Shown piece after piece: positions 1 through 64,000 of a stretch of 64,000 nucleotides of DNA. The notes under the pieces are model-generated. The model saw only the letters and a list, made by a program, of their open reading frames with translations, was not told the DNA's origin and made no database searches. Location of the stretch: the NCBI GenBank assembly GCA_964345005.1, contig CAYFPQ010000001.1, positions 38,751 to 102,750 of the forward strand. Direction: 5' to 3'. This DNA is from an uncultured Victivallales bacterium. Lineage in GTDB: Bacteria; Verrucomicrobiota; Kiritimatiellia; UBA8416; JABMPJ01. The number at the start of each line of letters is the position of its first letter. Within the stretch, counting starts at the first letter, position 1. The translations under genes and the position numbers were made by a program.

Positions 1-410
1 CAACTCTGACATATGCCAAGCTATGCAAGGCATGTTTGTTGCTGCAGGACCCGGATGTCGCCTACTGGGCCACACACTGCGATGTGGTCTGCCCAACGGA
101 AAATGGTGACATACCCGATATTGGGGCTACTATGGCGCTTATTGAGGCCGCTTGCGGTCGACGTCCGGACCGGGTATTCGGCAAACCCTCGATCGATATG
201 CTCAAGGCGGCGATGGATGCAAGGGGAGCAACTGCTTCGCAATGCTTGATGGTTGGCGATCGGGTTTACACTGACTACGAGATGGCGAAGAGGGCGGGTA
301 TACAGTTCATCGGTGTTTTGACAGGTGATTCAGATCTCGCCGCCTACCAGTCCTGTCAGAATACCATTGTTGTCCCTTCTGTCGCAGATCTGTTTGTCCA
401 AAATGCGTGA
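1..410 (+). CDS. HAD-superfamily hydrolase (HAD-IIA/NagD-like), 5'-partial; only the C-terminal part lies in the window
   Basis: Frame-3 ORF is open from nt 1. Translation carries the HAD motif III/IV region (...GKPS...MVGDRVYTDYEMAKRAGIQFIGVLTG...) typical of NagD-type sugar phosphatases. Confidence 0.6.
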   Translation, partial: TLTYAKLCKACLLLQDPDVAYWATHCDVVCPTENGDIPDIGATMALIEAACGRRPDRVFGKPSIDMLKAAMDARGATASQCLMVGDRVYTDYEMAKRAGIQFIGVLTGDSDLAAYQSCQNTIVVPSVADLFVQNA

Positions 411-1377
411 CTTAGCCCCCATACTCGTAAGTGTCTATGATCGCCGCTGGCACCTTGAGCAGTGCATCGAGGGGCTCAAGCGCAATGATCTCGCCAAGGA
501 CAGCATCCTCTATGTTGTCTCCGACGGTTCGGCCAAGCCCGAGCATGATGAGTCGGTTGCATCGGTTAGGGCGTACATCGACCAGATCACAGGCTTCAAA
601 GAGGTCCGCAAGATATATCGTCCCGAGAACTGGGGCGCGCACCGTTGTTGCATGGCGGCGAACAACCAGGTGCTTGCGGAGCACGGCCGGATGATCCGAA
701 TGGAGGACGATGTTGTATGTACCAAGTACTACCTGCAATATCTCAACCAAGCCCTTGATCTTTACGAGGATGATCCACGGATTTTCTCTGTGTGCGCTTA
801 CAGCTATGCTGGCCTAAAGATTCCGCGCAGCTACCCGAATGATGTGTTCTTGTGGTCGCGTCTCTCGACTTGGGGGTATGGGATATGGAAAGACAGATGG
901 AAGGCTGTGGACTTTGAGATGACTAGGTACCCAGAGTTTGTTGCCGACAGGTCTGCTGTCAAGAGATATAGGCGCATCGCACCAGATAGCGGGCATTTGG
1001 AGGATGACGCAAGGGGTCTGATCGAGGCGACTGATTCAAAGATGGGTTTTCACATGTTTCTTAATAACATGTACAGTGTCTACCCTGTACATTCTCTGAC
1101 TAAGAACATCGGAAATGATGGTACAGGTTGTCGTTGTGGCAAAAGCCGTCGCCTGCAGCGCCAGGCAATCGAAGATTGTCCGGTGGTGCTGACAGAACAT
1201 CTTGAGCCCAATAGGGCTATCCACAGGAGGCTCTACTGGAGTCGGTTTTCATTTTCCGTGCATGTGGTTGGGCGCGTGCTTAGGCGGCTAGGAGTATTCG
1301 ATTTGTGCTACCGTCTGTATCGACGCGCTAGAGGCCTAAGAGTCGAGCCGTCTGCCCGCAGTGATCGCAGTCGCTAG
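403..1377 (+). CDS. GT-A fold glycosyltransferase-like protein (family-2-like)
   Basis: 324-aa ORF. The ATG at 403 is the first in-frame start after the HAD stop; the longer track ORF from 325 overlaps the HAD gene. N-terminus 'ILVSVYDRRWHLEQCIEGL...YVVSDGS' resembles a GT2 nucleotide-binding fold with a degenerate DxD; assignment is weak. Confidence 0.5.
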   Translation: MRDLAPILVSVYDRRWHLEQCIEGLKRNDLAKDSILYVVSDGSAKPEHDESVASVRAYIDQITGFKEVRKIYRPENWGAHRCCMAANNQVLAEHGRMIRMEDDVVCTKYYLQYLNQALDLYEDDPRIFSVCAYSYAGLKIPRSYPNDVFLWSRLSTWGYGIWKDRWKAVDFEMTRYPEFVADRSAVKRYRRIAPDSGHLEDDARGLIEATDSKMGFHMFLNNMYSVYPVHSLTKNIGNDGTGCRCGKSRRLQRQAIEDCPVVLTEHLEPNRAIHRRLYWSRFSFSVHVVGRVLRRLGVFDLCYRLYRRARGLRVEPSARSDRSR

Positions 1378-1434
1378 CGTTGTGACTCTCTTGCCTCTGG
1401 GGTGGGGAGCCGCTGTTCTGCGCGCGCATGCTTA

Positions 1435-2175
1435 TCATGAGGAATAGCCCTTGGTATAGAGAACGTCGAAGCGATACTCGCTATTCACAAGGAAGTCAGC
1501 CTGCTCAATGACTTTCGCCTTCACGTCTTCCCGGTAGGCTGCGATGGCATCGAAGAACTCGCGGTCAAACCATGTACCTATCATGGGGCGGCACTCCAGA
1601 ATGCGTTGGATGTAATCCTTGCGAAACTCCGGCTTGTCCAAATACTGCCAAAGCTTGCGGGCATCAGGCACATCGCCGACCAGCAACCGTCCTCCAGGCC
1701 TCAGGAGTTCGATAGCTCTGTCAATCAAGCGAACGGCGTCTCGCTGGTCAAAATGCTGGATCGCGAAGTAGATTACAACGACATCGGCAGATGCTTCAGG
1801 CAGTTCGACTTCAAGCACATCACCGTGAAGTGTATCGAAGACGTTAGGGAAGAGCTCACGCGCTTGCGCAAGAAGCCCTTCGGAGAAATCGACGCCGACA
1901 GAACTCGCACATCTTTTCGCTAGTGGGCCTAGAAGCAATCCGTTGCCGCAACATAGCTCAACGAGGTCACTGCTTTCTTCCAGGCAAGTCAGCTTGGCAA
2001 CATACTCTACTGTCCGTTCCCATTGGTCCGCGGGAACGGGAACCCCGTTCCGGGTTCGGCCTACGTTCTTCTGTGGGCATCCGGCACACACGACGCTGCG
2101 ACGGTTCCAGAATTCTTGCCAGTATGCCGCACCACCCTCTCCAGCCTGGCTCGCGCAATCCGATACAGAACTCAC
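1435..2175 (-). CDS. class I SAM-dependent methyltransferase
   Basis: 246-aa ORF with the glycine-rich SAM motif 'LVELCCGNGLL' and an acidic loop (Methyltransf_11/25-like). Last gene of the minus-strand sugar operon. Confidence 0.75.
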   Translation of the reverse strand: MSSVSDCASQAGEGGAAYWQEFWNRRSVVCAGCPQKNVGRTRNGVPVPADQWERTVEYVAKLTCLEESSDLVELCCGNGLLLGPLAKRCASSVGVDFSEGLLAQARELFPNVFDTLHGDVLEVELPEASADVVVIYFAIQHFDQRDAVRLIDRAIELLRPGGRLLVGDVPDARKLWQYLDKPEFRKDYIQRILECRPMIGTWFDREFFDAIAAYREDVKAKVIEQADFLVNSEYRFDVLYTKGYSS

Positions 2176-2188
2176 ATCACCATCCGAT

Positions 2189-2857
2189 TCAGTTCAGTCT
2201 GATTTTGTTCCTGTTGACAGGGAGGGGAATATTCGCTGGCGCCTTTATGATTGCGCCCTCGTCGACGTTCTCAAGAATCATTGTTCCGGCCCCAACCACC
2301 GCTTCGCGACCGATCCGTACGTTCCCTCGCAACGCGGCGTTGATGCCAACAAAGGCGTGAGGCTCTATCACTACGCCGCCAGACATCGCCGCTCTCGGCG
2401 CAATGTAGCAGTACTCGCCCAACTTGACGTCGTGACCGATGTAGGCCATTGAGCGAACGATAACTCCATCGGAGATCTCCGTGAATGGCTCGATGACAGC
2501 TCCCGGACTGATAATCACGTTCTCGCCAATACTGACGCCTGGCGCGACTACTGCATCTTTGCTGACGTAGGAAAGGAGCGAATAGCCTTTCTCATGTACC
2601 TCTTCACATTTCTGCTTGTCCAGCATGCGGTTAGTCACTCTCTGAAGTGTGAGAACAACGAGTACCTTGCATTCTTCAGGAGAGATAAAATCATTCAGAT
2701 TCTCAAAGGCAACGACGGGCAAAGAATCCAGTTCCGATTCCTCGATATAGTCCCTGTCCACAGTGAACCCGACCATGGAATATCGATTATCATGTCTGAT
2801 ATAGTGTGCAACCGTGCGCGACAGTCCTCCAGCGCCAAATATCACAACCTTGGTCAT
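2189..2857 (-). CDS. NeuD/PglD-family sugar N-acyl/acetyltransferase (hexapeptide, left-handed beta-helix)
   Basis: 222 aa. N-terminal Rossmann-like 'KVVIFGAGG' followed by hexapeptide repeats (GVSIGENVIISPGAVI...), the typical NeuD/PglD architecture. Confidence 0.75.
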   Translation of the reverse strand: MTKVVIFGAGGLSRTVAHYIRHDNRYSMVGFTVDRDYIEESELDSLPVVAFENLNDFISPEECKVLVVLTLQRVTNRMLDKQKCEEVHEKGYSLLSYVSKDAVVAPGVSIGENVIISPGAVIEPFTEISDGVIVRSMAYIGHDVKLGEYCYIAPRAAMSGGVVIEPHAFVGINAALRGNVRIGREAVVGAGTMILENVDEGAIIKAPANIPLPVNRNKIRLN

Positions 2858-3729
2858 CAGTCCTCCCGTGGTGTTATCTCCAGGCTAAGCCGTCTGCGCA
2901 CATCGGCTGGCGAGGCTATTTCTATCTGGAATAGGTCGCAGAATTTCTTGATTCGTTTCAAGAGTGCCATGTTTGTTGCCAAGGTCTTGCGCTCAGGGGT
3001 AGCCCAGATATTGTCCTCCAAACCGATCCTGACTCCCCCACCATTGGTGATACCATTTAGGTTCATCTTCAGCTGTGAGTCACCGATTCCTGCTACAGAC
3101 CAAACTGAGTCTTCCGGAAGCTCAGACAGCATGACCCCGAGGTTCAAGACATTCGCCTGCGCGCAGGCGATATTCCCAAAGAGAAGATTGAAGTAAAAAG
3201 GGGGAGCCAACAGCTTTTTCTTGTAGAGGTACTTTGCATAGTTGATCATTCCCACGTCGAACGCCTCCAGTTCTGGTTTAATGCCGCGCTCAAGCATCTT
3301 CCGTGCAAGCTTCTGGATCGTGTCAGGGCTATTGACGCTGGCAATCCGATTGAAATTCAGGGAGCTCAGGGTCAAACTCGCCATGTCCGGTTTGCTCTTC
3401 CCATCGAGATCCAGGCACTCTGACCGTTTCTCAAAATCAGGCCAATTCCGTCCGCTTGTTGATACGCCAAGAACCAGGGAGCTGTTATCATACCCGTCGC
3501 TCTCGCGTATTCCGTCGATGATCTCCTTGTACACGGACTTAGAGAACGTCGGCACGCCATCCTTGTCCCGCGCGTGAAGGTGGACCATGGAGACACCGTA
3601 TCTGCGGGCTTCGAGGACCTCATCGATGATCTCCTGCGGAGAAACGGGCACGTGGGGAGTCATCTTCTTGGTGGGAATCATGCCCGTCGGGGTGAAATTG
3701 ATGATGACCCCCAGACCTTCTTCTCTCAT
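2857..3729 (-). CDS. BKACE-family enzyme (DUF849; 3-keto-5-aminohexanoate cleavage enzyme-like)
   Basis: TIM-barrel BKACE signature 'VIINFTPTGMIPTKKMTPHVP...VHLHARD...' . The start is set at ATG 3729 because a GGAGGT Shine-Dalgarno lies 7 nt upstream; the longer ORF to 3777 is less likely. Confidence 0.75.
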   Translation of the reverse strand: MREEGLGVIINFTPTGMIPTKKMTPHVPVSPQEIIDEVLEARRYGVSMVHLHARDKDGVPTFSKSVYKEIIDGIRESDGYDNSSLVLGVSTSGRNWPDFEKRSECLDLDGKSKPDMASLTLSSLNFNRIASVNSPDTIQKLARKMLERGIKPELEAFDVGMINYAKYLYKKKLLAPPFYFNLLFGNIACAQANVLNLGVMLSELPEDSVWSVAGIGDSQLKMNLNGITNGGGVRIGLEDNIWATPERKTLATNMALLKRIKKFCDLFQIEIASPADVRRRLSLEITPRED

Positions 3730-3929
3730 ATCAGGACCTCCGACCCGCTTTCTCCTATTGGCAACACTGAATAACACGTATCCTTGGCGGAACAGGCGTC
3801 GGGCGAGCCCCCGAATACCAGATTCTCAGACGTGCTGCCGATCCGCCAAGACCTTCAGGCGGAACCAAGCACCGAGCCAACTGAGAGGCAAGAGACGAAC
3901 ATGGCAGAATAGGCGTACCAACTCCTTCG

Positions 3930-4943
3930 CTAGTGCCGTTGACGGTTCTTCAGGACTCTCTCCAGGATTTCCTGGCGATAGGGATCAAGATGAACCAACT
4001 GAGTATACCGAAACATCTCGCAGTCCCGGCAGAAGGGCATTTCACTGCGCTCGCCCCTCAGGAACTTGACCTGATACTCAAAGAGGATGTCCGACTCCCA
4101 TACCTCCTTTATGCTCTGCTCCCGCAAGTCCCCCACAACGAGCTTGTGGTCCCAGTCGGCAGAGCACAGAATGGCCTTTCCATCTGAAGTGATTCGCATC
4201 TTGTAGAAAACAAACGGACACACTTCGGAAGATTCGAAGACTTCGTCGCCAAGCATGGTGTGCTGAACATCGGGCCATTCGATATCATGGGAAGGCCAAT
4301 AGGGAACGAGGTGTTCAAGGAAGATTTGGTCGCAGATGGGCGAGAAGGTCTCCAGGAACACCCGTTTCTGATCTTCATCGAGACACTCAGCCATTGCCTT
4401 GGTCGTAATCACACAGCCCTGACGGTGCTCAAATACATACTTGATGTTGCGCACATATTCTTGGAAATCAACCTGTTTGCCTGTGACCCGGTTGAAGTGC
4501 TCATCCGACGTGCCGTTCACTGAGATATCCAGTTGGTCCAGGCCCGCCTCGATCAGAGGAATGGCACGCTCTTGAGTCAGCAGGGATCCATTGGTAACAA
4601 GGCTGATGCGGTTGAGGTACGACTTCTCTTTCGCATATGCAACCATGTCGGGCAGGCGCGGGTTGATCAACGGCTCCCCATGCATGCCAAGTTCCAGCAT
4701 CTTTATGGGAACGCCGAATTCCTCTATGTCGTCGATAATCTTCTTGAAGAGGTCAAGTTCCATCAGGCCAGGCACGCGCTGGCTGGTGGTGGAATTCTTG
4801 TCGCTACACATTGGACAGAAGAAACACTCGAAATTACAGAGGCTGGAGGAATCCACCAAGATCGAATACGGTGCCGGGAGCGGAATTCGCTCGTGCAGCG
4901 GCTCGTAGTTCTCCTTCTTTGCTCTCGATTTGTACTTCGCCAT
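3930..4943 (-). CDS. radical SAM enzyme with C-terminal SPASM/twitch cysteine cluster
   Basis: CxxxCxxC motif 'CNFECFFC' near the N-terminus. C-terminal Cys-rich region '...CPFVFYKM...CSADWD...CRDCEMF' is SPASM-like. 337 aa. Confidence 0.8.
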   Translation of the reverse strand: MAKYKSRAKKENYEPLHERIPLPAPYSILVDSSSLCNFECFFCPMCSDKNSTTSQRVPGLMELDLFKKIIDDIEEFGVPIKMLELGMHGEPLINPRLPDMVAYAKEKSYLNRISLVTNGSLLTQERAIPLIEAGLDQLDISVNGTSDEHFNRVTGKQVDFQEYVRNIKYVFEHRQGCVITTKAMAECLDEDQKRVFLETFSPICDQIFLEHLVPYWPSHDIEWPDVQHTMLGDEVFESSEVCPFVFYKMRITSDGKAILCSADWDHKLVVGDLREQSIKEVWESDILFEYQVKFLRGERSEMPFCRDCEMFRYTQLVHLDPYRQEILERVLKNRQRH

Positions 4944-4987
4944 GGCGCGTCACTCCCTAAGAAGTTCATGCCGGTCAGGAGCCCCGA

Positions 4988-5719
4988 TCACTCGCCCTTG
5001 ATGATGTATGCCGTCGGTGTCCAGGAGTTGGGTATGGTTCGAACGACTGCACCGGGTAGACACTCATGCAATGCCGCAGTTTCTCCCGGGGCCAGCTCAA
5101 TGGAGTACTGATCGAAGATAATGATGCCCTTCTCGTTGAGTCTTTCCCAGAAGAATGGCAGACACGCTTTGACCACGTCGTACCGGCCACAGTCCATCAT
5201 GATGAGCTTGAAACGCAAATGACTGTTCTGCTCAAAGAACCCCGCGATATCCGCTCGCAGATCCAGGTTATGGAGTTTGAGGATATTGTCCATGCCCTGC
5301 ATCTTCACCATTTCCAGAACGTCTTCGTATTCCGCCCTATACCCTCCGTTGGCCGTCAGTTCGGAATCCTTATCGCCTGCAACCATGCCCTGGAACCAAT
5401 CGAAACCGTGACACAAGGTTAGCGCCTCCGATTCGAATATCTTGATGAGTTTTGCAAAGAGCAGTGAGGAACCGCCTTTGTAGACACCTACGTCTGCTAC
5501 GTGTCCGGCAATGCCCAGTACCTGCTTGTAGAGTTCATAGAGGGTAAAGCAACGATTGAGCGTCATGTGGCCGGTAAACGCGGTGAAGTGATAGATTAGA
5601 TCCTCGTGTGAGATGTTCCGCTCTCTTACGTACTCAACATAGCGATAGAACTCATCTCGACGATGGTCGAACTTGACGCTTTCCATCTTCCCATAAGTGT
5701 GCCCCTGAGACTCAGGCAT
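4988..5719 (-). CDS. TylF/MycF (macrocin-O-methyltransferase) family sugar O-methyltransferase
   Basis: 243 aa. 'DVGVYKGGSSLLFAKL...' SAM-binding region and overall TylF-like length and pattern. Confidence 0.75.
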   Translation of the reverse strand: MPESQGHTYGKMESVKFDHRRDEFYRYVEYVRERNISHEDLIYHFTAFTGHMTLNRCFTLYELYKQVLGIAGHVADVGVYKGGSSLLFAKLIKIFESEALTLCHGFDWFQGMVAGDKDSELTANGGYRAEYEDVLEMVKMQGMDNILKLHNLDLRADIAGFFEQNSHLRFKLIMMDCGRYDVVKACLPFFWERLNEKGIIIFDQYSIELAPGETAALHECLPGAVVRTIPNSWTPTAYIIKGE

Positions 5720-5915
5720 ATGACAGCCCCTTCTTGTTCACCCCTGTTCTGGAGGTATTCGTGATAGTCGACACAGCGCCTGCACCGAGGGGCCCAGAGC
5801 CCAAACAGGAGGCAGCCCTGTGCCGTTGGATTACCAATGCACGACGAATTGACATGAATCCAGAATCGCATAAGAGCGGACCTGAACACAAGGCGAGAAA
5901 AGGCGTGCAAGGGTC

Positions 5916-6650
5916 CTATCCAATCAACGAGTAGCTGGACAACAGTTTTCTTGTATCCTCAACGGAATTGAACATCATAACATCAACAATCGACAGGTTG
6001 GGCTCAAAGGGATTCCCGAATTGCCTGTAGGCTAGGTCTGGGTCCACGCGCAGGAATGCCAGATCGATGCCTGCATCTGAGAATGACTTGCTGTCGTACA
6101 GAGAGACTCCTCCTATTGGGTTGACGTAGGTCGCCGCGCCCTCATGCTGGCAGATAGCAATCACTCTGTCTTGGCCTTTGAGTGAATGGTCAACATCGAG
6201 GTGAGATGATATTGCCATCGAAGGTGTCATCTGCAGGTAGGAGCAGGCAGCCTTTAGAGAGTGAAGAATAAAGTCGAACAGATTCGTCTTGCTGTGCATC
6301 ACGCACTCCTCGACGAGGGGATAGGCATCGTCGAAGAAAGGGGCTCGCCGATACGCATTGCGAACTACGTTGAGGATCTTCTGTCTATCTCTATTGCTGT
6401 TCACGGCGATTTCTCGCTCGCAGACATGCAGTGTATCGGATGCATGCGCAACAGGTATGGTAAACACCCTTGGTGAACCGTGATCCAGAATGCGGTTTCG
6501 TTGGATCCATCCTTTCTTTGTGAACTCCACGTTGTCATAGACCACAAACCTGTCTGCACAGGTGAGTAGCTGGAAATACCCAATGTACGGAAGGAAGTAC
6601 GGCTGCATAATCGCCACTCTGGGCGCTTTGCATTGAGCAGGTTCAGGCAT
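5916..6650 (-). CDS. WbqC-family protein
   Basis: N-terminus 'VAIMQPYFLPYIGYFQLL...' is the conserved WbqC-like signature seen in O-antigen/perosamine-type clusters. 244 aa. Confidence 0.75.
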   Translation of the reverse strand: MPEPAQCKAPRVAIMQPYFLPYIGYFQLLTCADRFVVYDNVEFTKKGWIQRNRILDHGSPRVFTIPVAHASDTLHVCEREIAVNSNRDRQKILNVVRNAYRRAPFFDDAYPLVEECVMHSKTNLFDFILHSLKAACSYLQMTPSMAISSHLDVDHSLKGQDRVIAICQHEGAATYVNPIGGVSLYDSKSFSDAGIDLAFLRVDPDLAYRQFGNPFEPNLSIVDVMMFNSVEDTRKLLSSYSLIG

Positions 6651-7905
6651 GGGGATGTCCCTCCCTGATGCGCAGTATTGGCCGTAGAGGCTGATGCTGA
6701 CTGCGGGATCTGATCTGCTCCGCGTGTTCTCTAGCGAACGATATCAGACTGCATATGCGGCGGACCTGCGCCTGAGAAAGAAGGGGGCCCGTAGGTAGCA
6801 CTAGTACGCTATCGCAGGTTTGCCGCGTCGCTCCAAGGTTCCTGCCTCTCGCGTCTGGGGCACTGTGGCTGTGGTACGGCGCCATCATGTCACATCCCGG
6901 AAAGAAATAACGCCTCGCCATTATTCGCTCTGCCTCCAGGACGGCCAGCAATTCGTCACGCCTGAGGCCGAAGGTGTCAGCGGCCACCTCGGTGACCACG
7001 TAGTGATGCATGTTTGTCTGTGCCTCCTGGTACGTGACTAGGCCGATTCCGGGGATGTCCTTCAGGTGTTCGGCGTAGAGGGCGTGGTTCTCGCGATTGC
7101 GCTGGACGATACTGGGCAAGGCATCAAGCATGGACAGACCCATTACGGCTGAGACTTCGCTCATTTTGCCATTGGTGCCGAGGTAGATGACGTTGTCGCG
7201 ACCAGCGAAGCCAAAATTGGTCATTAGGCGTGCCTTCTCTGCCAGCTCTGCATTGTTCGTGACGATCGCGCCACCTTCAAACGTGCTGATGACTTTAGTG
7301 GCGTGGAAGCTGAAGACTTCGGCTTCGCCGAAATTGCCTATGTGTTTGCCATGGTAGGTGCTGCCGAAGGCGTGGGCGGCGTCGAAGATCAAGGGGAGGT
7401 CATGGCGTTTGGCGATGGTTTCAAGCGCGTCAGTATTGCATGGCTGTCCCCAGAGATGGGTTGCGCAGATGCCGCCGGTATTGGGGGTGATCAGGGATTC
7501 GACTTGCTCGGGGTCGATGTTGTGGGTTGCGGGATCAATGTCGCAGAACACCGGAGTCATGCCCTGCCACGCCATGGCGTGTGCAGTGGCGACGAAGGTA
7601 AAGGCGGGGACGATGATCTCGTTCCTAAAGCCGGCCGCACGGGCGGCGATTTCAAGGCCGATTGTTGCGTTGCAGACGGAGACGCAGTGCTTAGCGCCGG
7701 TGAATTCGCAGATGCGCTGCTCGAATTCGCGCACGTAGGGACCGAAGTTGGTGAACCAGCGGCTTTCAAGAATGTCGCGGAAACGGGCGAGGGTGGCGTC
7801 GATGTCGCCGACATTAGGGCGGCCGACGTGAAGGGGCTCGTCGAAGAGGGGGTTGCCTCCGAAGATGGCGAGGTCGTCGATGGTTTTCTTTTCGCGGTGA
7901 CTCAC
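6643..7905 (-). CDS. DegT/DnrJ/EryC1/StrS-family PLP-dependent sugar aminotransferase
   Basis: '...FDAAHAFGSTYHGKHIGNFGEAEVFSFHATKVISTFEGGAIV...' with the conserved Lys. First gene of the minus-strand operon; its stop overlaps the WbqC start by 8 nt. Confidence 0.85.
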   Translation of the reverse strand: MSHREKKTIDDLAIFGGNPLFDEPLHVGRPNVGDIDATLARFRDILESRWFTNFGPYVREFEQRICEFTGAKHCVSVCNATIGLEIAARAAGFRNEIIVPAFTFVATAHAMAWQGMTPVFCDIDPATHNIDPEQVESLITPNTGGICATHLWGQPCNTDALETIAKRHDLPLIFDAAHAFGSTYHGKHIGNFGEAEVFSFHATKVISTFEGGAIVTNNAELAEKARLMTNFGFAGRDNVIYLGTNGKMSEVSAVMGLSMLDALPSIVQRNRENHALYAEHLKDIPGIGLVTYQEAQTNMHHYVVTEVAADTFGLRRDELLAVLEAERIMARRYFFPGCDMMAPYHSHSAPDARGRNLGATRQTCDSVLVLPTGPLLSQAQVRRICSLISFAREHAEQIRSRSQHQPLRPILRIREGHPHA

Positions 7906-7914
7906 AGTGGTGTG

Positions 7915-7992
7915 GAGTATGTGGTCTGTGGGCGGGGGAGGTCAAGGATGGGGAGGAAATCTCGCGCGGAGGCGCAAGGTGGAGAGCTGGGA
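7915..7992. repeat. copy of a composite dispersed repeat (shares the 24-mer GGGGGAGGTCAAGGATGGGGAGGA with 25395-25418)
   Basis: Identical 24-mer at 7932 and 25395, and similar flanks '...tgggattatga...'. Lies between the DegT start and the HEPN stop. Confidence 0.5.
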
Positions 7993-8409
7993 TTATGACT
8001 GGGGCAGGAATCCGTTTGCGACGAGATATTGCTCTGCTGCGGTGAGTATGTCTTGGGCATGGCCAAGATCTGCTCTGGCATCCGCCTCATCAATGCTGAC
8101 ACCGATGTCATAGTCGCCTGTCTGCCGCTCGCGGAACAGGCGCGCTATCTTCTTGCCAAAATCCTTTGGGAATATGCCTGATACAACGAAATGCTTGCCG
8201 AATTCGGCAATGGTGCCACTGTGTGTGGAACAGGTGATGTCTCTGCTGAGTAGCAATGCCTCCAACGCATAGAAAGCAGTGTAATAGGCACGGGAGGCAC
8301 CGAAGTCGTAGTCACCCGCATCCACATCACGCTTTGCAGAAGCCATCGCTCGGCGTCCTTTGGTCAGCAAAGCTTGCAGTTGACTAGCCAGCTCGGGCGA
8401 AGGGGTCAT
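7993..8409 (-). CDS. HEPN domain protein (toxin-like partner of the upstream MNT)
   Basis: 138 aa. HEPN-type helical protein with 'R...AYYTAFYALEALL' and Rx4-6H-like features. Overlaps the MNT gene by 4 nt. Confidence 0.8.
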   Translation of the reverse strand: MTPSPELASQLQALLTKGRRAMASAKRDVDAGDYDFGASRAYYTAFYALEALLLSRDITCSTHSGTIAEFGKHFVVSGIFPKDFGKKIARLFRERQTGDYDIGVSIDEADARADLGHAQDILTAAEQYLVANGFLPQS

Positions 8410-8744
8410 ACAGGTACGCCTTCCTTCTCAATGTTCATGAAAAGTGGGTCAAACTTGCGGCCACGGGCAGTCGATTCGCTTGTCAAAAAGGCGGCCATGA
8501 CAACGCCAAACTGGTACAGCATTTGGCCCGCAATCTCATCGATTGCGTCTTTCATGTTGCGATTGACTTCGTCGACCACCACCAAGAGGTCATAATCGGA
8601 GTCGGGCTTGGCGTCCCCACGTGCACGTGAGCCAAACAGCACAATGCGTTTCAGGTGGCGGCCGAATTGTGCTTGGATACTGCCTCGGATGCGAGAGAGC
8701 ACCTGTGCTTGTTCGGCATGGTCATGTGCGCTTGTTTCAACCAT
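8406..8744 (-). CDS. nucleotidyltransferase (MNT) domain protein, HEPN-MNT module
   Basis: 'LFGSRARGDAKPDSDYDLLVVV' is the polymerase-beta-type NTase GS...D.D motif. 112 aa. Confidence 0.8.
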   Translation of the reverse strand: MVETSAHDHAEQAQVLSRIRGSIQAQFGRHLKRIVLFGSRARGDAKPDSDYDLLVVVDEVNRNMKDAIDEIAGQMLYQFGVVMAAFLTSESTARGRKFDPLFMNIEKEGVPV

Positions 8745-8856
8745 GTGTCTAGAGTGTCACACGCCCCGTTTCGGGTCAACGGCAAGATAAGCGATATCTG
8801 GTGGACGATTGCATGGATGAAATGCGAAGGTGAGCCGCAACGAAGGGGACAACGTG

Positions 8857-8940
8857 ATGCGTGAGCGGAATGCTTTGCTGTGGGCTGGAGTCGCAGCGCT
8901 TTTCTTGGTGGTGCTGCTCTCTGTGTTCTGGGAGCAGTAG
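8857..8940 (+). pseudogene. duplicated 5' fragment (27 codons + stop) of the YfhO-like membrane-protein gene that now starts at 9935
   Basis: 'MRERNALLWAGVAALFLVVLLSVFWEQ*' versus the intact N-terminus 'MRKRCFSRRAGVAALFLVLLLSVFWEP...'. About 85 bp of DNA is repeated, including the ATG. Confidence 0.6.
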
Positions 8941-9060
8941 TGGGTCTGGTTGCGAGCCGGAGATCAGAGATCAGAGTTCAGAGGGCGTAAGTCTGTAGCC
9001 GGAGCGGGAGTAAGAGGGGTCTCGTGCCCTCCGTCGCACGAGGCTATGGAGCGCGGGCCG
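8941..9060. repeat. composite dispersed repeat: heptamer array (GAGATCA/GCCGGAG units) plus the hairpin motif CTCGTGCCCTCCGTCGCACGAGGCTATGGAG
   Basis: 7-nt periodic units at 8956-9020. The hairpin-containing motif recurs at 12596-12630 and, in variant form, at 25500-25540. Confidence 0.6.
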
Positions 9061-9147
9061 AGATGCCAAGATGCAGAGCAGAAGAGCGGCACACGTTGGG
9101 AACAGGCACTTGTGGGCAGACGTCCGATTTGCTAGTCTCGATGCGTT

Positions 9148-9477
9148 ATGAGAGAGGTCGGAGAAGATGGTCTTGTCGAGGAGTTTGCCCGGCGGGTGCG
9201 AGCGGCCTTGCGTGACAAGGTTGCCGCCGTGATCTGGTTTGGGAGTCGGGTTCGTGGGCAGGCGCAAGAGGGTTCTGACTATGATCTGTTGGTGCAAACC
9301 CATCAGCCGATCAGTGCGACGGACCGTCATGCCGTAACCGATATCTCTATCGATCTCACCGCGCAATACAGGAAGTTGCTGGATGTGCACTATGCGGATG
9401 ACCGAAGAATGACCCCGAGCGAGGGAGTCCTGAGTCCTTTCCGTCTGACGGTCTTGCAGGAAGGGGTTCGCGTGTGA
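9148..9477 (+). CDS. nucleotidyltransferase (MNT) domain protein (second HEPN-MNT module)
   Basis: 'IWFGSRVRGQAQEGSDYDLLVQ' NTase motif. 109 aa. Overlaps the downstream HEPN gene by 4 nt. Confidence 0.8.
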   Translation: MREVGEDGLVEEFARRVRAALRDKVAAVIWFGSRVRGQAQEGSDYDLLVQTHQPISATDRHAVTDISIDLTAQYRKLLDVHYADDRRMTPSEGVLSPFRLTVLQEGVRV

Positions 9478-9878
9478 CGCTCTCGGATGAAGATCGTGCA
9501 GCCCTTATCTCGCAGCGACTAAGCACTGCTTCAGAGATGCTCGCCGATGCCGAGGTCCTTCTGGAGCGCGGATCTCTGCGAAGCGCCGCCAACCGCGCCT
9601 ACTACTGTGCTTACCACGCCCTCTCTGCACTCGCGATCAGTAATGCCCGGATCACAAAGACACATAGGGGCATCATTGGTTTCTTTCACTCGGAGTTTGT
9701 CTCAAAGGGCGTTTTCGACCGGCGTTTTGGACGTGCTGTCCAGGAGGCCTTTGAGGATCGCACCGAAGCCGATTACGAGGATATGCCGGATCTTGATCCT
9801 GATCAGATTCGGTGCCGACTGTCGGATCTCGGTGATCTTATCGTTCAGATTCGCGAGTACGTATCGGGTCGAGACTGA
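9474..9878 (+). CDS. HEPN domain protein (second module)
   Basis: 134 aa. 'RSAANRAYYCAYHALSALAIS...' matches the HEPN gene at 7993-8409 in architecture. Confidence 0.8.
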   Translation: MTLSDEDRAALISQRLSTASEMLADAEVLLERGSLRSAANRAYYCAYHALSALAISNARITKTHRGIIGFFHSEFVSKGVFDRRFGRAVQEAFEDRTEADYEDMPDLDPDQIRCRLSDLGDLIVQIREYVSGRD

Positions 9879-9934
9879 CATCTGTCTGCTTCCACAAATA
9901 CACACCATTGGAGCTGGTGAGAGGGCTACTTGGT

Positions 9935-12589
9935 ATGCGCAAACGATGCTTTTCGCGGCGGGCTGGAGTCGCAGCGCTTTTCTTGGTGCTGCTGCTCTCT
10001 GTATTCTGGGAGCCGTTGAATGGAGGGCGGTCGCTATACACAGGAGATTCGAATCTCGGCATCATCATGGCTCGGAAGGCCGGGCTGCCTGAACGTTGGT
10101 TCGGCGGTTGGGGAACACATGTGCTGCTCGGAGGTGCGGGCAGCACGCCGCTTACGCTGAGCCGGATGATGCACTGGTGGTTGCCTGCGGAGACATTCAA
10201 CGATCTGTCGTATGGTCTTTGTCTTCTTGTCGGCGCGCTATTGCTTGGGGCGTTTCTTCGGTTGCGGGGTGTTGGGTTTGTCGGAGTATGCCTTGCGGGG
10301 TTGGCAGCTTTCTGGACGGGCTCCAACCTGACGCTTCTCTATCCGGGGCATCTGGAAAAGTTCTTCTGTGTGATGTTGGGGACGGTGGTATTGGTGTGCC
10401 TGGAGAAGCTGGTCCTCACGCGACGGTGGCTGTGGGGGGGGCTGGCTGGTGGGGCTCTGGGCGGGATGTTTCTGGAGCAGCAGGATGTGGCGCTGTTCAT
10501 GGGGATCTTTCTGGGGGCGTATGCGGTGTATGCGATGCTGCGGGAGCAGCGGTTGCAGGAGGGCGGAGGTCAGAAGTCGGAAGTCGGAGGTCTGAGAAGA
10601 TCTGTGCGGTCACTAGGGGCTCTTGCTTTGCGTCTTGGACCGGTGGTGGCGGTGGCATTGTTGCTTGTGGGGCCGATTGTTGGGAAAACGTATCGGACGA
10701 AGGTTACGGAGACGGCTTCGGTTGGTGAAGGCGCCGGTGAGCAGCAGAAATGGGAATTCTGCACGCAGTGGAGTCTGCCGGTCGAGGAGTCACTGGATTT
10801 CATTGCTCCCAATTTCTTCGGGATCAGATCGGGCGCTCCCGCAGGTCCGTATTGGGGGCGGACCGGGCAATCGGCGGGATGGGAGCAGACGAAGCGGGGG
10901 CTGCGTAATCTGCGTACGGAAGGGATCTATATCGGGGTTATCCCGGTAGGGTTGGCGCTGCTCGGGGTGCTGTTGGCTCTGCTGGGTGGAGCAAACGAAG
11001 GCAATGAGAACACCGAACAGCCAACAAGGAACACCCAACTCCCAACGAACGGAAGAAGATGGGATGCGATCTTCTGGGGGGTAGTGGCGCTGGTGACGTT
11101 GCTGCTGTCGTATGGAAAGTTTGCGCCTTTCTATCGGTGGTTCTGGCAATTGCCGATGGTGCATCCGATTCGGAATCCCAACAAGCACCTGCACATGTTC
11201 CAGATTGCCATCGGCGTTCTTGCAGCGTTTGGTGTGGACGGTTTGCTGCGGGGGCAGTGGGCTGAGACAAGGCGTGGACGAGCGATCGTTTGGTGTGGTG
11301 CCGGGCTGTTTGTCTTGGCTGCCGTCGGGATGTTCATTGGCAGCGGGTTTACTCAAGGAACGAGTGGCGCTCTGGTGCAGGGGTTTATGAAGAACGGCTG
11401 GGGGCAGGCTGCTCCGGTGATCGTGCAGAACATGATTCGGGCGCTGGTGCATGGCGGGTGGATGGCGGTACTTGGATGTACTTGTGTTGCAGGGGTGGTG
11501 CTGGGAAGGATGGGAATGTTCTCGCGCAGAGGCGCGGAGGCGCAGAGAGGGAAATGGATCGGTGTTGGATGTGTTTGCGCCTTGGCCGTGGCGGTTGCAG
11601 CGGATTGCGTGTGGTATTCGCGTGATTACGTTAAGACGGTGGATGCCGATGCGGTTGTGGGTGAAAATGCGGTGACAGAGTACCTGAAGGAGAACCTTGG
11701 CTCACAGCGGGTGTTGTTCTTCTCTCAGTCGGGGTTCTACAACCAGTGGCTCTCAACGCTCTTTCGTGCGCATCTGATACCGTCACTTAACGCACCTTCA
11801 ATGGAAAGGCTGAGCAAGCAGTATCAGGAGTTTCTCGACACTGTGGGCAAGAATCCGCTTCGGCTTTGGGAGCTTGCAGGGATTCGGTATGCACTGGGGC
11901 CGGTGCAGGTCTGGTCGCAGATTCAAGGGCAGCCTGAATGGAAAGAGGCCTTTGAGCCAGTCATGGGGTTCAATGTCTTTCAGCGAAAGGGCGGCGTGGG
12001 TGTTGAGCCTGTGAGATCCGGACAGACGCCGCAGCATTTGGTTCTTAAGTACAAGCGGGGGATGGACAGGTATACCCTGGTGCCGTCTTGGCGGAGTGTG
12101 CCTGATGATATGGCTTGTGCAGAATTGGTGAAGGCGGGGTTTGATCCGCACACAGAGGCTTTGATGTCACCGACGTTTGCTCAAGAAATACCTGTTGGCG
12201 ATGCGACATCGCCCCCAGGGCGTGTAGATATTCTGAAGGAGACAGTTTCGTCGATGCGTGTCAAAACGCGGGCGCAAGGCGCACAGCTGATGGTTGTCAG
12301 TCAGCTCTATGATCAGGACTTCTGGGCAACTGTGGATGGTCAACCGGTACCAGTGGTGCGCTGTAATTTCTTGTGTCTGGGTGTTCCTGTTCCGGACGGC
12401 GAACATGATGTGGTTATTCGGTACCGCCCAAGTCTAGCGGGTTTCTTCGTCCAAGTGACTGGGGTGCTGGCTGTATTGGGGGCGGCGGTGGGCTTGGTGT
12501 TGTCAAGGAGGCCCCTCCGTCGCGCTGTGCGCTATGGAGGGCAAGCGGAGGCCGGAGGCCCGAGGTCGGAAGTCGAAGCAGAGAAGTGA
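9935..12589 (+). CDS. large polytopic membrane protein (YfhO-like / GT-C-like); function uncertain
   Basis: 884 aa with many hydrophobic segments and a large C-terminal soluble domain. Start set at ATG 9935; the track's TTG at 9908 gives an extension encoded by inserted DNA. Contains in-frame heptamer-repeat-derived segments at 10563-10596 (GGQKSEVGG), at ~10990-11050, and at the C-terminus (PRSEVEAEK*). Confidence 0.65.
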   Translation: MRKRCFSRRAGVAALFLVLLLSVFWEPLNGGRSLYTGDSNLGIIMARKAGLPERWFGGWGTHVLLGGAGSTPLTLSRMMHWWLPAETFNDLSYGLCLLVGALLLGAFLRLRGVGFVGVCLAGLAAFWTGSNLTLLYPGHLEKFFCVMLGTVVLVCLEKLVLTRRWLWGGLAGGALGGMFLEQQDVALFMGIFLGAYAVYAMLREQRLQEGGGQKSEVGGLRRSVRSLGALALRLGPVVAVALLLVGPIVGKTYRTKVTETASVGEGAGEQQKWEFCTQWSLPVEESLDFIAPNFFGIRSGAPAGPYWGRTGQSAGWEQTKRGLRNLRTEGIYIGVIPVGLALLGVLLALLGGANEGNENTEQPTRNTQLPTNGRRWDAIFWGVVALVTLLLSYGKFAPFYRWFWQLPMVHPIRNPNKHLHMFQIAIGVLAAFGVDGLLRGQWAETRRGRAIVWCGAGLFVLAAVGMFIGSGFTQGTSGALVQGFMKNGWGQAAPVIVQNMIRALVHGGWMAVLGCTCVAGVVLGRMGMFSRRGAEAQRGKWIGVGCVCALAVAVAADCVWYSRDYVKTVDADAVVGENAVTEYLKENLGSQRVLFFSQSGFYNQWLSTLFRAHLIPSLNAPSMERLSKQYQEFLDTVGKNPLRLWELAGIRYALGPVQVWSQIQGQPEWKEAFEPVMGFNVFQRKGGVGVEPVRSGQTPQHLVLKYKRGMDRYTLVPSWRSVPDDMACAELVKAGFDPHTEALMSPTFAQEIPVGDATSPPGRVDILKETVSSMRVKTRAQGAQLMVVSQLYDQDFWATVDGQPVPVVRCNFLCLGVPVPDGEHDVVIRYRPSLAGFFVQVTGVLAVLGAAVGLVLSRRPLRRAVRYGGQAEAGGPRSEVEAEK
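10563..10596. repeat. in-frame heptanucleotide tandem array (GGAGGTC AGAAGTC GGAAGTC GGAGGTC) inside a CDS
   Basis: Same GGAAGTC-type units as at 29384-29420, 29694-29721, 25419-25475 and 12546-12590. Confidence 0.7.
10990..11050. repeat. in-frame copy of the MITE-arm-like 7-nt-unit motif (gaacacc gaacagc caacaag gaacacc caactcc caacgaa)
   Basis: Shares the core CCAACAAGGAA with the MITE arms at 14900-14930 and with 35153-35189. Encodes 'NENTEQPTRNTQLPTNG'. Confidence 0.5.
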
Positions 12590-12700
12590 TATCTCGCGCC
12601 CTCCTTCGCACGAGGCTACGAAGGGCATACCACAACGCTGAGGCGCAAAGCAGGGAATAGGGACTGTGGGGCGGAAGTCCGAAAGCGGAAATCGGAGCCA
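12541..12700. repeat. composite dispersed repeat (heptamer array + CTCGCGCCCTCCTTCGCACGAGGCTACGAAGG motif + second heptamer array 12671-12700)
   Basis: Homologous to 8941-9060. The first 49 nt form the last codons and stop of the membrane-protein gene. Confidence 0.6.
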
Positions 12701-12732
12701 ACAGACGATCCTCCACCATCCCTTATTCGTCC

Positions 12733-13914
12733 TTGAAAAATGAAAGCCAAGCGTTCAATATTCAAGAAATGAAGGTTCGTAGAGACAGGTTGGAGTCGGC
12801 GGTTCGTGATGCGCTCAGGCGAGGGCGCTGCGTGGGACTCTCGGGTCCGCGACAGTGCGGCAAGAGCACGCTGGCAAGAGATATCGCGAGCCTGGAGTCG
12901 GCGGCTGCCTACTTCGACCTGGAAGACCCTGCGTCGGAAGCACGCCTGCAAGATCCAAAGCTAGCGCTACAGTCACTCCGGGGGCTGGTTGTTATCGATG
13001 AGATCCAGAGGCGCCCCGACCTGTTCCCGCTGCTGCGCGTGTTGCTGGATCGTGACCCGCTGCCAGCCAAGTTCCTTCTTCTGGGCAGTGCGTCACCGGA
13101 GCTGCTCCGAGGGGCATCGGAGAGCTTGGCGGGTCGGATCGAGTTCATCTCAATGAGTGGCTTCACACTGGACGAGACAGGAGATGACACCGCACGTCGG
13201 CTCTGGCAACGGGGTCGCTTCCCTCTGTCGTATCTGGCGTCAAATGACCATGACAGTATGAAATGGCGGTCAGCCTTCGTTCAGTCGTTCGTCGAGCGCG
13301 ATCTCAGACTTCTGGGGGTGGATCTGCCCCCCATGAGTGTACGGCGCCTGCTGACTATGCTTGCCCATTACCATGGCCAAACCTGGAATGCCTCAGAGAT
13401 AGGGAGAGCTCTTCAGCTATCGCACATGACCGTCAAGCGTTACCTGGACCTCCTCACCGGAGCCCTGCTTGTCAGACAGCTGCCTCCCTGGTTTGAGAAC
13501 GTGGGAAAGCGTGCAGTGAAGTCGGCAAAAGTCTACCTCAGAGACAGCGGGATATTGCACAGTCTCCTAGGGCTCGAGCAAATGGAAGATATGGAGAGCC
13601 ATCCCAAGCTCGGCGCTTCATGGGAGGGCTTTGCGCTTGAGATGCTCTTGGCGTGGAAGGGGGATGACAACGCGTTTTTCTGGGGGACACATGGTGGCGC
13701 CGAACTGGACCTCTGTTGGATGACCGGCAAGGAGCGCGTGGGGGTTGAGCTCAAGTACACAAGTCGTCCGGCTGTTACTCGCTCCATGCACATCGCCTTG
13801 GCGGACCTGAGACTCGATCATCTTTACGTCGTGCATCCCGGAACAGAGGACTATCCGCTCGCCGATCGGGTAACGGCAGCCAGTCTGGCAGCTATGCGTG
13901 GTATTTTGGGGTAG
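12733..13914 (+). CDS. ATP-binding protein, AAA_14 + DUF4143 family
   Basis: Walker A 'GPRQCGKST', Walker B 'VVIDEIQ', C-terminal '...VYLRDSGILHSLLG...' DUF4143 signature. About 50% identical to the paralogue at 16918-18084. Confidence 0.85.
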   Translation: MKNESQAFNIQEMKVRRDRLESAVRDALRRGRCVGLSGPRQCGKSTLARDIASLESAAAYFDLEDPASEARLQDPKLALQSLRGLVVIDEIQRRPDLFPLLRVLLDRDPLPAKFLLLGSASPELLRGASESLAGRIEFISMSGFTLDETGDDTARRLWQRGRFPLSYLASNDHDSMKWRSAFVQSFVERDLRLLGVDLPPMSVRRLLTMLAHYHGQTWNASEIGRALQLSHMTVKRYLDLLTGALLVRQLPPWFENVGKRAVKSAKVYLRDSGILHSLLGLEQMEDMESHPKLGASWEGFALEMLLAWKGDDNAFFWGTHGGAELDLCWMTGKERVGVELKYTSRPAVTRSMHIALADLRLDHLYVVHPGTEDYPLADRVTAASLAAMRGILG

Positions 13915-14252
13915 CTGACGATGCAAGAACTATGTGCGACACGATGACGCAAGTAGTCACCAACTGTCACAAATCTGAAGTCCCACTTTAGATCTGTCAT
14001 GGAGATGTACACAGAGCGCCGCGCGGGACGAACGCCCCGACTGTCGTAGGCGAGGCGGCCTCGCGGCTCAGGAATAGCTCGCCCCAGCTCTGAGGCCGTC
14101 TGAATCCACTCGTCAATGACGGTCTCTGCGTTGGCAAGCGCCTCATGGTATGTGCTGCCGTCAGCCATACAACCAGGGAGTTCGGGCACTTCAGCAACGA
14201 ACGCTTGATCCTCGTCGCTCCAGAAAATGATAATTTCATATCGGCTGGTCAT
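13851..14252 (-). CDS. hicB: HicB-family antitoxin (UPF0150 / RNase-H-like fold)
   Basis: N-terminus 'YEIIIFWSDEDQAFVAEVPELPGCMADGSTYHEALANAETVIDEWI' is canonical HicB. The ORF runs 133 aa and overlaps the 3' end of the ATPase gene, so the functional core may be shorter. Confidence 0.7.
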   Translation of the reverse strand: MTSRYEIIIFWSDEDQAFVAEVPELPGCMADGSTYHEALANAETVIDEWIQTASELGRAIPEPRGRLAYDSRGVRPARRSVYISMTDLKWDFRFVTVGDYLRHRVAHSSCIVSYPKIPRIAARLAAVTRSASG

Positions 14253-14254
14253 CG

Positions 14255-14400
14255 TTATTCCTCCAGATGGAGTCCATACTTCAGTATGATACCACGAATC
14301 TGTTTCACTTGGTATGGTTTTGCTTTGCTGTGTTTCGGTTTATGCCATGGTGGCGTCCAGGCTTGTGGCGGCCTCTGTTGGACGAGCGAGTCATTCTCGC
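14255..14400 (-). pseudogene. decayed HicA-like toxin remnant immediately upstream of hicB
   Basis: Minus-strand translation ends '...WHKPKHSKAKPYQVKQIRGIILKYGLHLEE*', aligning with the HicA C-terminal 'HPKKDIPIGTLKSILKQAGL' region. No start codon is present and the N-terminal half is degenerate, with a stop at 14471. Confidence 0.4.
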
Positions 14401-14480
14401 CGTCGCAGACCGAGAGCGGGAGGATTAATGTGTAGAAGCAAGTGCAGAAGTATGGCTGCTGTCCGTACTCTTACATACTC

Positions 14481-15201
14481 TTACACGTTGATCCTCTTTC
14501 TTTGGCCGACGTACTGTAGCTCATCGAGAAACATGACGAGTGCTGTGCCTGCTGCCGCCGCAGCCGTGCCGGCAGCTTGCAGGAGATCCTGTAGGTCATG
14601 TTCCAGATCGCCGTTGTCGGCGAGGCCCGGCTCTGGGGCGAGGTCCAGTCCCACTTCCAGATCCTGGTACTTGACCTTCAGTGCTTGTGCGAATCCAGCC
14701 AAGGCACGCAGCCCTCGCTGCGCCATGTCTCTGGCCTGTGCATGCTTGGAGAGTTTGATGAGCGCGATGCGCAGTTCAGGCGCCAGAAGGGCCGGTAACG
14801 AGCGGTTTTCCGGCGCTTCGGCCCGGATCCATGGCTGCAAGCTAGACCCTGTCCGAAAAGGGTTGGGACATCAGAAAGGGCGAATGACGGAGAGAATATC
14901 CAATATCCAACAAGGAATCTCCAATATCCAAGGTAAGACTTCGGTCGATACCGACGGAAACCGCGGAAGGTAGCGTGAAGTCCGGCAGAAGTTCCCCCCC
15001 TTGTAAATTGGATTTGAGTGTTGGCTGTTGGATATTGAGATTCCAAAGAGCGCAGATACCTTTTCGGACGACGTCTAGATAGTCGGGGTTGACGATGTGA
15101 TATAGAGGAATCTGTCGGGAGAGTTGCGCTACCAGTGTTGTCTTGCCAGACCCGTTTGGCCCGGCAAAAACTCTCAACCCAGGTATGCGCTCCGTTGTCA
15201 C
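14481..15201 (-). pseudogene. P-loop NTPase (ABC/RecF-type Walker A 'FAGPNGSGKTTL'; AAA_21-like) interrupted by a MITE insertion
   Basis: N-terminal 41 codons (15201-15079) carry the Walker A motif. The reading frame then enters MITE sequence. The C-terminal part resumes at 14840 and ends '...VMFLDELQYV...', a Walker B-like motif. Confidence 0.55.
14842..15078. mobile_element. MITE-like element, copy 1 (~237 bp; TIRs CTAGACCCTGTCCGAAAAGG / CCTTTTCGGACGACGTCTAG; arms built of 7-nt units)
   Basis: Near-identical to 36667-36908. Terminal inverted repeats of ~20 bp. Internal arms 'gaatatc caatatc caacaag gaatctc caatatc' and their complement. The track's spurious ORFs 'MESQYP(T/I)ANTQIQF...' occur in both copies. 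Confidence 0.8.
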
Positions 15202-15401
15202 CGGGGGATCTTGTAGGTGGGCTTTTTCGGTCTGACGTAGGCCTTCTCCAGTTCCATGACGGTTTCTTCGTGTCCTTCGGGCGAGCGCCGAATAATGCGT
15301 TTGCCTCGCTTGAAAGTCACGCTGAGCCCTCGTGCATATGCGTCACGTACGGCTGCGCGTGACGCTGTCTTGAATGCCTTGGCTATCTGTTGGCCTGTCA
15401 T
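15198..15401 (-). CDS. small basic protein (67 aa), translationally coupled (ATGA overlap) to the downstream P-loop NTPase; possible antitoxin-like partner
   Basis: The ORF ends 4 nt inside the ATPase start. No recognisable family. Confidence 0.35.
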   Translation of the reverse strand: MTGQQIAKAFKTASRAAVRDAYARGLSVTFKRGKRIIRRSPEGHEETVMELEKAYVRPKKPTYKIPR

Positions 15402-15652
15402 GAAGTGAACCTTAACATCGCGCTATGAGGGGTAAAGATGAAAGTGGTGTGGATTCATGTGCGAACGCCATGGGGCTTGCCTTTCGATAGCGACTGCGAT
15501 TCCTGCGATTCCGATTCCAACGAAACCGCTGGATCATACGAAGTCACTCTGCATCCTGACGAGAGTAGGCCGACCTTGTGTTTTCGAAATGCCAAAGAAA
15601 CGGAAATAACTGTGTTGCCTGTTTGCGTCTCTTATGATAGGGTGCTCCTGCG

Positions 15653-16801
15653 ATGAACGGAAGGCAACAGGGCTCGGGGAGAACGGTCATATGTCCTGGT
15701 GGTTACGAAGCGTACGTGCCGGATCCCCTTCCTCCTGAGATCGAACTCACTCCAGCCCTCCTTCGCTCGCTCTCCGATGCAGACCGCCTGCTGGGGAAGC
15801 TGGCCGGCGAGGGACGGGCGCTACGGAACCCGCATCTGCTTATGCGCCCCTTCATCAAGCAGGAGGCCGTTCTCTCAAGCCGCATTGAGGGTACGCAAGC
15901 CACACTTGGAGAGCTTCTGGCTTCCGATGCGGGGGCAACAGTGAGCAGGAGTCCTGCCGATTTGCGGGAAGTGGCGAATTACGTCACGGCCCTTGAATAT
16001 GGCATAGGCCGTCTATCTTCGCTCCCCCTGTCGCTCAGGCTTGTTGCCGAGCTTCACGGGAAACTGATGCAGGGCGTCCGAGGCGAGCAGATGACGCCGG
16101 GTGAATTCCGTCGCAGTCAGAACTGGATTGGGCCTCCGGGCTGCACGCTTCAAAATGCATCATACGTTCCGCCGCCCGTCGCGGAACTGATGTCGTGTCT
16201 GAGCGACTGGGAGACGTTCCTGCACGACCGCTCGCTCCCACCGCTGATCCAGGCGGCTCTCATGCACAGTCAGTTTGAGGCCATACACCCCTTTCTGGAT
16301 GGCAATGGTCGCGTTGGCCGGTTGTTGATCACGCTTTTCCTCGTGGAGCGGGATATTCTTCCAACGCCGCTTCTGTATCTTAGCGCTTTCTTCGAGGTCA
16401 CGCGTCGCGATTACTACGATCGACTCAATGGGGTCACCAGCAATGCAGCCTGGGAGCAATGGATTGAGTATTTCCTGAACGGCGTTGCCCGGATGTCTGA
16501 AGATGTCCTAGTGCGGGCCGAAAGAATCAACAACCTGTTCGAAGCATGGCGGAACCTGGCAGCGGGAAAGAGCAAGACCGCGCTGGAGATTCTTCACCTG
16601 CTGGAAGAGAATCCGTATTGCACGATCACAAAGACGGCAGAGAAGCTCGGAGTAGCCTTTACCACGGCTCAGCGTGGCATCGATCGCCTGGCAGCACTTG
16701 GGGTGCTGGAGCCGGTCGACGACGCAAGGCGGAATCGCGTTTTCTCTGCCCGGGAAGTCATGGATATACTGGATGCGCCTCCGGCTTTCGTTACGGCCTG
16801 A
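15653..16801 (+). CDS. Fic/Doc family protein (class II, with N-terminal inhibitory SxxxEG helix and C-terminal wHTH)
   Basis: Fic motif 'HPFLDGNGRVGR'. Inhibitory motif 'SSRIEG' upstream in the same polypeptide. 382 aa. Confidence 0.9.
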   Translation: MNGRQQGSGRTVICPGGYEAYVPDPLPPEIELTPALLRSLSDADRLLGKLAGEGRALRNPHLLMRPFIKQEAVLSSRIEGTQATLGELLASDAGATVSRSPADLREVANYVTALEYGIGRLSSLPLSLRLVAELHGKLMQGVRGEQMTPGEFRRSQNWIGPPGCTLQNASYVPPPVAELMSCLSDWETFLHDRSLPPLIQAALMHSQFEAIHPFLDGNGRVGRLLITLFLVERDILPTPLLYLSAFFEVTRRDYYDRLNGVTSNAAWEQWIEYFLNGVARMSEDVLVRAERINNLFEAWRNLAAGKSKTALEILHLLEENPYCTITKTAEKLGVAFTTAQRGIDRLAALGVLEPVDDARRNRVFSAREVMDILDAPPAFVTA

Positions 16802-16917
16802 ACGGGCGGATGTATCAGGAGACAACGATGCCGGCACTGCGGAAAAGAACTCAAATGGGTTGACGGGGCTCTTTGATGTGTTATTATCCATGTAAATAGA
16901 TTCAGGTAGAGCAAGAT

Positions 16918-18084
16918 ATGCATGGATATATAAGAAGAAGCGCTGAATCTGAGGTGTTGTCGGCTCTGGCACGATCACCTGCTGTAGCCATACTTGGGCC
17001 GAGGCAGTGTGGAAAATCCACGCTCGCAGAGCATATGTTGCGTGGAAGAGACGCCGTAAGTCTCGACCTACAGTCACGGCAGGACCTCGCCAAACTGGCG
17101 GAGCCCGAACTCTTCTTGGAGCAGCATCGGAGTCGCACGGTCTGCCTCGACGAGATTCAAAGACTCCCGGATTTCTTCACTATTCTGCGTTCTGAAATTG
17201 ATCGTGATCGTCGTCCGGGACGGTTTCTGATTCTTGGCTCTGCTTCCCGTGACCTGATCCGTCAGTCCAGCGAGACGTTGGCAGGCCGCATCGCGTATGT
17301 TCCGCTCACTCCGTTTCTGCTCCCCGAAGTGTCTTCCCGCGGCCCACTGTGGGACTTGTGGAGCCGAGGCGGTTTTCCTGAGAGTCTTCTGGCCTCGGAC
17401 GATGTGCAGAGTGCCGCCTGGCGGCGTGATTTCACGCAGACATTTCTGGAACGGGACATACCGGCCCTCGGGTTTTCGATACCGATGCCTGTCATGGATA
17501 GGCTCTGGCGACTACTTGCACACTACCATGGTCAGACGGCGAATTTCAGCAAGCTTGCCGAAGCAGCCGACATTTCCGTGCAGTCACTGCGTAAGTACCT
17601 GGCGCTTCTGGAGCAGACCTACATGTTGCGCATGTTGCCCCCCTACGAGGCGAATCTGAAGAAGCGCCTCGTGAAGGCGCCAAAACTGTACGTTAGAGAC
17701 AGCGGCGTCTTGCATTCCCTGTTGGAGATAGAGTCCTATGACCGTCTTCTTGGTCATAGCGTTGTGGGGGCATCCTGGGAGGGGTTTGCCTTGGAAAACA
17801 TCGTAGCTGGCCATCCGCTCTGGCGTTCTTCGTTTGTCAGGACGTCAAATGGCGCTGAGGTCGATCTGCTATTGGAGAGAGGGGGGATACGAAAGCTCTA
17901 CGAATTCAAGGCGTCCAAGGCGCCCAAACCTTCACGCGGTTTCCACCAACTGGTTCATGACCTCCTGCCTCAGTCTGCCGCCATTGTTGCGCCTGTCGAT
18001 GAGTCGTTTGCTATCGGGAAGGGCGTCCATGTTCTTACGTTGCTTGATGCGGTCGAAGGGCGCCGCGTGGGGCAGAGAGCTTGA
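16918..18084 (+). CDS. ATP-binding protein, AAA_14 + DUF4143 family (paralogue of 12733-13914)
   Basis: 'GPRQCGKST' ... 'VCLDEIQ' ... 'LYVRDSGVLHSLLE'. 388 aa. Confidence 0.85.
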   Translation: MHGYIRRSAESEVLSALARSPAVAILGPRQCGKSTLAEHMLRGRDAVSLDLQSRQDLAKLAEPELFLEQHRSRTVCLDEIQRLPDFFTILRSEIDRDRRPGRFLILGSASRDLIRQSSETLAGRIAYVPLTPFLLPEVSSRGPLWDLWSRGGFPESLLASDDVQSAAWRRDFTQTFLERDIPALGFSIPMPVMDRLWRLLAHYHGQTANFSKLAEAADISVQSLRKYLALLEQTYMLRMLPPYEANLKKRLVKAPKLYVRDSGVLHSLLEIESYDRLLGHSVVGASWEGFALENIVAGHPLWRSSFVRTSNGAEVDLLLERGGIRKLYEFKASKAPKPSRGFHQLVHDLLPQSAAIVAPVDESFAIGKGVHVLTLLDAVEGRRVGQRA

Positions 18085-18109
18085 CTGGGGTCATGGAGAA
18101 CGGAGTAAC

Positions 18110-19465
18110 ATGATGGGCATCAGGCAAACGATAAAGTCTCGCTTGGGGCCGCTGTGGTGGTATTCGGCGCTACAGTTTGTGTTCTCGAAAATTGAGAACT
18201 TGGTCAATCTGTTCGTCGGTGCCTTCTTGATGGTGGACTTGGTTGGCCAGGACGACCTCGGTGTAGTGGTTCCCTTCAAGATGATTATCGCTTTCGCGGC
18301 ACTGCCGATGGGCGTATTGACACGTACGGCCGTAAAGTTCATCAACGCATTCCATGTTGGCGAACAGAAGGGTGAGGTCAAGGCTCTGCTGCGGGACCTG
18401 GGTGCAGTGGCGCTGGTCCTGTCGATCTTTTCTGTCTTGGTGCTCTGGCTGGGGCAGGGGCCTTTCCAAGCGCGACTCAAGTTCGAGGATCCGCGTATCT
18501 ATTGGGTGATGGTAGCAACATTGGTGGTTTCTCTGTGGATGCCGGTGCTGGCCGTGGCGGCTCAGGGATTGATGCGCTTTCGGCATATGATCCTATCGAG
18601 CGTGGTCAGGCCACTGGTCTACCTCGTGCTGATGCTGATTCTGCTTAAGCAGTTCCAGTTAATGGGATATCTGATGGCCATGCTTGGAGCTTCATGTGCC
18701 GTGCTGCTGTATCTGCTTTGGTCGATCCGCGCGTACATCGGACCGGGAGTCAGGGCATTGAGCTATGGGGCGGAGTGGGGGCGGATTCGACGGTACGGTG
18801 TGAATGTTGGGTCCGTGACCTTGCTCCTTGGTTTCGCGGCGATCATTGAGCCGCTGACCATACGACACTTTGCATCGCGCGTCGACTCGGCCGCATACTA
18901 TGTGGCGTTCATGTTTGGGCAGATTCCTCTGTACCTGTCGGCGGCCTTCACGCCGTTTCTTTTCCCTTTGGTATCCCAGCGTTTTGAGAGAGGAGAGAAG
19001 ACGGATCATATGTTGATCCAGTCCGTGGTGGCCATGCTCGTTATCGGCGTACCTCTGCTGGTGTTCTTCATCTTTGGCGGGCGCTGGCTGTTGGGATTGC
19101 GCCTATCGTGGAGTCAATACGTGAGCTATGCTCCTCTGCTGTGGAAGATCGGTGTTGTTAGCATTCTACAGAGCCTGCTGATAGCGTTTATGGCTCATCA
19201 ACATGCGTGTAACCGGTTCCGGCACGTGCAGTGGTTTGTCGGTGTGCTCGTTCTGGAGATCGTTCTTCTCTACTTCTTCATGGGATGGCACGAGTTGCGC
19301 GGAGTGGTTCCGGGAGAGCTGTGGGAAACGGTCCAAGAAGTGGTGCAGCACAAGTTGGCGTTTGTCGTTTGGATGATGATTGGAACGAGGGCGCTGCTAA
19401 CTATGACTGCTGCATGGTGCTTCGTGAGGCAAAGACCCTTCTCCTCTACTCAGTTAATCGCGTGA
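18110..19465 (+). CDS. polysaccharide biosynthesis protein / Wzx-like flippase (MOP superfamily)
   Basis: 451 aa with ~12 predicted TM helices. Start set at the ATG directly after the preceding gene's stop; the track ORF from 17834 overlaps the upstream CDS. Confidence 0.65.
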   Translation: MMGIRQTIKSRLGPLWWYSALQFVFSKIENLVNLFVGAFLMVDLVGQDDLGVVVPFKMIIAFAALPMGVLTRTAVKFINAFHVGEQKGEVKALLRDLGAVALVLSIFSVLVLWLGQGPFQARLKFEDPRIYWVMVATLVVSLWMPVLAVAAQGLMRFRHMILSSVVRPLVYLVLMLILLKQFQLMGYLMAMLGASCAVLLYLLWSIRAYIGPGVRALSYGAEWGRIRRYGVNVGSVTLLLGFAAIIEPLTIRHFASRVDSAAYYVAFMFGQIPLYLSAAFTPFLFPLVSQRFERGEKTDHMLIQSVVAMLVIGVPLLVFFIFGGRWLLGLRLSWSQYVSYAPLLWKIGVVSILQSLLIAFMAHQHACNRFRHVQWFVGVLVLEIVLLYFFMGWHELRGVVPGELWETVQEVVQHKLAFVVWMMIGTRALLTMTAAWCFVRQRPFSSTQLIA

Positions 19466-21768
19466 GCTCGGAGCTCGGATTCGGTTCGCTCCGTGGCGGG
19501 CCCAGCTGAGTCCGACTGCATCGCTGACGGGTCAAGCGTCCACGACTGCCTCAGACGGACGCGCTTCGCATAGGGTCGGGGATGTGAGAAGTTCCAGGCA
19601 GAAACGACCTGGTTGCCGGATTGCATGCCCGGGAACCCATTGGGTTCGAACTGCCAGACTGTCATGTTCGGCAACTGAGAGCTTCCCTTGTACTTGTGCC
19701 CGGGTCTTCCGCCGGGGATCGTCTGTTGTTCTACCGTTTCCCATTCGCCGGCGGAGGTGATATCTCCCCATTTCGTCCGCAGGCAGAGGGAAACCAGGCT
19801 GCCCTGCACGGTCGGCTCAAAGTCCACTTCCCACGTATGCTTTCCGGGTAGGATATTCAGGCGTCGCACGTCGAGCCGGGCTTTCGAGTCACCCTTGGCG
19901 ATTTCGATGCCATCCAGCAAGAGGGCGTACTTGCCCCGCATATGGAACCCAATCAGCGCATGGCTCTCATCCTCGTGGAGCCAGATTAGATCCTTCGCTT
20001 GTCGGGCTGCCGGCGTGTAGCTGCTAGAGGAGATTTGCTCCAGTGTGGGGCGGATGGATTCGAATCCGTTAGCCCTCTCCCTATAGGCTGCAGCACGCAG
20101 GCGCAACAGGTCTGCCCACGGATAGCGGGCGTAGCGCGCTGCGAAGAAGTCGCATCGCGTCGCCGCATCAGCCCACAGGCCTTCTCGCTCAAGCGTGAAG
20201 AGCATAGCCATCAGCCCCGGGAGTTCGAACCGGTCGGCCGGGCGCCTGAGCAGCGGCTCTTGGTTGGCTGGTAATGTGCAATCTTGAGGTGTGTCCGCAT
20301 ACCAGTACGACACGCTTGAAAGGTATCCCTGGGCTCGGTGGCGATCCCCAAACTCGATCCCCACCGTAAGCGAATCTTCGAAATCAACTGCGTCGAGCCC
20401 GTGGAAGCGGTACTGGTCGGTTCGCATGGCGCCCTTTTCGATCAGCCCGTGGTAAGGGAGATCGAAAAGGCTGGTGTAGTAGTAGGCGCCGTTGAAGTAG
20501 TCCTCGAGACCGGTACCAAATTGTCCCGGCTGCTTGCCTTCGTCCGGGAGCACGAATTCGTCTCCTTCGAGGATGGTCCACGATCCATCCTGGCCAATGG
20601 CAGTGAGATAGCAGCCGATGTAGTGACCAGAGGATTTGGCAGTGCACAGCGTGAATGGCCGGCCGGATGTCGCAGATGCGGCCCAGTTTGCATGGAAGTA
20701 CCGGGCTGATGCAGAAGGTTCCGCATCGGAAACGTTCACGGCTGCCTCCACGCGCACGGGAACGGCCCCGTAGTTAGCCAACCCTACGCGCGCTCCCTGG
20801 TGGAAAGGCATGGGAAAGCGACAGAGAAACGTGTCGTTGAGACGGGCAAGAGGAAAAGCGGCAAACTCGCGGGTATAGAAGGCATTGCAGAAGAAATCGC
20901 CGATGGGAACATCCATGCTGGGACGCTGTTCTCCGTCCCACCACGCTTGCAGGCGGATGTTACGAAGTAAGGCGTGTTTGAGCTGATCGCGCGGGGATGG
21001 ATCGGCAATACGAAGCACCATGGATGTGATACTACCCGAACCGGTATGGTCGGAGACGACGGTACTTGCCCCAGGCTGAAGCGTATGGGTCTGGCCAGGG
21101 CTTTCACTGGACAGGGAAAGCATGGTCTGTCGGTCCTTTTCGAGTGCAGTGCTGGCCGCCACGATGGCGTTGCTCTGCGCTGGGGAGAGAGTGCTGGGCC
21201 AGGACTGAGCTGTCATGCTCGAGTCTGTCAGCGTATAGTTGATATGGAAGTAATTGCGGTCATTAATCTGCAGACGGGAAGGCTCCATCTCGATGCGAAG
21301 GCTCTTGGCGAACGGGATGGGAACCGTACAGAATCTCCCTCCGCCCGACTTGCCTGCAAGGGGACCGAGGAATGGGAACTCACCCCCAAACATCTCTTTG
21401 AGCGTCGGCGTTAGACGAGGCGTGGATTCACCGTCAAAGAAGAAGAACAGGCGTTTGGCATAGAATGTAGCGACCCAGATGCGCGAAATATAGCCGGGTC
21501 CATCTAAGTCCAAGATCGTTACCCGCCCACTTGAGTTTGTGCCGGACCAAACAGCCCAGTCCCTGTTGCCACCGGACCGGTCGTAAGAAGATTCAAGAAA
21601 TGATTCTCCGAGCGGTCGCTCGGAAAAAACATCAGGATTGGCCATTCGCATCACGAGCGACTCGACCGTCACGGGAACGTCCGGGGGTGGCGTTGGGCGG
21701 CGGCAGGAGGCGACCAAGGCGGCGAGAAGAATGGATAGGGCTAGAGTGGTGACACGCGGCGTCTTCAT
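19450..21768 (-). CDS. DUF2961 (glycoside hydrolase family 172-like) secreted lipoprotein
   Basis: 772 aa. Signal/lipobox 'LLAALVASC'. DUF2961 core segments such as '...GDFFCNAFY...' and 'GTGLEDYFNGAYYY'. Confidence 0.75.
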   Translation of the reverse strand: MKTPRVTTLALSILLAALVASCRRPTPPPDVPVTVESLVMRMANPDVFSERPLGESFLESSYDRSGGNRDWAVWSGTNSSGRVTILDLDGPGYISRIWVATFYAKRLFFFFDGESTPRLTPTLKEMFGGEFPFLGPLAGKSGGGRFCTVPIPFAKSLRIEMEPSRLQINDRNYFHINYTLTDSSMTAQSWPSTLSPAQSNAIVAASTALEKDRQTMLSLSSESPGQTHTLQPGASTVVSDHTGSGSITSMVLRIADPSPRDQLKHALLRNIRLQAWWDGEQRPSMDVPIGDFFCNAFYTREFAAFPLARLNDTFLCRFPMPFHQGARVGLANYGAVPVRVEAAVNVSDAEPSASARYFHANWAASATSGRPFTLCTAKSSGHYIGCYLTAIGQDGSWTILEGDEFVLPDEGKQPGQFGTGLEDYFNGAYYYTSLFDLPYHGLIEKGAMRTDQYRFHGLDAVDFEDSLTVGIEFGDRHRAQGYLSSVSYWYADTPQDCTLPANQEPLLRRPADRFELPGLMAMLFTLEREGLWADAATRCDFFAARYARYPWADLLRLRAAAYRERANGFESIRPTLEQISSSSYTPAARQAKDLIWLHEDESHALIGFHMRGKYALLLDGIEIAKGDSKARLDVRRLNILPGKHTWEVDFEPTVQGSLVSLCLRTKWGDITSAGEWETVEQQTIPGGRPGHKYKGSSQLPNMTVWQFEPNGFPGMQSGNQVVSAWNFSHPRPYAKRVRLRQSWTLDPSAMQSDSAGPATERTESELRAHAIN

Positions 21769-21897
21769 GGATGTGTTTATAGCAGACGATTCAGGTAGAA
21801 GGAAGAAGGGAAGCCGCTTGCCTTTGGTCCGTGCGTATGTCTATTCTGTAGTCAAGATAGGCTTCGGTCGGGGAGCTTGGTAGGAAGGAGAGGCGCG

Positions 21898-25311
<3,414 letters not shown>

Positions 25312-25379
25312 CTATATGAAACAGCGTAGCAAATAGTCAGAATACATGAGTTCAAGAAAGCGTATGAGGTGGTGATTCG

Positions 25380-25575
25380 GTGGGGCTGTGGGACGGGGGA
25401 GGTCAAGGATGGGGAGGAGGTCGAAGGCCGGAAGCCGGAAGCCGGAAGCCGGAAGTCGGAGGGCGGAGATCGGAATGGCCCCAGGCATTCTGCTTGGGTT
25501 ATGATCCTCCGTCGCCCTGTGGGCTATGGAGGACTCGTGTGCGACTCCTTTGGGGTGCGGGGGAGGATGACCTGT
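25380..25575. repeat. composite dispersed repeat containing an (RGYCGGA)8 heptamer array (25419-25475)
   Basis: 'ggtcgaa ggccgga agccgga agccgga agccgga agtcgga gggcgga gatcgga'. Flanks match 7932-7955 and 27880-27900 ('cctttggggtgcgg'). Confidence 0.7.
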
Positions 25576-25577
25576 AG

Positions 25578-25712
25578 AAGTATCCGTCTCCGCTGCGCTA
25601 CGCCGTGACAAGCGTGTGGAAGCATGGGGCGGAACAGCATCAGGAAGAGCTGCTTGAGGATTGGAAACTTGCCGAGAAGCACGGGGATCTCAAGGCGATT
25701 GAGCCACTACGA
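25578..25712 (+). pseudogene. C-terminal remnant of a DUF4160 protein (partner of the downstream DUF2442 gene), 5'-truncated by the repeat
   Basis: '...RYAVTSVWKHGAEQHQEELLEDWKLAEKHGDLKAIEPLR*' matches the conserved DUF4160 C-terminus (HQEELLENWELA...IEPL). A stop lies immediately upstream and there is no start. Confidence 0.5.
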
Positions 25713-25724
25713 TAATACGTCGAT

Positions 25725-26024
25725 ATGTACTGGGATATCACAGATGCTGAATATGAGGCTGAGTACCGGATTCGTGTTCGTTTCCGTGATGGAAATTCTG
25801 GTGTTGTCGATCTCAAGCCGTTGATCGAGAAGGGAGGCGTTTTCAGCGCCCTGCGCGACATGGAGGCGTTCAGGGCTTTCTCTGTCGATCCCGAATGGCA
25901 TGTTCTGTCCTGGGAAGACGGCCGGATTGATGTTGCCCCCGAAACAATCTATGAAGAGGCAACCGGAGAGAACGTTCTTCCGCTTGTTGCGGAGAGCCGC
26001 GCTTCCTACGGCACTCAAGCATAG
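25725..26024 (+). CDS. DUF2442 domain protein
   Basis: 99 aa. 'YRIRVRFRDGNSGVVDLKPLIEKGGVFSALRD...' is typical DUF2442. In most genomes it is paired with DUF4160. Confidence 0.75.
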   Translation: MYWDITDAEYEAEYRIRVRFRDGNSGVVDLKPLIEKGGVFSALRDMEAFRAFSVDPEWHVLSWEDGRIDVAPETIYEEATGENVLPLVAESRASYGTQA

Positions 26025-26235
26025 GCGGCATCCCTTTCATCGTCTTTTTTTACGGTTCGTCCGCAGAATCTATGGGTGGGCAACGGCACCTGCACAATCA
26101 GGAAGTGATTGCGAGGCGCGGAGAAAGAGGTGCAAATCTTGCGAAGAACGGGCAAGATTATTCCGTAACAGAATTGGCCGGGTCGCATAGAGCGGTTAAG
26201 CAGGTCGTTTAAGAGTAACCGGGCAAGGGTGGCGG

Positions 26236-26370
26236 TTAAGCAATCGAGTCAATGTCGGTCGTGGAACAGTTGCCCATTCTGATCCAGATTACCTTGGGTG
26301 GGAATCCGATGAGGGCACTGCGATCACTGTAATCCGCATCCTTTGTCACGATGATGAAATCGTTGCGCGG
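26236..26370 (-). pseudogene. C-terminal remnant of a DUF5615 protein
   Basis: '...NDFIIVTKDADYSDRSALIGFPPKVIWIRMGNCSTTDIDSIA*' matches the DUF5615 C-terminus (…VTKDADF…PPKVIWLRLGN…). The upstream part of the ORF is not DUF5615-like. Confidence 0.45.
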
Positions 26371-26679
26371 GCGAACGCCCATAGTTGGATGTCGTTTGCC
26401 CGGGCCAGCCCGAGGTCCTTCCCCTCGCAAGTAAAGCCAAGCTTATGCCTGGCGCACCCTCGTCTCGATCGCCGTCGACTGAACTCGCATGCCACAGTTG
26501 ACTCACAATAAACTCGCGACCGCAGAAACCCAGGGGTGGCGGTTTACTAAGACCTCTGGCATTGAAGCTCAACCCGGGGCAATCTTGTACTGTATGCCAT
26601 TATGCAGATATAGATAAAATGGTCTTGATGTTGCTCGGATAAGCATTATGCTGACTTGTGTAAACGAAGGGAATAGACC

Positions 26680-27798
26680 ATGAATCCATTCAAGTATGGG
26701 CAAGTTGTGCGTGGACGCGATTTCTGCCCGCGTCCGGAGTTACAAACGGCTCTTGCGAGTCATGTGGAGTCACGGCAGAACGTCCACGTGACAGGAGAGC
26801 GACGCACTGGGAAGACGTCGCTTATTCTTGAAACAGTTTCGAAACTGAAGCTGTCTCTCATTCACGTCGACCTGTTTCAGGTTAAGTCGACGCATGACGT
26901 GTACATGAGGATGCTTGACGGGGTTCTCACCCACAACACTTCGACCGCTTTCGTCAAGAGGTTGATGCAGGGCATCGCTTCGTTGAGGCCGACCATGAGT
27001 TACGACCAAGTCTCGGGAGCGCCCTCCATCAGTATTGCCCCTTCTGAGAACGTCATGCCGGCAACCGTTGTTGGATTGCTCGATTTCATCAGAGAGAAGC
27101 TGGGCCAACGTGGGCTGGTGGTCTTTATCGATGAGTTCCAGGATGTGACCGAGCTGAAAGAAAAGGATGAGATGCTCGCGCTGATGAGAAGTCGAATCCA
27201 GTTACATGCGGATATCACCTATGTCTATGCCGGAAGCGTCAGAAGACGGATGGATGACATTTTCTACAATCCGGACAGCCCTTTCTACAAATCGGCCCTT
27301 CCCGTTAAGGTGGAGAGTCTCAACAGCCTGACATTCAGCAACTATCTGATGCAGCGCTTTGCATCCGGAGGAAGACCCGTTTCCGGTGAGATCATTGAAC
27401 AGATATTCGATCTGACTCATTCGAATCCCGGTGATGTTCAAGAACTCTGTAACGCGTTATGGGATGTGACGGCTGATGAGTCGGCCATTCGCGACGATGA
27501 CGTTGGCCGGGCAGTTATGGAGATCTTCATCAGGGAGAAGCCCTATTACGAACAGGTTGTCAGCGCGATCAGCGATACTCAGCTCAGGTTTCTGCGGGGA
27601 TTGGCTGAATTCGATGGCAAGCAGATCTACTCCAGAGCATTTCTTGAGTACACGGGAATCAAGCAGCCTGCGTCTGTTACGCGTGCGCTCAAGCGAATGG
27701 TGGATCTCAAAGTCGTCTATACCTATGGCAAGCAACACAAGTTCGCCAGCCCGTTCTTCCGGCTGTGGCTGCTCGACGCCGTAGGGGGCAAGTCTTGA
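26680..27798 (+). CDS. AAA ATPase of the PF01637 ('archaeal ATPase') type with C-terminal DUF234
   Basis: Walker A 'GERRTGKTS', Walker B 'VVFIDEFQ', C-terminal '...KFASPFFRLWLLD' DUF234 signature. Preceded by an AT-rich promoter-like region at 26580-26680. Confidence 0.8.
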   Translation: MNPFKYGQVVRGRDFCPRPELQTALASHVESRQNVHVTGERRTGKTSLILETVSKLKLSLIHVDLFQVKSTHDVYMRMLDGVLTHNTSTAFVKRLMQGIASLRPTMSYDQVSGAPSISIAPSENVMPATVVGLLDFIREKLGQRGLVVFIDEFQDVTELKEKDEMLALMRSRIQLHADITYVYAGSVRRRMDDIFYNPDSPFYKSALPVKVESLNSLTFSNYLMQRFASGGRPVSGEIIEQIFDLTHSNPGDVQELCNALWDVTADESAIRDDDVGRAVMEIFIREKPYYEQVVSAISDTQLRFLRGLAEFDGKQIYSRAFLEYTGIKQPASVTRALKRMVDLKVVYTYGKQHKFASPFFRLWLLDAVGGKS

Positions 27799-27834
27799 TG
27801 TGGCTGAGTAGAAGTGGGTAGGGTCAGATAATAG

Positions 27835-27915
27835 CATTCTCCCGTCTGGGTCGTGGGAGAGGGGCGGGGGGAGGGCTATGATGTGGCACCCCTTTGGGGT
27901 GCGGTAGGAAGAGGG
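27835..27915. repeat. partial copy of the composite repeat (shares 'cctttggggtgcgg' and 'ggctatgatg' segments)
   Basis: Similarity to 25540-25560 and 7960-7985. Lies adjacent to the DUF2283 stop. Confidence 0.4.
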
Positions 27916-28137
27916 TCAGGCAGGCTGAAGCACCTTCTTGTCTACATCTAGGATGTAGGAGAGGATGGTGCGTATGTCAAAGCGCTTGGAGGCATCCAGA
28001 ATCTCGATGCCGACCAGGCGACCGTTGGTTGTTGTATCGAGGTTGACGCCTTCGGTCAGCTCGGAGACGCCATCCGGCGTTTCGTCGCCCAAACGCAGGT
28101 AGAGCGCGTCGACTTCTTTATCGTAATGTACTTTCAT
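27916..28137 (-). CDS. DUF2283 domain protein (antitoxin-like partner)
   Basis: 73 aa. 'KVHYDKEVDALYLRL...GRLVGIEILDAS' is typical DUF2283. Confidence 0.75.
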   Translation of the reverse strand: MKVHYDKEVDALYLRLGDETPDGVSELTEGVNLDTTTNGRLVGIEILDASKRFDIRTILSYILDVDKKVLQPA

Positions 28138-28358
28138 CGCGTCGCCTTCTTCACTGGATACGCTGTGATCACAACCGTTTCTTCAGTCTTTACCTCATAG
28201 ACAACCTTGATCGGCAACCTGCGGCCGGGAAGATGACGTGTTACACTCTGACGACCAGGTTCATCGGCCAGCGGCAGGAGCTTGGTAACGGCTTCCTCGT
28301 TGATGTCATACAGCTTCATCCTCCTTCGCGCATGTCGGGAGAATCGAACTTGTGCCAT
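28134..28358 (-). CDS. DUF4258 domain protein (toxin-like partner), overlapping DUF2283 by 4 nt
   Basis: 74 aa. 'FSRHARRRMKLYDINEEAV' is DUF4258-like. Confidence 0.7.
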   Translation of the reverse strand: MAQVRFSRHARRRMKLYDINEEAVTKLLPLADEPGRQSVTRHLPGRRLPIKVVYEVKTEETVVITAYPVKKATR

Positions 28359-28434
28359 GCGGTGCTCCGATTGTCCTGCTCTGACTAAGATTATGCACTG
28401 GGGCAGAAGCGATGTCCAGATGTTAGACAGGGCA

Positions 28435-28917
28435 CTAATCCCCGAACTTGGCGGCGAGATGAGCCTGAACGGAGGGGGGGACGAACTCGCTGGTGTCGCC
28501 GCCGAGCTGGGCGACTTCGCGGACCGTACTGGAGCTGACGTAGCTGTGGATTTCTTTGGGCATCATGAAGAGCGTTTCGATCTCGGGTTCGAGCTTACGG
28601 TTGGTCAGGGCCATCTGGAACTCGTACTCGAAGTCGGAATAGGCGCGCAACCCGCGAATCAGTATCCCTGCGCCCTTGGCGCGGGCGTACTTCACGAGCA
28701 GATCGTTAAACGTGTCGACTTCGACGTTTTCGAACTGCGCCGTCACCTCGCTGGCCATGGCCAGGCGCTCTTCCACACTGAAAAGTGTCGATTTCGGCGT
28801 CGATTCCGCAACGGCGAGTACGACGCGCTCGAAAATCTCGGACGAGCGTTCGATAAGGTCGAGATGTCCCAATGTGATGGGGTCGAATGTACCTGCGTAG
28901 ACAGCGGTCGTTCTCAT
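28435..28917 (-). CDS. coaD: phosphopantetheine adenylyltransferase
   Basis: 'AVYAGTFDPITLGHLDLIERS' contains the H/TxGH motif. 160 aa. Confidence 0.9.
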   Translation of the reverse strand: MRTTAVYAGTFDPITLGHLDLIERSSEIFERVVLAVAESTPKSTLFSVEERLAMASEVTAQFENVEVDTFNDLLVKYARAKGAGILIRGLRAYSDFEYEFQMALTNRKLEPEIETLFMMPKEIHSYVSSSTVREVAQLGGDTSEFVPPSVQAHLAAKFGD

Positions 28918-29074
28918 AGTAGGACTCCTCTTGTCTGTTCGTGGCTGTTAGGAGCGAGTCATGGACGTTCCGGCATTTCCCTCGCGCAATCCAGCCGCAG
29001 ATACTGTGGCGATCCCCCTCTTCAGTGATCGGGGGATCATTGACTCCTGCCGGGTAAACCGGCAGGGGGTCAGA

Positions 29075-29668
29075 TTACGTGCTGTCAGTGCGTGCAAATG
29101 CTCTTATGCGTGTCTTTCCGTATTCACGATCGACCACAGTCTGCCAACCCTCGGGCGCCTCGGTCTTAGATGCGCGGCGTCCACCGGGTGATTCATACAT
29201 GAAAATGCCGTCCTTGGCCAGCACCTGTCCTTCACGGATCAGCTCAAGCAGCTCGGTGAGCGGATCCTGCTGACCTGTCCGGGCATCAGCATAGGGCGGG
29301 TCGGCGTAAATGATGTCGTAAGGGGGACGTCCCGCGGCGCGGCGCAGGAAGCGCAATGCGTCGTCTGCGACCACTCTTGTGTTGCTTCCGACTTCTGACC
29401 TCTGGCCTCCGACCTCCGACACATTGGCGCGTAGCACGGCCAATGTGGAACGGTTCTGCTCTACCCAGGTGATTTCAGCGGCGCCGCGACTGAGCGCTTC
29501 AAGGCCGACAGCTCCGGAACCGGCGTACAGATCCAGAAACCGCGCGTCCGGTACACGAGACATCAGGATGTTGAACACGGCCTGGCGTACCATGTCCTGC
29601 GTGGGGCGCACGCCAGACTTCGGTGTCCGCAGATTCCTGCCCCTGTACTGACCTCCTGTGATGCGCAT
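29075..29668 (-). CDS. rsmD: 16S rRNA (guanine966-N2)-methyltransferase RsmD, carrying an in-frame heptamer-repeat segment
   Basis: 'DLYAGSGAVGLEALSRGA' ... 'ADPPY' motifs. The segment 'SEVGGQRSEVGS' is encoded by the GGAAGTC-type array at 29384-29420. Confidence 0.85.
   Translation of the reverse strand: MRITGGQYRGRNLRTPKSGVRPTQDMVRQAVFNILMSRVPDARFLDLYAGSGAVGLEALSRGAAEITWVEQNRSTLAVLRANVSEVGGQRSEVGSNTRVVADDALRFLRRAAGRPPYDIIYADPPYADARTGQQDPLTELLELIREGQVLAKDGIFMYESPGGRRASKTEAPEGWQTVVDREYGKTRIRAFARTDST
29384..29420. repeat. heptanucleotide array (reverse complement GGAGGTC GGAGGCC AGAGGTC AGAAGTC GGAAGC) in-frame inside rsmD
   Basis: Same units as 10563-10596. Read in place of the normally conserved inter-motif loop of RsmD. 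Confidence 0.7.
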
Positions 29669-29693
29669 GGCGGGACTGTATAATAAGGGATAC

Positions 29694-29721
29694 AGAAGTC
29701 GGAAGTCAGAAGTCGCAAGAA
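29694..29721. repeat. heptanucleotide tandem array (AGAAGTC GGAAGTC AGAAGTC GCAAGAA) in the divergent rsmD/yceD promoter region
   Basis: Direct reading of the sequence. Intergenic, between divergently transcribed genes. Confidence 0.7.
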
Positions 29722-29766
29722 CGCTTTCCCTTGCCGGGAATTGGGCGGGCGCGGTAGATTGAAGGC

Positions 29767-30231
29767 ATGGAAGCGATCATCATTGCGCGGCTGCCCGAGG
29801 AGGGCGAGCAGTTCAAGGGCGAGGATCCGCCAGAGGTTCTGGAGGTGCAGCCGGACGATGCGGTGGTTTCGGTGGGACCACTGCGCTATGACCTCACGGC
29901 GACACCGCTGATGGGGGATGAGCTGCTGGTGAGGGGAAATGTTCGGTGTGAAGTCGTCTTCCGATGCTCCCGCTGTGCTGCAGAGTTCGCCCGGGAGGTG
30001 GCCGAAGACCCCTATGTGCGGTCCTACGAACTGCACGATGAAACCGAATCTGTGGACTTGACCCCCGATATGCGTGAGGCTACACTCCTCGCCTTTCCTG
30101 CATACCCGGTGTGCGATTCGGACTGTTTGGGACTATGTTCGAAGTGTGGGAAGGACCTGAACGAGGGCCCGTGTGAGTGCGTCCCTGAACCGGATGCGCG
30201 TTGGGACCAGCTCAGGGGTTTAGAGCTTTAG
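29767..30231 (+). CDS. yceD: YceD/DUF177 family protein (23S rRNA accumulation / large-subunit assembly)
   Basis: 154 aa. Cys cluster 'CSRCAAEF...CDSDCLGLCSKCGKDLNEGPCEC'. Conserved position directly upstream of rpmF. Confidence 0.8.
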   Translation: MEAIIIARLPEEGEQFKGEDPPEVLEVQPDDAVVSVGPLRYDLTATPLMGDELLVRGNVRCEVVFRCSRCAAEFAREVAEDPYVRSYELHDETESVDLTPDMREATLLAFPAYPVCDSDCLGLCSKCGKDLNEGPCECVPEPDARWDQLRGLEL

Positions 30232-30240
30232 GGGGAAAAC

Positions 30241-30423
30241 ATGGCAGTACCGAAAAGAAAGTCATCGAAAAGCAAGATTCGTACACGCAGGGCGTCTCAT
30301 AAGACGACTGTGAATCCTGCCAAGCCCTGCCCTGAGTGTGGCGCTGCACAGCAGCCGCACCGCGCCTGTCCGTCCTGCGGTTACTATCGCGGCCGACAGG
30401 TTGTCTCAGTTTCGGCAGAGTAG
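30241..30423 (+). CDS. rpmF: 50S ribosomal protein L32
   Basis: 'MAVPKRKSSKSKIRTRRA...CPECGAAQQPHRACPSCGYY'. 60 aa. Confidence 0.9.
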   Translation: MAVPKRKSSKSKIRTRRASHKTTVNPAKPCPECGAAQQPHRACPSCGYYRGRQVVSVSAE

Positions 30424-30469
30424 CTGAATCGGATCCAGGAGTGCCCGAGACAGGGACACTTCGCGTTAA

Positions 30470-30495
30470 CCCAGGGCGATAGCCCTGGGTTTTCC
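30470..30495 (+). terminator. putative intrinsic terminator/attenuator after rpmF (CCCAGGG-loop-CCCTGGG + TTTTCC)
   Basis: 7-bp GC stem followed by a T-run. plsX follows 45 nt downstream, so termination may be partial. Confidence 0.45.
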
Positions 30496-30539
30496 ATAGG
30501 TTGGCAGAAGCGCCACGGGGCGCGGGAGAGACAACTCGC

Positions 30540-31547
30540 ATGCGAATTGCGGTAGATGCCATGGGAGGGGATCATGCCCCCCGCGAGATCGTACGAGGCG
30601 CAGTGGATGCGGCCCGGCGACTGGAGGGAGTGACCCAGATACTCCTGGTTGGAATCGAGGACGCCGTACGTGCGGAGCTGTCCGAGCTAAGCAGTATTCC
30701 TTCGAAGATCGAGGTCGTCCATGCCTCCGAAGTAGTGGATATGGACGAGAAGCCCGTTGAAGCGTTGCGCCGCAAGAAGGACTCCTCCATTGCACGGGCC
30801 GTCGATCTCGTCAAGAAGGGCGACGCCGATGCTGTTGTTTCTGCCGGAAACACCGGTGCGGTCATGGTGTCGGCGACACTCCGGCTCCGTAAGCTCGAAG
30901 CCGTGGAACGTCCCGCCATTGCCACGGTCATGCCGACCCGTAATCGACCTTTCGTATTGCTCGATGCCGGGGCGAACACGGACTGCACGCCGAAGTTCCT
31001 GGCCCAGTTTGGCGTTATGGGGCAGGTCTACTCGCGGCTGATCCTCGGCCAGGAGAACCCCATCGTTGGGTTGCTCAGCATCGGTGGCGAGGAGGTCAAG
31101 GGCAACGATATGACCCGCGAAACCTTCAAGCTTCTCTCCGATTCCGGTCTCAACTTTCGGGGCAATGTCGAGGGACATGACCTCTTCGAGGGCGAGACTG
31201 ACGTGGTCGTGTGCGATGGCTTCGTTGGCAACGTGGTTCTCAAAACCGCCGAGAGCGTGAGCATGGCCATTGGCCATTGGCTGAAGAAGGAGTTTAAGAA
31301 GAATCCGATCCGAATGCTGGGTGCAGTGCTTCTCGGTGGTGCACTCCGCACGATGAAGAAGAAACTGGATCCCGAAAGCTATGGTGGCGCACCGTTGCTC
31401 GGCGTGAACGGCGTGTGTATCATCACACACGGTTCGTCGAGCGCCCGGGCAATTTACCATGCCATTCGCGTCGCAAAGGACTCGGTCGTGGGCCATCTGA
31501 ATGACGCGATTGTGGAGAAGATCAAGGCTTTGGACGGCAGGCTGTAG
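30540..31547 (+). CDS. plsX: phosphate acyltransferase PlsX
   Basis: 'MRIAVDAMGGDHAPREIVRGA...' is the canonical PlsX N-terminus. The ATG at 30540 is preferred over the track's upstream start. Confidence 0.9.
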   Translation: MRIAVDAMGGDHAPREIVRGAVDAARRLEGVTQILLVGIEDAVRAELSELSSIPSKIEVVHASEVVDMDEKPVEALRRKKDSSIARAVDLVKKGDADAVVSAGNTGAVMVSATLRLRKLEAVERPAIATVMPTRNRPFVLLDAGANTDCTPKFLAQFGVMGQVYSRLILGQENPIVGLLSIGGEEVKGNDMTRETFKLLSDSGLNFRGNVEGHDLFEGETDVVVCDGFVGNVVLKTAESVSMAIGHWLKKEFKKNPIRMLGAVLLGGALRTMKKKLDPESYGGAPLLGVNGVCIITHGSSSARAIYHAIRVAKDSVVGHLNDAIVEKIKALDGRL

Positions 31548-31594
31548 AGGATTAGCCGCGAAAGAGCGCAGCGAACGCAAAGAAAGAAGATTAC

Positions 31595-32581
31595 ATGACA
31601 CGCGCAGTCAGGATATCAGGTACCGGTTCTTATCTTCCCGAGAAGGTTCTGACCAATTACGACCTCGAGAAGATGGTCGATACGACGCATGAGTGGATTC
31701 ATACGCGGTCGGGTATCTCCGAGCGTCACATTGCGGCGGAAGGCGAGGCAACGTCGCATATGTCTGCCGTGGCGGCAAGGAACGCTCTCGATGAGGCGGG
31801 AATCAAGGCCGAAGAGCTGGACATGATCATCGTCGGCACGATTACGCCTGACATGGTCTTCCCCAATACGGCGTGCTTTGTGCAGGACCAGATCGGGGCC
31901 AAGAACGCCTTCTGTTTCGATGTCGAGGCCGCATGCTCCGGCTTTCTCTACTCGATAGACATCGCCCGTAACTACATCTCCAACGGTTCGGCAAACAACG
32001 TCCTTGTTATCGGAGCCGAAAAGCTGAGCAGCATTACGGACTGGGAAGATCGCGCTACCTGTGTCCTGTTTGGCGATGGCGCCGGTGCGGTGGTGCTGAG
32101 TGCTGCCGAAGAAGGGCAGCGCGGCATCATGGGAACGGTCATGGGGTCGGACGGCAGCCTGAACGAATTGCTCAACGTGCCCGGAGGCGGCAGCCGTCAT
32201 CCCGCATCGCACCAGACGATCGACGATCGGATGCACTACATGAAGATGACGGGGCGCGAGGTATTCAAGCACGCGGTCCGTTGCATGTCGGACGCGGCCG
32301 TTACAGTGCTGGAGAAGGCGGGGCTGACGGTAGATGATGTCGCCTGCATCATCCCGCACCAGGCCAATGCCCGCATCATCAACGCGATTGCCTCCCGTCT
32401 CGGCACCGAAGACGGTAAGGTCTATATGAATCTGGAACGCGTGGGCAACATGTCGGCGGCGTCTGTGCCCGTTGCGCTGGACGAAGCCGTTCGTTCCGGT
32501 CGGATCAAGCGTGGCGATGTCGTGCTGTTTGTGGTGTTTGGCGGTGGATTCACGTGGGGGGCGTCGGTCCTTGAATGGTAG
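31595..32581 (+). CDS. fabH: 3-oxoacyl-ACP synthase III
   Basis: Active-site 'EAACSGFLY', 'HQAN', 'GNMSAASVP'. 328 aa. Confidence 0.9.
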   Translation: MTRAVRISGTGSYLPEKVLTNYDLEKMVDTTHEWIHTRSGISERHIAAEGEATSHMSAVAARNALDEAGIKAEELDMIIVGTITPDMVFPNTACFVQDQIGAKNAFCFDVEAACSGFLYSIDIARNYISNGSANNVLVIGAEKLSSITDWEDRATCVLFGDGAGAVVLSAAEEGQRGIMGTVMGSDGSLNELLNVPGGGSRHPASHQTIDDRMHYMKMTGREVFKHAVRCMSDAAVTVLEKAGLTVDDVACIIPHQANARIINAIASRLGTEDGKVYMNLERVGNMSAASVPVALDEAVRSGRIKRGDVVLFVVFGGGFTWGASVLEW

Positions 32582-32798
32582 AGCCGCTCCGGCCCGGGGG
32601 AAGGTCCTCCGCCCGGCCGTCCCGGAATACCGGGCCGCCAAGGAGCGGGTGACCTTCCCCCGGGCCTCCGCTGGGGGTAGGTAGGTCCCTGGTGAGGTCG
32701 GAAGGCCTCCGCTGGGGGTACTACCTTTCTGCGGGTGTGGGGGGTATAGGGGGGTATGGAGAATAGGCGCGGCGGAGGGCCGCACGGGGAGTGAGAGT
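32582..32798. repeat. repetitive GC-rich intergenic insert between fabH and fabD (direct repeat of CCTCCGCTGGGGGTA, 2 copies)
   Basis: 'ggcctccgctgggggtaggtagg...ggcctccgctgggggtactacc'. Spacers this long are unusual inside fab operons. Confidence 0.5.
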
Positions 32799-33710
32799 AT
32801 GAGTGCTGCATTGATTTTCTCGGGCCAGGGCGCCCAGTCGGTGGGAATGGGTAAGGATCTGGCGGACAAGTATCCGGTTTGCGCCGATCTCTATGCCAAG
32901 GCAGATGAGGTCATTGGCTACGAGCTGTCGAAGATTTGCTTTGAAGGGCCGGACGAGGAACTGACGAAGTCGAATCATTGCCAGCCGGCCATCTTCGTCA
33001 CAAGCGTGGCATGTGCCAAGGCGCTGGAGGCTGAGGGCGTGGGGCCCCAGGCTGTCGCCATGGCTGGTCTGAGTCTGGGCGAGTGGACTGCGCTGCACAT
33101 GGCAGGCGTGTTGAGCTTTGAGGACACGGTCAAGGTGCTTGAGGCGCGTGGTCGTTTCATGCAGGAGGCTTGCGATGAGCAGGCGGGCGGTATGGTCAGC
33201 ATCATTGGGCTCTCACGTGAACAGCTTGACGGTATCTGCGCCGAAGCGGGCGTGACAGTAGCGAATCTCAACTCGTCGGCCCAGACGGTGTTGTCGGGGC
33301 CGAAAGCGGGAATCGAGAAGGCTGAAGCGTTCGCCACAGAGGCAGGCGCGAAGCGGGCGATCATCCTGAACGTGGCTGGGGCGTTCCACTCGCCACTGAT
33401 GGCCTCAGCCGCGACCAAGCTGGACGAAGTGTTGGCCGGTGTCACTTTCAATGAGCCGACTGTCCCCGTATTGTCTAATGTCATGGGTGAGCCGCATGCA
33501 GGCGCGGACGCGATCCGGGCCAATATGGTCCGCCAGGTGACGGACTCGGTCTTATGGCTGTCGTGCGTTGAGTGGATGCAGGCGCAGGGCGTGAACCGGT
33601 ACGTCGAGTGTGGACCAGGCAGGGTTCTGACGGGGCTGATCAAGCGGATTGCGGCCGGTGCCACGCTGCAAAACGTGAATGATGTCGCGTCGGCGCTCCG
33701 GCTAAGGTAA
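32799..33710 (+). CDS. fabD: malonyl CoA-ACP transacylase
   Basis: 'GLSLGEWTALHMAG' contains the GxSxG active site. 303 aa. Confidence 0.9.
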   Translation: MSAALIFSGQGAQSVGMGKDLADKYPVCADLYAKADEVIGYELSKICFEGPDEELTKSNHCQPAIFVTSVACAKALEAEGVGPQAVAMAGLSLGEWTALHMAGVLSFEDTVKVLEARGRFMQEACDEQAGGMVSIIGLSREQLDGICAEAGVTVANLNSSAQTVLSGPKAGIEKAEAFATEAGAKRAIILNVAGAFHSPLMASAATKLDEVLAGVTFNEPTVPVLSNVMGEPHAGADAIRANMVRQVTDSVLWLSCVEWMQAQGVNRYVECGPGRVLTGLIKRIAAGATLQNVNDVASALRLR

Positions 33711-33789
33711 GCCATTCTTGGCTGGAGATCGCGGAATACCGCGCTCAAAGGCCTGCGAAGGGCTCACCTTAGCCTTCGCTTGGGGTAGG

Positions 33790-33950
33790 TTGAAGGCACG
33801 GCACAGACATACCCAATGACGAAATGCCCAAAGAAACCAAGCAGCGAAATGCGAAACATGCGGTGTGCTTTCGTCCGGGCTTCGTCATTCGTCATTCCTT
33901 GGGTATTCGGGTACTTGGGTGTTTCGTCATTTCCGAGTCCTTAGCATAGC
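33790..33950. repeat. palindromic element with 7-nt-unit arms (ATGACGA AATGCCC ... / ...TCGTCAT TCGTCAT TCCTTGG) between fabD and fabG
   Basis: Left arm 'cccaatgacgaaatgcccaaagaaaccaagcagcgaaatgcgaaac', right arm 'ttcgtcattcgtcattccttgggtattcgggtacttgggtgtttcgtcatttc'. The arms are inverted, complementary and 7-nt periodic. Confidence 0.6.
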
Positions 33951-34023
33951 GTGTAGAGTCTGATGTGGTTTACCCCAGCATTCACTGGGGGATGGGGTAG
34001 ATGATAGGGGAAGGAGTGAGGAA

Positions 34024-34767
34024 ATGGGTGCGTTAGACGGTAAGGTTGCGATAGTGACGGGTGCAGCGCGCGGAATCGGCGCGGCGATCGCGGTTCGCCT
34101 GGCGAACGAAGGCTCGGATATTGCGCTGTGCGATCTTCAGGAGGACTGGCTGACGGAAACGGCCGAGGCCGTGAAGGCGGCGGGTCGTGACGTGGGGTGT
34201 TTTGGCGTGGATGTCAGCGACTCGGACGGCGTCAATGGGGTGGTCGAGAAGGTGGTGTCGGCACATGGCGGCGTCGATATACTGGTCAACAATGCGGGGA
34301 TCACACGCGACACGCTGATGATGCGAATGTCGGACGAAGATTGGGATGCGGTCCTGAACGTGAATCTGAAGGGAACCTTCCTGTTCACGCGTGCCGTAGC
34401 TCGCCCGATGATGAAGAAAAAGGCCGGTACAGTGGTCAATATCGCATCGATTATTGGCTTGATAGGTAATGCCGGTCAGTGTAACTATTCGGCGTCAAAG
34501 GCCGGGGTTATAGCACTCACGAAGTCCTCAGCGAAGGAGATGGCCTCGCGAAACATCCGCGTAAATGCGGTTGCACCGGGCTTCATACAGTCGAAAATGA
34601 CCGACGCATTGTCGGAGGACATTCGGGACAAGATGCTGGGGGCTATTCCGATGAAGCGTTTCGGAACTCCGGAAGACGTGGCAGATGTTGTAGTGTTCCT
34701 CGCGGGGGATACGTCCGGCTATATGACTGGGCAGGTTTTGACCGTGAGTGGCGGAATGGTAATGTAG
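34024..34767 (+). CDS. fabG: 3-oxoacyl-ACP reductase
   Basis: 'VTGAARGIG' ... 'NAG' ... 'YSASKAG' SDR catalytic motifs. 247 aa. Confidence 0.9.
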
Positions 34768-34794
34768 AGTCCAACCTATAGAAGGAGAAGTAAC

Positions 34795-35034
34795 ATGGCT
34801 CTTGAGGACAAAGTAAAAGAGATCATCGTGGAACAGCTCGGCGTTAACGCCGACCAGGTTACCGCCGAGGCCTCGTTCATTGAGGATCTGGGTGCCGACT
34901 CGCTCGATACGGTCGAGCTGGTTATGGCGTTCGAAGAAGAGTTCGGTGCCGAGATTCCGGATGAGGACGCTGAGAAGCTCACGAGCGTGGGTGCTGTCCT
35001 CAGCTACCTGAAGGAAAAGGGCTTTGACGCCTAA
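34795..35034 (+). CDS. acpP: acyl carrier protein
   Basis: '[20 protein letters not shown]' contains the phosphopantetheine-attachment Ser. Confidence 0.9.
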
Positions 35035-35052
35035 AGGCTTGAGGTGATCGTA

Positions 35053-35095
35053 ACCGGGAGGACCCAGTGATGGTTCTCCCGGTTATTTCATTTCT
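35053..35095 (+). terminator. intrinsic terminator after acpP (AACCGGGAG-loop-CTCCCGGTT + T-rich tail)
   Basis: 9-bp perfect stem at 35053-35061 / 35076-35084 followed by TATTTCATTT. Confidence 0.6.
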
Positions 35096-35149
35096 GGGTA
35101 CTTGCGGGCTTCATGACGTGGGAGATGTAAGGCCCGGTTCGCTGCAATG

Positions 35150-35292
35150 CAGCAAGAACATCGAACATCGAACAAGGAACATCCAACGCAGAACTGAACG
35201 AGTCTTGAGGATAAGCGGTTGTCAGGCCGACTATTCGCCGACTCTCGCAGCGTTGGATGTTGGGAGTTCCTTGTTGGCTGTTGGATGTTCAA
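35150..35292. repeat. palindromic MITE-related element with 7-nt-unit arms (gaacatc gaacatc gaacaag gaacatc caacgc / complement)
   Basis: Arms at 35153-35189 and 35249-35290 are reverse complements. They share the CCAACAAGGAA core with the MITE arms but have a different central segment. Confidence 0.65.
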
Positions 35293-35366
35293 AGCAGTGA
35301 GACTGGCGCGCACTTAAGCAGCAGTACAGTGCGCTGACTGGTGTTGATGAAGGAAAGGGCGTAACG

Positions 35367-36599
35367 ATGAGACGAGTAGTCATTACGGGGCTGGGTGTTG
35401 TTTCTCCTCTTGGCTGTGACCTGTCGACGGTGTGGCAGAAGTTGCAGGCAGGGGAATCGGGCATTGGCCCAATCACGAAGTTCGACGCGACGGACTTCGA
35501 TAGCAAGATCGCTGGTGAAGTGTCCGATTTCGATCCGAGCGTGGCAATCGATCGCAAGGCCATGCGTCGCATGGACGAGTTTTCGATCTTCGCCATGGCA
35601 GCGGCCAAGTCGGCCGTTGAGGATTCCGGCGTCGATTTCTCGGCGGAAGATCCAACCCGTATGGGCGTGATTGTCTCCTCCGGTATCGGTGGGCTGAGAA
35701 CTCTTGAAGTACAGGCCAAGAGCATGCTGGAGCGCGGTCCGGGCCGCTGTTCCCCGTTCATGATCCCGCAGATGATCATCAACATGGCGGGTGGCCTGAT
35801 TGCCATCGAGTACGGCTGTCAGGGCCCCAACTACGCAGTGGTTACAGCCTGTGCCTCGGCTTCACACGGCCTCGGTCTCTCCATGCAGAGCATTCAGCGC
35901 GGTGAAGCCGACGTGATCATCAGCGGAGGCAGCGAGGCCTCGGTTACCACGCTGGGCGTGGGCGGTTTCTGTGCGATGAGGGCGCTGAGTACGCGGAACG
36001 ACGATCCTACGGCGGCGAGCCGTCCGTTCGACGTTGACCGTAACGGTTTCGTTATCGCCGATGGTGGCGCTATCATTATCCTCGAGGAACTTGAGCACGC
36101 CAAGGCGCGCGGCGCCAAGATCTACTGCGAGCTGGCGGGCTTTGGCATGACCTGCGACGCCTACCACATAACGGCGCCAACCGAGAGTGGTGATGGCGCT
36201 GCGCGCGCCATGAAGATGGCGATGGATAGCGCCGACGTAGCACCGGCGGACGTCAGCTACATCAACGCGCACGGTACGAGCACGCAGCTCAATGACGTCA
36301 TGGAAACAGCGGCCATCCGCGGGGCGCTGGGCGATGCAGCGGATAACGTGATGGTGAGCTCAACGAAATCGATGACCGGACACATGCTCGGTGCAGCGGG
36401 AGGGTTCGAAGCTGCGGTCGTAAGCCTGGCGCTGCGTGACCAGGTGGTGCCGCCGACAATCAATCACAAGCAGCCCGATCCGAAATGCGATCTCGACTAC
36501 GTTCCGAACGAGGCGCGTGAGGCGGCCGTGAACGTCTGTCTGAGCAACTCGCTGGGATTCGGTGGCCACAACGCCTGTCTGGCCTTCAAGAAGATTTAG
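35367..36599 (+). CDS. fabF: 3-oxoacyl-ACP synthase II
   Basis: 'VVTACASASHGLG' active Cys region, 'NAHGTST', 'SNSLGFGGHNACL'. 410 aa. Confidence 0.9.
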   Translation: MRRVVITGLGVVSPLGCDLSTVWQKLQAGESGIGPITKFDATDFDSKIAGEVSDFDPSVAIDRKAMRRMDEFSIFAMAAAKSAVEDSGVDFSAEDPTRMGVIVSSGIGGLRTLEVQAKSMLERGPGRCSPFMIPQMIINMAGGLIAIEYGCQGPNYAVVTACASASHGLGLSMQSIQRGEADVIISGGSEASVTTLGVGGFCAMRALSTRNDDPTAASRPFDVDRNGFVIADGGAIIILEELEHAKARGAKIYCELAGFGMTCDAYHITAPTESGDGAARAMKMAMDSADVAPADVSYINAHGTSTQLNDVMETAAIRGALGDAADNVMVSSTKSMTGHMLGAAGGFEAAVVSLALRDQVVPPTINHKQPDPKCDLDYVPNEAREAAVNVCLSNSLGFGGHNACLAFKKI

Positions 36600-36620
36600 A
36601 GGCAGGAAAGACTGCCATGC

Positions 36621-36941
36621 TTGCGGCTCGCTGGGGACAGCTCGCCCTACCTGGCATTCGATGTGTCTAGATCGACCCTGTCCGAAAAGGGTTGGGACAT
36701 CAGAAAGGGCGAATGACGGAGAGAATATCCAATATCCAACAAGGAATCTCCAATATCCAAGGTAAGACTTCGGTCGATACCGACGGAAACCGCGGAAGGT
36801 AGCGTGAAGTCCGGCAGAAGTTCCCCCCCTTGTAAATTGGATTTGAGTGTTGGCTATTGGATATTGAGATTCCAAAGAGCGCAGATACCTTTTCGGACGA
36901 CGTCTAGATCGTGGCTGGGGTAGCTCTCCGAGCGAGCCGTG
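36621..36941. repeat. REP-like hairpin element (GGCTCGCTGGGGACAGCTCGCCCTACCT family) split by a nested MITE insertion
   Basis: Left arm at 36624-36651. A degenerate right arm ('ggctggggtagctctccgagcgagcc') resumes at 36910 after the MITE. Confidence 0.55.
36667..36908. mobile_element. MITE-like element, copy 2 (near-identical to 14842-15078)
   Basis: More than 97% identity over ~235 bp and the same TIRs (…CTAGA[TCG]ACCCTGTCCGAAAAGG … CCTTTTCGGACGACGTCTAGAT). Confidence 0.8.
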
Positions 36942-36962
36942 TCAGCGCTTGGGACTCCTCCT

Positions 36963-37889
36963 CTACTCTGTCGCGAAGACGGACATGCCCTTCCTGATCT
37001 TGTCGGCTCCGCTCAATGGGGTCAGGTAGGCGATCTTCTCTTTGACTTTGGCGGCTTTGGCGGTCGCGATGGTGGTCAATTCGGTGTCGAGCACTTCGCC
37101 GGTGTCCTCGTCCACAAGCTCCTCGACCTCTCCGATGGAGAACTCCGCGCCCTTGGTAACGCCTTCGCGTGAGCCGCGATTCATGATGATTTTGCCTTTC
37201 TTGGCCATCATGATGGTGCCTTCCCAGGGGATGTCCTCAAGCTGCTCAACCAGGAACTCGAGACCTTGGCCGACGGCATCCTCGCACGCCTTGCCGACGT
37301 TATCCTTCTTGAATCCCGCTAAATCCCCGCGCAGACCGCCCAGCTTGGAGCCGTGATAGCCAACGGAGAGGCCCTTGCGACCGGACTTGCCCACCAGCTT
37401 CGTGGAGGCGACGACCTGGCCTGTCTCGGAATCGACAACATACATCGTGATGTTCACTTCCGCGCTGTCTTTGCTGCCGCCAAGGCTGATCCCCTTGAAG
37501 CTGAATCGCCCTTTTCCTCCCTTGGTGCTCGACTGCACGTGTGTGATCTCGCCCTTGACCAGAAGCTGGGCAGGCGTCATTCGTCCGATCTTCGGAGCCT
37601 TCTTTCCACCGGCCACGCGCCCGCTGGCGGCGAAGTCCTGTTCTGCCATGGCTTCGACCCGCATCTCCTTGTCACCCAGCACAATGAACCAGCCGGACTG
37701 CTGGAGTGCGTCGGTGAGAATCGATGTGAAGCCATCCCCGATAGCCCACTGCCCGCGCCACCCCGCCTTGTTTCTGAAGGTGCTGACCGTAATGGAATAA
37801 CGTAGGTTCCCCTTGTTCTCGGGAATTCCGGCCAGGCATACCGTGGCCAGCGTCAACAATGCGAGGGAGAGAAGAAGGCATCTCTTCAT
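36963..37889 (-). CDS. CsgG-family (curli production/transport component-like) outer-membrane lipoprotein
   Basis: Lipoprotein signal 'LALLTLATVCLAG'. CsgG-like body with glycine-rich 'GKSGRKGLSVGYHGSKLGG'. 308 aa. Confidence 0.7.
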   Translation of the reverse strand: MKRCLLLSLALLTLATVCLAGIPENKGNLRYSITVSTFRNKAGWRGQWAIGDGFTSILTDALQQSGWFIVLGDKEMRVEAMAEQDFAASGRVAGGKKAPKIGRMTPAQLLVKGEITHVQSSTKGGKGRFSFKGISLGGSKDSAEVNITMYVVDSETGQVVASTKLVGKSGRKGLSVGYHGSKLGGLRGDLAGFKKDNVGKACEDAVGQGLEFLVEQLEDIPWEGTIMMAKKGKIIMNRGSREGVTKGAEFSIGEVEELVDEDTGEVLDTELTTIATAKAAKVKEKIAYLTPLSGADKIRKGMSVFATE

Positions 37890-37984
37890 AGCGTGTGCTC
37901 CTGTGGGTTGGTTTCCTATGCGCTCATGCTAACGGGATGGGTAGGGAGGGGCAACCGAGATTTTCCGCCGTTACGAAAAATCAG

Positions 37985-38092
37985 GTTGTTAGACTGTAGG
38001 CTGTAGGCTATAGGATTAGAGACCGGAAGGATCAATGTCCTGCACTATGTCAGACCTTCAGCCTACAGTCTACAGCCTATAGCCTTCTCCCC
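37985..38092. promoter_or_regulatory. symmetrical heptamer arrays (CTGTAGG CTGTAGG CTATAGG ... CCTACAG TCTACAG CCTATAG) flanking a ~45-bp core, immediately upstream of the wHTH gene
   Basis: Direct reading of the sequence. The two arrays are mutually complementary and lie in a divergent promoter region. Confidence 0.5.
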
Positions 38093-38677
38093 ATGAACGG
38101 ACTGGATTTTCTGCTCGCGAATCGCACACACCTGCGCGTGTTGCGTGTTCTGTTCGAGGCGGAAGGACAGATGACAGGGCGAGCCGTACAGCGTGCGGCG
38201 GGGCTTTCAAATAAGGTCACGATGGACGCGCTTCACAGGCTCGTGGAGCTCCGAGCACTCCACGTTGAACCTCATGGGCGGTCGCAACTCTACGAGATCA
38301 ACAGGAACCACTACCTCGTTGATCGGGCCCTGACGCCGGCGTTCGACGCTGAGGAGCATTTCTGGGAGGATGTGGCACGTACAGTCCGGCGTATCATCCG
38401 CCCTCGCCCGATCGCCGCAGTGGCCACCGGGCCGCTCGCGCGCGACGAGACCCAGTATGGCGGACGGCTCATGTTGACCATGCTGTTCTCAACCGGCCGC
38501 AACCGGCTGCGCGCGCTGCAGACCGTGGGCGCCCTGGCAAGACAGATTCAAGACCGGTATGCCCTCAGCCTTGAGCAGCAACTGCTGGATCTCAAGACGA
38601 TGGACCGTGACGAGTACATCCCGCTCTGGCGAAGGGTTGAGCGCGAGGGCATCCTGCTGTTTGGCTCGCTGCCTTAG
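38093..38677 (+). CDS. winged-helix DNA-binding protein of unknown function
   Basis: N-terminal 'LRVLRVLFEAEGQMTGRAVQRAAGLSNKVTMDALHRLVELRAL' is MarR/ArsR-like wHTH. The C-terminal ~120 aa are uncharacterised. Confidence 0.5.
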   Translation: MNGLDFLLANRTHLRVLRVLFEAEGQMTGRAVQRAAGLSNKVTMDALHRLVELRALHVEPHGRSQLYEINRNHYLVDRALTPAFDAEEHFWEDVARTVRRIIRPRPIAAVATGPLARDETQYGGRLMLTMLFSTGRNRLRALQTVGALARQIQDRYALSLEQQLLDLKTMDRDEYIPLWRRVEREGILLFGSLP

Positions 38678-38681
38678 GGGT

Positions 38682-40037
38682 TCAATCTTTGCCGATTTGG
38701 GAGCGAACCAGGTCGGCGAGGGTGTTGGCGATGCGGTTGGCGTCTTCGTCTGTGGGGGCTTCCACCATGACGCGGCAGATGGCCTGGGTGCCGGAATAGC
38801 GGTTAAGCACACGTCCGCCGCTCCCGAGTTCGGTTTCAGCGGCGGCCAAGGCTTCGCTGTAACCGTCCAACGACTCAAGCGGTGGCTTATCCCGGACAGG
38901 GATGTTGATCAGGATCTGCGGCGATTCCGTCATGATCGTGGCCAGCTCGGACAGCGACTTGCCGGAACGACGAATCGTGGCGACGACCTGCAGAGCCGAC
39001 AGAATGCCGTCCCCGGTCGTATGATGGTTGCGGAAGATGATATGTCCGGACTGCTCGCCCCCAAGTACGGCGTCTTCCTCCATCATAAGCTCCAGCACAT
39101 TGCGGTCGCCGACATCGGCCTCGGGATAGGTAATACCCATATCGTCAAACGCACGGTGCAGCCCCACATTACTCATGCATGTGATTACGACTTTGTCGTT
39201 CTTCAGCTCCCCGGCCTGCTGCAAGCCCTGGGCGCAGATGGCGAGGAGGAAGTCTCCCGTGATCTCACGTCCGGTTTCGTCAACCGCTATCAGGCGGTCG
39301 CCATCGCCATCGAAGGCGAGCCCCAGATCAGCTCCGTTCTCGCGAACGGCGGTCTTCAGGTCACTGGTGTACTGCGAGCCGCAGTCCGAGTTAATGTTGC
39401 GGCCATTCGGCTTGTTGTGGATGGCAATAACGTCTGCTCCGAGTTCCTGGAAGATGATGGGGGCCACCTTGTAGGTGGCCCCGTTCGCGCAGTCGAGCAC
39501 GATGGTCATGCCTTCCAGGTTCATATCGGCCGGGAAGGTGTTCTTGCAGAACACGATGTAGCGTCCAATAGCGTCATCGATACGCTTGGCGCGGCCAACC
39601 TCCGACGCGGTAGGGCGGATATCATTGATCTTCCCGGTCGAAACCAGCATCTCAATCTCGGCCTCGTCCGCATCAGAGAGTTTGAAGCCCGCCCCTGAGA
39701 ATATCTTGATGCCGTTGTCCTGGTAGGGATTGTGCGAGGCGGAGATGACGATGCCGGCGTCGGCGCGCATGCTGCAGGTCGTGAACGCAATGCCCGGGGT
39801 GGGGAGGGGGCCCAGCAGGAGTACGTCCACACCCATTGAGCAAATACCGGCAGTCAGTGCGTTCTCCAGCATGTAGCCGCTCAACCGGGTATCCTTGCCG
39901 ATGACGATACGATGGCGTCCCTCGTGCCGCCTACAGATGTGAGCTGTAGCACGACCAATTGCCAGGGCGGTCTCAACAGTCATGGGCGCAATGTTGGCCA
40001 CGCCGCGTACGCCATCGGTTCCAAACAGTTTACTCAT
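38682..40037 (-). CDS. glmM: phosphoglucosamine mutase
   Basis: 'LFGTDGVRG' N-terminus and active-site Ser region 'GIVISASHNP'. 451 aa. Confidence 0.9.
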   Translation of the reverse strand: MSKLFGTDGVRGVANIAPMTVETALAIGRATAHICRRHEGRHRIVIGKDTRLSGYMLENALTAGICSMGVDVLLLGPLPTPGIAFTTCSMRADAGIVISASHNPYQDNGIKIFSGAGFKLSDADEAEIEMLVSTGKINDIRPTASEVGRAKRIDDAIGRYIVFCKNTFPADMNLEGMTIVLDCANGATYKVAPIIFQELGADVIAIHNKPNGRNINSDCGSQYTSDLKTAVRENGADLGLAFDGDGDRLIAVDETGREITGDFLLAICAQGLQQAGELKNDKVVITCMSNVGLHRAFDDMGITYPEADVGDRNVLELMMEEDAVLGGEQSGHIIFRNHHTTGDGILSALQVVATIRRSGKSLSELATIMTESPQILINIPVRDKPPLESLDGYSEALAAAETELGSGGRVLNRYSGTQAICRVMVEAPTDEDANRIANTLADLVRSQIGKD

Positions 40038-40075
40038 GATTCGGGTCCTGTTGCTTTGTTCAGTGCCAGTGGTCG

Positions 40076-40170
40076 ATTGCGGCTCGCTGGGGACAGCTCG
40101 CCCTACCTCATCCTGCGCATGTCTTCACCCGGGCCCAGGTAGGGCTCGCCCTCCGGGCGAGCCGTTCGCC
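40076..40170. repeat. REP-like imperfect hairpin (GGCTCGCTGGGGACAGCTCGCCCTACCT ... AGGTAGGGCTCGCCCTCCGGGCGAGCC)
   Basis: Same family as 53609-53702 and 36621-36651. Overlaps the 3' end of the LbH protein ORF. Confidence 0.65.
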
Positions 40171-41372
40171 ACTTCATCCACGACTGTTTGTAGCCACTCT
40201 GTGCCTGTAAGTCGAGCCGGTCCGGATAGCCCCTTAATTGCATCCAAGTATGGGGCGGTGGTGTCGATCGCGTCCAGGAACGCATCCCGCCTGGTTTCAT
40301 CGCCGGCATGAATCGAAGCGGCGTCGACCTGTACCTTCAGGGCGGGCCACTGGGCAACGAACTGCTCATGCAGTGCGAACGGAGTCGCGGGAAGGTCGCC
40401 GTCGTGTTCGGACCGGGCTCGGTCGAGCGACTCGGTCAGACGGAGTGCGAGGCGGTCGAGTTGCTTGATCCGTTCCTCGATCAGTTCGTCCAGTCTCAAC
40501 AGGGCACCGGCATGGCAGTGCGCGGCAGAACCGGCGGTCATGAAACGCGCCCTGACATGCCGGTACCATTCGCGAAGCGCGTGCAGGTTGCCGAGATAGA
40601 TCCAGTTGTTGCGCAGTACGCGCGAGATGTTGCCGTAGGTCCCGGGCTGGTAGGGCCGGGGACGCGCCTTCGGCGCCGTCGAGCCGGTGAAAAGCAGTCC
40701 GGGATCGAGCACATCACGCCGATGTATCGTGCCGGCGGCGAGCACAGTACCGTAGGCGATTCGCACCGGACCGACGATGCCGCCCTGTCCGCCGAGGAAG
40801 ATGGGAGGCTGGTCCAGCATTACACCTTGCGGGACGTCCCCCATCAGTGAGGGAGTGGCCTTGTCGCGATGTGGGGTGTAGTTGAAATGAATGTATGAAG
40901 ACCCGACTTCACTATGATCGGAGCGGCTGGTTCCTCCGGCCATCAGGCAGTCGCAGAAGTTGATCAGGCTGCCGAGAACAACGTGGGGCATCAGGATGGT
41001 CTGCTTGAGACCGACGCTGTGTGCGCACGAGGAGCCCTCCTCCAGCAGGCATCCGTGCCGGATGTGCGCTCCGGGTCCAACCTCGACGCCGTCAAGGAAT
41101 GTACAGCGCGAGAAGGTGCCGCTCCCAAGTCTAACACCCGCCCCGAGCTGGCAGTTGTCGAGAACGACCGGACCGTCGAGCCCAACGATGCTGCCGGGTC
41201 CGATGGCGAGATCGGCGCCGCTGAGTCGGGTGCCGGGGTGGAGAACGCTGCCGGCGGCGATGCGCCCCGAATCCACGTCCTCCGCCACATACACCAGGTC
41301 CGGCGCCGGAATGATAACGCCGGAGTTCTTGAGGGATGTAACCGGCTCGCTCATAGGCCAATCCTGGGACAA
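40125..41372 (-). CDS. hexapeptide-repeat (left-handed beta-helix) protein with uncharacterised C-terminal helical domain, encoded between glmM and glmS
   Basis: Long run of hexapeptide repeats (…IGPGSIVGLDGPVVLDNCQLGAGVRLGSGTF…). No nucleotidyltransferase domain, so not a complete GlmU. 415 aa. Confidence 0.6.
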   Translation of the reverse strand: MSQDWPMSEPVTSLKNSGVIIPAPDLVYVAEDVDSGRIAAGSVLHPGTRLSGADLAIGPGSIVGLDGPVVLDNCQLGAGVRLGSGTFSRCTFLDGVEVGPGAHIRHGCLLEEGSSCAHSVGLKQTILMPHVVLGSLINFCDCLMAGGTSRSDHSEVGSSYIHFNYTPHRDKATPSLMGDVPQGVMLDQPPIFLGGQGGIVGPVRIAYGTVLAAGTIHRRDVLDPGLLFTGSTAPKARPRPYQPGTYGNISRVLRNNWIYLGNLHALREWYRHVRARFMTAGSAAHCHAGALLRLDELIEERIKQLDRLALRLTESLDRARSEHDGDLPATPFALHEQFVAQWPALKVQVDAASIHAGDETRRDAFLDAIDTTAPYLDAIKGLSGPARLTGTEWLQTVVDEVANGSPGGRALPGPG

Positions 41373-41488
41373 GGAAGAGGATCAATGTGTAAGAGTATGT
41401 GTACGAGTATGGTCTTGGGTATTCCGTACTTATACACGTACTCGTACACGTCAATCCTCCCGGCGCCGTCAGGCGCCACACGCTCCCG

Positions 41489-43333
41489 CTATTCCACTGT
41501 TACGGACTTGGCCAGGTTGCGTGGCTGATCGATCTCACATCCCCGGGCCTTGGCCACGTAGTAGGCGAAGATCTGTTCCGCAATGACGACGGGTATTGGG
41601 GAGACGAACTCCTGGCACCGCGGAATCCGGATGATGTCATCGCAGTATGCGTCGATCTCGTTGTCGCCCTCGGTGGCGATGGCGATAACGGGGGACTTGC
41701 GCGCGCGACACTCCTGCATATTCCCGATGGTCTTCTCCTTGTCCGGCAGATCCGGAACGGGCACGATCACCGGCACGTTCTCGTCGAGCAGGGCGATCGG
41801 GCCGTGCTTCAGCTCAGCCGCGTGATAGCCCTCGGCGTGCATGTACGAGATTTCCTTCAGCTTCAATGCGCCCTCGAGCGCTGCGGGGAACATATAGCCG
41901 CGCCCAATGAAGAACGAATCTTCGGCAGAGGCGTACTTCTCGGCTATGGTTTTGATCTCATTCTCACGCTCCAGCACAGCCGCTGCAATATCGGGTAGGC
42001 GACCCAGCTCGCGCACCATCTCGCGCCCCGCGCTGGCCGACAGGCGGCGCGTTCGACCAAACATGATGGCCATCTCGGCCAGCACTGCTACCTGGCAGGT
42101 GAATGCCTTGGTAGATGCCACACCGATTTCCGGTCCGGCGTGAAGGTACACCCCGCGCCCGGTTTCCCGCGCAATGGTCGATCCCACCACGTTACAGATG
42201 CCGAGAACCACCGCGCCCTTCATGAGAGCCTCACGCACGGCCGCCAGTGTGTCGGCTGTCTCGCCCGACTGGCTGATAGCGACCATGCAGGCGTTCGGTT
42301 CGATGATCGGGTTGCGGTAGCGAAATTCGGCGGCTTGCTGGATGTCGGCCGGAATGCCGGCGAAGTCCTCGAAGTAGTACTTCCCCACCATACCGGCATA
42401 GAAGGAGGTGCCACAGGCGGCAAGTATCATGCGGGGAATGCGCGCCATGTCGAGTGGGGTCATACGAAGTCCGCCGAGACGAACCGTGCCCTCTGCCTCA
42501 TCCAGGCGCCCACGGAGACCGGTGGCAATGGCGGCAGGCTGCTCGTGGATCTCCTTAAGCATGAAATGGTCGTAGCCGCCCTTCTCGATCTCATCGACAT
42601 CCCAGTCGATCAGGGTGGACTCACGAGTGACGGACGAGCTCGACGTGGACGAGATATCTATGTCCCCACCGGCGGCGGTGACGATATCGCCGTCGTTCAG
42701 AAACACAACCTGTTTGGTACGACTGACAATGGCGCTCACGTCGGAAGCGATGATGGTTTCGTCGTCGTGCAGCCCAACGACGATTGGACTCCCGCTGCGT
42801 GCTGCCACGATCATGCCCGGGTGCTTGGTCGATATAACGGCAATGCCATACGTGCCGGTCAGCTTCTTGACGGCGGCGGTGACAGCTGCACGCAGGTCGC
42901 CCTGATAGCACTGTTGAATCAGGTGGGCGATAACCTCCGAGTCGGTTTCACTGTTGAACGTGCATCCGTCCTGAATCAGGTGGGCCTTCAGTTCGGCGTA
43001 GTTCTCGATAATACCGTTGTGAACGACAGCGATCTCCTTGTTCTCACTCCAATGCGGATGGGCATTGGCCTGGGTGGGTGCGCCATGCGTGGCCCAGCGT
43101 GTATGGCCTATCCCCATCGACGTGAACGACTTGGAGTCCGGCAATTCAGCCTGCATGCTGGATTCAAGGTCGGCGATCTTGCCGGAGGTCTTCACTATCG
43201 TAAGATCAGGATCGCCGTCGGCGTAGAGTGCTACCCCGGCAGAGTCATATCCGCGGTATTCCAAGCGTCTCAATCCAGAGACCAAGATGCCCCCCACGTC
43301 GGCTTTTCCTGTGTAACCTACTATTCCGCACAT
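41489..43333 (-). CDS. glmS: glutamine--fructose-6-phosphate aminotransferase
   Basis: 'MCGIVGY' N-terminal nucleophile. SIS-domain motifs. C-terminal '...AKSVTVE'. Start taken at the Met preceding Cys. Confidence 0.9.
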   Translation of the reverse strand: MCGIVGYTGKADVGGILVSGLRRLEYRGYDSAGVALYADGDPDLTIVKTSGKIADLESSMQAELPDSKSFTSMGIGHTRWATHGAPTQANAHPHWSENKEIAVVHNGIIENYAELKAHLIQDGCTFNSETDSEVIAHLIQQCYQGDLRAAVTAAVKKLTGTYGIAVISTKHPGMIVAARSGSPIVVGLHDDETIIASDVSAIVSRTKQVVFLNDGDIVTAAGGDIDISSTSSSSVTRESTLIDWDVDEIEKGGYDHFMLKEIHEQPAAIATGLRGRLDEAEGTVRLGGLRMTPLDMARIPRMILAACGTSFYAGMVGKYYFEDFAGIPADIQQAAEFRYRNPIIEPNACMVAISQSGETADTLAAVREALMKGAVVLGICNVVGSTIARETGRGVYLHAGPEIGVASTKAFTCQVAVLAEMAIMFGRTRRLSASAGREMVRELGRLPDIAAAVLERENEIKTIAEKYASAEDSFFIGRGYMFPAALEGALKLKEISYMHAEGYHAAELKHGPIALLDENVPVIVPVPDLPDKEKTIGNMQECRARKSPVIAIATEGDNEIDAYCDDIIRIPRCQEFVSPIPVVIAEQIFAYYVAKARGCEIDQPRNLAKSVTVE

Positions 43334-43377
43334 ATAGCGACTCCCGTTTCCCATGAAGAGTAGCGACGATTGCTGTC

Positions 43378-44535
43378 TTAGGCAAGATCGACGCAGTCAG
43401 GCTTGGCGGTGTCCGCAGCCAACCACTCGTAGACGCTACGCATCTGCATGGCAACACGATCGGTTGAGTAGCAATCTTCCACCAACTGACGCCCGCGTTG
43501 ACCCATCTCGTGCCGCTCGGCATCGGAGATCGACATGGCGTGGCGCAGGGCCTCGATGAGTGACGACTCACTCAGCTCTGTCCACCAACCCGCTCGCCGA
43601 TCTTCCATGATCTGCCACGGCGCGCCCTTGGTCGTGACGACCGGGGTCCCGTATCCAAGGGCTTCGGCCACAACAATGCCGAAGTTCTCGCTCAGGGTCG
43701 GCAGTACGAACAGGTCCGCATCGCGCAGGAATGCGGCCTTCTCTTGGTCAAAGAGGGGGCCGGGAAACCGCACGGTCTCCTGTACGCCCAGCTCCATCGC
43801 GAGCCGCTTCAGTTCATTCTGGTGCCCGTTTTCGTCTGTGCCGGCGATCTCGATCTGCCAGCTTGGAAAGTCGGTCTGCAGGGCCTGCCAGGCCGTGAGT
43901 AGCATGGGAAGGCCTTTCTTGGGGTGAATGCGCGAAAGGAACGCCATCCGCCGCACGCGTTCGTTCGCATCGGGGAGCACGGCCATATCGGTCGCGGGGG
44001 GGAGATCGATGCCGTTCGGAATGATACAGATCGGCGGGCGTAGCCCCATGGCGCGAAAATTATCGGCTTCGGCATCGGCCGTCGCGTGGAGGCAGGAGGC
44101 GCCCTGCAGGTCGCGCCACTGGAAGACGGCGTTTGCCAACAACTTCTTCCAGCGCGAGAACTGCATCGCCCCCGGCTCCAGCATGCCCCGCGGAGTCAGG
44201 ACAGTGGGAATGCCGCGCTGTCGCCCCGCCCGCATGGCATAGTGGACGGGGTACTGCCACAGCCCGTGACCATGGAAGATGTTTGCTTCCAGCGTTGCCG
44301 ACCGCTGCTTCATCTCGGAGGACAGGCACAATGGTGTCCGAAACAGTTCGTCACTGAAATGAATCCCCACGCCCCTGTCCTGAAGGTGCGTTGTATCAAC
44401 CGGGGCCGGACTCTTGAGGGTCTCGATCGACACCGCTGTGCCGTGCCGTGCCAAGGCTTCGCAAAGGGTCGGCACGCTTCGTGCCGGACCTCCATCGCTG
44501 ATATCCAGGGACCTGATGAAATGGATCGCTCTCAC
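43378..44535 (-). CDS. glycosyltransferase family 4
   Basis: GT-B C-terminal motif '...LSENFGIVVAEALGYGTPVVT' (E-x7-E). 385 aa. Confidence 0.8.
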   Translation of the reverse strand: MRAIHFIRSLDISDGGPARSVPTLCEALARHGTAVSIETLKSPAPVDTTHLQDRGVGIHFSDELFRTPLCLSSEMKQRSATLEANIFHGHGLWQYPVHYAMRAGRQRGIPTVLTPRGMLEPGAMQFSRWKKLLANAVFQWRDLQGASCLHATADAEADNFRAMGLRPPICIIPNGIDLPPATDMAVLPDANERVRRMAFLSRIHPKKGLPMLLTAWQALQTDFPSWQIEIAGTDENGHQNELKRLAMELGVQETVRFPGPLFDQEKAAFLRDADLFVLPTLSENFGIVVAEALGYGTPVVTTKGAPWQIMEDRRAGWWTELSESSLIEALRHAMSISDAERHEMGQRGRQLVEDCYSTDRVAMQMRSVYEWLAADTAKPDCVDLA

Positions 44536-44592
44536 TGCTGCAACTCCCTAAAGGCGTCGCCATCCTACACCATGAACGCCGTTGCACACCAC

Positions 44593-44620
44593 CTTGAACC
44601 TTGAACCGTGAACCCCGAAC
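44593..44620. repeat. heptanucleotide tandem array (CTTGAAC CTTGAAC CGTGAAC CCCGAAC) in the divergent promoter between two GT4 genes
   Basis: Four 7-nt units by direct reading. A further 'CATGAAC' lies 20 nt upstream. Confidence 0.75.
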
Positions 44621-44635
44621 CTGCATAGTCATTTC

Positions 44636-45841
44636 ATGCGTGTGGCAGCGATATTCTTGCGGTTTGGCCCGTATCATATTGCGCGCTTGGAAGCGGCGGG
44701 GCGGCAGCTTGCCGCGGCGGGCCATGAGTTGGTTGGTATCGAGTCGGCCTCGGTGGGCCGGGTGTATGCGTGGGACAGTGTTTCCGGGGGGCAGCACTTC
44801 AAGAAGGTCACTCTGTTCAAGGGGGCGGTTTACGAGGACATTCCGAAGCAAGACGTGTGTGACGCGGTCAGAAAGGTACTCACCGAGACCGGTCCGGATG
44901 TCATCGCGTTGCTCGGTTGGAGTTTTCGTGAACCGGTGACGGCGTTGCAGTGGGCGCTACGCCACGACGTGCCGACGATCATGATGAGCGAGAGTTCTCG
45001 CAGCGATTTCCCTCGGCGGTGGTGGTTGGAGCGGATCAAGAAGGCCGCGGTCGGATGCTGTAATGCAGGCTTGGTTGGCGGCAGTCGTCATGCTGATTAT
45101 CTCGTCGAGCTTGGCATGTCGCGCGACCGGATCTTCCTTGGCTACGACGCGATCGACAACGATTACTTCCGCACGCGTGCAGATGCCGTGCGTGAACAGG
45201 AGCGCAGCCTTCGCAAGCGTTACGAGCTGCCATCGCGCTTTTTTCTCGGTTCAAGTCGCTTCATTCCGAAGAAAAACCTGGCCCGCCTGCTCACAGCATA
45301 TGCTTCCTACCGGCGGAATGTAGGTGAGGGGGCATGGGATCTCGTTTTGTGTGGGGATGGCCCGCTACGCGGTGAGCTGGAAACCATGGTCGACCAGCTG
45401 GACGTTCGTGCTTCGGTCCATTTTCCCGGGTTCGTGCAGTATGACGATCTACCGGTCTATTACGGGCTTGCTTCCGCATTCGTGCACGTGAGTACGGTTG
45501 AGCAGTGGGGGCTGGTCGTGAACGAGGCGGCATCTGCCGGTCTGCCTCTTCTCGTGTCGAACCGGTGTGGCTGTGTACCGGAACTGGTGATCGAGGGCCG
45601 CAACGGGTGGATACTGGATCCCTTGGATGAAGACGGGATGGCGACCGCTATGAAGGCCCTGAGTGACGATCCCGGCACTGCGATCCGGATGGGACAGGAA
45701 TCGCAGGAGGTCGTGGCGGCGTTTTCTCCTCAACGCTTTGCTGACGGCATGGCGTCGGCTGTGTCGTGTGCGCAGGAAATGCCGGCTGCTGCCCGGACGG
45801 GCGTGAACAGGCTCCTGGTGAACTTGATGGCGCTTCGCTAG
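44636..45841 (+). CDS. glycosyltransferase family 4
   Basis: '...VSTVEQWGLVVNEAASAGLPLLVS' GT4 EX7E region. 401 aa. Confidence 0.8.
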   Translation: MRVAAIFLRFGPYHIARLEAAGRQLAAAGHELVGIESASVGRVYAWDSVSGGQHFKKVTLFKGAVYEDIPKQDVCDAVRKVLTETGPDVIALLGWSFREPVTALQWALRHDVPTIMMSESSRSDFPRRWWLERIKKAAVGCCNAGLVGGSRHADYLVELGMSRDRIFLGYDAIDNDYFRTRADAVREQERSLRKRYELPSRFFLGSSRFIPKKNLARLLTAYASYRRNVGEGAWDLVLCGDGPLRGELETMVDQLDVRASVHFPGFVQYDDLPVYYGLASAFVHVSTVEQWGLVVNEAASAGLPLLVSNRCGCVPELVIEGRNGWILDPLDEDGMATAMKALSDDPGTAIRMGQESQEVVAAFSPQRFADGMASAVSCAQEMPAAARTGVNRLLVNLMALR

Positions 45842-45848
45842 TGTCCTG

Positions 45849-46424
45849 CTATGACGCCGTGCCGATATCCATCGGATCGCGATCCTTGATCGGTCGGGCC
45901 GGATTGCCGGCTACAACGGTCCACGGTTCCACGTTCCGGGTGACGACGGCCCTTGCCCCGACCACGGCGCCGTCACCGACCTCGATATTCGGGCCCACAA
46001 AAGCGTCGGCGGCAATCCAAGCGTGTTTTCCGACTCGGATAGTGCCTCGCCTGAGCGGGAAAGCGGGGTCTGTGTAGTCATGCGTGCCGGCACACAGGTG
46101 CGCGCCTTGGGAGACGACCGTATCATCGCCGATCGATATCTCGCCCAGGTTGTAGATCTTCACGTCTTCGCCAAGAAGACAGCGGTCACCCAAAGCAAGT
46201 TGCCAGGGCATCTCGATCCAGGTGGACGCCCGCAGGGCCGTGCCGCGGCCCACGCGGGCACCAAAGACACGCAAAATGACGGACCGCACCCCGATCAGCC
46301 GCCAATGTGCCAGCCGCCAGACGGTAAACCAGACTAAACGCCAAACGGCACGTCGCAGATACGTGACGGGCGAATAGGGCCAGCGCTCGCGTTGAACCGG
46401 TTTCGGGCCGTTTTCTGAGCTCAT
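45849..46424 (-). CDS. hexapeptide-repeat acetyltransferase (WcaF/CysE-like sugar O-acetyltransferase)
   Basis: 'IGDDTVVSQGAHLCAGTHDY...VGKHAWIAADAFVGPNIEVGDGAVVGARAVV'. 191 aa. Confidence 0.7.
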   Translation of the reverse strand: MSSENGPKPVQRERWPYSPVTYLRRAVWRLVWFTVWRLAHWRLIGVRSVILRVFGARVGRGTALRASTWIEMPWQLALGDRCLLGEDVKIYNLGEISIGDDTVVSQGAHLCAGTHDYTDPAFPLRRGTIRVGKHAWIAADAFVGPNIEVGDGAVVGARAVVTRNVEPWTVVAGNPARPIKDRDPMDIGTAS

Positions 46425-46434
46425 GGTCTCCTTC

Positions 46435-48042
46435 TCAAGGGTTTCTCTCGGCTACATCGTGGGTTGCCCGGCCACGATACCCGCGCCAGGAGGTTTTAGC
46501 GTTAACCAGTGTCCGCCGCAGATCCTCGCGGTCCGTCCGCGTTAACGAAACAAACCAGATACCGGGCAAGTAGGCAAGGCCGCAAAGGAAGAACTGCGCC
46601 ACGATCTGAAGCAGGCTTGCGGGGGTCCAGACTTGGCGGAGCAGGAGACAGGCCGCGACCAACGGGACGGCTCCCAACAAGGCTCTTCCGGCGCCGCGTA
46701 GGAAGACACTACACCCCAGGGAGAAATGCTTGCAGAGCAGGTAGGGCAGGCAGATCACTTCGAGTAGAAACAGCGAGACCAAGCTACCGGTAGCGATGCC
46801 AAGGAGTCCCATCTTCGCCACTTTTACCAATGTGATGCTGAGGACGACGTTGAGTATGCCTCCCAGAAGCGTTGCGAAGACAGCACCCCGAATTCGCTGG
46901 TAGGCATAAAGGGCTTCCTTCGATACGATGCCTGCCCCGCTCAACAGCAAGGCGCACATAATGGTCCGCATTACCGGCACGCTTTCCATGGCGAAGGATG
47001 ACCTCAGCCACAGGCGAAGGAACGCCTCAGCCTCGATGAAGAGCAGAAGGCAGGGACAGGCCAGTACGATATAACAGTAACGCGTTGCGCGTGTGACCAT
47101 CGTGCGAACCTGATCGAACTGGTGAACGGCTATCTTGGCAATCATGGCTGGACCCAGAATCAGGACGAAAGAGGATGCAAACATGCTGATCTGCAGATAC
47201 CATCGCTGGGCCACGTTGTAGTTCACAACCTGCTGAATTCCTCCCAATTCCTCCAAGTTTGATATCATGATCGAGTCAGTCGCGAAGTAGAGCAGTATAC
47301 CCAGGCTTCCCACAACGGTTAGACCCCCAAAATTGACCAGTTCCCGCATCTCCCTACGGAACCCGGGGGCAAAAAGCCGAATCTTGAGTTGTGAGAGCCC
47401 ACGATATCCGAAAGGGATAACGATCGTCCACAGGCAGATCAATCGCGCAGTGACGGAAAGCCCTACCCATATGACAATGGAAGATCGCCAGAACAGAAAC
47501 AGGGGAATAACAATAACAGCGGGAAGGATCACGCTCATCATGTTGGAGATAGCGTCCAGGTAGAGGCGCTGAGTCATATAGACCGGTGAGCGAAACACGC
47601 AACTGACTATCTGGAAGGCTGCACCTACGCCGAAGATGGCGAATACTCGCCGGGCGGGTGCGACAAGCTCTGCTTCCAGGCCAAAAAGTGAGTGGGCGAA
47701 CATGGAAATCAGTATTGCTGCTCCAGCGATCATGAGGCCCACGAGAATGGAAAGTGCCAATCCGGCCGACAGGACTGCATTCATGCGGTCATACTCGCCG
47801 CGGGCGTAATGGCGTGCTGCAATCCGGTCGTATGACATCCCAACCGCCACGGCAAGGATCGTAACAAACTCAAGTGACTGATGCGCAACCGCCTGCAGCG
47901 CGTAGGCTGGCTTGCCGATGTGACGGAGCAGGAAAGGCAGCAGCAAGAAGCCGACCACCATCGTGATCGACATCGCGACGTAACGACTAATCGTGTGGAA
48001 TGCGACGCGTTGGTCGGGGGGGTTCTGATCGGGAATCTCCAT
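46435..48042 (-). CDS. polysaccharide flippase (Wzx-like, MOP superfamily)
   Basis: Multi-pass membrane protein, ~12-14 TM. Start set at 'MEIPDQ' (ATG 48042); the track ORF extends 37 aa further. Confidence 0.65.
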   Translation of the reverse strand: MEIPDQNPPDQRVAFHTISRYVAMSITMVVGFLLLPFLLRHIGKPAYALQAVAHQSLEFVTILAVAVGMSYDRIAARHYARGEYDRMNAVLSAGLALSILVGLMIAGAAILISMFAHSLFGLEAELVAPARRVFAIFGVGAAFQIVSCVFRSPVYMTQRLYLDAISNMMSVILPAVIVIPLFLFWRSSIVIWVGLSVTARLICLWTIVIPFGYRGLSQLKIRLFAPGFRREMRELVNFGGLTVVGSLGILLYFATDSIMISNLEELGGIQQVVNYNVAQRWYLQISMFASSFVLILGPAMIAKIAVHQFDQVRTMVTRATRYCYIVLACPCLLLFIEAEAFLRLWLRSSFAMESVPVMRTIMCALLLSGAGIVSKEALYAYQRIRGAVFATLLGGILNVVLSITLVKVAKMGLLGIATGSLVSLFLLEVICLPYLLCKHFSLGCSVFLRGAGRALLGAVPLVAACLLLRQVWTPASLLQIVAQFFLCGLAYLPGIWFVSLTRTDREDLRRTLVNAKTSWRGYRGRATHDVAERNP

Positions 48043-48215
48043 ATCGGGTGTCCCTGGCAAGCGTGCTCCTTCAGGCATGAGTGGATATTGACATGCCCTG
48101 GATTGAGACTGCCCGAGTTTACATTGACGCGCAACAGCTTTCTTCAGCATCATAGTCGGGCGTGTGAAGGCATGCGCGGGGTAGAGGCAACAACAAGAAA
48201 ACAGAAGGGAATGTT

Positions 48216-49034
48216 GTGCGTATACTTACTGGCCGCCCCCTCAGGTTTTCACTATTGGTGTTCTTAATCGCATTTCTGTGCACGCTGACGGGCTGCGACG
48301 ACAGTTCGTCCTCCCCCTCCTCCTCGGCGCCGGCGAATGTCTCCTCAACATTTACCGGGCAAGCCGTGTCTTGTACCCCGGTGCTTGATCCACCAACAGG
48401 CCAGCACGGTCACGAGCTGACTGTGAACGGGGACGTCGTGCGCTTCCTCCTCTTCATCCCGAGGCAATACGCGGAGCAAGATGCATGGCCGCTTATCCTG
48501 TTCCTGCACGGATCCGGCGAGCGGGGAACCAACGTTGACAGTATCAAGAAGCATGGGACACCGAGGTATGTGGACAGTAACCCGAGTTTCCCCTTCATCG
48601 TGGTGTCCCCACAATTGCCGACATCGCTCAGCCGTTGGGAGACCTCTGCATTGGCTGACCTGCTGGATGAGGTGGTCTGTCGCTATGCGGTTGACGTCAA
48701 CCGCATTTACGTTACAGGGCTGAGCATGGGAGGGATTGGCACTTGGGCAATGGCCATCAGCTACCCGGACAAGATTGCGGCGATCGCACCGGTGAGTGGC
48801 TGGGGCTTCCCGGACGAGGCCGCAACCATCCGCCATATTCCCGCATGGGTTTTTCATGGTAGCGATGACACGGCGGTTCCCTTACGGCGTGCCCAGGAGA
48901 TGGTGGACGCTTTGCGGGCAGTGGGAGGCAACGTGACGTTTACGGTCTACCCGGGCCTGGACCATTCCGACACATGGCCGCCAACCTACGAAGCATCAGC
49001 TCTGTATGACTGGTTCCTGGGCTGGTCGCTCTGA
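48216..49034 (+). CDS. alpha/beta-hydrolase fold esterase lipoprotein (carbohydrate-esterase/PHB-depolymerase-like)
   Basis: Lipobox 'LTGC'. 'LFLHGSGE' and nucleophile elbow 'GLSMGG'. Confidence 0.7.
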   Translation: MRILTGRPLRFSLLVFLIAFLCTLTGCDDSSSSPSSSAPANVSSTFTGQAVSCTPVLDPPTGQHGHELTVNGDVVRFLLFIPRQYAEQDAWPLILFLHGSGERGTNVDSIKKHGTPRYVDSNPSFPFIVVSPQLPTSLSRWETSALADLLDEVVCRYAVDVNRIYVTGLSMGGIGTWAMAISYPDKIAAIAPVSGWGFPDEAATIRHIPAWVFHGSDDTAVPLRRAQEMVDALRAVGGNVTFTVYPGLDHSDTWPPTYEASALYDWFLGWSL

Positions 49035-49043
49035 GGGTGATGC

Positions 49044-49679
49044 GTGAAAGCCTCTGAATATACCGACGTGGTGTGGGATTGGAACGGCACGCTGCTCGAC
49101 GACGCCTGGCTTTGCCGCGATATCATGAACGAGCAGCTCGTGTCACGGGGGCTTCCCGCGCTCAGTATGGAGCGCTACGGCGCCATCTTCGGTTTCCCTG
49201 TTAAGACCTACTATGAGCGGGCCGGGTTCGACTTCTCGGCTGAACCATTCGAGAAACCGGCCCGCGAGTTCATCGCTGTCTACGAGGCGCGCCGCCACGA
49301 GGCGGGCCTTCGCGACGGAGCAGTCGAGATGTTGAAACGGTTGCGGGAAGCGGGGATTCGGCAGCACCTGCTTTCGGCCTATTCGCATGACTCCCTCAGC
49401 ACGATCGTGGCGGCTCATGGACTGACCAGTTTCTTCACGACGCTTGCCGGCATCCCGGATGTGTTTGCGGCCAGCAAGCTTCAGAGAGGCCTTGAACTGG
49501 CGGCCGCCATTGCGGGACCGAATCACCGTGCGCTGTTGATCGGCGACACGGACCATGACCGCGAGGTCGCCGCGGAAATGGGTATCGACTGTGTCTTGAT
49601 TCCTGCCGGACATCAATCACTCGAACGGCTGCAGGCTTGCGGTGTTCCCGTTCTTAACTCGCTGGAGGATCTGTTCTGA
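49044..49679 (+). CDS. HAD-family hydrolase (phosphoglycolate-phosphatase-like)
   Basis: Motif I 'VVWDWNGTLLDD'. Motif IV 'GDTDHD'. 211 aa. Confidence 0.75.
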   Translation: MKASEYTDVVWDWNGTLLDDAWLCRDIMNEQLVSRGLPALSMERYGAIFGFPVKTYYERAGFDFSAEPFEKPAREFIAVYEARRHEAGLRDGAVEMLKRLREAGIRQHLLSAYSHDSLSTIVAAHGLTSFFTTLAGIPDVFAASKLQRGLELAAAIAGPNHRALLIGDTDHDREVAAEMGIDCVLIPAGHQSLERLQACGVPVLNSLEDLF

Positions 49680-49699
49680 AACCGCTTGTCTACAGCCCA

Positions 49700-49770
49700 A
49701 TATTGTGACATTGTGCAAGATACTTGACGATTACAGTCTCTCTGGGTACATTTTGTGACATCATTTGGTC
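49700..49770 (+). promoter_or_regulatory. AT-rich promoter-like region with direct repeats of TTGTGACAT (x2, plus a third partial TATTGTGAAG) upstream of Fic-2
   Basis: 'aatattgtgacattgtgcaag ... acattttgtgacatcatttgg'. GC content falls sharply here. Confidence 0.35.
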
Positions 49771-51248
49771 TTGGGGACTGTATTGTGAAGAAAAATCTAC
49801 CGGAAATCGTCTTTTCATCGTCCGACAGCACCCGCTCCAAGCAGATAAGCCGGCTTGTGCAGGCGGGCCGCCTGCTAAAGATTGCGCCCAGAGTCTACAC
49901 ATCCAACCTCTCTGACACAGCCGACCGAATTGTGCAGCGCAACCTCTACCCGATCCTCGGGCACCGGTTCCCTGGAGCCTTGATCAGCCATAGATCAGCT
50001 CTTGAGGGGCGCCCCACCGATACAGGCGAGATCTTCCTTACCTATTCCTATACCAGGCAGATTGGGCTGCCGGGTGTTCGCGTTCATCTGTTGAAAGGGA
50101 CCGGGCCGACCTCGGACGATCTACCTTTCATGAACGGACTGTTCATCTCGTCGCGCCCGCGGGCATTGCTCGAGAACCTGCAGACGGCCCGCAGCCGGAT
50201 AGGTGCCCCCAAGACACTCGGGAGAGCGGAGATTGAGCGGCGGCTGGACCGTATTTGTCAGGCGCAAGGGGAGCAGGCTCTCAACACCATCCGCGATGCA
50301 GCTCGAAAGCTCTCGACGGAGCTTGGAATGGAGGCGCAATACAAAGCGCTGGACGGCATGATCGGTGCGATTCTGCGAACACGTCCCGCAGCGTCGCTTC
50401 TTTTGCCCGAAGCACGAGCCCGGTCCATGGGGTTTCCTTACGATGCCATGCGCCTGGACATCTTCAACGCTCTTTTCTCAGCACTCATGCAGGCCGATCT
50501 TCCCGTGCGCAGGGAGACGCGCCGGTCGAACGCCGAAACGCAGCACCTGGCGTTCTTCGAGGCTTACTTCTCGAACTACATCGAGGGTACGGAGTTCGAG
50601 ATCGACGAGGCATACGGGATCATTTTCGAAAACAAGATCCCCGGCAATCGACCGGAGGATGCGTACGATGTGATGGGCACGTTTCGCGTGGCGGTTGCGC
50701 TGGATGCAGAGTCGGGCCCTCCGGCATCTTTCGGTGATTTCGTTCAGCAGCTACAGTCTCGGCATCATGATGTCATGGAAGCGCGCCCCGACAGGTTTCC
50801 CGGCGAATTCAAGCTGGAGGTGAACCGCGCCGGACGAACGGTTTTCGTCGAGCCTGAACTCGTGCAGGGAACCCTGCTGAAGGGATTCGAGATGTTGGCT
50901 GCTGTCGAACCAGGATTGCCGCGCGCAATCCTGATCATGTTCCTGGTCGCCGAGGTCCACCCTTTTCTGGACGGCAACGGACGTCTGGCACGTCTCATGA
51001 TGAATGCCGAGCTGGTGCAGGCAGGGCTCAGCCGCATCATTCTGCCTACCGTCTTTCGAGACGACTATCTTCTCGCGTTGCGCGCTCTCTCTCGTTCGCA
51101 TAATCCAGATCCGCTCTTGAAGGCGATGGATTATCTCCAGGAGTACACCAGTCGCCTCCCCATGTTCTCCTACCCGGAAGCGATGCGCGCTCTGACAGGC
51201 AGCAACGCTTTCGCCGAGCCCGAAACGGCACGCCTGAGGATGCTGTAG
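49755..51248 (+). CDS. Fic family protein with long N-terminal domain (AbiEi-antitoxin-like N-terminal segment by inference)
   Basis: Fic motif 'HPFLDGNGRLARL' near the C-terminus. The N-terminal 'ISRLVQAGRLLKIAPRVYT' resembles the AbiEi_4-type wHTH. The track start is a GTG; the true start may be downstream. Confidence 0.75.
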   Translation: MTSFGLGDCIVKKNLPEIVFSSSDSTRSKQISRLVQAGRLLKIAPRVYTSNLSDTADRIVQRNLYPILGHRFPGALISHRSALEGRPTDTGEIFLTYSYTRQIGLPGVRVHLLKGTGPTSDDLPFMNGLFISSRPRALLENLQTARSRIGAPKTLGRAEIERRLDRICQAQGEQALNTIRDAARKLSTELGMEAQYKALDGMIGAILRTRPAASLLLPEARARSMGFPYDAMRLDIFNALFSALMQADLPVRRETRRSNAETQHLAFFEAYFSNYIEGTEFEIDEAYGIIFENKIPGNRPEDAYDVMGTFRVAVALDAESGPPASFGDFVQQLQSRHHDVMEARPDRFPGEFKLEVNRAGRTVFVEPELVQGTLLKGFEMLAAVEPGLPRAILIMFLVAEVHPFLDGNGRLARLMMNAELVQAGLSRIILPTVFRDDYLLALRALSRSHNPDPLLKAMDYLQEYTSRLPMFSYPEAMRALTGSNAFAEPETARLRML

Positions 51249-51332
51249 AACGCGATCCACCATTCAGGCTGAAACTCAGGAGCGTCTTCTACGCTCGCCC
51301 ATGCCTAACTTGTTTGGCATTGTCCTTTCTCA

Positions 51333-52355
51333 ATGAAGCCGCTCATCTACAGCTTGAACCCGTCGGAGCTTGAGGCGATTTGTGCCGAGCTCGACCAGCC
51401 TCGGTTTCGCGCCGGACAGATATGGCGCTGGCTGTATGTGCAGCGCGTATCGGACTGGGCGGGGATGCGCAACATCCCCGGCGAACTGCGCACCGCGCTG
51501 GCAGACATGTTTGCGCTGCCGGCGGCGGAAGCGCTCGAGATCCAGGGACGGGAGAACGAGACGCGCAAGCTGCTTATTGGTCTTGAGGACGGAGAGTGTG
51601 TGGAGGCGGTTATGATCCCCGCGGCCGACCGCCGAACGCTCTGTCTGTCTTCACAGGTCGGCTGCCGCTTCCATTGCACGTTTTGCGCCAGTGGACAGGG
51701 CGGGTTCCAGCGTCAACTCAGCAGCGGGGAGATTGTGCAACAGGTGATCCTCGCCTCGCGCCTCTGGGGCGAGCGTCCCACGCATGTTGTCTACATGGGG
51801 GTGGGGGAGCCGTTCGATAACTACGATGAGGTCCTGAAGTCGGTCCGAATACTGAACGACGCCGATGGTCTCGGTATCGGCGCGCGCCGCATCACGATCA
51901 GCACATGCGGCGTGGTACCCGGCATCGCGCGACTGGCCGGGGAGTCCATCCAGATTGAACTGTCAGTTTCACTGCATGCGCCGAACGATGCGGTCCGCTC
52001 TGTGCTAATGCCGGTCAATAAGACCTGGCCAATGGCGACCTTACTCGAGACATGCCATGCGTATGCGAAGCAAACGCGCCGTATCGTCACATTCGAGTAC
52101 ACGCTCATCGGAGGAGTCAACGACAGCGAGAATCACGCCCGCGAACTGGCTACACGCCTTGAGGGGCTCCCCTGTCGCGTCAACCTTATCCCGCTGAGTG
52201 ATGTGCCCGAGTTCGATGGAAGACCGTCGTCGCCCGCGGTAGCCGATCTCTTCATCCGGACGCTCGCCGCCCGCCATATCAACGCCACGTTACGTGCTTC
52301 CAAGGGGTCTCGTCTGAAGGCGGCTTGCGGTCAGCTCCGGTCTCAACACCGCTAG
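51333..52355 (+). CDS. rlmN: 23S rRNA (adenine2503-C2)-methyltransferase RlmN (radical SAM)
   Basis: 'SSQVGCRFHCTFCASG' radical-SAM cluster. C-terminal Cys 'AACGQL'. Confidence 0.9.
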   Translation: MKPLIYSLNPSELEAICAELDQPRFRAGQIWRWLYVQRVSDWAGMRNIPGELRTALADMFALPAAEALEIQGRENETRKLLIGLEDGECVEAVMIPAADRRTLCLSSQVGCRFHCTFCASGQGGFQRQLSSGEIVQQVILASRLWGERPTHVVYMGVGEPFDNYDEVLKSVRILNDADGLGIGARRITISTCGVVPGIARLAGESIQIELSVSLHAPNDAVRSVLMPVNKTWPMATLLETCHAYAKQTRRIVTFEYTLIGGVNDSENHARELATRLEGLPCRVNLIPLSDVPEFDGRPSSPAVADLFIRTLAARHINATLRASKGSRLKAACGQLRSQHR

Positions 52356-53527
52356 TGTTGTGTGATGCATTCGGCGGCTTCGATGGCCTGTTGTTCCAGT
52401 GCAGCAACATCGAGATTTGCCTCGTCCGCCTCCATGTTCGCGATCTTCGCACGCGTTTCCGGGTGCTTGGGCAGGAAGACCGAACAGCAGTCCTGTGCCT
52501 CTTCGATACTGGTCTCGTAGGTCCCGATCTGGCGGGCGACACCGATGATCTGGACCTTATCCATGCAGAGGAGAGGACGATAGACGGGGGCTGCCACCGT
52601 TGTGTCGACGGCCCGCAGGTTCTCAAGTGTCTGGGAGGCCACCTGTCCAATGTTCTCCCCGGTCACCAATCCGAGGCAGCGGTGCTTGCGCATGAGTCTT
52701 TCAGCAATGCGGTACATGAAGCGGCGGTAGAGCACCACGCGGTTACGCGGTTCACAGCGGTCCCGAATGGCCACTTGAATGTTCGAGAAGGGCACGGCCG
52801 TCAAAGTGGACTTGCCCTGATAATGGGCGAGTTGTTTGGCGAGTCGTTCGACCTTGTCGAACGCACCACGCCCCAGAAAAGTGCGGTTTTCGAAGAATAC
52901 ATGGTGTGTCTTGCAGCCGCGTCGAATCATCTGCCATGCTGCGACGGGGCTGTCGATACCCCCGCTCAGAAGGCACATCACATTGCCGCCCGTGCCCACC
53001 GGCAGTCCGCCCACGCCCGGCTCGACGACCAGGTAGACCGCCGCGAAGTCGCCGTGTATCTCGATATGCAGGTTCAGTTCCGGGTCGGTGAGATTGACCG
53101 AGAGCAGACCGTCTGGACTGTTGCCGAGAATGTGAGCACCCAATTCCCGGCTGACCTCCTCGCTGCGCATCGGGTAACGTTTGTCAGCGCGGCGGGTCGA
53201 CACCCGGAACCGTGCCGGGCTCTCGCCCGACCACGCGGCGCGAAAGGTCTCCAGTCCCTGTTCCTTCAGTGTGTCGATGTTGTTCGGGCAACGGCGGGCA
53301 AGGCTGAAGCTCTGGATGCCCGGTAAGAGTTGCAGCTCGCCCCGAATCTTCTCGCGATGAGCGGGGGCGTCATCGATCCAGAGGCGACCGTGTGTCCGCG
53401 TAACGGCGGGAGCACCGCACGAGGCCAGGCGCCGCTTGATATCGCGTACCAGCGCCTGCTCGAAAAACGCGCGATTGCCGCCCTTCAGCGCAATCTCCGC
53501 GTAACGCACTATCCAGATGTTTGTCAT
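52352..53527 (-). CDS. thiI: tRNA 4-thiouridine synthase ThiI (THUMP + PP-loop ATPase)
   Basis: 'IWIVRYAEIALKGGNR' THUMP N-terminus. PP-loop 'LLSGGIDSPVAAW'. Start set at 'MTNIWIV'. Confidence 0.85.
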   Translation of the reverse strand: MTNIWIVRYAEIALKGGNRAFFEQALVRDIKRRLASCGAPAVTRTHGRLWIDDAPAHREKIRGELQLLPGIQSFSLARRCPNNIDTLKEQGLETFRAAWSGESPARFRVSTRRADKRYPMRSEEVSRELGAHILGNSPDGLLSVNLTDPELNLHIEIHGDFAAVYLVVEPGVGGLPVGTGGNVMCLLSGGIDSPVAAWQMIRRGCKTHHVFFENRTFLGRGAFDKVERLAKQLAHYQGKSTLTAVPFSNIQVAIRDRCEPRNRVVLYRRFMYRIAERLMRKHRCLGLVTGENIGQVASQTLENLRAVDTTVAAPVYRPLLCMDKVQIIGVARQIGTYETSIEEAQDCCSVFLPKHPETRAKIANMEADEANLDVAALEQQAIEAAECITQH

Positions 53528-53608
53528 AGGGGAAGAGAGTAACCGCGAAAGAGCGCAAAGAACACAAAGAAGGATCACTGTGCTGATAACCCCCGATCCT
53601 CTGCAATC

Positions 53609-53702
53609 GGCGGCTCGCTGGGGACAGCTCGCCCTACCTCACCATCGGTTGAGATGCACCCATGATCAGGTAGGGCGAGCTGTCCCCAGCGAGCCGGGGT
53701 TC
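53609..53702. repeat. REP-like perfect hairpin (28-bp arms GGCTCGCTGGGGACAGCTCGCCCTACCT / AGGTAGGGCGAGCTGTCCCCAGCGAGCC, ~34-nt loop)
   Basis: Perfect inverted repeat in the intergenic region between the thiI start and the cysteine desulfurase stop. Confidence 0.75.
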
Positions 53703-53716
53703 AACAGGGGTGATGA

Positions 53717-54838
53717 TCAAGCACTGAAAAAACGTTTCAGCTCGCGCCATTGCTCGACGAGTGCTCGCCACGCAGCGTCGAGCTGGGCCTGGTCTTGGCC
53801 GGGAAACGTGCTCCAGCGCACTGTGCACCGACTGGCTTTAGCATCCATTCCCAGTGCCTTGTTGATGGGCGAGAGACTCTTCTTGGCGGAACTGCAGGCG
53901 CTTCCCGTCCCGAGAAAGATCCCCTTCTCCTCGAGGTGGTGCTGCAGCACTTCCCCTTCAACCGGTGCCACGTTGAGCATGGTGATGCAGGGAGAATAGG
54001 TGCCCTCCGGCGATTGTATTGGCTGCGGTACTCCCCCATCGTCGATTGGCTCGAATGCGTAGGGCTCGGCTTGCTGTTCGGAAATCACATTCAGCGCGTT
54101 GCAGAAAGCTCGAATCAATGGAACTGCTACCGTGCCGGGGCGCCAGCCCCTTTCCTGCCCGCCGCCCCGTGTCAATGGCACAAACTTCAGCGAGGGCCTC
54201 AGCACCATGCCTCCAATCCCGACCGGGGCGCCGATCTTGTGTCCCGCGAATGTGAATACGGCCAGGTGAGTCATGTCCGGCGGAGGCAGCTTGCCAAGGC
54301 CTTGGGCTCCGTCGACCAGGACGCAGACATTTGGGTTACGGACAACGGCCTCGGCAGCAATCTCTGCTACTGGCTGCACAAAACCGGCTTCATTATTGAC
54401 CCACTCGATGACGACAACATCCGGTACTGGCAGATGCGCAAGTGACCCGGTGTCAACAGCGCCGCCGCCGTCGAGAGGCATTGGGACGATCTGCCACGAG
54501 TCGTCGAGGGCGTTCACCGGTCCGGCAAGACTCGGGTGTGTTGTAGCCGAGTTCCAGAGAACGCCGCCAGCCGCAAACTGGCCGCAGCAGGCATGAATAC
54601 CGATGTTGTTGGACTCTGTACCACCGGAGGTGAAGATCACTTCGTCAGGATCGCATCCCAGGTACCTCGCAACCTGTTTGCGACATGCATCCAGCGCCTT
54701 GCGGGCCGTCAGCCCCAGCTCGTAACGTGTCCCCGCGTTCCAGCCCAGCTCCTGCAAATCGCGCGCCAACTGGTCAGCAACTTCGGCGCAGACCGGTGAT
54801 GTGGCTGCATGGTCGAGATACGTGATTTCCTCTGGCAT
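53717..54838 (-). CDS. cysteine desulfurase (class V aminotransferase, NifS/IscS-like)
   Basis: 'YLDHAATSP' N-terminus. PLP Lys region 'AGHKIGAPVGIGGMV'. Start set at ATG 54838 ('MPEEITYLDHAA'). Confidence 0.85.
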   Translation of the reverse strand: MPEEITYLDHAATSPVCAEVADQLARDLQELGWNAGTRYELGLTARKALDACRKQVARYLGCDPDEVIFTSGGTESNNIGIHACCGQFAAGGVLWNSATTHPSLAGPVNALDDSWQIVPMPLDGGGAVDTGSLAHLPVPDVVVIEWVNNEAGFVQPVAEIAAEAVVRNPNVCVLVDGAQGLGKLPPPDMTHLAVFTFAGHKIGAPVGIGGMVLRPSLKFVPLTRGGGQERGWRPGTVAVPLIRAFCNALNVISEQQAEPYAFEPIDDGGVPQPIQSPEGTYSPCITMLNVAPVEGEVLQHHLEEKGIFLGTGSACSSAKKSLSPINKALGMDAKASRCTVRWSTFPGQDQAQLDAAWRALVEQWRELKRFFSA

Positions 54839-54899
54839 GGAGAGAAGTATGACACACCCCTCCAAGTCCGTGAACCGTTTTCAGATTCAGCATACCGGG

Positions 54900-54960
54900 T
54901 TGCGATCTTCGATTCTCTGGTTGGGTATTGGATATTGGGTTCCCTTTCGCTATAACACCG
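54900..54960. repeat. half-copy (right-arm-like) of the MITE family (…TTGGGTATTGGATATTGGGTTCC…)
   Basis: Similarity to MITE arm 'ttggctgttggatattgagattcc'. Lies just upstream of the debranching-enzyme start. Confidence 0.4.
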
Positions 54961-54962
54961 CC

Positions 54963-57900
54963 ATGCCAGTCGCCCAAACTCCAAGAGCTGGATCACGATT
55001 TCGCCTCTTTCGCGGCGATACGGTCACGTTCACGCTGACGTGTCACCCGGGCTGCGAAGGGGCTGCGTACCTGCGTACGAATATCGGTTGGGCGGCCGTT
55101 CGCCGGCAGGAGATCATATCGTTCGTAGAAGAACAGACTCCCGTTCTCGACCGCGACTGGCACGATGTACCGATGCGGCAGGTGGGGTCGAACCGCTGGG
55201 AACTGTCTCTTGGTTTATGCGAGGTCGGGCGGTTCGAAGCAAAACCATACCTGCTGCCGGGTCCCGGCCAGCAGCCGGTGTGGGACCATGGCGAGAATGT
55301 CGTCATTAAGGTTGAGCCGGCCGAGACGGTCTGCGGCAACTCGGTCTACAGCGCGTTCGTGCGCCAGTTCGGCCCGAACCGCACGTCAGGGGCTGTGTCC
55401 GAGGAACAGGACGCGGCGGCCGCGACACTGGACAAGGATGGGTTCACAGTCATTCCGCGTTCCGGTACCTTCCGCGAGTTGATCCAGGAGCTCGACCATA
55501 TCATCGGTACGCTGGGTTTTCGAACACTTCACCTCTTGCCGGTTCATCCTGTGCCCACGACCTACGCGCGGATGGGACGGTTCGGGAGTCCGTTCGCACC
55601 GCTCGACTTCATGGATGTGGATCCGGCGATGGCCGAGTTCGATCGACGCACCACGCCGCTTGACCAATACATCGAGTTGATCGATGCGATCCATGCGCGC
55701 GGCGGACGCCTGCTCATGGATATTCCAGCCAACCACACCGGCTGGGCATCTCACCTGCAGAACGAGCATCCGGAATGGTTTGCCCGCCACCATGACAGCA
55801 GCTTCCGCTCTCCCGGGGCGTGGGGCGTTACGTGGGAAGACCTTTCGGAGCTGGACTATGGGACAGGAAAGGCGCTGTGGGAGGCCATGGCAGATGTGTT
55901 CCTGCGCTGGTGTCGTCTTGGCGTCGACGGTTTCCGCTGCGATGCCGGCTATATGGTGCCCTACGACGTGTGGAACTACATCATCTCCAGAGTTCGTGCG
56001 CAGTTCCCCGACACAATCTTCCTGTTGGAGGGACTCGGTGGACCGCGGGCAGCGACCGAACAGCTTCTCGATGGCGCCAACATGAACTGGGCCTACTCCG
56101 AGCTGTTTCAGAGCTACTCGTCTCGCCAGGTGGAGGCGGAAGTCATGGGCGGGGCACGGATGGCCGATACGCGCGGGCTGATGGTGCATTACGCTGAGAC
56201 GCACGACAACACCCGCATGGCCGCCAGCTCCCCGGCCTATTCCCGCATGCGTACTGCCTTGACGGCCCTGACCTCAACAGAGGGTGCGTTCGGCATCACG
56301 GCAGGTGTCGAGTGGTTTGCCACTGAACGCGTCGATGTGCATGGAGCCCCATCGCTCAACTGGGGAAGCAGTGAAAACCAGGTGACGGAAGTGGGACGCC
56401 TCAACGGGCTCCTGGCCACGCATCCGGCCTTTGGCCCGGGCACCGAATTCGAGTGGGTTTCCCAAGCTGACGGGCACACCGTGGCTGTGCTGCGGAGTCG
56501 TCGGGATGGCGAGTGCGTCCTGGTGCTTGCGAATCTGGACTGCGACCACCAGCGCCACGTCCAGTGGGCGCGCACGCGTTTTGAGGTGGACGGAGACGTG
56601 GTCGACCTGCTCTCGGGCCACACCGTGGTACCGGCAGAAGAGGGCAACCACTACCGCATAACGCTTGAACCAGCCGCCGTCCTCTGTCTTGGATGTGAGC
56701 AGGCCGCGAACGGTCCCGCAGACGAGCCGGCTGCCGTCCTTCGGCAGCGCGCACGCGCGGCTGTCCTCGAGCTGTATACCACGATCACCGGCTGCGGCGA
56801 TGTGGGTGATCTCGATCTGGACGATGCGACAAGCTGCTATCTGGCCGATCCGGTAGCCTACTGGCGGACGCTCTCGCCGTATGGTTCGTTTGCACTGACG
56901 ACATGGCAGTGGCCACAGGACCTCTCCCGCGATGTCATGTGGCCGGATGGGCACGCGCTGCTTGTGCAGTGTGAACACCCGTTCCGGATCGACCTGGCGG
57001 AGGGTGGGGCGGTTACCTATCGCGCCCGCAGCTTTGAAATCGAGAGGGGTCACGTGGTACTGATTCCGCCGCGCGCGACTCCCGACGACCATGCCATCCG
57101 CCGTGCCGTGCTGTATCTCCGCGTGCACGACCCGAAAGGAACACAGCGTGGGGAGGACACCCTTCTGCTTCTCCCTTCCGCCAGCCTGGCGCCGGCAACG
57201 ACCGTGGACGGGGCCGTGGCGGTTGAACGTCGCTGCTACGCGCTCTGCACGAACGGCCGGGGCGCGATGGCGCAGGTGCGAGGCGCCTGGGGCGAACTCG
57301 AAAGCCAGTACGATGCGCTTCTTGCGGGGAACTGTCATCCCGGCTACCCGGTCGATCGGCAGGTGATGCTCACGCGTTGTCGTGTGTGGGTGGTCTACCA
57401 GGGCTACTACCAGGAATTGGGCCGTACCTGTTTGCGCTCGTTCGGGCAGCAGCCGGATGGCGAAGTGCGGTGGCGGTTCGATGTTCCGGTGGGGCGAGGG
57501 AAGGTTATGGCGCTTGACGTTGCGTTGCGGATGTTGCGCGGGGAGAACGCCGTTGAGCTGGTATTTTCCCGGATCGAAGAAGCGTGGGGCGAGGGTGTGT
57601 TGTCCGGAGATGAGCCCGTACGCCTGGTCATCAGGCCGGACGTTGAGGATCGCATCAACCATGGCAAGACCAAGGCGTTTGCCGGGCCGGAAGCTCACTG
57701 GCCGCAAGCAGTCGAACGTACGAGAGAGGGTTTCCTGTTCCGGCCGGACAAACAGCGCGCCCTGCGCGTAGCCGTGTCGGAAGGACGCTTCCAGTGGGAG
57801 CCCGAGTGGACTTACATGGTTCATCATCAGCACGAAGCCGACCGGGGGCTTGATGCCGTTTCCGATCTGTTCAGTCCTGGGTATCTGGACTGCGAACTGA

Positions 57901-59192
57901 CCGGAGGCGAGTCGACGATGCTTCGGGCGTCGATCGAGGGCCCGAAGCGTCCCCACATCGACCCGGTTGATTTGGCCGAACCCGTTGACGCCGACACGGT
58001 CTCGCTGCTCGCGGTACTGCGGAGGGCGATGGACGTCTATGTCGTCCGGCGTGACGATTCGCTGACGGTCATTGCCGGCTACCCGTGGTTTCTTGATTGG
58101 GGGCGCGATACGTTGATCTGCCTGCGCGGCATGATCGCGGCGGGGATGCATGCGGAGTGTCGCGACATTCTGCGGCAGTTCGCCCGGTTCGAGAGGCAGG
58201 GCACGCTGCCGAACATGATCCGGGGCGGCGATGACTCCGACCGCGACACCTCCGATGCGCCGCTCTGGTTCATCGTGTCATGTGAAGACCTTTTCGATAC
58301 CGGCGAGTCCACGTTACTGGATGTGGATTGCGATGGGCGATCGCTCAAGGAGGTCGTCCGTTCGATTGTCGATCACTATCTGAGGGGCACACCGAACGGA
58401 ATTGTTGTGGATGCCGACAGCGGGTTGGTGTTCAGTCCTTCACACTACACCTGGATGGATACGAACCATCCGGCCGGTACCCCGCGCGAAGGGTACCCCG
58501 TTGAGATACAGGCGCTCTGGTACCGTGCACTCTCGTTCGTGGCGAGGATCGATGACGATGCGGAACTGGCGGAGCTGGCGAAGCATGTACAGGCGTCGAT
58601 CGCTTCCCACTATGTCCGCGCCGACGGATCGGGCCTCGCCGATTGCCTGCACGCGGCTCCCGGCATTCCCGCGGCAGCTGCCGTTGCCGACGACCATGTG
58701 CGCTCCAATCAGCTTTTGGCCGTGACGCTCGGCGCCATTACCTCTCCAGACGACTGTATGGCGGTCTTGCATGCCTGCGAGCAGCTCCTGGTGCCGGGTG
58801 CTATCCGCAGCCTGGCGGATCGTCCCGTTGAGCATGCGTTGCCGGTCCGCCGGGAAGGCGAACTACTCAACGACCCGCACCGCCCCTACCAGGGCCAGTA
58901 CCGCGGGGATGAGGACACACGGCGTAAACCGGCCTACCATAACGGAACGGCTTGGACGTGGCCGTTCCCCTCCTACTGCGAGGCGCTGGTCCAGATCCAT
59001 GGACCAGCCGCGCGTGACACGGCCCTGGCGCTGCTGCGGAGCAGTGAGGTGCTGCTCGGCCGGGGTTGCATTGGGCAGATTCCAGAAATCCTTGATGGCG
59101 ACGCCCCGCACATGGATCGAGGGTGTGGAGCCCAGGCCTGGGGCGTCACAGAGCTCTATCGTGTGCTTGCACTTCTGCAGCGAAACTCATAG
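54963..59192 (+). CDS. eukaryote-type two-domain glycogen debranching enzyme (N-terminal GH13-like 4-alpha-glucanotransferase + C-terminal amylo-alpha-1,6-glucosidase/GDE_C)
   Basis: N-terminal GH13 catalytic motifs 'LLMDIPANHTGWAS', 'GVDGFRCDAGYMVP', 'LLEGLG'. C-terminal six-hairpin glucosidase motifs 'GYPWFLDWGRDTLI', 'HYTWMDTNHPAGTPREGYPVEIQALWY'. 1,409 aa from ATG 54963. Confidence 0.8.
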   Translation: MPVAQTPRAGSRFRLFRGDTVTFTLTCHPGCEGAAYLRTNIGWAAVRRQEIISFVEEQTPVLDRDWHDVPMRQVGSNRWELSLGLCEVGRFEAKPYLLPGPGQQPVWDHGENVVIKVEPAETVCGNSVYSAFVRQFGPNRTSGAVSEEQDAAAATLDKDGFTVIPRSGTFRELIQELDHIIGTLGFRTLHLLPVHPVPTTYARMGRFGSPFAPLDFMDVDPAMAEFDRRTTPLDQYIELIDAIHARGGRLLMDIPANHTGWASHLQNEHPEWFARHHDSSFRSPGAWGVTWEDLSELDYGTGKALWEAMADVFLRWCRLGVDGFRCDAGYMVPYDVWNYIISRVRAQFPDTIFLLEGLGGPRAATEQLLDGANMNWAYSELFQSYSSRQVEAEVMGGARMADTRGLMVHYAETHDNTRMAASSPAYSRMRTALTALTSTEGAFGITAGVEWFATERVDVHGAPSLNWGSSENQVTEVGRLNGLLATHPAFGPGTEFEWVSQADGHTVAVLRSRRDGECVLVLANLDCDHQRHVQWARTRFEVDGDVVDLLSGHTVVPAEEGNHYRITLEPAAVLCLGCEQAANGPADEPAAVLRQRARAAVLELYTTITGCGDVGDLDLDDATSCYLADPVAYWRTLSPYGSFALTTWQWPQDLSRDVMWPDGHALLVQCEHPFRIDLAEGGAVTYRARSFEIERGHVVLIPPRATPDDHAIRRAVLYLRVHDPKGTQRGEDTLLLLPSASLAPATTVDGAVAVERRCYALCTNGRGAMAQVRGAWGELESQYDALLAGNCHPGYPVDRQVMLTRCRVWVVYQGYYQELGRTCLRSFGQQPDGEVRWRFDVPVGRGKVMALDVALRMLRGENAVELVFSRIEEAWGEGVLSGDEPVRLVIRPDVEDRINHGKTKAFAGPEAHWPQAVERTREGFLFRPDKQRALRVAVSEGRFQWEPEWTYMVHHQHEADRGLDAVSDLFSPGYLDCELTGGESTMLRASIEGPKRPHIDPVDLAEPVDADTVSLLAVLRRAMDVYVVRRDDSLTVIAGYPWFLDWGRDTLICLRGMIAAGMHAECRDILRQFARFERQGTLPNMIRGGDDSDRDTSDAPLWFIVSCEDLFDTGESTLLDVDCDGRSLKEVVRSIVDHYLRGTPNGIVVDADSGLVFSPSHYTWMDTNHPAGTPREGYPVEIQALWYRALSFVARIDDDAELAELAKHVQASIASHYVRADGSGLADCLHAAPGIPAAAAVADDHVRSNQLLAVTLGAITSPDDCMAVLHACEQLLVPGAIRSLADRPVEHALPVRREGELLNDPHRPYQGQYRGDEDTRRKPAYHNGTAWTWPFPSYCEALVQIHGPAARDTALALLRSSEVLLGRGCIGQIPEILDGDAPHMDRGCGAQAWGVTELYRVLALLQRNS

Positions 59193-59305
59193 AGTCGCTC
59201 CACATCTTGAATGAATTGGATTGCCTCCGTACTGCCCCGTTTCCTATGGGCGCTGGATCTTGGGCTCAGGGCGGCGAAACCAACAATGTTGGGAGATTCG
59301 TGCGT

Positions 59306-59578
59306 ATGGGTGCACAGGTAAAACGCCGGCGGGTCAAGTTCCAGATCCGCGCCGAAGAGAACAGCAAGGTGTCTATAGCAGGCACCTTCAACGGGTGGAA
59401 TCCGGACAAGCACATTCTCAAGAAGAAGGGCGACATGTTCGAACTGAACGTGCTGCTGGAGCCCGGTCAATATCAATACAAGTTTGTTGTGAACGGCATC
59501 TGGTGTGTCGATCCGGAACGTCCGGACTGGTCGCCGAACGAGTATGGTTCACTGAATAGCGTGGTCACAGTAACGTAG
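59306..59578 (+). CDS. small CBM48/AMPK-beta-like glycogen-binding domain protein
   Basis: 'VKFQIRAEENSKVSIAGTFNGWNPDKHILKK..GDMFELNVLLEPGQYQYKFVVNGIWCVDPE' is a classic CBM48/E-set fold signature. Start ambiguous; the track ORF begins at 59123. Confidence 0.6.
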   Translation: MGAQVKRRRVKFQIRAEENSKVSIAGTFNGWNPDKHILKKKGDMFELNVLLEPGQYQYKFVVNGIWCVDPERPDWSPNEYGSLNSVVTVT

Positions 59579-59659
59579 TCCATCCCCTCCACGAACGTGG
59601 CGTGCCAGACTGCCGGTCATCCAGTGACTTCCATTGCAAGATAGAAAGAGTCTTACTCA

Positions 59660-62218
59660 ATGAAGAATATCCAACTTTTCAACGTGGCGCCGTCGGTGCC
59701 TAAAGAGGTCCGTTTTCTCGAAACCTTGGCCAACAACCTCTGGTGGTGTTGGTGTCCCGATGCCATCGACCTGTTTCGGCGTATCGATCCAGCGTTGTGG
59801 ACGGAGTGCAAGCACAGCCCGCTTAAGTTTTTCAGCAAGCTGCCGCCTGAGCGGTTGGCCGAGCTCCCTTCCGACGACGGGTTCATCGCGCATATGGAAG
59901 AGGTGCGTGAACTGTTCGAGGCTCAAGTTCGCAAGGACTGTAAGGGCGAGGATACCTGTGCCGCCCGCGATGGTGTTGCCTACTTCTCGCTTGAGTATGG
60001 CATTCATGAGAGCGTGCGTCTCTACTCCGGCGGGCTGGGGTGTCTGGCAGGCGACCACCTGAAGTCGGCCTCCGATCTGAACCTGCCCCTTGTGGCTGTC
60101 GGGCTTATGTACCGTCAGGGCTATTTCCAGCAGTATCTCGACGAAGACGGGATGCAGCGGGAATTCTATCCCGAGAGCGAAATGCACCACATGCCCATGA
60201 AGAAGGTCTGCGACGGCGACAACAGCCCCATCCAGATCGGTGTGCCCTTCCCGGATGGGGAACTGCGCGCCGAGATATGGCAGCTCAACGTGGGGCGTGT
60301 GCCTCTCTTCCTTCTGGATGCCAATATCCCGGCCAACAAGCCCGAGTACCGTGGCATAACGGCTCAGCTCTACGGTGGCGACCAGGTTATGCGTATCCGC
60401 CAGGAGATGCTCCTGGGTGTCGGCGGCGTACGTGCGTTGCTGGCCATGGGCTTCGATCCGCATGTCTACCATCTCAATGAGGGGCATGCCGCATTTCTCG
60501 GACTGGGTCGTATTGCGCACCTGGTCCAGTCGCAGGGCATCGACACCAAGACCGCGTTCGAGGTGATGTCGCGGACCAACATCTTCACCACGCATACGCC
60601 GGTACCGGCCGGGAACGAGACTTTTCCCGCCACGATGCTTAAGCCGTACTTCAAGGCATTGGAGGCGGAGGTGGGTGTCAAAGCCACCGATGCCATCAAG
60701 TGGGGGCAGACTCCGGGCACCAATCCCGACGAGGACGTGTCCATGACCATTCTTGGCATGCGCTGTGCCCACTTCTACAACGCCGTCAGCAAGCTGCACG
60801 GCGTTGTCGCGCGAAAGATGTGGTCTTATCTCTGGCCGGACCTCCCCAACGAGGAAGTGCCGATCGGACATGTCACGAACGGCGTTCACATTTCGTCGTG
60901 GCTATCGACCGACATCGCGGCACTGTTCGACCGCTACCTCGGACGTGACTGGCGAGATCATCTCGGCAATGAGAACGTCGTCAAGCGTATCGACCGCATT
61001 CCGGCTGACATGCTCTGGCGCACACACGAACTGGGGCGTGCCCGACTGGTCCGCGCCACGCGCGAGCATGGCGAGCAGCAGTATAAGGCCCGCAACGCGA
61101 CGCGGCAGGAACTCGATGCCATATCGTCGGTGTTCGATGCGGACACACTGACGATCGGTTTCGCACGACGTTTTGCCTCGTACAAGCGCGCGACGCTGCT
61201 CCTGAAACACCCGGAACGCTTCGAGGAACTGTTGACTAGCGAGGAGCGTCCGGTGCAGCTCGTATTCGCCGGGAAGGCGCATCCGGCAGACGAGGCCGGC
61301 AAGAACCTGATCAAGGAGATCATTGCTTTTTCGCGCAAGCCCTCGGTACGGCACAAGATCATCTTTCTCGAGAACTACGATATTCAGCTTGCCCGCTACA
61401 TGGTGCAGGGCGTTGACGTCTGGATGAACACGCCGCGCCGTCCGCAAGAGGCGAGCGGTACTTCGGGCATGAAGGCGGCGGCCAACGGCGGCCTGCATTG
61501 CAGCATCCTCGATGGCTGGTGGGACGAGGGTTACACCCCCGATACCGGCTGGGCCATCGGAAACCGTGCGGACTACGTCAACAGCGACTACCAGGACCAG
61601 GTCGAGTCACAAGCGCTCTACAACCTGCTTGAGAACGAGGTCATTCCGACATTTTATACGCGCTCCAAGAGCGACGTGCCCGAGCGGTGGGTGGAGATGA
61701 TGAAGGCGTCGATGAAGATGACGCTTGGTTTTTTCACCACGCATCGTATGCTCGAGGAGTACCGTGATCGGTACTACAGTGCCGCGCTCGATGTCTATGA
61801 CCGCTTGATCGGGGATGACGCGAAGGAGGCGAAGGCACTGGTATCGCAGCGGAAACGGCTTGAGTCGTGCTGGGGCGGTGTGAATATCGAGCTGCCTGTG
61901 CCGGATCGTGACCTGGCCGGTTTGCACGTGGGTGACACGTTCGTCGTAACCAGTCTGGTTGAGCTGGGCGAGCTGACACCGGACGAGGTAGACGTGGAGG
62001 TCTACTACGGGATCGCCGATTCGCAGAACGAGATTGTTGAGAGCGAGGTCCAGGAGATGACCATGGCGGAGGAGCAAGGTGACGGGCGATACCTCTATCG
62101 CCAGGAGTTGCCGTGCAGCAGGGCGGGCCGCTATGGACTGACGGCCAGGGTGGTCCCGAAGGGGTCTGACTGGTCGAGCACGATGCCCGGCTATACCACC
62201 TGGGCCAACGGGGCATAA
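59660..62218 (+). CDS. glgP: alpha-glucan (glycogen/maltodextrin) phosphorylase, GT35, ~850-aa type
   Basis: 'YFSLEYGIHESVRLYSGGLGCLAGDHLKSASDL' N-terminal signature. PLP Lys region '...GTSGMKAAANGGL'. Confidence 0.9.
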   Translation: MKNIQLFNVAPSVPKEVRFLETLANNLWWCWCPDAIDLFRRIDPALWTECKHSPLKFFSKLPPERLAELPSDDGFIAHMEEVRELFEAQVRKDCKGEDTCAARDGVAYFSLEYGIHESVRLYSGGLGCLAGDHLKSASDLNLPLVAVGLMYRQGYFQQYLDEDGMQREFYPESEMHHMPMKKVCDGDNSPIQIGVPFPDGELRAEIWQLNVGRVPLFLLDANIPANKPEYRGITAQLYGGDQVMRIRQEMLLGVGGVRALLAMGFDPHVYHLNEGHAAFLGLGRIAHLVQSQGIDTKTAFEVMSRTNIFTTHTPVPAGNETFPATMLKPYFKALEAEVGVKATDAIKWGQTPGTNPDEDVSMTILGMRCAHFYNAVSKLHGVVARKMWSYLWPDLPNEEVPIGHVTNGVHISSWLSTDIAALFDRYLGRDWRDHLGNENVVKRIDRIPADMLWRTHELGRARLVRATREHGEQQYKARNATRQELDAISSVFDADTLTIGFARRFASYKRATLLLKHPERFEELLTSEERPVQLVFAGKAHPADEAGKNLIKEIIAFSRKPSVRHKIIFLENYDIQLARYMVQGVDVWMNTPRRPQEASGTSGMKAAANGGLHCSILDGWWDEGYTPDTGWAIGNRADYVNSDYQDQVESQALYNLLENEVIPTFYTRSKSDVPERWVEMMKASMKMTLGFFTTHRMLEEYRDRYYSAALDVYDRLIGDDAKEAKALVSQRKRLESCWGGVNIELPVPDRDLAGLHVGDTFVVTSLVELGELTPDEVDVEVYYGIADSQNEIVESEVQEMTMAEEQGDGRYLYRQELPCSRAGRYGLTARVVPKGSDWSSTMPGYTTWANGA

Positions 62219-62247
62219 GCCCACATGCCGAAGGGGCAGAGAGGCAG

Positions 62248-63783
62248 ATGATGCAACGAAATCCGCGCATCCTGATCGTCACTCCGGAGATCACCTACCT
62301 GCCCAACGGCATGGGAAATGCCGCCAACCACATGCGCGCCAAGGCCGGTGGTCTGGCCGACGTTTCGGCTTCTCTGGTCTCGGCGCTTTTCGAGCTTGGC
62401 GCAGAGGTCCATGTGGCGCTCCCGCACTATCGGCGCATGTTCAACGTGGATGTCGGTCGCCTAATCAATGACGAGCTGCGCATCTACAAGCAGGTGCTCC
62501 CCGATTCGCGAATCCACCTGGCCCAGGACCGAATCTTCTACTATCAGAGCGAGGTCTACAGCTCGTCGGTGGACACCAGTAAGCGGCTGGCGCTCGTCTT
62601 TCAGCGCGAGGTGATCAACAACATCGTTCCCAAGGTCAATCCCGACCTGATTCACTGCAACGATTGGATGACAGGGCTGATCCCCGCCATGGCAAGGCGC
62701 CACGGCATTCCTTCCCTGATGACCATTCACAACATCCACACCCAGGAAGTCACGCTCGACCAAGTCGAGGAAACGGGAATCGACGCGGCCGAGTTCTGGC
62801 AGGACCTGTTCTACAAGTGGTATGCCGGCGACTACGAATCGACGCGCTGGAGCAACCCGGTTGACCTGCTCGCCAGCGGTATTTTTGCCTCCCATTTCGT
62901 GAACACCGTGAGTCCTTCCTTCCTCTATGAGGTGTGCGACGGTCAGCACGCCTTCGTACCGCCCTCCGTCCGTAGCGAGATTGCCCAGAAGATGATGGCG
63001 GGCTGTGCTTCCGGTATTCTCAACGCTCCCGATCCCTCGTTCGATCCGGCAACCGACGAGCTGATCCAGCACCGGTTCGGCCCCGACACCCACACCGAAG
63101 CGAAACGGAAGAACAAGCTGCATCTGCAGGAGCGGCTGGGGCTTGTACAGGATGCCGATGCCCCGATGCTCTTCTGGCCGTCACGTCTCGATCCCGTCCA
63201 GAAGGGCTGCCAGATTCTGGCCGATATTCTCTACAACCTGGTTTCGCACTACGAGGACGAGAACCTCCAAGTGGTCTTCGTGGCAGCCGGGCCGTTTCAG
63301 ATCTGGTTTCGTGGGATTGTCAACCAGCACAAACTGCATGATCGAGTGGCGGTGTACGGCTTTGACGAAGAGACCTCGCACCAGGCCTATGCGGGTTCGG
63401 ACTTCATGCTGATGCCATCCCTGTTTGAACCGTGCGGCCTGCCGCAGATGGTGAGTTCCATCTACGGGTCGCTCCCGGTTGTGCATGATACTGGGGGGTT
63501 GCATGATACCGTGACCATGCTCGATGCAGGTCGGGGCACCGGGAACGGCTTCCCCTTCGCGACGTACGACGGAAACGGGCTTTGGTGGGCGATCGAGCGG
63601 GCGATGAATTTCTACCGGCTGCCGGCCGAAGTAAAGGAGGCGCAAATCAGCCGCATCATGCGCGAAAGCACGGCGCGGTTCACCCATGCCAACACTGCGC
63701 GGGAGTACATTGATATCTATGAACGCATGCTCGAACGCCCCCTTGTCGCTCATAAGACGGGACCCGTGGCTGGAACCCTATAG
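62248..63783 (+). CDS. glgA: glycogen synthase (GT5)
   Basis: 'ILIVTPEITYLP...KAGGLADV' matches the KTGGL-type motif. Glycos_transf_1 C-terminal domain. 511 aa. Confidence 0.85.
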   Translation: MMQRNPRILIVTPEITYLPNGMGNAANHMRAKAGGLADVSASLVSALFELGAEVHVALPHYRRMFNVDVGRLINDELRIYKQVLPDSRIHLAQDRIFYYQSEVYSSSVDTSKRLALVFQREVINNIVPKVNPDLIHCNDWMTGLIPAMARRHGIPSLMTIHNIHTQEVTLDQVEETGIDAAEFWQDLFYKWYAGDYESTRWSNPVDLLASGIFASHFVNTVSPSFLYEVCDGQHAFVPPSVRSEIAQKMMAGCASGILNAPDPSFDPATDELIQHRFGPDTHTEAKRKNKLHLQERLGLVQDADAPMLFWPSRLDPVQKGCQILADILYNLVSHYEDENLQVVFVAAGPFQIWFRGIVNQHKLHDRVAVYGFDEETSHQAYAGSDFMLMPSLFEPCGLPQMVSSIYGSLPVVHDTGGLHDTVTMLDAGRGTGNGFPFATYDGNGLWWAIERAMNFYRLPAEVKEAQISRIMRESTARFTHANTAREYIDIYERMLERPLVAHKTGPVAGTL

Positions 63784-64000
63784 CGAGTGCCTTCAGCGGC
63801 GCTGGAACCGTGTCAACGAGGCTGCGGCGCGACTGGCAGCCGACCGGGATCTTTCCGACCACTCCCTGAGCTACGATTACTACGGCCTGCACCGTACGCC
63901 GGATGGCTGGGTCTTTCGCGAGTGGGCTCCGAACGCGACAGCCATCCATCTGCTGGGTCCGTTCAATGACTGGAGCGAGTCTGACGCCTTCTTGATGCGT
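63743..64000 (+). CDS. glgB: 1,4-alpha-glucan branching enzyme, eukaryote-like GH13_8 type, 5' part only (runs off window)
   Basis: Frame-2 translation '...DPWLEPYSECLQRRWNRVNEAAARLAADRDLSDHSLSYDYYGLHRTPDGWVFREWAPNATAIHLLGPFNDWSES' aligns with the N-terminal region of GH13_8 branching enzymes (cf. human GBE1 'DPYLKPY...FQRR...GYESFGVHR...KEWAPGA...GDFNGWN'). No ATG after the upstream stop at 63710; TTG 63743 is assumed. Overlaps the glgA 3' end. Confidence 0.55.
   Translation, partial: MSLIRRDPWLEPYSECLQRRWNRVNEAAARLAADRDLSDHSLSYDYYGLHRTPDGWVFREWAPNATAIHLLGPFNDWSESDAFLMR

What the first reader, a model, noticed from the sequence alone, without database searches (positions are those of the whole stretch)
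8745..10020. An MNT-HEPN cassette sits between a direct duplication of the 5' end of a membrane-protein gene
The sequences 8857-8940 and 9935-10018 are ~85-bp direct repeats. Both start with ATG and encode the same signal/TM-like N-terminus (MRERNALLWAGVAALFLVVLLSVFWEQ* versus MRKRCFSRRAGVAALFLVLLLSVFWEP…). The upstream copy ends in a stop after 27 codons; the downstream copy continues into the 884-aa YfhO-like protein. The ~1-kb segment between them carries a copy of the composite heptamer repeat (8941-9060) and a complete MNT-HEPN gene pair (9148-9878). A second HEPN-MNT pair lies divergently just upstream (7993-8744). This looks like the scar of a cassette insertion or recombination into the 5' end of a gene, with the gene regenerating its start from the duplicated copy.
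Basis: seen in the sequence. Interest (0 to 1): 0.6.

Follow-up and report, generated by a model that had tools for sequence, protein, structure and literature searches.

The report
Gene-start duplication flanking toxin-antitoxin insertion
A 1-kb block carrying a repeat element and an MNT-HEPN toxin-antitoxin pair sits between a dead 27-codon copy and the live copy of the start of a membrane glycosyltransferase-like gene; it is a genuine but fairly ordinary recombination scar.

Summary
Positions 8844-8938 and 9920-10016 are direct repeats (82% over 99 columns; 29-nt exact core; none expected by chance). The upstream copy is a 27-codon stub ending in TAG. The downstream copy starts an intact 884-aa YfhO-like ORF. 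Between them lie a heptamer/hairpin repeat (R1) and an overlapping MNT-HEPN pair.

The closest relatives found (JGI contigs L002/L003, 75% aa; a Kiritimatiellia MAG L001, 65%) are empty sites. They have one gene start and no MNT-HEPN. In L002, DegT and yfhO are divergent neighbours 134 bp apart.

The ancestral 5' region aligns with the DNA upstream of the stub, not upstream of the live start. The live gene therefore sits 56 nt behind HEPN.

No transposase, integrase, terminal inverted repeats or short target duplication were found. Two other lineage-specific insertions at this locus lack duplications.

Best reading: host recombination produced an insertion-duplication, by one homologous and one illegitimate junction or by a single crossover of a circle.

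Serious rival: the stub is an internally deleted second gene copy. R1 resembles the repeat at the gene's 3' end, and an out-of-frame peptide resembles its C-terminus.

Modest interest.

The parts
6643..7905 (-). DegT/DnrJ/EryC1-type aminotransferase gene, the ancestral divergent neighbour of the yfhO-like gene
   Evidence: Pfam PF01041, E 9e-109. It is syntenic with L002 1400-2617.
7880..7952 (.). DegT-proximal part of the ancestral DegT-yfhO intergenic region
   Evidence: Aligns with L002 2590-2655. Contains a promoter-like site on the - strand, 7945..7916.
7953..8785 (-). Separate lineage-specific insertion: MNT (8406-8744) and HEPN (7993-8409), overlapping by 4 nt, plus about 40-nt flanks. 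It has no flanking duplication.
   Evidence: Pfam PF01909 and PF05168. The block replaces about 28 nt of the L002 spacer. No flank repeat was found. It is only about 30% identical to the other pair.
8786..8856 (+). Ancestral 5' UTR / promoter-proximal region of the yfhO-like gene, now in front of the stub
   Evidence: Local alignment to L002 2683-2743 scores 21, against 8.5 +/- 1.4 in shuffles (0 of 2000 reach it).
8857..8940 (+). Upstream copy (A): 27-codon stub of the gene start (basic tail plus TM helix) ending in TAG
   Evidence: It is not called as a gene in the protein collection.
8941..9081 (+). R1, a composite repeat: heptamer array at 8960-8983, then a hairpin module (about 9018-9048) and a tail
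   Evidence: TRF. 8974-9081 matches 12548-12653 at 68% over 108 nt, E 5e-9. The motif TCGCACGAGGCTAYG occurs only at 9034 and 12606 in the window.
9082..9147 (+). Spacer upstream of MNT. Presumed cassette promoter region (inferred only).
   Evidence: No sigma-70 consensus hit on the + strand. No similarity to the DNA that follows R2 (read).
9148..9477 (+). MNT (minimal nucleotidyltransferase, GS-X10-DYD motif), the presumed antitoxin
   Evidence: Pfam PF01909/PF18765. Nearest solved structure is the nucleotidyltransferase chain 9xbd_E; its entry 9xbd also holds a HEPN-domain chain matched by HEPN#2.
9474..9878 (+). HEPN protein of the UPF0332 / PF05168 branch, the presumed toxin. Its GTG start overlaps the MNT stop by 4 nt.
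   Evidence: Pfam PF05168. Nearest solved structures are 2hsb (AF0298) and 9xbd. Relatives at 56-75% identity lie on contigs of about 1 kb.
9879..9934 (+). 56-nt spacer between the HEPN stop and the live ATG. It is not homologous to the ancestral 5' UTR.
   Evidence: Shuffle tests against 8745-8856 and against the L002 upstream region are not significant. No + strand terminator-like site is present.
9935..10016 (+). Downstream copy (A'): the functional start codon, basic tail and TM1 of the gene
   Evidence: The N-terminal 'basic residues + TM helix' architecture is conserved in homologs.
9935..12589 (+). Intact 884-aa YfhO-like polytopic membrane protein gene
   Evidence: Pfam YfhO, 27.7 bits, just below the cut-off. 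Homologs carry PF09586 and some are named YfhO family. The gene is collinear with L002 and L001.
12512..12700 (+). R2, a composite repeat of the same kind as R1. It overlaps and extends the 3' end of the gene and is absent from L002 and L001.

Best explanation
Shown: a block of about 1 kb (R1 repeat, then the mnt-hepn operon, then 56 nt) is present in this lineage only. It lies between two copies of the first 26 or so codons (78-95 bp) of a YfhO-like gene. The upstream copy keeps the ancestral 5' region and is a dead 27-codon stub. The downstream copy supplies the start codon, basic tail and first TM helix to the otherwise intact gene.

Inferred mechanism: host recombination created the block and its flanking duplication in one step; a transposase or integrase was not involved. 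Incoming or ectopic DNA carried the cassette next to a yfhO 5' end. It joined the chromosome by homology on the gene side and by an illegitimate junction at codon 26. That is homology-facilitated illegitimate recombination. A single crossover of a circularised fragment across the roughly 80-bp segment would give the same product.

Inferred consequences: the live gene is now most likely transcribed from or through the toxin-antitoxin operon, because no terminator-like site lies between them. RecA-mediated deletion between the two copies would restore the empty site, but loss of the toxin-antitoxin pair would be counter-selected.
For: The duplication is real and unique in the window. Empty sites with a single gene start exist in L002/L003 and L001. 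The ancestral upstream DNA matches only the stub's upstream flank, and the live copy's 56-nt upstream flank is unrelated. The ancestral downstream gene body follows only the live copy. Homology ends sharply at both edges, between about -13 and the ATG, and at codon 26/27. No inverted repeats occur at the block ends. No integrase or transposase domains were found in 28 ORFs scanned between positions 325 and 33710. The other two lineage-specific insertions at this locus (7953-8785 and 12.6-18.1 kb) have no flanking duplication, so no element-encoded duplicating mechanism is at work. Identity is uneven: the 56-nt core is about 95% identical and the first 25 nt about 74% with indels. That pattern is expected if a crossover fell in the core or if the two tails come from different alleles. 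There is an experimental precedent: single crossover of circularised DNA in E. coli left 109-950 bp duplications of the homologous segment flanking the insert (PMC3240628). The N-terminal TM helix is conserved across the family, so only a product with a regenerated start would leave the gene functional.
Against: No donor arrangement and no close (strain-level) empty allele could be found. The nearest comparator is only 75% identical at the protein level, and both metagenome scans were empty. R1's only good match in the window is R2, at the 3' end of the same gene. The out-of-frame peptide at the junction, LCVLGAVVGLVASRR, matches the YfhO C-terminus LAVLGAAVGLVLSRR at 12 of 15 residues. This model treats both as coincidences. 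GC content gives no sign of foreign origin. Transcription of the live gene through the cassette is inferred only.
Confidence: 0.5

Rival explanations
1. The stub is what remains of a whole second (upstream, native) yfhO copy. At some stage two yfhO genes lay in tandem, each followed by an R element, with MNT-HEPN between them. This could arise, for example, by integration of a diverged homologous segment yfhO-R-MNT-HEPN. The promoter-proximal copy then lost codons 27 to about 850 by a microhomology-mediated internal deletion. What remains is the 5' end, the last few codons and R1.
For: R1 (8974-9081) is collinear with R2 (12548-12653) at the 3' end of the live gene: 68% over 108 nt, and these are the only two copies of the hairpin module in 64 kb. 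Directly at the junction, an out-of-frame reading gives VGLVASRR. The only 7-of-8 or better match in six frames of the window is the native YfhO C-terminus VGLVLSRR. The probability of such a match anywhere in YfhO is about 0.03, and lower still for that specific position. That C-terminal segment is native gene sequence, homologous to L002 and L001, and is not part of the repeat. Weak microhomology, TGGG(A/G)GC, occurs at both putative deletion endpoints.
Against: At the DNA level, the junction's similarity to 12465-12512 is no better than background. The first six 'matching' residues come from the A core read out of frame, so such coincidences demonstrably occur here. R1 and R2 differ in heptamer unit and carry several indels, and are about 30% diverged. 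The putative 3' fragment is about 40% diverged, whereas the A core is 5% diverged. The model therefore needs an extra gene-conversion step. A recent in-genome tandem duplication is excluded, because the arrays in the two 98%-identical MITE copies differ at only one base. The model needs at least two or three events. L002 and L001 have one gene copy and no R at its 3' end.
Confidence: 0.22
2. The two repeats are attL and attR of a small integrase-less element, a cis-mobilisable remnant. A tyrosine recombinase encoded elsewhere integrated it site-specifically into the 5' end of yfhO. The element carries a mimic of the gene start, as SXT/R391 does at prfC.
For: The architecture matches. The native promoter and truncated start lie on one side, and a diverged replacement start fused to the native gene body lies on the other, with a highly similar core of 29 nt exact and 53 of 56 overall. 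[quoted passage not shown]
Against: No integrase, excisionase or transposase was found in the block or in the 28 ORFs scanned between positions 325 and 33710. The core is not identical. The closest relatives of the cassette (L004, L005, L010) show no yfhO-like sequence at their ends.
Confidence: 0.07
3. Assembly artefact: a metagenome assembler threaded two strain variants, one with and one without the cassette, through the shared core and so created a false duplication.
For: The source appears to be a metagenome-assembled contig (134 kb; its proteins are singletons from NCBI). Repeats are common break or chimera points, and relatives of the cassette sit on contigs of about 1 kb that end in repeats.
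Against: Each copy has its own private substitutions and indels. The junction from core to R1 (8934-8941) would have to exist in real reads. A variant lacking the cassette cannot supply it.
Confidence: 0.05
4. The 27-codon ORF is an independent functional small membrane protein or leader peptide and not a remnant.
For: It has an ATG, a purine-rich stretch upstream and an intact TM helix. The core has diverged little from the live copy.
Against: No equivalent small ORF exists upstream of the orthologs in L001, L002/L003 or L006-L009. Its upstream DNA is the ortholog of the yfhO 5' region. It has lost the basic residues of the tail (R to W, and an added E), which fits decay. It is not annotated in the protein collection.
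Confidence: 0.03
5. The R-type repeat, or the cassette itself, is a mobile element whose insertion mechanism produces an unusually long (about 80-95 bp) target-site duplication.
For: The heptamer/hairpin repeat lies exactly at the left junction. Relatives of this MNT-HEPN subfamily are also next to such repeats (L005, L010). Heptamer arrays are components of a genuine MITE-like element in this window.
Against: No other R copy or insertion in the window is flanked by a long duplication. The MITE-like element has terminal inverted repeats and at most a short CTAG-type duplication. R has a different orientation and side relative to the cassette in the window, L005 and L010, so the two do not form a fixed unit.
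Confidence: 0.04

Closest known systems
Insertion-duplication by single crossover, or homology-facilitated illegitimate recombination (HFIR), as seen experimentally in E. coli conjugation and naturally transformable bacteria (PMC3240628)
   Same: Foreign DNA is flanked by a direct duplication of a short chromosomal segment that is single-copy in the empty site. The upstream copy is truncated at its 3' side and the downstream copy lacks the native upstream flank. No element-encoded recombinase is involved. The experimental duplications (109-950 bp) are of the same order of size.
   Different: This is a natural, old event (about 14% divergence between the copies) and the donor is unknown. At about 80-95 bp, the duplicated segment is slightly shorter than the experimental range. 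The cargo is a toxin-antitoxin pair plus a repeat element.
[quoted passage not shown] That the element supplies a new promoter and N-terminus is from my own knowledge of Hochhut & Waldor 1999.
   Same: An insertion into the 5' end of a gene leaves a truncated native start on one side. The gene is rebuilt on the other side with a replacement start next to the inserted DNA.
   Different: SXT is an element of about 100 kb with its own tyrosine integrase and a short att core. Here the insert is 1 kb with no recombinase.
MNT-HEPN two-gene modules (predicted toxin-antitoxin systems, PMC2701414; type VII HepT/MntA, PMC7641770, PMC11586414)
   Same: A minimal nucleotidyltransferase gene with the GS-X10-DXD motif lies immediately upstream of, and overlaps, a small HEPN-domain gene. 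Such modules are scattered as accessory cassettes between core genes.
   Different: The HEPN proteins here belong to the PF05168 / UPF0332 branch (nearest structure AF0298), not to the DUF86 HepT branch in which AMPylation was shown. The catalytic motif is not clear-cut and no function was tested.
Merodiploids, meaning partial duplications generated during transformation (PMC3784515, seen; abstract only)
   Same: Recombination with exogenous DNA creates partial duplications of chromosomal segments.
   Different: I read only the abstract, which speaks of partial chromosome duplication and gives no scale. Here the duplication is under 100 bp and flanks a 1-kb insertion.

Membership tests
MNT-HEPN toxin-antitoxin module (HepT/MntA-like, type VII) | Antitoxin is a minimal nucleotidyltransferase with the GS-X10-DXD active-site motif | tested here: met
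   PF01909/PF18765 score above their cut-offs for both MNTs. The motifs GSRVRGQAQEGSDYD (pair 2) and GSRARGDAKPDSDYD (pair 1) are read from the translations.
MNT-HEPN toxin-antitoxin module (HepT/MntA-like, type VII) | Toxin is a small HEPN-domain protein | tested here: met
   PF05168 at 47-54 bits against a cut-off of 22. The nearest solved structures are 2hsb (UPF0332 AF0298) and the HEPN-domain chain 9xbd_A; the same entry 9xbd also holds a nucleotidyltransferase chain matched by MNT#2.
MNT-HEPN toxin-antitoxin module (HepT/MntA-like, type VII) | Two-gene operon with MNT first and overlapping or abutting ORFs | tested here: met
   9148-9477 / 9474-9878 and 8744-8406 / 8409-7993 each overlap by 4 nt.
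MNT-HEPN toxin-antitoxin module (HepT/MntA-like, type VII) | Rx4-6H RNase motif in HEPN | tested here: inconclusive
   HEPN#2 has RAYYCAYH. HEPN#1 has RAYYTAFY, with Tyr in place of His. The nearest structure, AF0298, lacks the Arg at this position, and the family-wide conserved motif is R-x-E-x-DY. These proteins are not in the DUF86 HepT branch.
MNT-HEPN toxin-antitoxin module (HepT/MntA-like, type VII) | Toxicity of HEPN and its neutralisation by MNT-catalysed AMPylation | not testable with these tools
   Requires expression and biochemical assays.
YfhO family membrane protein (PF09586) | Pfam YfhO model at or above the gathering score | tested here: inconclusive
   27.7 bits against a cut-off of 28.5, covering the C-terminal 64 residues only. 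Several homologs at 31-75% identity carry precomputed PF09586, and some are named YfhO family by their sources.
Insertion-duplication (single crossover / HFIR product) | The two repeats correspond to one contiguous segment that is single-copy at the empty site | tested here: met
   L002/L003 and L001 have one gene start.
Insertion-duplication (single crossover / HFIR product) | The upstream copy keeps the native upstream flank only, and the downstream copy keeps the native downstream flank only | tested here: met
   Shuffle-tested alignments and tblastx collinearity of the gene body.
Insertion-duplication (single crossover / HFIR product) | No transposon hallmarks (terminal inverted repeats, short target duplication, transposase) | tested here: met
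   No inverted repeats at the block ends. No recombinase domains in the scanned ORFs.
Insertion-duplication (single crossover / HFIR product) | Existence of a donor molecule carrying the cassette next to a yfhO 5' segment | not testable with these tools
   No closer relatives were found in any collection searched.
Site-specific integrative element (SXT/prfC-like, or a cis-mobilisable remnant) | Cognate integrase in or next to the element | tested here: not met
   The 1-kb block encodes only MNT and HEPN. No integrase domain was found in the 28 ORFs scanned between positions 325 and 33710.
Site-specific integrative element (SXT/prfC-like, or a cis-mobilisable remnant) | Identical att core in both flanking repeats | tested here: inconclusive
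   There is a 29-nt exact stretch, but 3 mismatches across the 56-nt core.

The most novel reading that the evidence does not exclude
The R1-MNT-HEPN block could be a recombinase-free mobile cassette that spreads by carrying a decoy copy of a host gene's first 80 or so bases. Host RecA would then integrate it by a single crossover at the 5' end of that gene. This would cut the gene off from its own promoter and place it under the toxin-antitoxin operon's transcription. The toxin-antitoxin pair would in turn penalise the reverse deletion between the two repeats. If so, this is a self-stabilising 'promoter capture' mode of toxin-antitoxin mobility, possibly helped by the heptamer/hairpin repeats that accompany this cassette subfamily in three independent contigs.
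Probability: 0.08. Interest if true: 0.6.

Novelty: new member of a known kind. Interest (0 to 1): 0.3.

Why it matters
How the very abundant MNT-HEPN cassettes move between and within genomes is poorly documented. Here the empty site, both junctions and the collateral partial gene duplication can all be read from sequence, and they point to host recombination and not to a dedicated mobile-element enzyme. The case also shows a practical consequence: an envelope glycosyltransferase-like gene has been separated from its ancestral 5' region and now sits directly behind a toxin-antitoxin operon, which may couple its expression to that operon. The finding is an instructive case and does not describe a new system.

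Tried and rejected
- **The window's own genome and strain-level relatives.** Exact-protein look-ups found no contig. The genome scan returned only a 65% ortholog. A conserved 5'-UTR DNA pattern and the protein query both returned nothing from the metagenome collection.
- **RNA explanations.** Rfam gave no hit in the region at E up to 1, and none in the whole window at gathering thresholds. R1 does not fold better than shuffles (z = 0.44).
- **Promoter and terminator scan.** There is no + strand sigma-70-like site between 7850 and 10100. The only + strand terminator-like hairpin near the duplication lies inside the duplicated coding segment and is weak.
- **Duplication extending upstream of the ATG.** Not significant.
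- **Recent duplication of the two MNT-HEPN pairs.** Rejected, because they are only 28-31% identical.
- **Flank duplications at the other two insertions.** None found.
- **DNA-level homology of the junction to the yfhO 3' end.** No better than background. Only the peptide-level hint remains.
- **GC contrast of the cassette.** None.
- **A 14-nt inverted match (8751-8764 / 9470-9483).** Judged to be at chance level from the expected number of such pairs.
- **Context of the closest HEPN relatives.** All lie on contigs of 0.9-1.3 kb, too short to show insertion sites.
- **Recent in-genome tandem duplication that includes R.** Rejected, because R1 and R2 differ in heptamer unit and in indels, whereas arrays are stable in 98%-identical MITE copies.

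Full report
**1. The observation**

The region reads as described. An ATG at 8857 opens a 27-codon ORF, MRERNALLWAGVAALFLVVLLSVFWEQ, closed by TAG at 8938-8940. An ATG at 9935 opens an 884-aa ORF that begins MRKRCFSRRAGVAALFLVLLLSVFWEPLNGG.

- The repeat finder reports 8874-8938 vs 9952-10016 at 91%.
- blastn extends the match to 8844-8938 vs 9920-10016: 99 columns, 82%, E about 5e-19.
- A 29-nt core occurs exactly twice, against 0 expected.
- A global alignment of the first 78 coding bases gives 69 of 80 identical columns. The first 25 nt are about 74% identical with two compensating 2-nt indels. The next 56 nt differ at 3 positions.
- No comparable repeat flanks anything else in the 64 kb.

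Pfam confirms two MNT-HEPN pairs: 9148-9477 / 9474-9878 on the + strand and 8744-8406 / 8409-7993 on the - strand. Each pair overlaps by 4 nt. The two pairs are only about 30% identical to each other, so they were acquired independently.

The 884-aa protein hits the YfhO model just below its cut-off. Its homologs carry that domain.

**2. Empty sites**

The organism is related to Kiritimatiellia. The best genome hit is a MAG contig (L001) with a 65% ortholog. A 75% ortholog (P0002) lies on two JGI metagenome contigs, L002 and L003.

In L002 the DegT aminotransferase gene and the yfhO-like gene are divergent neighbours. The true ATG is at 2752; the gene caller started too late. The two genes are separated by 134 bp, with one gene start and no MNT-HEPN.

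- The DegT-side part of that spacer aligns with window 7880-7952.
- The yfhO-side part aligns with window 8786-8846, immediately upstream of the stub. The score is 21 against 8.5 +/- 1.4 in shuffles, and 0 of 2000 shuffles reach it.
- The 56 nt upstream of the live ATG (9879-9934) resemble neither the stub's upstream flank nor the L002 spacer.
- More distant orthologs (L001, L006-L009) also have a single start and no toxin-antitoxin genes upstream.

The stub is therefore not a conserved small gene. It is the ancestral start of the gene, cut off from its body.

**3. Wider context**

tblastx against L002 and L001 shows three lineage-specific blocks at this locus.

- 7953-8785 carries the HEPN-MNT pair on the minus strand.
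- About 8935-9934 carries R1, MNT-HEPN and the duplicated segment.
- 12.6-18.1 kb is an accessory island with two DUF4143 ATPases, HicB and a Fic protein. In both relatives the next gene follows yfhO directly.

Only the middle block has a flanking duplication. The 28 ORFs scanned between positions 325 and 33710 contain no integrase or transposase domain. The block ends carry no inverted repeats. GC content shows no contrast.

**4. The repeat element**

R1 (8941-9081) consists of a heptamer array, a 10-bp hairpin and a tail. Its only good match in the window is R2 at the 3' end of the same gene: 8974-9081 vs 12548-12653, 68% identical. The motif TCGCACGAGGCTAYG occurs only at these two places. 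R2 supplies the last 25 or so codons and the stop of the gene, and is absent from L002 and L001.

The closest relatives of HEPN#2 (56-75% identical) all lie on contigs of about 1 kb.

- L005 carries a heptamer array and the same hairpin motif downstream of HEPN.
- L010 has arrays on both sides and a reversed hairpin-like module.

The repeats therefore accompany this cassette subfamily, but without a fixed side or orientation. They are not a defined cassette end.

**5. Mechanism**

Each copy of the duplicated segment keeps only one native flank, and the edges of homology are sharp. There are no transposon hallmarks. This is the product expected from one homologous and one illegitimate junction. 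It is equally the product expected from a single crossover between the chromosome and a circularised fragment that carries a short homologous segment. Single crossover of circularised plasmid DNA after conjugation in E. coli produced exactly this, with duplications of 109-950 bp flanking the insert (PMC3240628).

The N-terminal 'basic tail + TM helix' is conserved across the family. Only a product that regenerates the start would leave a working gene.

By inference, the gene is now transcribed from or through the MNT-HEPN operon. The spacer is 56 nt and contains no terminator-like site. Also by inference, deletion between the repeats would restore the empty site at the cost of losing the toxin-antitoxin pair.

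**6. The main rival**

Read out of frame, the junction encodes LCVLGAVVGLVASRR. The native C-terminus of YfhO is LAVLGAAVGLVLSRR. VGLVASRR has its only 7-of-8 or better match in six frames of the window at that position. The probability of such a match anywhere in the protein is about 0.03. The C-terminal segment is native gene sequence, not repeat. Together with the R1-R2 collinearity, this suggests the stub might be an internally deleted whole gene copy: 5' end, last codons and 3' repeat.

Against this rival:
- The DNA-level similarity is at background.
- The first six matching residues come from the duplicated core read out of frame, so such coincidences happen here.
- R1/R2 and the putative 3' fragment are 30-40% diverged, whereas the core is 5% diverged. 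The model needs an additional gene-conversion step.
- A recent in-genome tandem duplication is excluded, because the arrays differ at only one base between two 98%-identical MITE copies.

I give this rival about 0.2.

**7. Comparison with known systems, and verdict**

The gene pair meets the sequence-level criteria for an MNT-HEPN module. It belongs to the UPF0332 / PF05168 branch and not to the DUF86 HepT branch where AMPylation was demonstrated (PMC7641770). The RNase motif is ambiguous and function is untested.

It is a well-preserved natural insertion-duplication that involves a toxin-antitoxin cassette. It is instructive but not a new kind of system. Interest 0.3.

Noticed in passing
window 14842-15078 and 36671-36907: A MITE-like element of about 240 nt occurs in two copies that are 98% identical. 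It has terminal inverted repeats (CTAGAC..GTCCGAAAAGG) and internal heptamer arrays in inverted orientation (AATATCC / GGATATT). Its flanks suggest a short CTAG-type target duplication. No transposase is nearby.
   Followed up: partly
window 10555-10597, 10998-11046, 11524-11547 (inside the yfhO-like ORF); also 29383-29420 inside a methyltransferase ORF: Heptamer arrays lie in frame inside coding sequences. They encode short low-complexity loops (for example QKSEVGGLRRSVRS and NTEQPTRNTQLPT). These loops differ in sequence and length among the orthologs P0002 and P0003.
   Followed up: partly
window 12512-12700: Repeat element R2 overlaps the 3' end of the yfhO-like gene. It supplies roughly the last 25 codons and the stop codon. 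The orthologs in L002 and L001 end earlier and have no such element.
   Followed up: partly
window 12590-18110: A 5.5-kb accessory island is absent from L002 and L001. It carries two paralogous DUF4143/AAA_14 ATPases (12733-13914 and 16918-18084), a HicB-like antitoxin (13851-14252, minus strand), a Fic/DOC protein with an HTH domain (15653-16801) and an ORF with no Pfam hit (14314-14973).
   Followed up: partly
window 7953-8785: The upstream HEPN-MNT pair is a separate insertion into the same 134-bp ancestral spacer. It may have displaced the -35 region of the ancestral yfhO promoter. Its HEPN has Tyr where the other HEPN has His in the RAYYxxxH stretch.
   Followed up: partly
window about 7930-7958 and about 25391-25424: A shared motif of about 28 nt, GGG(A)CGGGGGAGGTCAAGGATGGGGAGGA, contains a TTGACC -35-like hexamer on the minus strand. 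In the second copy a (GCCGGAA)n heptamer array follows it directly.
   Followed up: no
L005 640-850; L010 95-150 and 1200-1270: The closest relatives of the MNT-HEPN#2 cassette, from other metagenomes, are flanked by heptamer arrays and hairpin-motif modules. Their contigs end within about 120 nt of these repeats. This suggests multi-copy repeats that break assemblies and a recurrent association between this cassette subfamily and the repeats.
   Followed up: partly
window 19450-21768 (minus strand) vs L002 6749-9070 (plus strand): The GH172/DUF2961 gene downstream of the locus is inverted relative to its orientation in L002.
   Followed up: no
window 35156-35289 and 37990-38085: Pairs of heptamer arrays lie in inverted orientation (GAACATC / GTTGGAT, and TAGGCTG / CCTACAG), separated by 40-65 nt. 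They could form long hairpins in intergenic DNA.
   Followed up: no

Follow-up and report, generated by a model that had tools for sequence, protein, structure and literature searches.

The window, i.e., the whole stretch of 64 kb analyzed here, contains two copies of a 229-bp element. Copy 1 lies between remnants of two genes, and copy 2 between the arms of a REP-like inverted pair. The first-pass annotation had placed the repeat at 14842-15078 and 36667-36908 with more than 97% identity. The repeat is real and, over the 229-bp element proper, 228/229 positions are identical with G15027 / A36856 as the sole difference, but the earlier coordinates included bases of the host target. What looked like a 4-nt indel at the left end of copy 2 vanishes once the ends are set at ACCCTG…GACGT. 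The features are as follows.

11009-11046, plus strand: single heptad arm, in frame in a YfhO-like membrane-protein ORF (…NENTEQPTRNTQLPTNG…), 88% complementary to 35251-35290
14502-14831, minus strand: internal remnant (aa 73-182) of an AAA_16/AAA_22 'ATP-binding protein', truncated at both ends, within ORF 14481-14840
14838-14845, plus strand: left flanking 8-mer of copy 1, CAAGCTAG
14846-15074, plus strand: MITE copy 1, 229 bp, ACCCTGTCCG…CGGACGACGT
14846-14861, plus strand: left terminal inverted repeat (TIR) of copy 1, ACCCTGTCCGAAAAGG
14893-14933, plus strand: left arm of copy 1, ~5 degenerate heptamers (AATATCC CAACAAG …)
14999-15036: right arm of copy 1, heptamer array, TRF period 7
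15059-15074: right TIR of copy 1, CCTTTTCGGACGACGT
15075-15082: right flanking 8-mer of copy 1, CTAGATAG
15076-15201, minus strand: gene remnant (codons 1-42), zeta-toxin/AAA_33-like P-loop protein, matched by tblastn over aa 1-40/42 only
35156-35290, plus strand: heptad-arm hairpin without TIR shell, between acpP and fabF
36621-36652, plus strand: left arm of the GTAG-tagged REP pair hosting copy 2; diverged right arm at 36912-36941
36667-36674, plus strand: left target-site duplication (TSD) of copy 2, CTAGATCG, repeated at 36904-36911
36675-36903, plus strand: MITE copy 2, 229 bp, oriented as copy 1
36675-36690 and 36888-36903: TIRs of copy 2, same as in copy 1
36722-36762 and 36828-36865: arms of copy 2, same as in copy 1

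The element consists of imperfect 16-bp TIRs that are complementary at 13/16 positions, two poorly conserved spacers, two highly conserved inverted arms and a centre of ~65 nt. Inverted termini had been recognized before and are real, but the reported length of 20 bp was wrong, as CTAG(A) lies outside the TIR. Leu42, a conserved residue of the zeta-like family, is encoded by the CTAG on the right of copy 1, which is thus host DNA. The homologous termini in two diverged relatives from other metagenomes (contigs L013 and L024) read AGCCTGTCAGGCAAGG, AGTCTGTCCGCAAAGG and AGCCCGTCCGAAAGG, and the TIR consensus is A-S-Y-C-Y-GTCCG-M-AAAGG. One reading frame is open across the entire 229 bp. No frame of the element matches any protein in 5.8 billion clusters apart from one spurious ORF over a homologous element, in line with the earlier statement that the repeat lacks coding capacity.

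Copy 2 has a target-site duplication of 8 bp: its flanking 8-mers form a perfect direct repeat (8/8). L013, a PVC-group metagenome contig, has a direct repeat matching at 7/8 positions (CAAGTTAG / CAAGTGAG). If taken for inverted repeats, these 8-mers agree at only 4/8 (copy 2) and 3/8 (L013) positions, which shows that they are duplications and not extensions of the TIRs. The 8-mers of copy 1 match at 6/8 positions, with both mismatches falling on the variable positions of the consensus, and those of L024 at 4/8, so that a clean duplication is present at two of the four loci only. The target consensus is the near-palindromic CWAGNTMG with an ideal form of about CTAGCTAG, and 6/6 flanking 8-mers fit C-W-A-G/C-N-T-A/C-G. 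Across the four loci, the flanks abutting the conserved termini end in …ATCG, …TTAG or …CTAG and begin with CTAG…, CAAG… or CTAC….

Copy 1 had been described as splitting a single P-loop ATPase gene. Comparison of both flanks with homologues ruled out a single disrupted ATPase gene, since the flanks belong to two separate, unrelated families. The right flank holds 41 N-terminal codons of a Zeta_toxin/AAA_33 protein (60-69% identity to P0134, P0137, P0140, and P0141) from a family with a full length of ~245 aa, whereas the left flank corresponds to aa 73-182 of an AAA_16/AAA_22 ATPase (70-73% identity, tblastn). The remainder of neither gene is present in the 64-kb window. With the flanking frames offset by one base, and with 237 bp (229+8) being divisible by three, they would not be joined by any excision. 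The two-gene flanks and the mismatched 8-mers together mark copy 1 as a rearrangement junction, which probably arose by recombination between two element copies; an 8-mer mismatch would be expected if the flanks stem from two different insertion sites. L024 follows the same pattern: its 8-mers are mismatched, its flank lacks 24 nt, and its identity to L013 is only 75% in the proximal half but 92% in the distal half. We infer that copy 1 and L024, both without a clean duplication, have hybrid flanks.

The nesting of copy 2 in a REP hairpin, proposed at first pass, is borne out by the pair that flanks it and by two uninterrupted relatives of this pair in the window (40077-40165 and 53608-53696), which form a similar hairpin. 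Copy 2 sits in the loop of the pair, downstream of fabF; with the element and one TSD copy removed, the site folds into a hairpin of -46.8 kcal/mol with a 22-nt loop. GTAG-tagged REP/REPIN sequences are palindromic units of 20-40 bp with a GTAG/CGTC tag and an associated RAYT, and leave no target duplication. The GTAG-tagged class of Di Nocera et al. (2013; PMC3733652) accommodates the hairpin that hosts copy 2 as well as the pairs at 40077 and 53608, in which every unit is an imperfect palindrome after GTAG and the units form inverted pairs downstream of genes. In contrast, the 229-bp element is far larger, carries TIRs and target duplications and lacks the GTAG/CGTC tag logic. Assignment of the 229-bp element to REP/REPIN was rejected, as its size, TIRs and TSD are inconsistent with this class and there is no RAYT in the window.

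Full-length colinear homologues, about 74% identical, occur as versions of 216 bp (L024-L030) and 381 bp (L013) in MAGs labelled Lentisphaerae or Verrucomicrobiota. They occupy a radical-SAM/TauE intergenic region unrelated to the window loci, and thus the element belongs to a dispersed family. The radical-SAM locus carries the element in 7/7 contigs, in two different alleles. Relatives at both window loci are too diverged to align, and no empty-site allele was found at these loci or at the radical-SAM locus.

With the repeat, its TIRs, the 8-bp duplication, the occurrence of family members elsewhere and the junction of two genes observed directly, the dispersed family is, judged from its sequence, most likely a MITE. 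Prokaryotic MITEs, among them Correia/CREE (Neisseria), ERIC, RUP, and Nezha, are typically <500 bp long, have TIRs of about 4-30 bp and show direct repeats in young copies (PMC10969869). The 229-bp element shares these traits, the absence of a transposase gene and the long hairpin, and it likewise occupies intergenic and intragenic sites and is linked to gene disruption and rearrangement. This agrees with the earlier view of a non-autonomous, TIR-bounded, non-coding element, to which the 8-bp duplication and the dispersed homologues are now added. The signs of an immobile element named at first pass do not apply to the flanks, which lack extended homology and, in copy 2, carry a target duplication, although no transposase partner was found. 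It differs from those MITEs in being GC-rich (about 50%) rather than AT-rich, in its 8-bp duplication at CWAGNTMG instead of TA, in tandem-heptamer arms that are better conserved than its TIRs, and in its host, an uncultured Kiritimatiellia, with no parent IS in the searches made.

A cognate autonomous IS that could supply transposase in trans, or any partner with matching TIRs, was found neither in the window nor in the databases searched by exact word. The Pfam-scanned ORFs of the window include no transposase, a 19-mer scan of 185,579 representative genomes for a TIR-matching element returned a chance match only, and narrow exact-word searches of JGI metagenomes, viral contigs, plasmids, and phages, which are weak evidence of absence, returned none.

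We consider it probable that the element is a non-autonomous MITE of a Kiritimatiellia/PVC family, proposed to be mobilized in trans, and that copy 1 is a recombination hybrid. From the features described we infer transposase-mediated mobility with DDE-type chemistry and a history of recombination. A transposase encoded elsewhere would bind the element ends and cut the near-palindromic CWAGNTMG target with an 8-bp stagger, and repair of the staggered cuts would create the 8-bp duplication. Copy 2 would represent a simple insertion into the loop of the REP pair. Copy 1 would probably result from homologous recombination of two directly oriented copies, one in the zeta-toxin-like gene and one in the AAA_16 ATPase gene, with loss of all DNA between them. 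The single difference in 229 positions suggests that the two window copies are products of very recent transposition.

The arms are made up of about five CAACANC-like heptamers each, and TRF assigned them a period of 7, consistent with the 7-nt units described previously. Between the element and L024, the arms are 90% conserved and the spacers about 30%; the TIRs are 56-75% conserved between lineages, a pattern that would be unusual if nothing but the TIRs were functional. The arm core CCAACAAGGAA is over-represented, with eight matches against 0.78 expected. Of the related arm-core elements reported at first pass, those at 35156-35290 and, in frame, at 11009-11046 stand, whereas the half-copy at 54910-54940 is weak (70%). 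The acpP-fabF hairpin occurs at the same locus in L009-L012 and is absent in L007 and L008; the element arms are 92-93% identical to the hairpin arms of L009-L011, which represent another genus. The window contains at least 15 period-7 arrays that differ in unit sequence, and many of these pair up to form hairpins.

The same arms, ~90% identical across genera, are found within a TIR shell, between acpP and fabF with no shell, and inside ORFs in the form of half-arrays. We tentatively raise the possibility that the hairpin of heptamer arrays represents a palindromic module of Kiritimatiellia/PVC genomes that has not been described before and that either propagates itself or was recruited by the host, with the TIR MITE as only one vehicle. 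In that case, the 7-nt units would be recognized by a specific protein, or else the tandem register would cause hairpins to arise and spread; the presence of the arms in non-TIR hairpins at a housekeeping locus hints at a candidate sequence-specific binding factor. A related explanation, which we regard as rather unlikely, is that the heptad-arm hairpin is itself the mobile or functional unit (REPIN- or STRR-like), spread by HUH/RAYT-type or replication/repair-templated processes, and that the TIR shell is one carrier. The superior conservation of the arms, their shell-less and single in-frame occurrences, the abundance of period-7 arrays and the palindrome nested within a palindrome at copy 2 speak for it. 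However, copy-to-copy similarity stops exactly at the TIRs and not at the arms, the shell is flanked by 8-bp direct duplications, which HUH-type transposition does not leave, and the window encodes neither RAYT nor TnpA.

Cyanobacterial STRR1-3 are heptanucleotide repeats, e.g., CAACAGT, that form short tandem arrays scattered through intergenic DNA. The scattered 7-nt arrays in the window are similar, and the unit CAACAGC/CAACATC resembles STRR3, but the phylum is different and the arrays described here are typically paired as inverted hairpin arms. The in-frame arm in the YfhO-like ORF and the frame open across the 229-bp element are reminiscent of Rickettsia palindromic elements, which are intragenic MITEs (PMC10969869); unlike in these, only a half-element lies in the YfhO-like ORF.

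The whole element folds into one long hairpin (-82 kcal/mol, z -3.8/-4.8). This very stable fold, the position of copy 2 and of the L013/L024 homologues directly downstream of genes, and a 34-nt block that is identical between elements otherwise about 75% identical would suit a host-serving structure that is not now mobile, i.e., a 3'-end RNA hairpin (terminator or stabilizer) or a protein-binding array spread by recombination or gene conversion. We hold this to be improbable: the gene fragments on both sides of copy 1 are dead, so that no such role is apparent there, no terminator-like T-runs were found at the element, and the Rfam 15 scan of the window gave no match at the gathering threshold, the sole match with E<10 being a 13-bit chance match. 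Moreover, the conserved pairs are invariant and therefore provide no covariation support, and the combination of TIRs with a target duplication is typical of transposition.

IS630 targets CTAG and duplicates TA. Since CTAG is present at both ends of both window copies, an IS630/Tc1-mariner-like (or IS5-like) MITE with 20-bp TIRs starting from CTAG, insertion at TA and a 2-5-bp duplication was also considered, and appears very improbable. At the left end of copy 2, CTAG is followed by four extra bases before the shared sequence, which only an 8-bp duplication explains. The L013/L024 junctions contain neither TA nor CTAG (flanks CAAGTTAG, CAAGTGAG, and CGACGTAG), and in copy 1 the CTAG on the right belongs to the coding region of the zeta-like gene. 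A TA duplication abutting the TIRs, as in an IS630/Tc1-mariner-derived MITE, was rejected, given the flanks at the four loci and a duplication of 8 bp.

A segmental duplication or assembly artefact, resting solely on the existence of two copies, can practically be dismissed: similarity drops abruptly at both element ends and the flanks are unrelated right up to them, and each left junction recurs in independent assemblies of other samples. ENA contig L001 reproduces the left junction of copy 2 and the first 181 nt, ending exactly at the single variant base, and ENA metagenome contig L006 reproduces that of copy 1; as both stop inside the element, they leave the right junctions uncovered.

In the literature on Kiritimatiellia, we found no report of such repeats. 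This would be the first MITE family described for this PVC lineage, which has been little studied and is mostly uncultured, and it comes with a defined target consensus of 8 bp; otherwise, it is a fairly ordinary kind of selfish DNA. Metagenome assemblies break at the repeat: contigs of four (L001, L006, L028, and L029) end within it, as expected for a multicopy repeat. As the element marks rearrangement junctions, it is useful in MAG curation and pseudogene annotation. Of the two 119-aa "proteins" called at copy 1, one is a gene stub, the zeta-stub ORF, which continues through the element until it meets a stop at 14842, and the other is a fragment from the interior of a gene.

The first-pass annotation had reported two near-identical copies of a repeat, and region alignment together with a repeat finder bears this out: there is one long repeat in dissimilar flanks. 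Over 229 bp, the sole difference between the copies is G15027 versus A36856.

Copies of the element
14846-15074: copy 1
36675-36903: copy 2

An inverted-repeat search showed that the termini are inverted repeats, and the entire element is predicted to fold into a single long imperfect hairpin of -82 kcal/mol (z = -3.8 on one strand, -4.8 on the other). One frame is open through the whole element; it has no similar protein among 5.8 billion clusters. No Rfam family matched the window at the gathering threshold or the element at E<10, and the search for promoter-like and terminator-like sites near the two copies was negative. The copy-2 locus was recovered identically in the ENA contig L001 and the left junction of copy 1 in the ENA contig L006 (873/874), from two PRJEB17505 samples other than the source; a literature search returned no paper on this project. 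Both contigs end within the element, and L001 terminates precisely at the single base separating copy 1 from copy 2, which is the behaviour of a repeat in de Bruijn assembly. The element junctions are not assembly artefacts.

To define the ends we used homologous elements. A protein query concatenated from the other open frames of the element matched a spurious 186-aa ORF (P0153) on the JGI contig L013, which bears a homologous element. The MAGs contributing to the 90% cluster of the adjoining radical-SAM gene are labelled Lentisphaerae or Verrucomicrobiota. In seven contigs of these relatives (L024-L030) this locus is occupied by a 216-bp element, colinear with the window element over its full length (74% identity over 243 columns). 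Four end pairs define the conserved termini, which follow A[CG][CT]C[CT]GTCCG[AC]AAAGG.

Conserved termini
Window element: ACCCTGTCCGAAAAGG and ACGTCGTCCGAAAAGG
L013: AGCCTGTCAGGCAAGG and AGTCTGTCCGCAAAGG
L024: AGCCCGTCCGAAAGG

The TIR-bounded structure proposed earlier stands, but not the 20-bp TIR beginning at CTAG: the real TIR has 16 bp and is followed by an 8-bp target-site duplication (TSD). Under the CTAG-start parse, copy 2 appears to have four additional bases (CTAGA-TCGA-CCCTG); a reading of the ends in which TA, CTAG or CTAGA was duplicated and copy 2 differed by a 4-nt indel was rejected. Copy 2 is flanked on each side by CTAGATCG (8/8), the L013 element by CAAGTTAG / CAAGTGAG (7/8). 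Read as inverted repeats, these 8-mers match at only 4/8 and 3/8 positions, so they are TSDs and not TIR extensions. All flanking 8-mers, including CAAGCTAG, CTAGATAG and CTACGTCG, fit C-W-A-G/C-N-T-A/C-G, close to the palindrome CTAGCTAG, which accounts for the CTAG at every end. The same consensus accounts for the TGCAAG that copy 1 and L013 apparently share as left flank. Within the window, the TIR motif is confined to the element ends.

Copy 2 lies between convergent genes. The FabF encoded there clusters at the 90% level with a protein bearing the name "[Kiritimatiellae bacterium]", to which it is 92% identical.

Copy-2 neighbours
35367-36599: fabF
36963-37889 (-): CsgG-like lipoprotein gene

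The nesting of copy 2 in a REP hairpin holds. REPs serve as IS targets. GCGGCTCGCTGGGGACAGCTCGCCCTACCT occurs three times in the window, as inverted pairs; each unit is an imperfect palindrome preceded on its inner side by GTAG, as in the GTAG-tagged REP class of PMC3733652.

REP inverted pairs (REPIN-like)
36621-36652/36912-36941: downstream of fabF, containing copy 2
40077-40165: downstream of glmM
53608-53696: downstream of thiI

After removal of the element and one duplication copy, the site would read …GTGTCTAGATCGTGGC… and refolds as a hairpin whose loop measures 22 nt (-46.8 kcal/mol), as do the two intact pairs (-52.5 and -76.9 kcal/mol). The window contains no RAYT gene. An empty copy-2 site was not found in relatives with 88-92% identical FabF, whose fabF-csgG regions are unalignable and each contain their own hairpin of short tandem units.

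Copy 1 had been read as splitting one P-loop ATPase gene; its flanks proved to be pieces of two unrelated genes. When the two flanking ORF parts were joined and the product was used as a protein query, the homologues aligned solely to the left-flank part (70-73%, tblastn). They are AAA_16/AAA_22 "ATP-binding proteins" with Walker A about 50 residues from the N-terminus, and the agreement of the 41 N-terminal codons with this family is limited to the generic GxxGxGKT motif. Searched against the full library, the 41 residues instead found members of a separate family (~245 aa) that are 60-69% identical to them starting at residue 1 and match Pfam Zeta_toxin and AAA_33. On the right of copy 1, the CTA codon of Leu42, a residue conserved in this zeta-like family, is supplied by the CTAG, which is thus host DNA; this independently supports the revised placement of the element ends.

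Gene remnants at copy 1 (tblastn against the window)
15201-15076: zeta-like remnant, aa 1-40/42 only
14831-14502: AAA_16 remnant, aa 73-182 only

No excision can fuse the two remnants, whose frames differ by one base: an element together with one TSD spans 237 nt, or 79 codons. As judged from these alignments, copy 1 joins remnants of two genes that are unrelated to each other. The 8-mers on its two sides, CAAGCTAG and CTAGATAG, disagree exactly where the target consensus is variable (two positions), as expected if each flank stems from a separate insertion site. In the simplest history, one element copy would have inserted into each gene in the same orientation, and homologous recombination between these copies would have led to loss of the DNA in between. 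An AAA_16 gene beside a zeta-like gene, which would support this deletion model, was not found in the relatives' contigs L031 or L032. By sequence comparison, the same hybrid-flank signature is seen in L024: its 8-mers do not match (CGACGTAG / CTAACTTG), 24 nt of flank including one duplication copy are missing relative to L013, and identity to L013 is only 75% in the proximal half versus 92% in the distal half plus flank.

Copy 1 is surrounded by toxin-antitoxin or defence-type genes, namely two AAA_14/DUF4143 ATPases, HicB and Fic. A 67-aa ORF (15198-15401, -), without a match in Pfam or NCBIfam, shares 4 nt (ATGA) with the beginning of the zeta-like remnant; it may encode an antitoxin left without its partner by truncation of the toxin gene. 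Across distant phyla (Planctomycetaceae, Opitutaceae and Pseudomonadota labels), members of the remnant's AAA_16 family are 56-78% identical, and numerous database members are short or have a scrambled C-terminus, which suggests that this gene is horizontally mobile and often degraded. The ATPase_2/AAA_22 gene at 26680-27798, considered as an intact paralogue of the remnant, is not a paralogue by comparison.

A second palindromic family (GAGGATYAATGTGTARGAG…GTATGG … CCGTACT…TACACGTYRATCCTC, 10-12-nt tandem units) is also present. One of its members lies directly against the 3' end at which the AAA_16 remnant is truncated (homology stops at 14502), so that this fragment is bracketed on both sides by small palindromic elements.

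Second palindromic family
14420-14496
41377-41459

The element is shorter than 500 bp, has TIRs, lacks coding capacity and is flanked by direct repeats in its young copies; in these features it agrees with the structural definition of a prokaryotic MITE (PMC10969869), as the first-pass annotation had proposed. It is most likely a genuine MITE of a new family, recently active-looking, in a poorly known phylum; our literature search turned up no description of repeats of this kind in Kiritimatiellia. The 8-bp duplication at a near-palindromic target points to a staggered-cut, DDE-type transposase acting in trans, whose staggered cuts would generate the duplication. IS families giving 8-bp duplications include IS1595, ISL3, IS256, IS66, IS6, ISAs1 and IS982. 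An IS630/TA model fails the junction test.

The search for an autonomous partner, by exact-word scans and Pfam scans of the larger window ORFs, found no transposase with matching ends, and the Pfam scans no transposase at all. The genome and metagenome scans used exact words from this one sequence and preceded knowledge of the diverged relatives: the left-end 19-mer gave a single chance match, inside a Desulfatiglandales ORF, in 185,579 representative genomes, and an exact 22-mer none in JGI metagenomes. Three JGI matches to the TIR-pair pattern were all unrelated (L003, another TIR element; L004 and L005, chance). Viral contig scans gave nothing or chance matches in coding sequence, and blastn against plasmids and phages no significant match. 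An IS30-like (HTH_38 + rve) integrase gene lies directly upstream of the radical-SAM gene in homologue-bearing MAGs; it was rejected as a partner, as it lacks matching TIRs and its borders are dissimilar to the MITE ends. In L028, an apparent tRNA gene (~880-960), seen by eye only, adjoins the rve gene.

rve genes
L028: 1096-2076
L029: 91-1071
L024: 1353-2231

The element is otherwise of modest interest; the part most deserving attention is its conserved heptamer-array hairpin. Tandem Repeats Finder (TRF) resolved both arms as period-7 arrays. Between the window element and L024, conservation is 90% in the arms, 72% in the centre, 56-75% in the TIRs and ~30% in the spacers, and a 34-nt arm block (AAATTGGATTTGAGTGTTGGCTGTTGGATATTGA) is identical in the window element and L013. 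The same arms, lacking the TIR shell, are found between acpP and fabF in the window (35156-35290) and in L009-L012 (FabF 92% identical; arms 92-93% identical to the element's); this hairpin is absent from L007 and L008. The element is a TIR shell enclosing a hairpin module with a life of its own. Mainly for this reason we retain, as an unlikely alternative, the reading in which the hairpin would be primary and the TIR element secondary, which the shell-free arms in the acpP-fabF spacers favour.

Beyond the TIR-shelled element, the window is unusually rich in short 7-nt-unit tandem arrays with differing units (including GAGATCA, CGGAAGT, AACACCC, GCCGGAA, TAGGCTG and ACCTTGA), many paired with their complement as intergenic hairpin arms. 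Analogous hairpins with other units lie downstream of fabF in L007 and L009.

7-nt arrays
8960-8983
10564-10596, in YfhO-like ORF
11009-11046, in YfhO-like ORF
12546-12570, in YfhO-like ORF
25416-25475
29387-29420/29695-29719
35156-35289
37990-38085, hairpin (TAGGCTG)n / (CCTACAG)n between the csgG-like gene and the next gene
44591-44622
54921-40

The three arrays in the YfhO-like membrane-protein ORF (9908-12589, 893 aa) leave the frame intact, encode low-complexity …GGGQKSEVGGL…, …NENTEQPTRNTQLPTNG… and …AEAGGPRSEVEAEK, and resemble the in-frame insertions of RPE. The segment 8874-9081, compared with 9952-10016 and 12592-12653, is a compact duplicate: 65 nt (91%) of the 5' end of the YfhO-like gene, a heptamer array, and 62 nt that match, at 73%, the DNA immediately 3' of this gene. 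The segment resembles a second gene copy that has lost its interior.

Two further repeats were noted. A purine-rich 38-nt repeat, GATTAGCCGCGAAAGAGCGCAGCGAACGCAAAGAAAGA, is intergenic at 31550-31587 and 53537-53574 (84% identical), and L007 carries a comparable motif downstream of fabF. The ~245-bp element at 12705-12965 of L003 has long, nearly perfect TIRs (CCATTGGTCGYCYGAGGGTCCGAAAAGGTTCA). All it has in common with the window element is the 11-mer used in the search, and it probably represents another, unrelated MITE.

Follow-up and report, generated by a model that had tools for sequence, protein, structure and literature searches.

Results

Gene content and order of the locus

The window analysed here is a 64,000-nucleotide stretch of DNA from a Kiritimatiellia-group bacterium. 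The open reading frame (ORF) listing places five genes, all on the plus strand, between positions 54963 and 64000; they encode a GH13 + GDE_N + GDE_C fusion protein, a CBM48 protein, a GT35 phosphorylase, a GT5 synthase and the start of a branching enzyme (Table 1). A sequence-only reading of this DNA had described a fusion gene followed by a free-standing CBM48 protein, a GT35 phosphorylase and GlgA, and Pfam and NCBIfam matches return that same order. The remainder of the branching enzyme, and the genes downstream of it, were read from four orthologous contigs (L001-L004), in which the order fusion gene, CBM48, GlgP, GlgA, branching enzyme is kept. More widely, about 35 of 80 loci have this order, with the CBM48 gene detectable or not; they belong to Desulfobacterales, Smithella, Victivallales and Planctomycetaceae.

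In a Pfam scan of the 30 other window ORFs of at least 246 aa, we found neither glgC nor glgX, which the earlier reading had also reported as absent from the window, and malQ likewise was not found among these ORFs. A 415-aa hexapeptide protein (40125-41372) was considered as a candidate GlgC and rejected, as it is without an NTP_transferase match and its gene sits between GlmS-like and GlmM-like genes. Genes for treS, pep2 and maltokinase were absent from the scanned window ORFs and from the sampled flanks of other loci. A tRNA scan of the window found none, and a promoter and terminator scan of the operon yielded nothing exceeding shuffled expectation.

Table 1. Coordinates of genes, domains and catalytic residues in the locus (window numbering)
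Feature	Position	Strand	Basis
Fusion gene, 1,409 aa	54963..59192	+	ORF; N-terminal beta-sandwich, GH13 module, linker, GDE_N, GDE_C (GH133)
N-terminal beta-sandwich domain, aa 1-130	54963..55352	+	AF2 all-beta, pLDDT >90; no Pfam match
GH13 catalytic barrel + C domain, aa ~160-580	55440..56702	+	Best PDB sequence matches 3DHU, 4GKL, GlgE
GH13 non-reducing-end cap D293	55839-55841	+	Aligns with AmyB D135; codon checked
GH13 nucleophile D327	55941-55943	+	Codon checked
GH13 acid/base E356	56028-56030	+	Codon checked
GH13 transition-state D415	56205-56207	+	Codon checked
GDE_N (PF12439) beta-sandwich, prokaryotic debranching enzyme type, aa 761-985	57243..57917	+	Pfam 103.5 bits, E 1.5e-29; AF2 all-beta
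GDE_C / GH133 (alpha/alpha)6 barrel, aa 1025-1400	58035..59162	+	Pfam 227 bits, E 4e-67
GH133 D1166 in TWMD	58458-58460	+	Aligned with C. glabrata GDE D1241; invariant in 61 homologs
GH133 E1375 in PEILDG	59085-59087	+	Invariant in 61 homologs
Free-standing CBM48 / AMPK-beta-like glycogen-binding protein, 90 aa	59306..59578	+	AMPK1_CBM 57.5 bits (cut-off 26.8), CBM_48 28.1 bits (cut-off 22.4)
GT35 alpha-glucan phosphorylase, 852 aa	59660..62218	+	TIGR02094 817.7 bits (cut-off 191.7); DUF3417
GT5 glycogen/starch synthase, 511 aa	62248..63783	+	Glyco_transf_5 121 bits; GT1 domains
GH13_8-type branching enzyme 5' end, first 94 aa	63719 (alternative TTG 63743)..64000	+	Runs off window

Domains and catalytic residues of the fusion protein

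The start of the fusion gene at the ATG at 54963 is backed by homologs of 1,407-1,410 aa; full-length homologs, with lengths of 1,400-1,470 aa, number more than 100. The NCBI call for the protein is 1,447 aa long and begins further upstream. The two AF2 models for the fusion protein have pLDDT values of 87 and 91. About 600 aa of GH13 module are fused ahead of the GDE_N-GDE_C unit, and a linker region of about 150 aa lies between the two. The Pfam Alpha-amylase match, at aa 167-351, is weak (27.8 bits, against a cut-off of 22); the AF2 model, with hundreds of GH13 Foldseek matches, places the regions I-IV and the Asp/Glu/Asp triad that characterise GH13 on a TIM barrel. The C-terminal half has the GDE_C fold and the catalytic Asp of GH133. 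A single ORF thus joins a GH13 domain, its triad intact, to an amylo-alpha-1,6-glucosidase (GH133) domain, the former N-terminal and the latter C-terminal, as had been proposed from the sequence; more than 100 homologs conserve this arrangement.

None of the GH13 motifs is missing (DIPANH, 253-258; GFRCDAG, 323-329; LLEGLGG, 354-360; ETHDN, 412-416), in agreement with the earlier claim, and in an alignment of 61 homologs all GH13 conserved regions, the triad D327/E356/D415 and D293 are invariant. The residue that aligns with D293, Asp135 of AmyB, binds the non-reducing end of the substrate and is typical of GH13_48 (PMC11239784). In the GH133 half, the C. glabrata residue that aligns with D1166 is catalytic (PMC12219210). 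E1375 would be the counterpart of C. glabrata E1492 on the basis of its motif position, HMMER having left this pair unaligned.

The protein is not of the GlgX type, which the sequence-only reading had also stated: it is without CBM48, and its best sequence matches include neither models nor chains of GlgX, isoamylase or pullulanase.

Affinities of the two halves

We compared the GH13 module with PDB chains by sequence and obtained 3DHU from L. plantarum (E 1.6e-28), 4GKL, which is T. neapolitana AmyB (E 8e-19), and GlgE. Used as a profile in PDB, the family matches GH13_48, GlgE, GH13_45-like amylases, CGTases and neopullulanases, and it meets the PDB chains of glycogen debranching enzyme (GDE) via a single GH133 stretch alone, never via their GT domain. 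The eukaryotic hDGE_amylase model (PF14701, GH13_25) reaches 19.7 bits across just 89 residues, with a cut-off of 27; a weak precomputed match to it is present in 14 of 120 homologs. By structure, the top Foldseek match is GlgE 4U33 (E 1.5e-31, TMq 0.68), and the top 50 matches of the GH13 part contain no eukaryotic GDE. By these sequence and fold comparisons, the module is nearest to the GH13_48 exo-maltogenic amylases and GlgE, not to GH13_25, and it probably forms a separate clade outside the assigned subfamilies.

The C-terminal half scores 161 bits over 943-1340 with the archaeal-type model TIGR01561 (cut-off 364) and 35.8 bits with the eukaryotic equivalog TIGR01531 (cut-off 1399.55), and in Pfam at E <= 0.01 neither hGDE_N nor hGDE_central is matched in the fusion protein. 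Its best fold match is 7VMA, an amylo-alpha-1,6-glucosidase of Thermococcus gammatolerans, followed by C. glabrata GDE (E about 1e-13). Sequence profiles give a different picture: 7VMA, at 14% identity, is not retrieved at E <= 1, whereas the GC domain of eukaryotic GDE is retrieved by the GH133 profile of the fusion family with E 7e-17 and with the catalytic Asp aligned.

The CBM48 protein, phosphorylase, synthase and branching enzyme

The start of the CBM48 protein is an ATG 61 codons into a 151-aa ORF, which agrees with 90-aa calls in relatives; 90-aa orthologs lie at the equivalent position in three of the orthologous contigs (L001-L003). With a local HMM, a CBM48 gene is detected behind the fusion gene at about 28 loci, those of Desulfobacterales and Smithella included, and the GT35 phosphorylase is syntenic in about 35 loci. 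The synthase clearly belongs to the GT5 fold family and is divergent from the GlgA equivalog models: its TIGR02095 score of 281 bits is under the cut-off of 328, and it is below all equivalog cut-offs. Its best PDB match is Arabidopsis SS4 (155 bits), with E. coli GlgA at 135 bits.

The branching enzyme had been assigned to GH13_8 rather than GH13_9 from its N-terminus, and the longer orthologs (681-692 aa, 87-89% identical) bear this out. The L001 ortholog (87% identical) scores 692 bits with human GBE1 (4BZY) and 612 with rice BEI (3AMK), against 156-177 for GlgB. The 94-aa fragment in the window itself has human GBE1 as its best PDB match (E 5.6e-11) and aligns from residue 10 with GH13_8 enzymes only. 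The sequence-only reading further suggested that this gene overlaps glgA by about 40 nt and uses a non-ATG start. The overlap stands, at 65 nt from the ATG at 63719 or 41 nt from the TTG at 63743, whereas the non-ATG start is optional: the ATG at 63719, which two relatives (L002, L003) share, is preceded at 13 nt by a GGAG, so that a non-ATG start is not required. No such GGAG lies upstream of the TTG at 63743.

Distribution

The fusion and its operon occur at no fewer than 379 loci in species-representative genomes, from Desulfobacterales, Smithella, Victivallales, Kiritimatiellales and Planctomycetaceae. Carriers of the operon include the Smithellaceae chromosome OY821638.1, Desulfosudis oleivorans, Desulfobacter curvatus DSM 3379 and Victivallis vadensis. 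The fusion is unbroken wherever the locus sequence suffices to judge. Among 1.84 billion proteins, the GH13 module has just 182 close representatives, all of them full-length fusions or obvious fragments; it is found in fused form only.

Discussion

Proposed function and origin

We consider it likely, on the basis of the conserved sequence features, that the locus is a cytoplasmic glycogen-turnover operon centred on a bifunctional debranching enzyme with two independent active sites, the fusion protein being most likely that bifunctional debrancher. We infer both activities from homology to characterised enzymes, with which identity is about 14-22%, and with them the substrates, the order of the reactions, transfer as against hydrolysis by the GH13 module, and the role of the CBM48 protein. 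A retaining GH13 site (D327 as nucleophile, E356 as acid/base, and D415) would act on alpha-1,4 bonds and an inverting GH133 site (D1166 and E1375) on alpha-1,6 bonds. The GT35 phosphorylase would shorten the outer glycogen chains and come to a halt close to the branch points. The closest characterised relatives of the GH13 module act on maltosyl units at non-reducing chain ends; this module would then remove or transfer the alpha-1,4-linked rest of the stub, and the GH133 module would cut the alpha-1,6 bond of the remainder, such that phosphorolysis could resume. The CBM48 protein, possibly together with the N-terminal beta-sandwich, would tether this machinery to the glycogen particle, and the GT5 synthase and GH13_8 branching enzyme would rebuild the polymer. 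Secretion as a starch-degrading enzyme was considered and set aside, as the N-terminus does not, by eye, have the look of a signal peptide and a synthase and a branching enzyme are part of the operon.

The main alternative, which we regard as rather unlikely, is direct debranching, in which the GH133 half would cut off whole branches, as isoamylase and GlgX do, and the GH13 half, as an exo-amylase, would degrade the freed chains to maltose. The best fold match of the C-terminal part, archaeal 7VMA, reportedly frees entire branches, of DP 13-24 (PMC9142091); therefore, the GH133 half may debranch directly, with no obvious need for trimming of the stub. The C-terminal half is also much nearer to the prokaryotic than to the eukaryotic model. 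Moreover, the nearest characterised relatives of the GH13 module (AmyB and 3DHU) are exo-acting, maltose-releasing hydrolases, and hydrolysis of maltose from a four-glucose phosphorylase-limit stub would leave a maltosyl stub, whereas eukaryotic GH133 sites accept a single glucose, which counts against stub trimming. Set against this, the likeness to 7VMA is one of fold at low identity, whereas it is the eukaryotic GC domain that the family profile detects. Neither malQ nor maltose phosphorylase, genes with which maltose could be used, was found within the operon or next to it, either in the window or in the flanks sampled at five distant loci, and a permanent fusion is easier to explain if both sites work on one branch.

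As to its origin, the fusion is probably a bacterial assembly in which a GH13_48/GlgE-like module was joined to a prokaryotic GDE_N-GDE_C enzyme, convergently with AGL/Gdb1. Independent assembly is suggested because hDGE_amylase remains below its cut-off, TIGR01561 far outscores TIGR01531, and the GDE chains in PDB are matched by the GH133 stretch alone. A common fused ancestor shared with the eukaryotic enzyme, inherited vertically or transferred in either direction, its GH13 parts having diverged past subfamily recognition, seems improbable to us: at least five other GH13 groups are nearer to the GH13 module than the GDE GT domain is, and GDE_N stands in place of hGDE_N and hGDE_central. Such an ancestor would nevertheless account for the identical domain order, for the detection of eukaryotic GDE by the GH133 profile, for the scattered weak hDGE_amylase matches among homologs, and for the presence in the operon of a branching enzyme of GH13_8, a subfamily otherwise typical of eukaryotes.

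A GlgE-like maltosyltransferase, in which the GH13 module would build alpha-1,4 chains from maltose-1-phosphate and so couple synthesis to branch editing, is very unlikely and was dropped, as regions I and II have the pattern of GH13_48, the NCBIfam matches of the fusion protein include no GlgE model, the pathway genes treS, pep2 and maltokinase are missing from the ORFs and flanks scanned and the operon already has a GT5 synthase, even though 4U33 is the best overall fold match, the profile matches GlgE by sequence (E 2e-17) and JGI names several homologs 'starch synthase (maltosyl-transferring)'.

Significance

Direct debranching by GlgX in bacteria and indirect debranching by GH13-GH133 enzymes in eukaryotes serve as a diagnostic character in debates on the origins of eukaryotic glycogen and starch metabolism. 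The bifunctional enzyme has been described as 'not in bacteria' (PMC12219210, 2025); prokaryotic homologs have been given only as short GDE_N-GDE_C proteins (PMC4236520, 2014), and a 2016 paper, too, has bacteria without such a fusion. We found no description of a bacterial GH13-GH133 fusion in the full-text literature searched, with most subscription journals and CAZy outside its reach. Recent literature places such a design in eukaryotes only. A bacterial GH13_8 branching enzyme is not new, because prokaryotic cases are already on record (PMC12149516, PMC8116748), where they are termed 'minor exceptions'.

That a bacterial GH13-GH133 fusion is widespread, and lies in a conserved operon, means that the character is not exclusive to eukaryotes. 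It is possible, and we suggest it only tentatively, that bacteria of two or more distant lineages, among them Desulfobacterota and the PVC group, debranch glycogen indirectly, in the eukaryotic style, by means of a convergent two-site enzyme whose dedicated operon also encodes a GH13_8 branching enzyme and a small protein that binds glycogen. If true, the textbook assignment of indirect debranching to eukaryotes and of direct debranching to bacteria would be overturned; a stronger version of the same reading would tie the bacterial toolkit, by descent or transfer, to the ancestral glycogen pathway of eukaryotes. The bacterial fusion is also a natural experiment in convergent enzyme design, and some of its hosts can be cultured, among them Desulfobacter curvatus and Victivallis vadensis, and could show whether fusing the two sites alters glycogen degradation. 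The system may explain how polyglucose reserves are recycled in these anaerobes, many of which are without an obvious glgX in operon context.

Comparison with known systems

The claim of the sequence-only reading that the protein has the architecture of eukaryotic AGL/Gdb1 holds for the order of GH13 then GH133 and fails for the parts, which come from other families. AGL/Gdb1 (GH13_25 + GH133; 5D06, 8ZEQ) is likewise one chain, of about 1,400-1,530 aa, with GH13 N-terminal to a GH133 (alpha/alpha)6 domain; both catalytic sets are present and the TWMD Asp aligns. However, AGL/Gdb1 has hGDE_N and hGDE_central where the present protein has GDE_N (PF12439), and the fusion described here is bacterial and operon-encoded. 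Judged by its component families, it is analogous to the eukaryotic fusion and not an AGL ortholog.

Prokaryotic GDE_N-GDE_C enzymes (GH133; TIGR01561), for example the GH133 'GlgX' of Sulfolobus acidocaldarius, share the layout of the C-terminal 650 aa, but these stand alone at about 600-700 aa, whereas here the unit is permanently fused behind GH13 and a linker. GlgX/TreX (GH13_11) differ in their N-terminal CBM48 and isoamylase-type GH13, which the 1,409-aa protein does not have. With GH13_48 the GH13 module shares regions I-IV, the GSP(Y/F)A motif and the Asp that binds the non-reducing end (D135 in AmyB, here D293), but identity is just about 18-22% in Foldseek alignments, and the module has an extra N-terminal beta-sandwich and occurs only fused to GH133. 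GlgE (GH13_3; 4U33, 3ZSS), close in overall fold and in profile, differs in regions I and II (LQCAPDH and FRVDNPHTKP, as against DIPANH and GFRCDAG..VP) and in the maltose-1-phosphate pathway context, which is absent around the fusion gene. Among the other enzymes of the operon, the phosphorylase is of the prokaryotic DUF3417 type, and the branching enzyme resembles GBE1 and rice BEI in the N-terminal helical segment of the window fragment, which is missing from GH13_9, and in the end-to-end alignment of the L001 ortholog with GBE1, and differs from them in being bacterial and operon-encoded.

Organization of the glycogen operon

Five co-directional genes occupy 54963-64000, and ORF analysis with Pfam and NCBIfam matches confirms the glycogen locus proposed there by the sequence-only reading, including the free-standing CBM48 protein, GT35 phosphorylase and GlgA that it placed after the debranching gene. 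The first four genes are separated by 113, 81 and 29 nt, and the CBM48 gene has the same length in relatives.

Genes of the glycogen operon, in window positions
Gene	Position	Strand	Product and family matches
Fusion gene	54963..59192	+	1,409 aa; Alpha-amylase 167-351 (27.8 bits), GDE_N 761-985 (103.5 bits), GDE_C 1025-1400 (227 bits) (Pfam)
CBM48	59306..59578	+	90 aa; AMPK1_CBM and CBM_48 (Pfam)
GT35 phosphorylase	59660..62218	+	852 aa; TIGR02094 alpha-glucan phosphorylase (818 bits) and DUF3417 (Pfam/NCBIfam)
GT5 synthase (glgA)	62248..63783	+	511 aa; below every GlgA equivalog cut-off (NCBIfam)
Branching enzyme (BE), 5' part	from 63719 (ATG) or 63743 (TTG), past window end	+	CBM48 at start of truncated ORF (Pfam)

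The length of 1,409 aa first given for the debranching protein is correct, as the start of homologs of 1,407-1,410 aa corresponds to ATG 54963; by the same comparison the matching NCBI protein (P0001, 1,447 aa) is probably over-extended at its start. That start lies 38 codons 5' of the homolog-supported ATG (region 54801-54962) and would overlap a divergent cysteine-desulfurase-like (Aminotran_5) gene at 53717-54865. The BE gene does overlap glgA, as had been claimed, by 65 nt from the ATG or 41 nt from the TTG. The non-ATG start claimed with it is possible but not required, since the ATG (MNACSNAPLS) is kept in two orthologous contigs from relatives (L002 and L003) and has GGAG 13 nt upstream; no GGAG-type motif precedes the TTG.

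The branching enzyme and synthase

For the 94 BE residues within the window, the best match is human GBE1 (E = 5.6e-11). Residues 10-50 (DPWLEPY...RR) can be aligned to eukaryote-type enzymes only, and GH13_9 GlgB chains align from about residue 51. A full-length ortholog from a relative (L001), 87% identical across the fragment, scores 692 bits with human GBE1 and 612 bits with rice BEI, against 156-177 bits with GlgB chains; on these scores the BE is classified as GH13_8-type and not GH13_9, in agreement with the sequence-only reading. This assignment is correct but not new, prokaryotic GH13_8 BEs being already acknowledged as minor exceptions (PMC12149516, PMC8116748). The GT5 synthase scores higher with Arabidopsis starch synthase 4 (155 bits) than with E. 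coli GlgA (135 bits).

The two halves of the fusion protein

Residues 1-600 are modelled by AF2 (pLDDT 87) with an N-terminal beta-sandwich, a TIM barrel and a C-terminal beta domain. Among solved proteins, 3DHU is closest in sequence (E = 1.6e-28 from the single sequence and 6.5e-40 from the family profile), and 4GKL, GlgE (2e-17 by profile) and the T. maritima maltosyltransferase are also near; GH13_48 is defined by 3DHU and 4GKL, both exo-acting maltogenic amylases (PMC11239784). By fold, Foldseek puts GlgE at the top (E = 1.5e-31, TMq 0.68), with the GH13 core also covered by 3DHU and 4GKL (TMt 0.77-0.80). The full GH13 catalytic motif set is present, as originally proposed: DIPANH (253-258), GFRCDAG (323-329, nucleophile D327), LLEGLGG (acid/base E356) and ETHDN (D415) are all invariant in 61 homologs. 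Regions I and II have the pattern of GH13_48 rather than that of GlgE, whose NCBIfam family model gives no match to the fusion protein, and D293 aligns with AmyB Asp135, a residue binding the non-reducing end and typical of GH13_48 (PMC11239784). The eukaryotic glucanotransferase domain (GH13_25) is not the relative of this half, because hDGE_amylase reaches only 19.7 bits against a Pfam cut-off of 27, the family profile touches PDB chains of glycogen debranching enzyme (GDE) through one GH133 stretch only, and eukaryotic GDE is absent from the 50 best Foldseek matches.

Residues 591-1409 are modelled (AF2, pLDDT 91) as a helical linker, a large beta-sandwich and an (alpha/alpha)6 barrel. Among fold matches 7VMA, an amylo-alpha-1,6-glucosidase of Thermococcus gammatolerans, ranks first (E = 2.6e-17), followed by other (alpha/alpha)6 enzymes and, at about 1e-13, C. 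glabrata GDE. A profile of the GDE_C part finds C. glabrata (E = 7e-17) and human GDE (2e-15), and places TWMD (1163-1166) opposite the motif holding C. glabrata D1241, a proven catalytic residue (PMC12219210). Homologs all keep E1375, within PEILDG, which would correspond to C. glabrata E1492. With 161 bits to the archaeal-type TIGR01561 against 36 bits to the eukaryotic TIGR01531, this half is classed as a prokaryotic-type GDE_N-GDE_C unit.

Proposed function

Both active sites of this single, probably cytoplasmic protein are intact and invariant, and its operon also encodes a phosphorylase, a synthase, a BE and a glycogen-binding module; this makes it likely that the fusion protein is a bifunctional debranching enzyme acting in glycogen turnover. 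The GH13 module is most closely related to GH13_48 maltogenic amylases, GlgE and the T. maritima maltosyltransferase, all of which act on maltosyl units at non-reducing ends, and the capping Asp is conserved as well; this suggests that the module would either shorten or transfer the alpha-1,4-linked segment of phosphorylase-limit stubs. The GH133 site would then cut the alpha-1,6 bond, a route of indirect debranching analogous to that of AGL. In the main rival, which we think rather unlikely, the GH133 half would debranch directly and the GH13 module would trim the chains set free; this reading arises from the 7VMA enzyme, reported to release branches of DP 13-24 (PMC9142091).

Distribution and locus variants

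More than 100 full-length fusion homologs (50-84% identity) were found in Kiritimatiellae, Lentisphaerae, Verrucomicrobia, Desulfobacteraceae and Fermentibacteria assemblies, those of Kiritimatiellae MAGs being closest, and among genomes taken one per species at least 379 fusion loci were confirmed. Hosts named among the matches listed include Desulfobacter curvatus DSM 3379, D. postgatei, Desulfosudis oleivorans, Desulfatirhabdium butyrativorans, Victivallis vadensis, Lentisphaera, Pontiella and Smithella, together with one Planctomycetaceae MAG. The fusion is intact in all 80 loci examined, wherever sequence extends far enough, and the order fusion gene-GlgP-GlgA-BE is kept in about 35 of them; in about 28 loci, spread over these groups, a small CBM48 gene detected by a local HMM immediately follows the fusion gene. 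No glgC was found near the operon in any locus examined.

Pontiella and Desulfobacter have the order fusion gene, GlgA, BE. In four Pontiella/Kiritimatiellales loci with this order (L008, L009, L016, L050), no phosphorylase or CBM48 gene was detected between these genes. In D. curvatus DSM 3379 (L076, 14342-20347) the DUF3417-type enzyme gives way to an 812-aa glycogen phosphorylase of the canonical kind (PF00343, 1,047 bits), encoded on the opposite strand; a CBM48-like ORF lies at 20397-20762 (-). A Victivallales MAG (L005) carries a second, longer CBM48-like protein (199-aa ORF, 696-1292 (-), HMM E = 6e-33) about 9 kb upstream of the operon.

Only 182 of 1.84 billion cluster representatives are close to the GH13 module (E <= 1e-30). 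Full-length fusions make up 53 of the first 90, the short sequences stop within conserved motifs or in frameshift-like tails, and no stand-alone module is evident in these 90.

Other genes in the window

Thirty other ORFs of at least 246 aa were scanned with Pfam, and include GlmS-like, phosphoglucosamine-mutase-like, GT4, fatty-acid synthesis, Fic, AAA_14/DUF4143, ThiI and cysteine-desulfurase-like genes. None is glgC, glgX or malQ, which bears out the earlier statement that the window holds no glgC or glgX. A cell-envelope sugar cluster (38682-45841) comprises phosphoglucosamine-mutase-like, GlmS-like and two GT4 glycosyltransferase genes and a 415-aa hexapeptide-repeat protein, ruled out as GlgC by the lack of an NTP_transferase match.

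Two AAA_14/DUF4143 ATPase paralogs lie either side of a Fic/DOC gene with Fic_N (12733-13914, 15653-16801, 16918-18084), possibly forming a mobile or defence-type island with no relation to the glycogen operon; a second Fic-domain protein is encoded at 49755-51248. At 19450-25104 a 772-aa DUF2961 protein (- strand) adjoins a 1,075-aa protein with a Laminin_G_3/concanavalin-like domain, possibly polysaccharide-degrading enzymes typical of Kiritimatiellia. Four ORFs have no Pfam match at E <= 1e-5: 17834-19465 (543 aa), 31616-32869 (417), 325-1377 (350) and 28282-29028 (248). AT skew rises to +0.21 at 46001-48000, against about -0.05 elsewhere, coinciding with a 572-aa MatE-like gene (- strand).

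Comparison with known debranching enzymes

Bacterial and archaeal enzymes have been described as short GDE_N-GDE_C proteins (PMC4236520, 2014) and bifunctional GDE as 'not in bacteria' (PMC12219210, 2025); with a third paper, of 2016, these deny that bacteria possess a fusion of this kind. The bacterial GH13-GH133 fusion runs counter to these statements; such proteins are already in public databases under generic names, and a full-text literature search of incomplete coverage found no description of them. Of the AGL/Gdb1 architecture assigned by the sequence-only reading, the layout stands: the fusion protein resembles the eukaryotic indirect debranching enzyme in its GH13-GH133 arrangement, but does not qualify for that family by GH13_25, hGDE_N, hGDE_central or TIGR01531. 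The best description is a bacterial protein in which a GH13_48/GlgE-like module has been joined, probably independently, to a prokaryotic GH133 enzyme.
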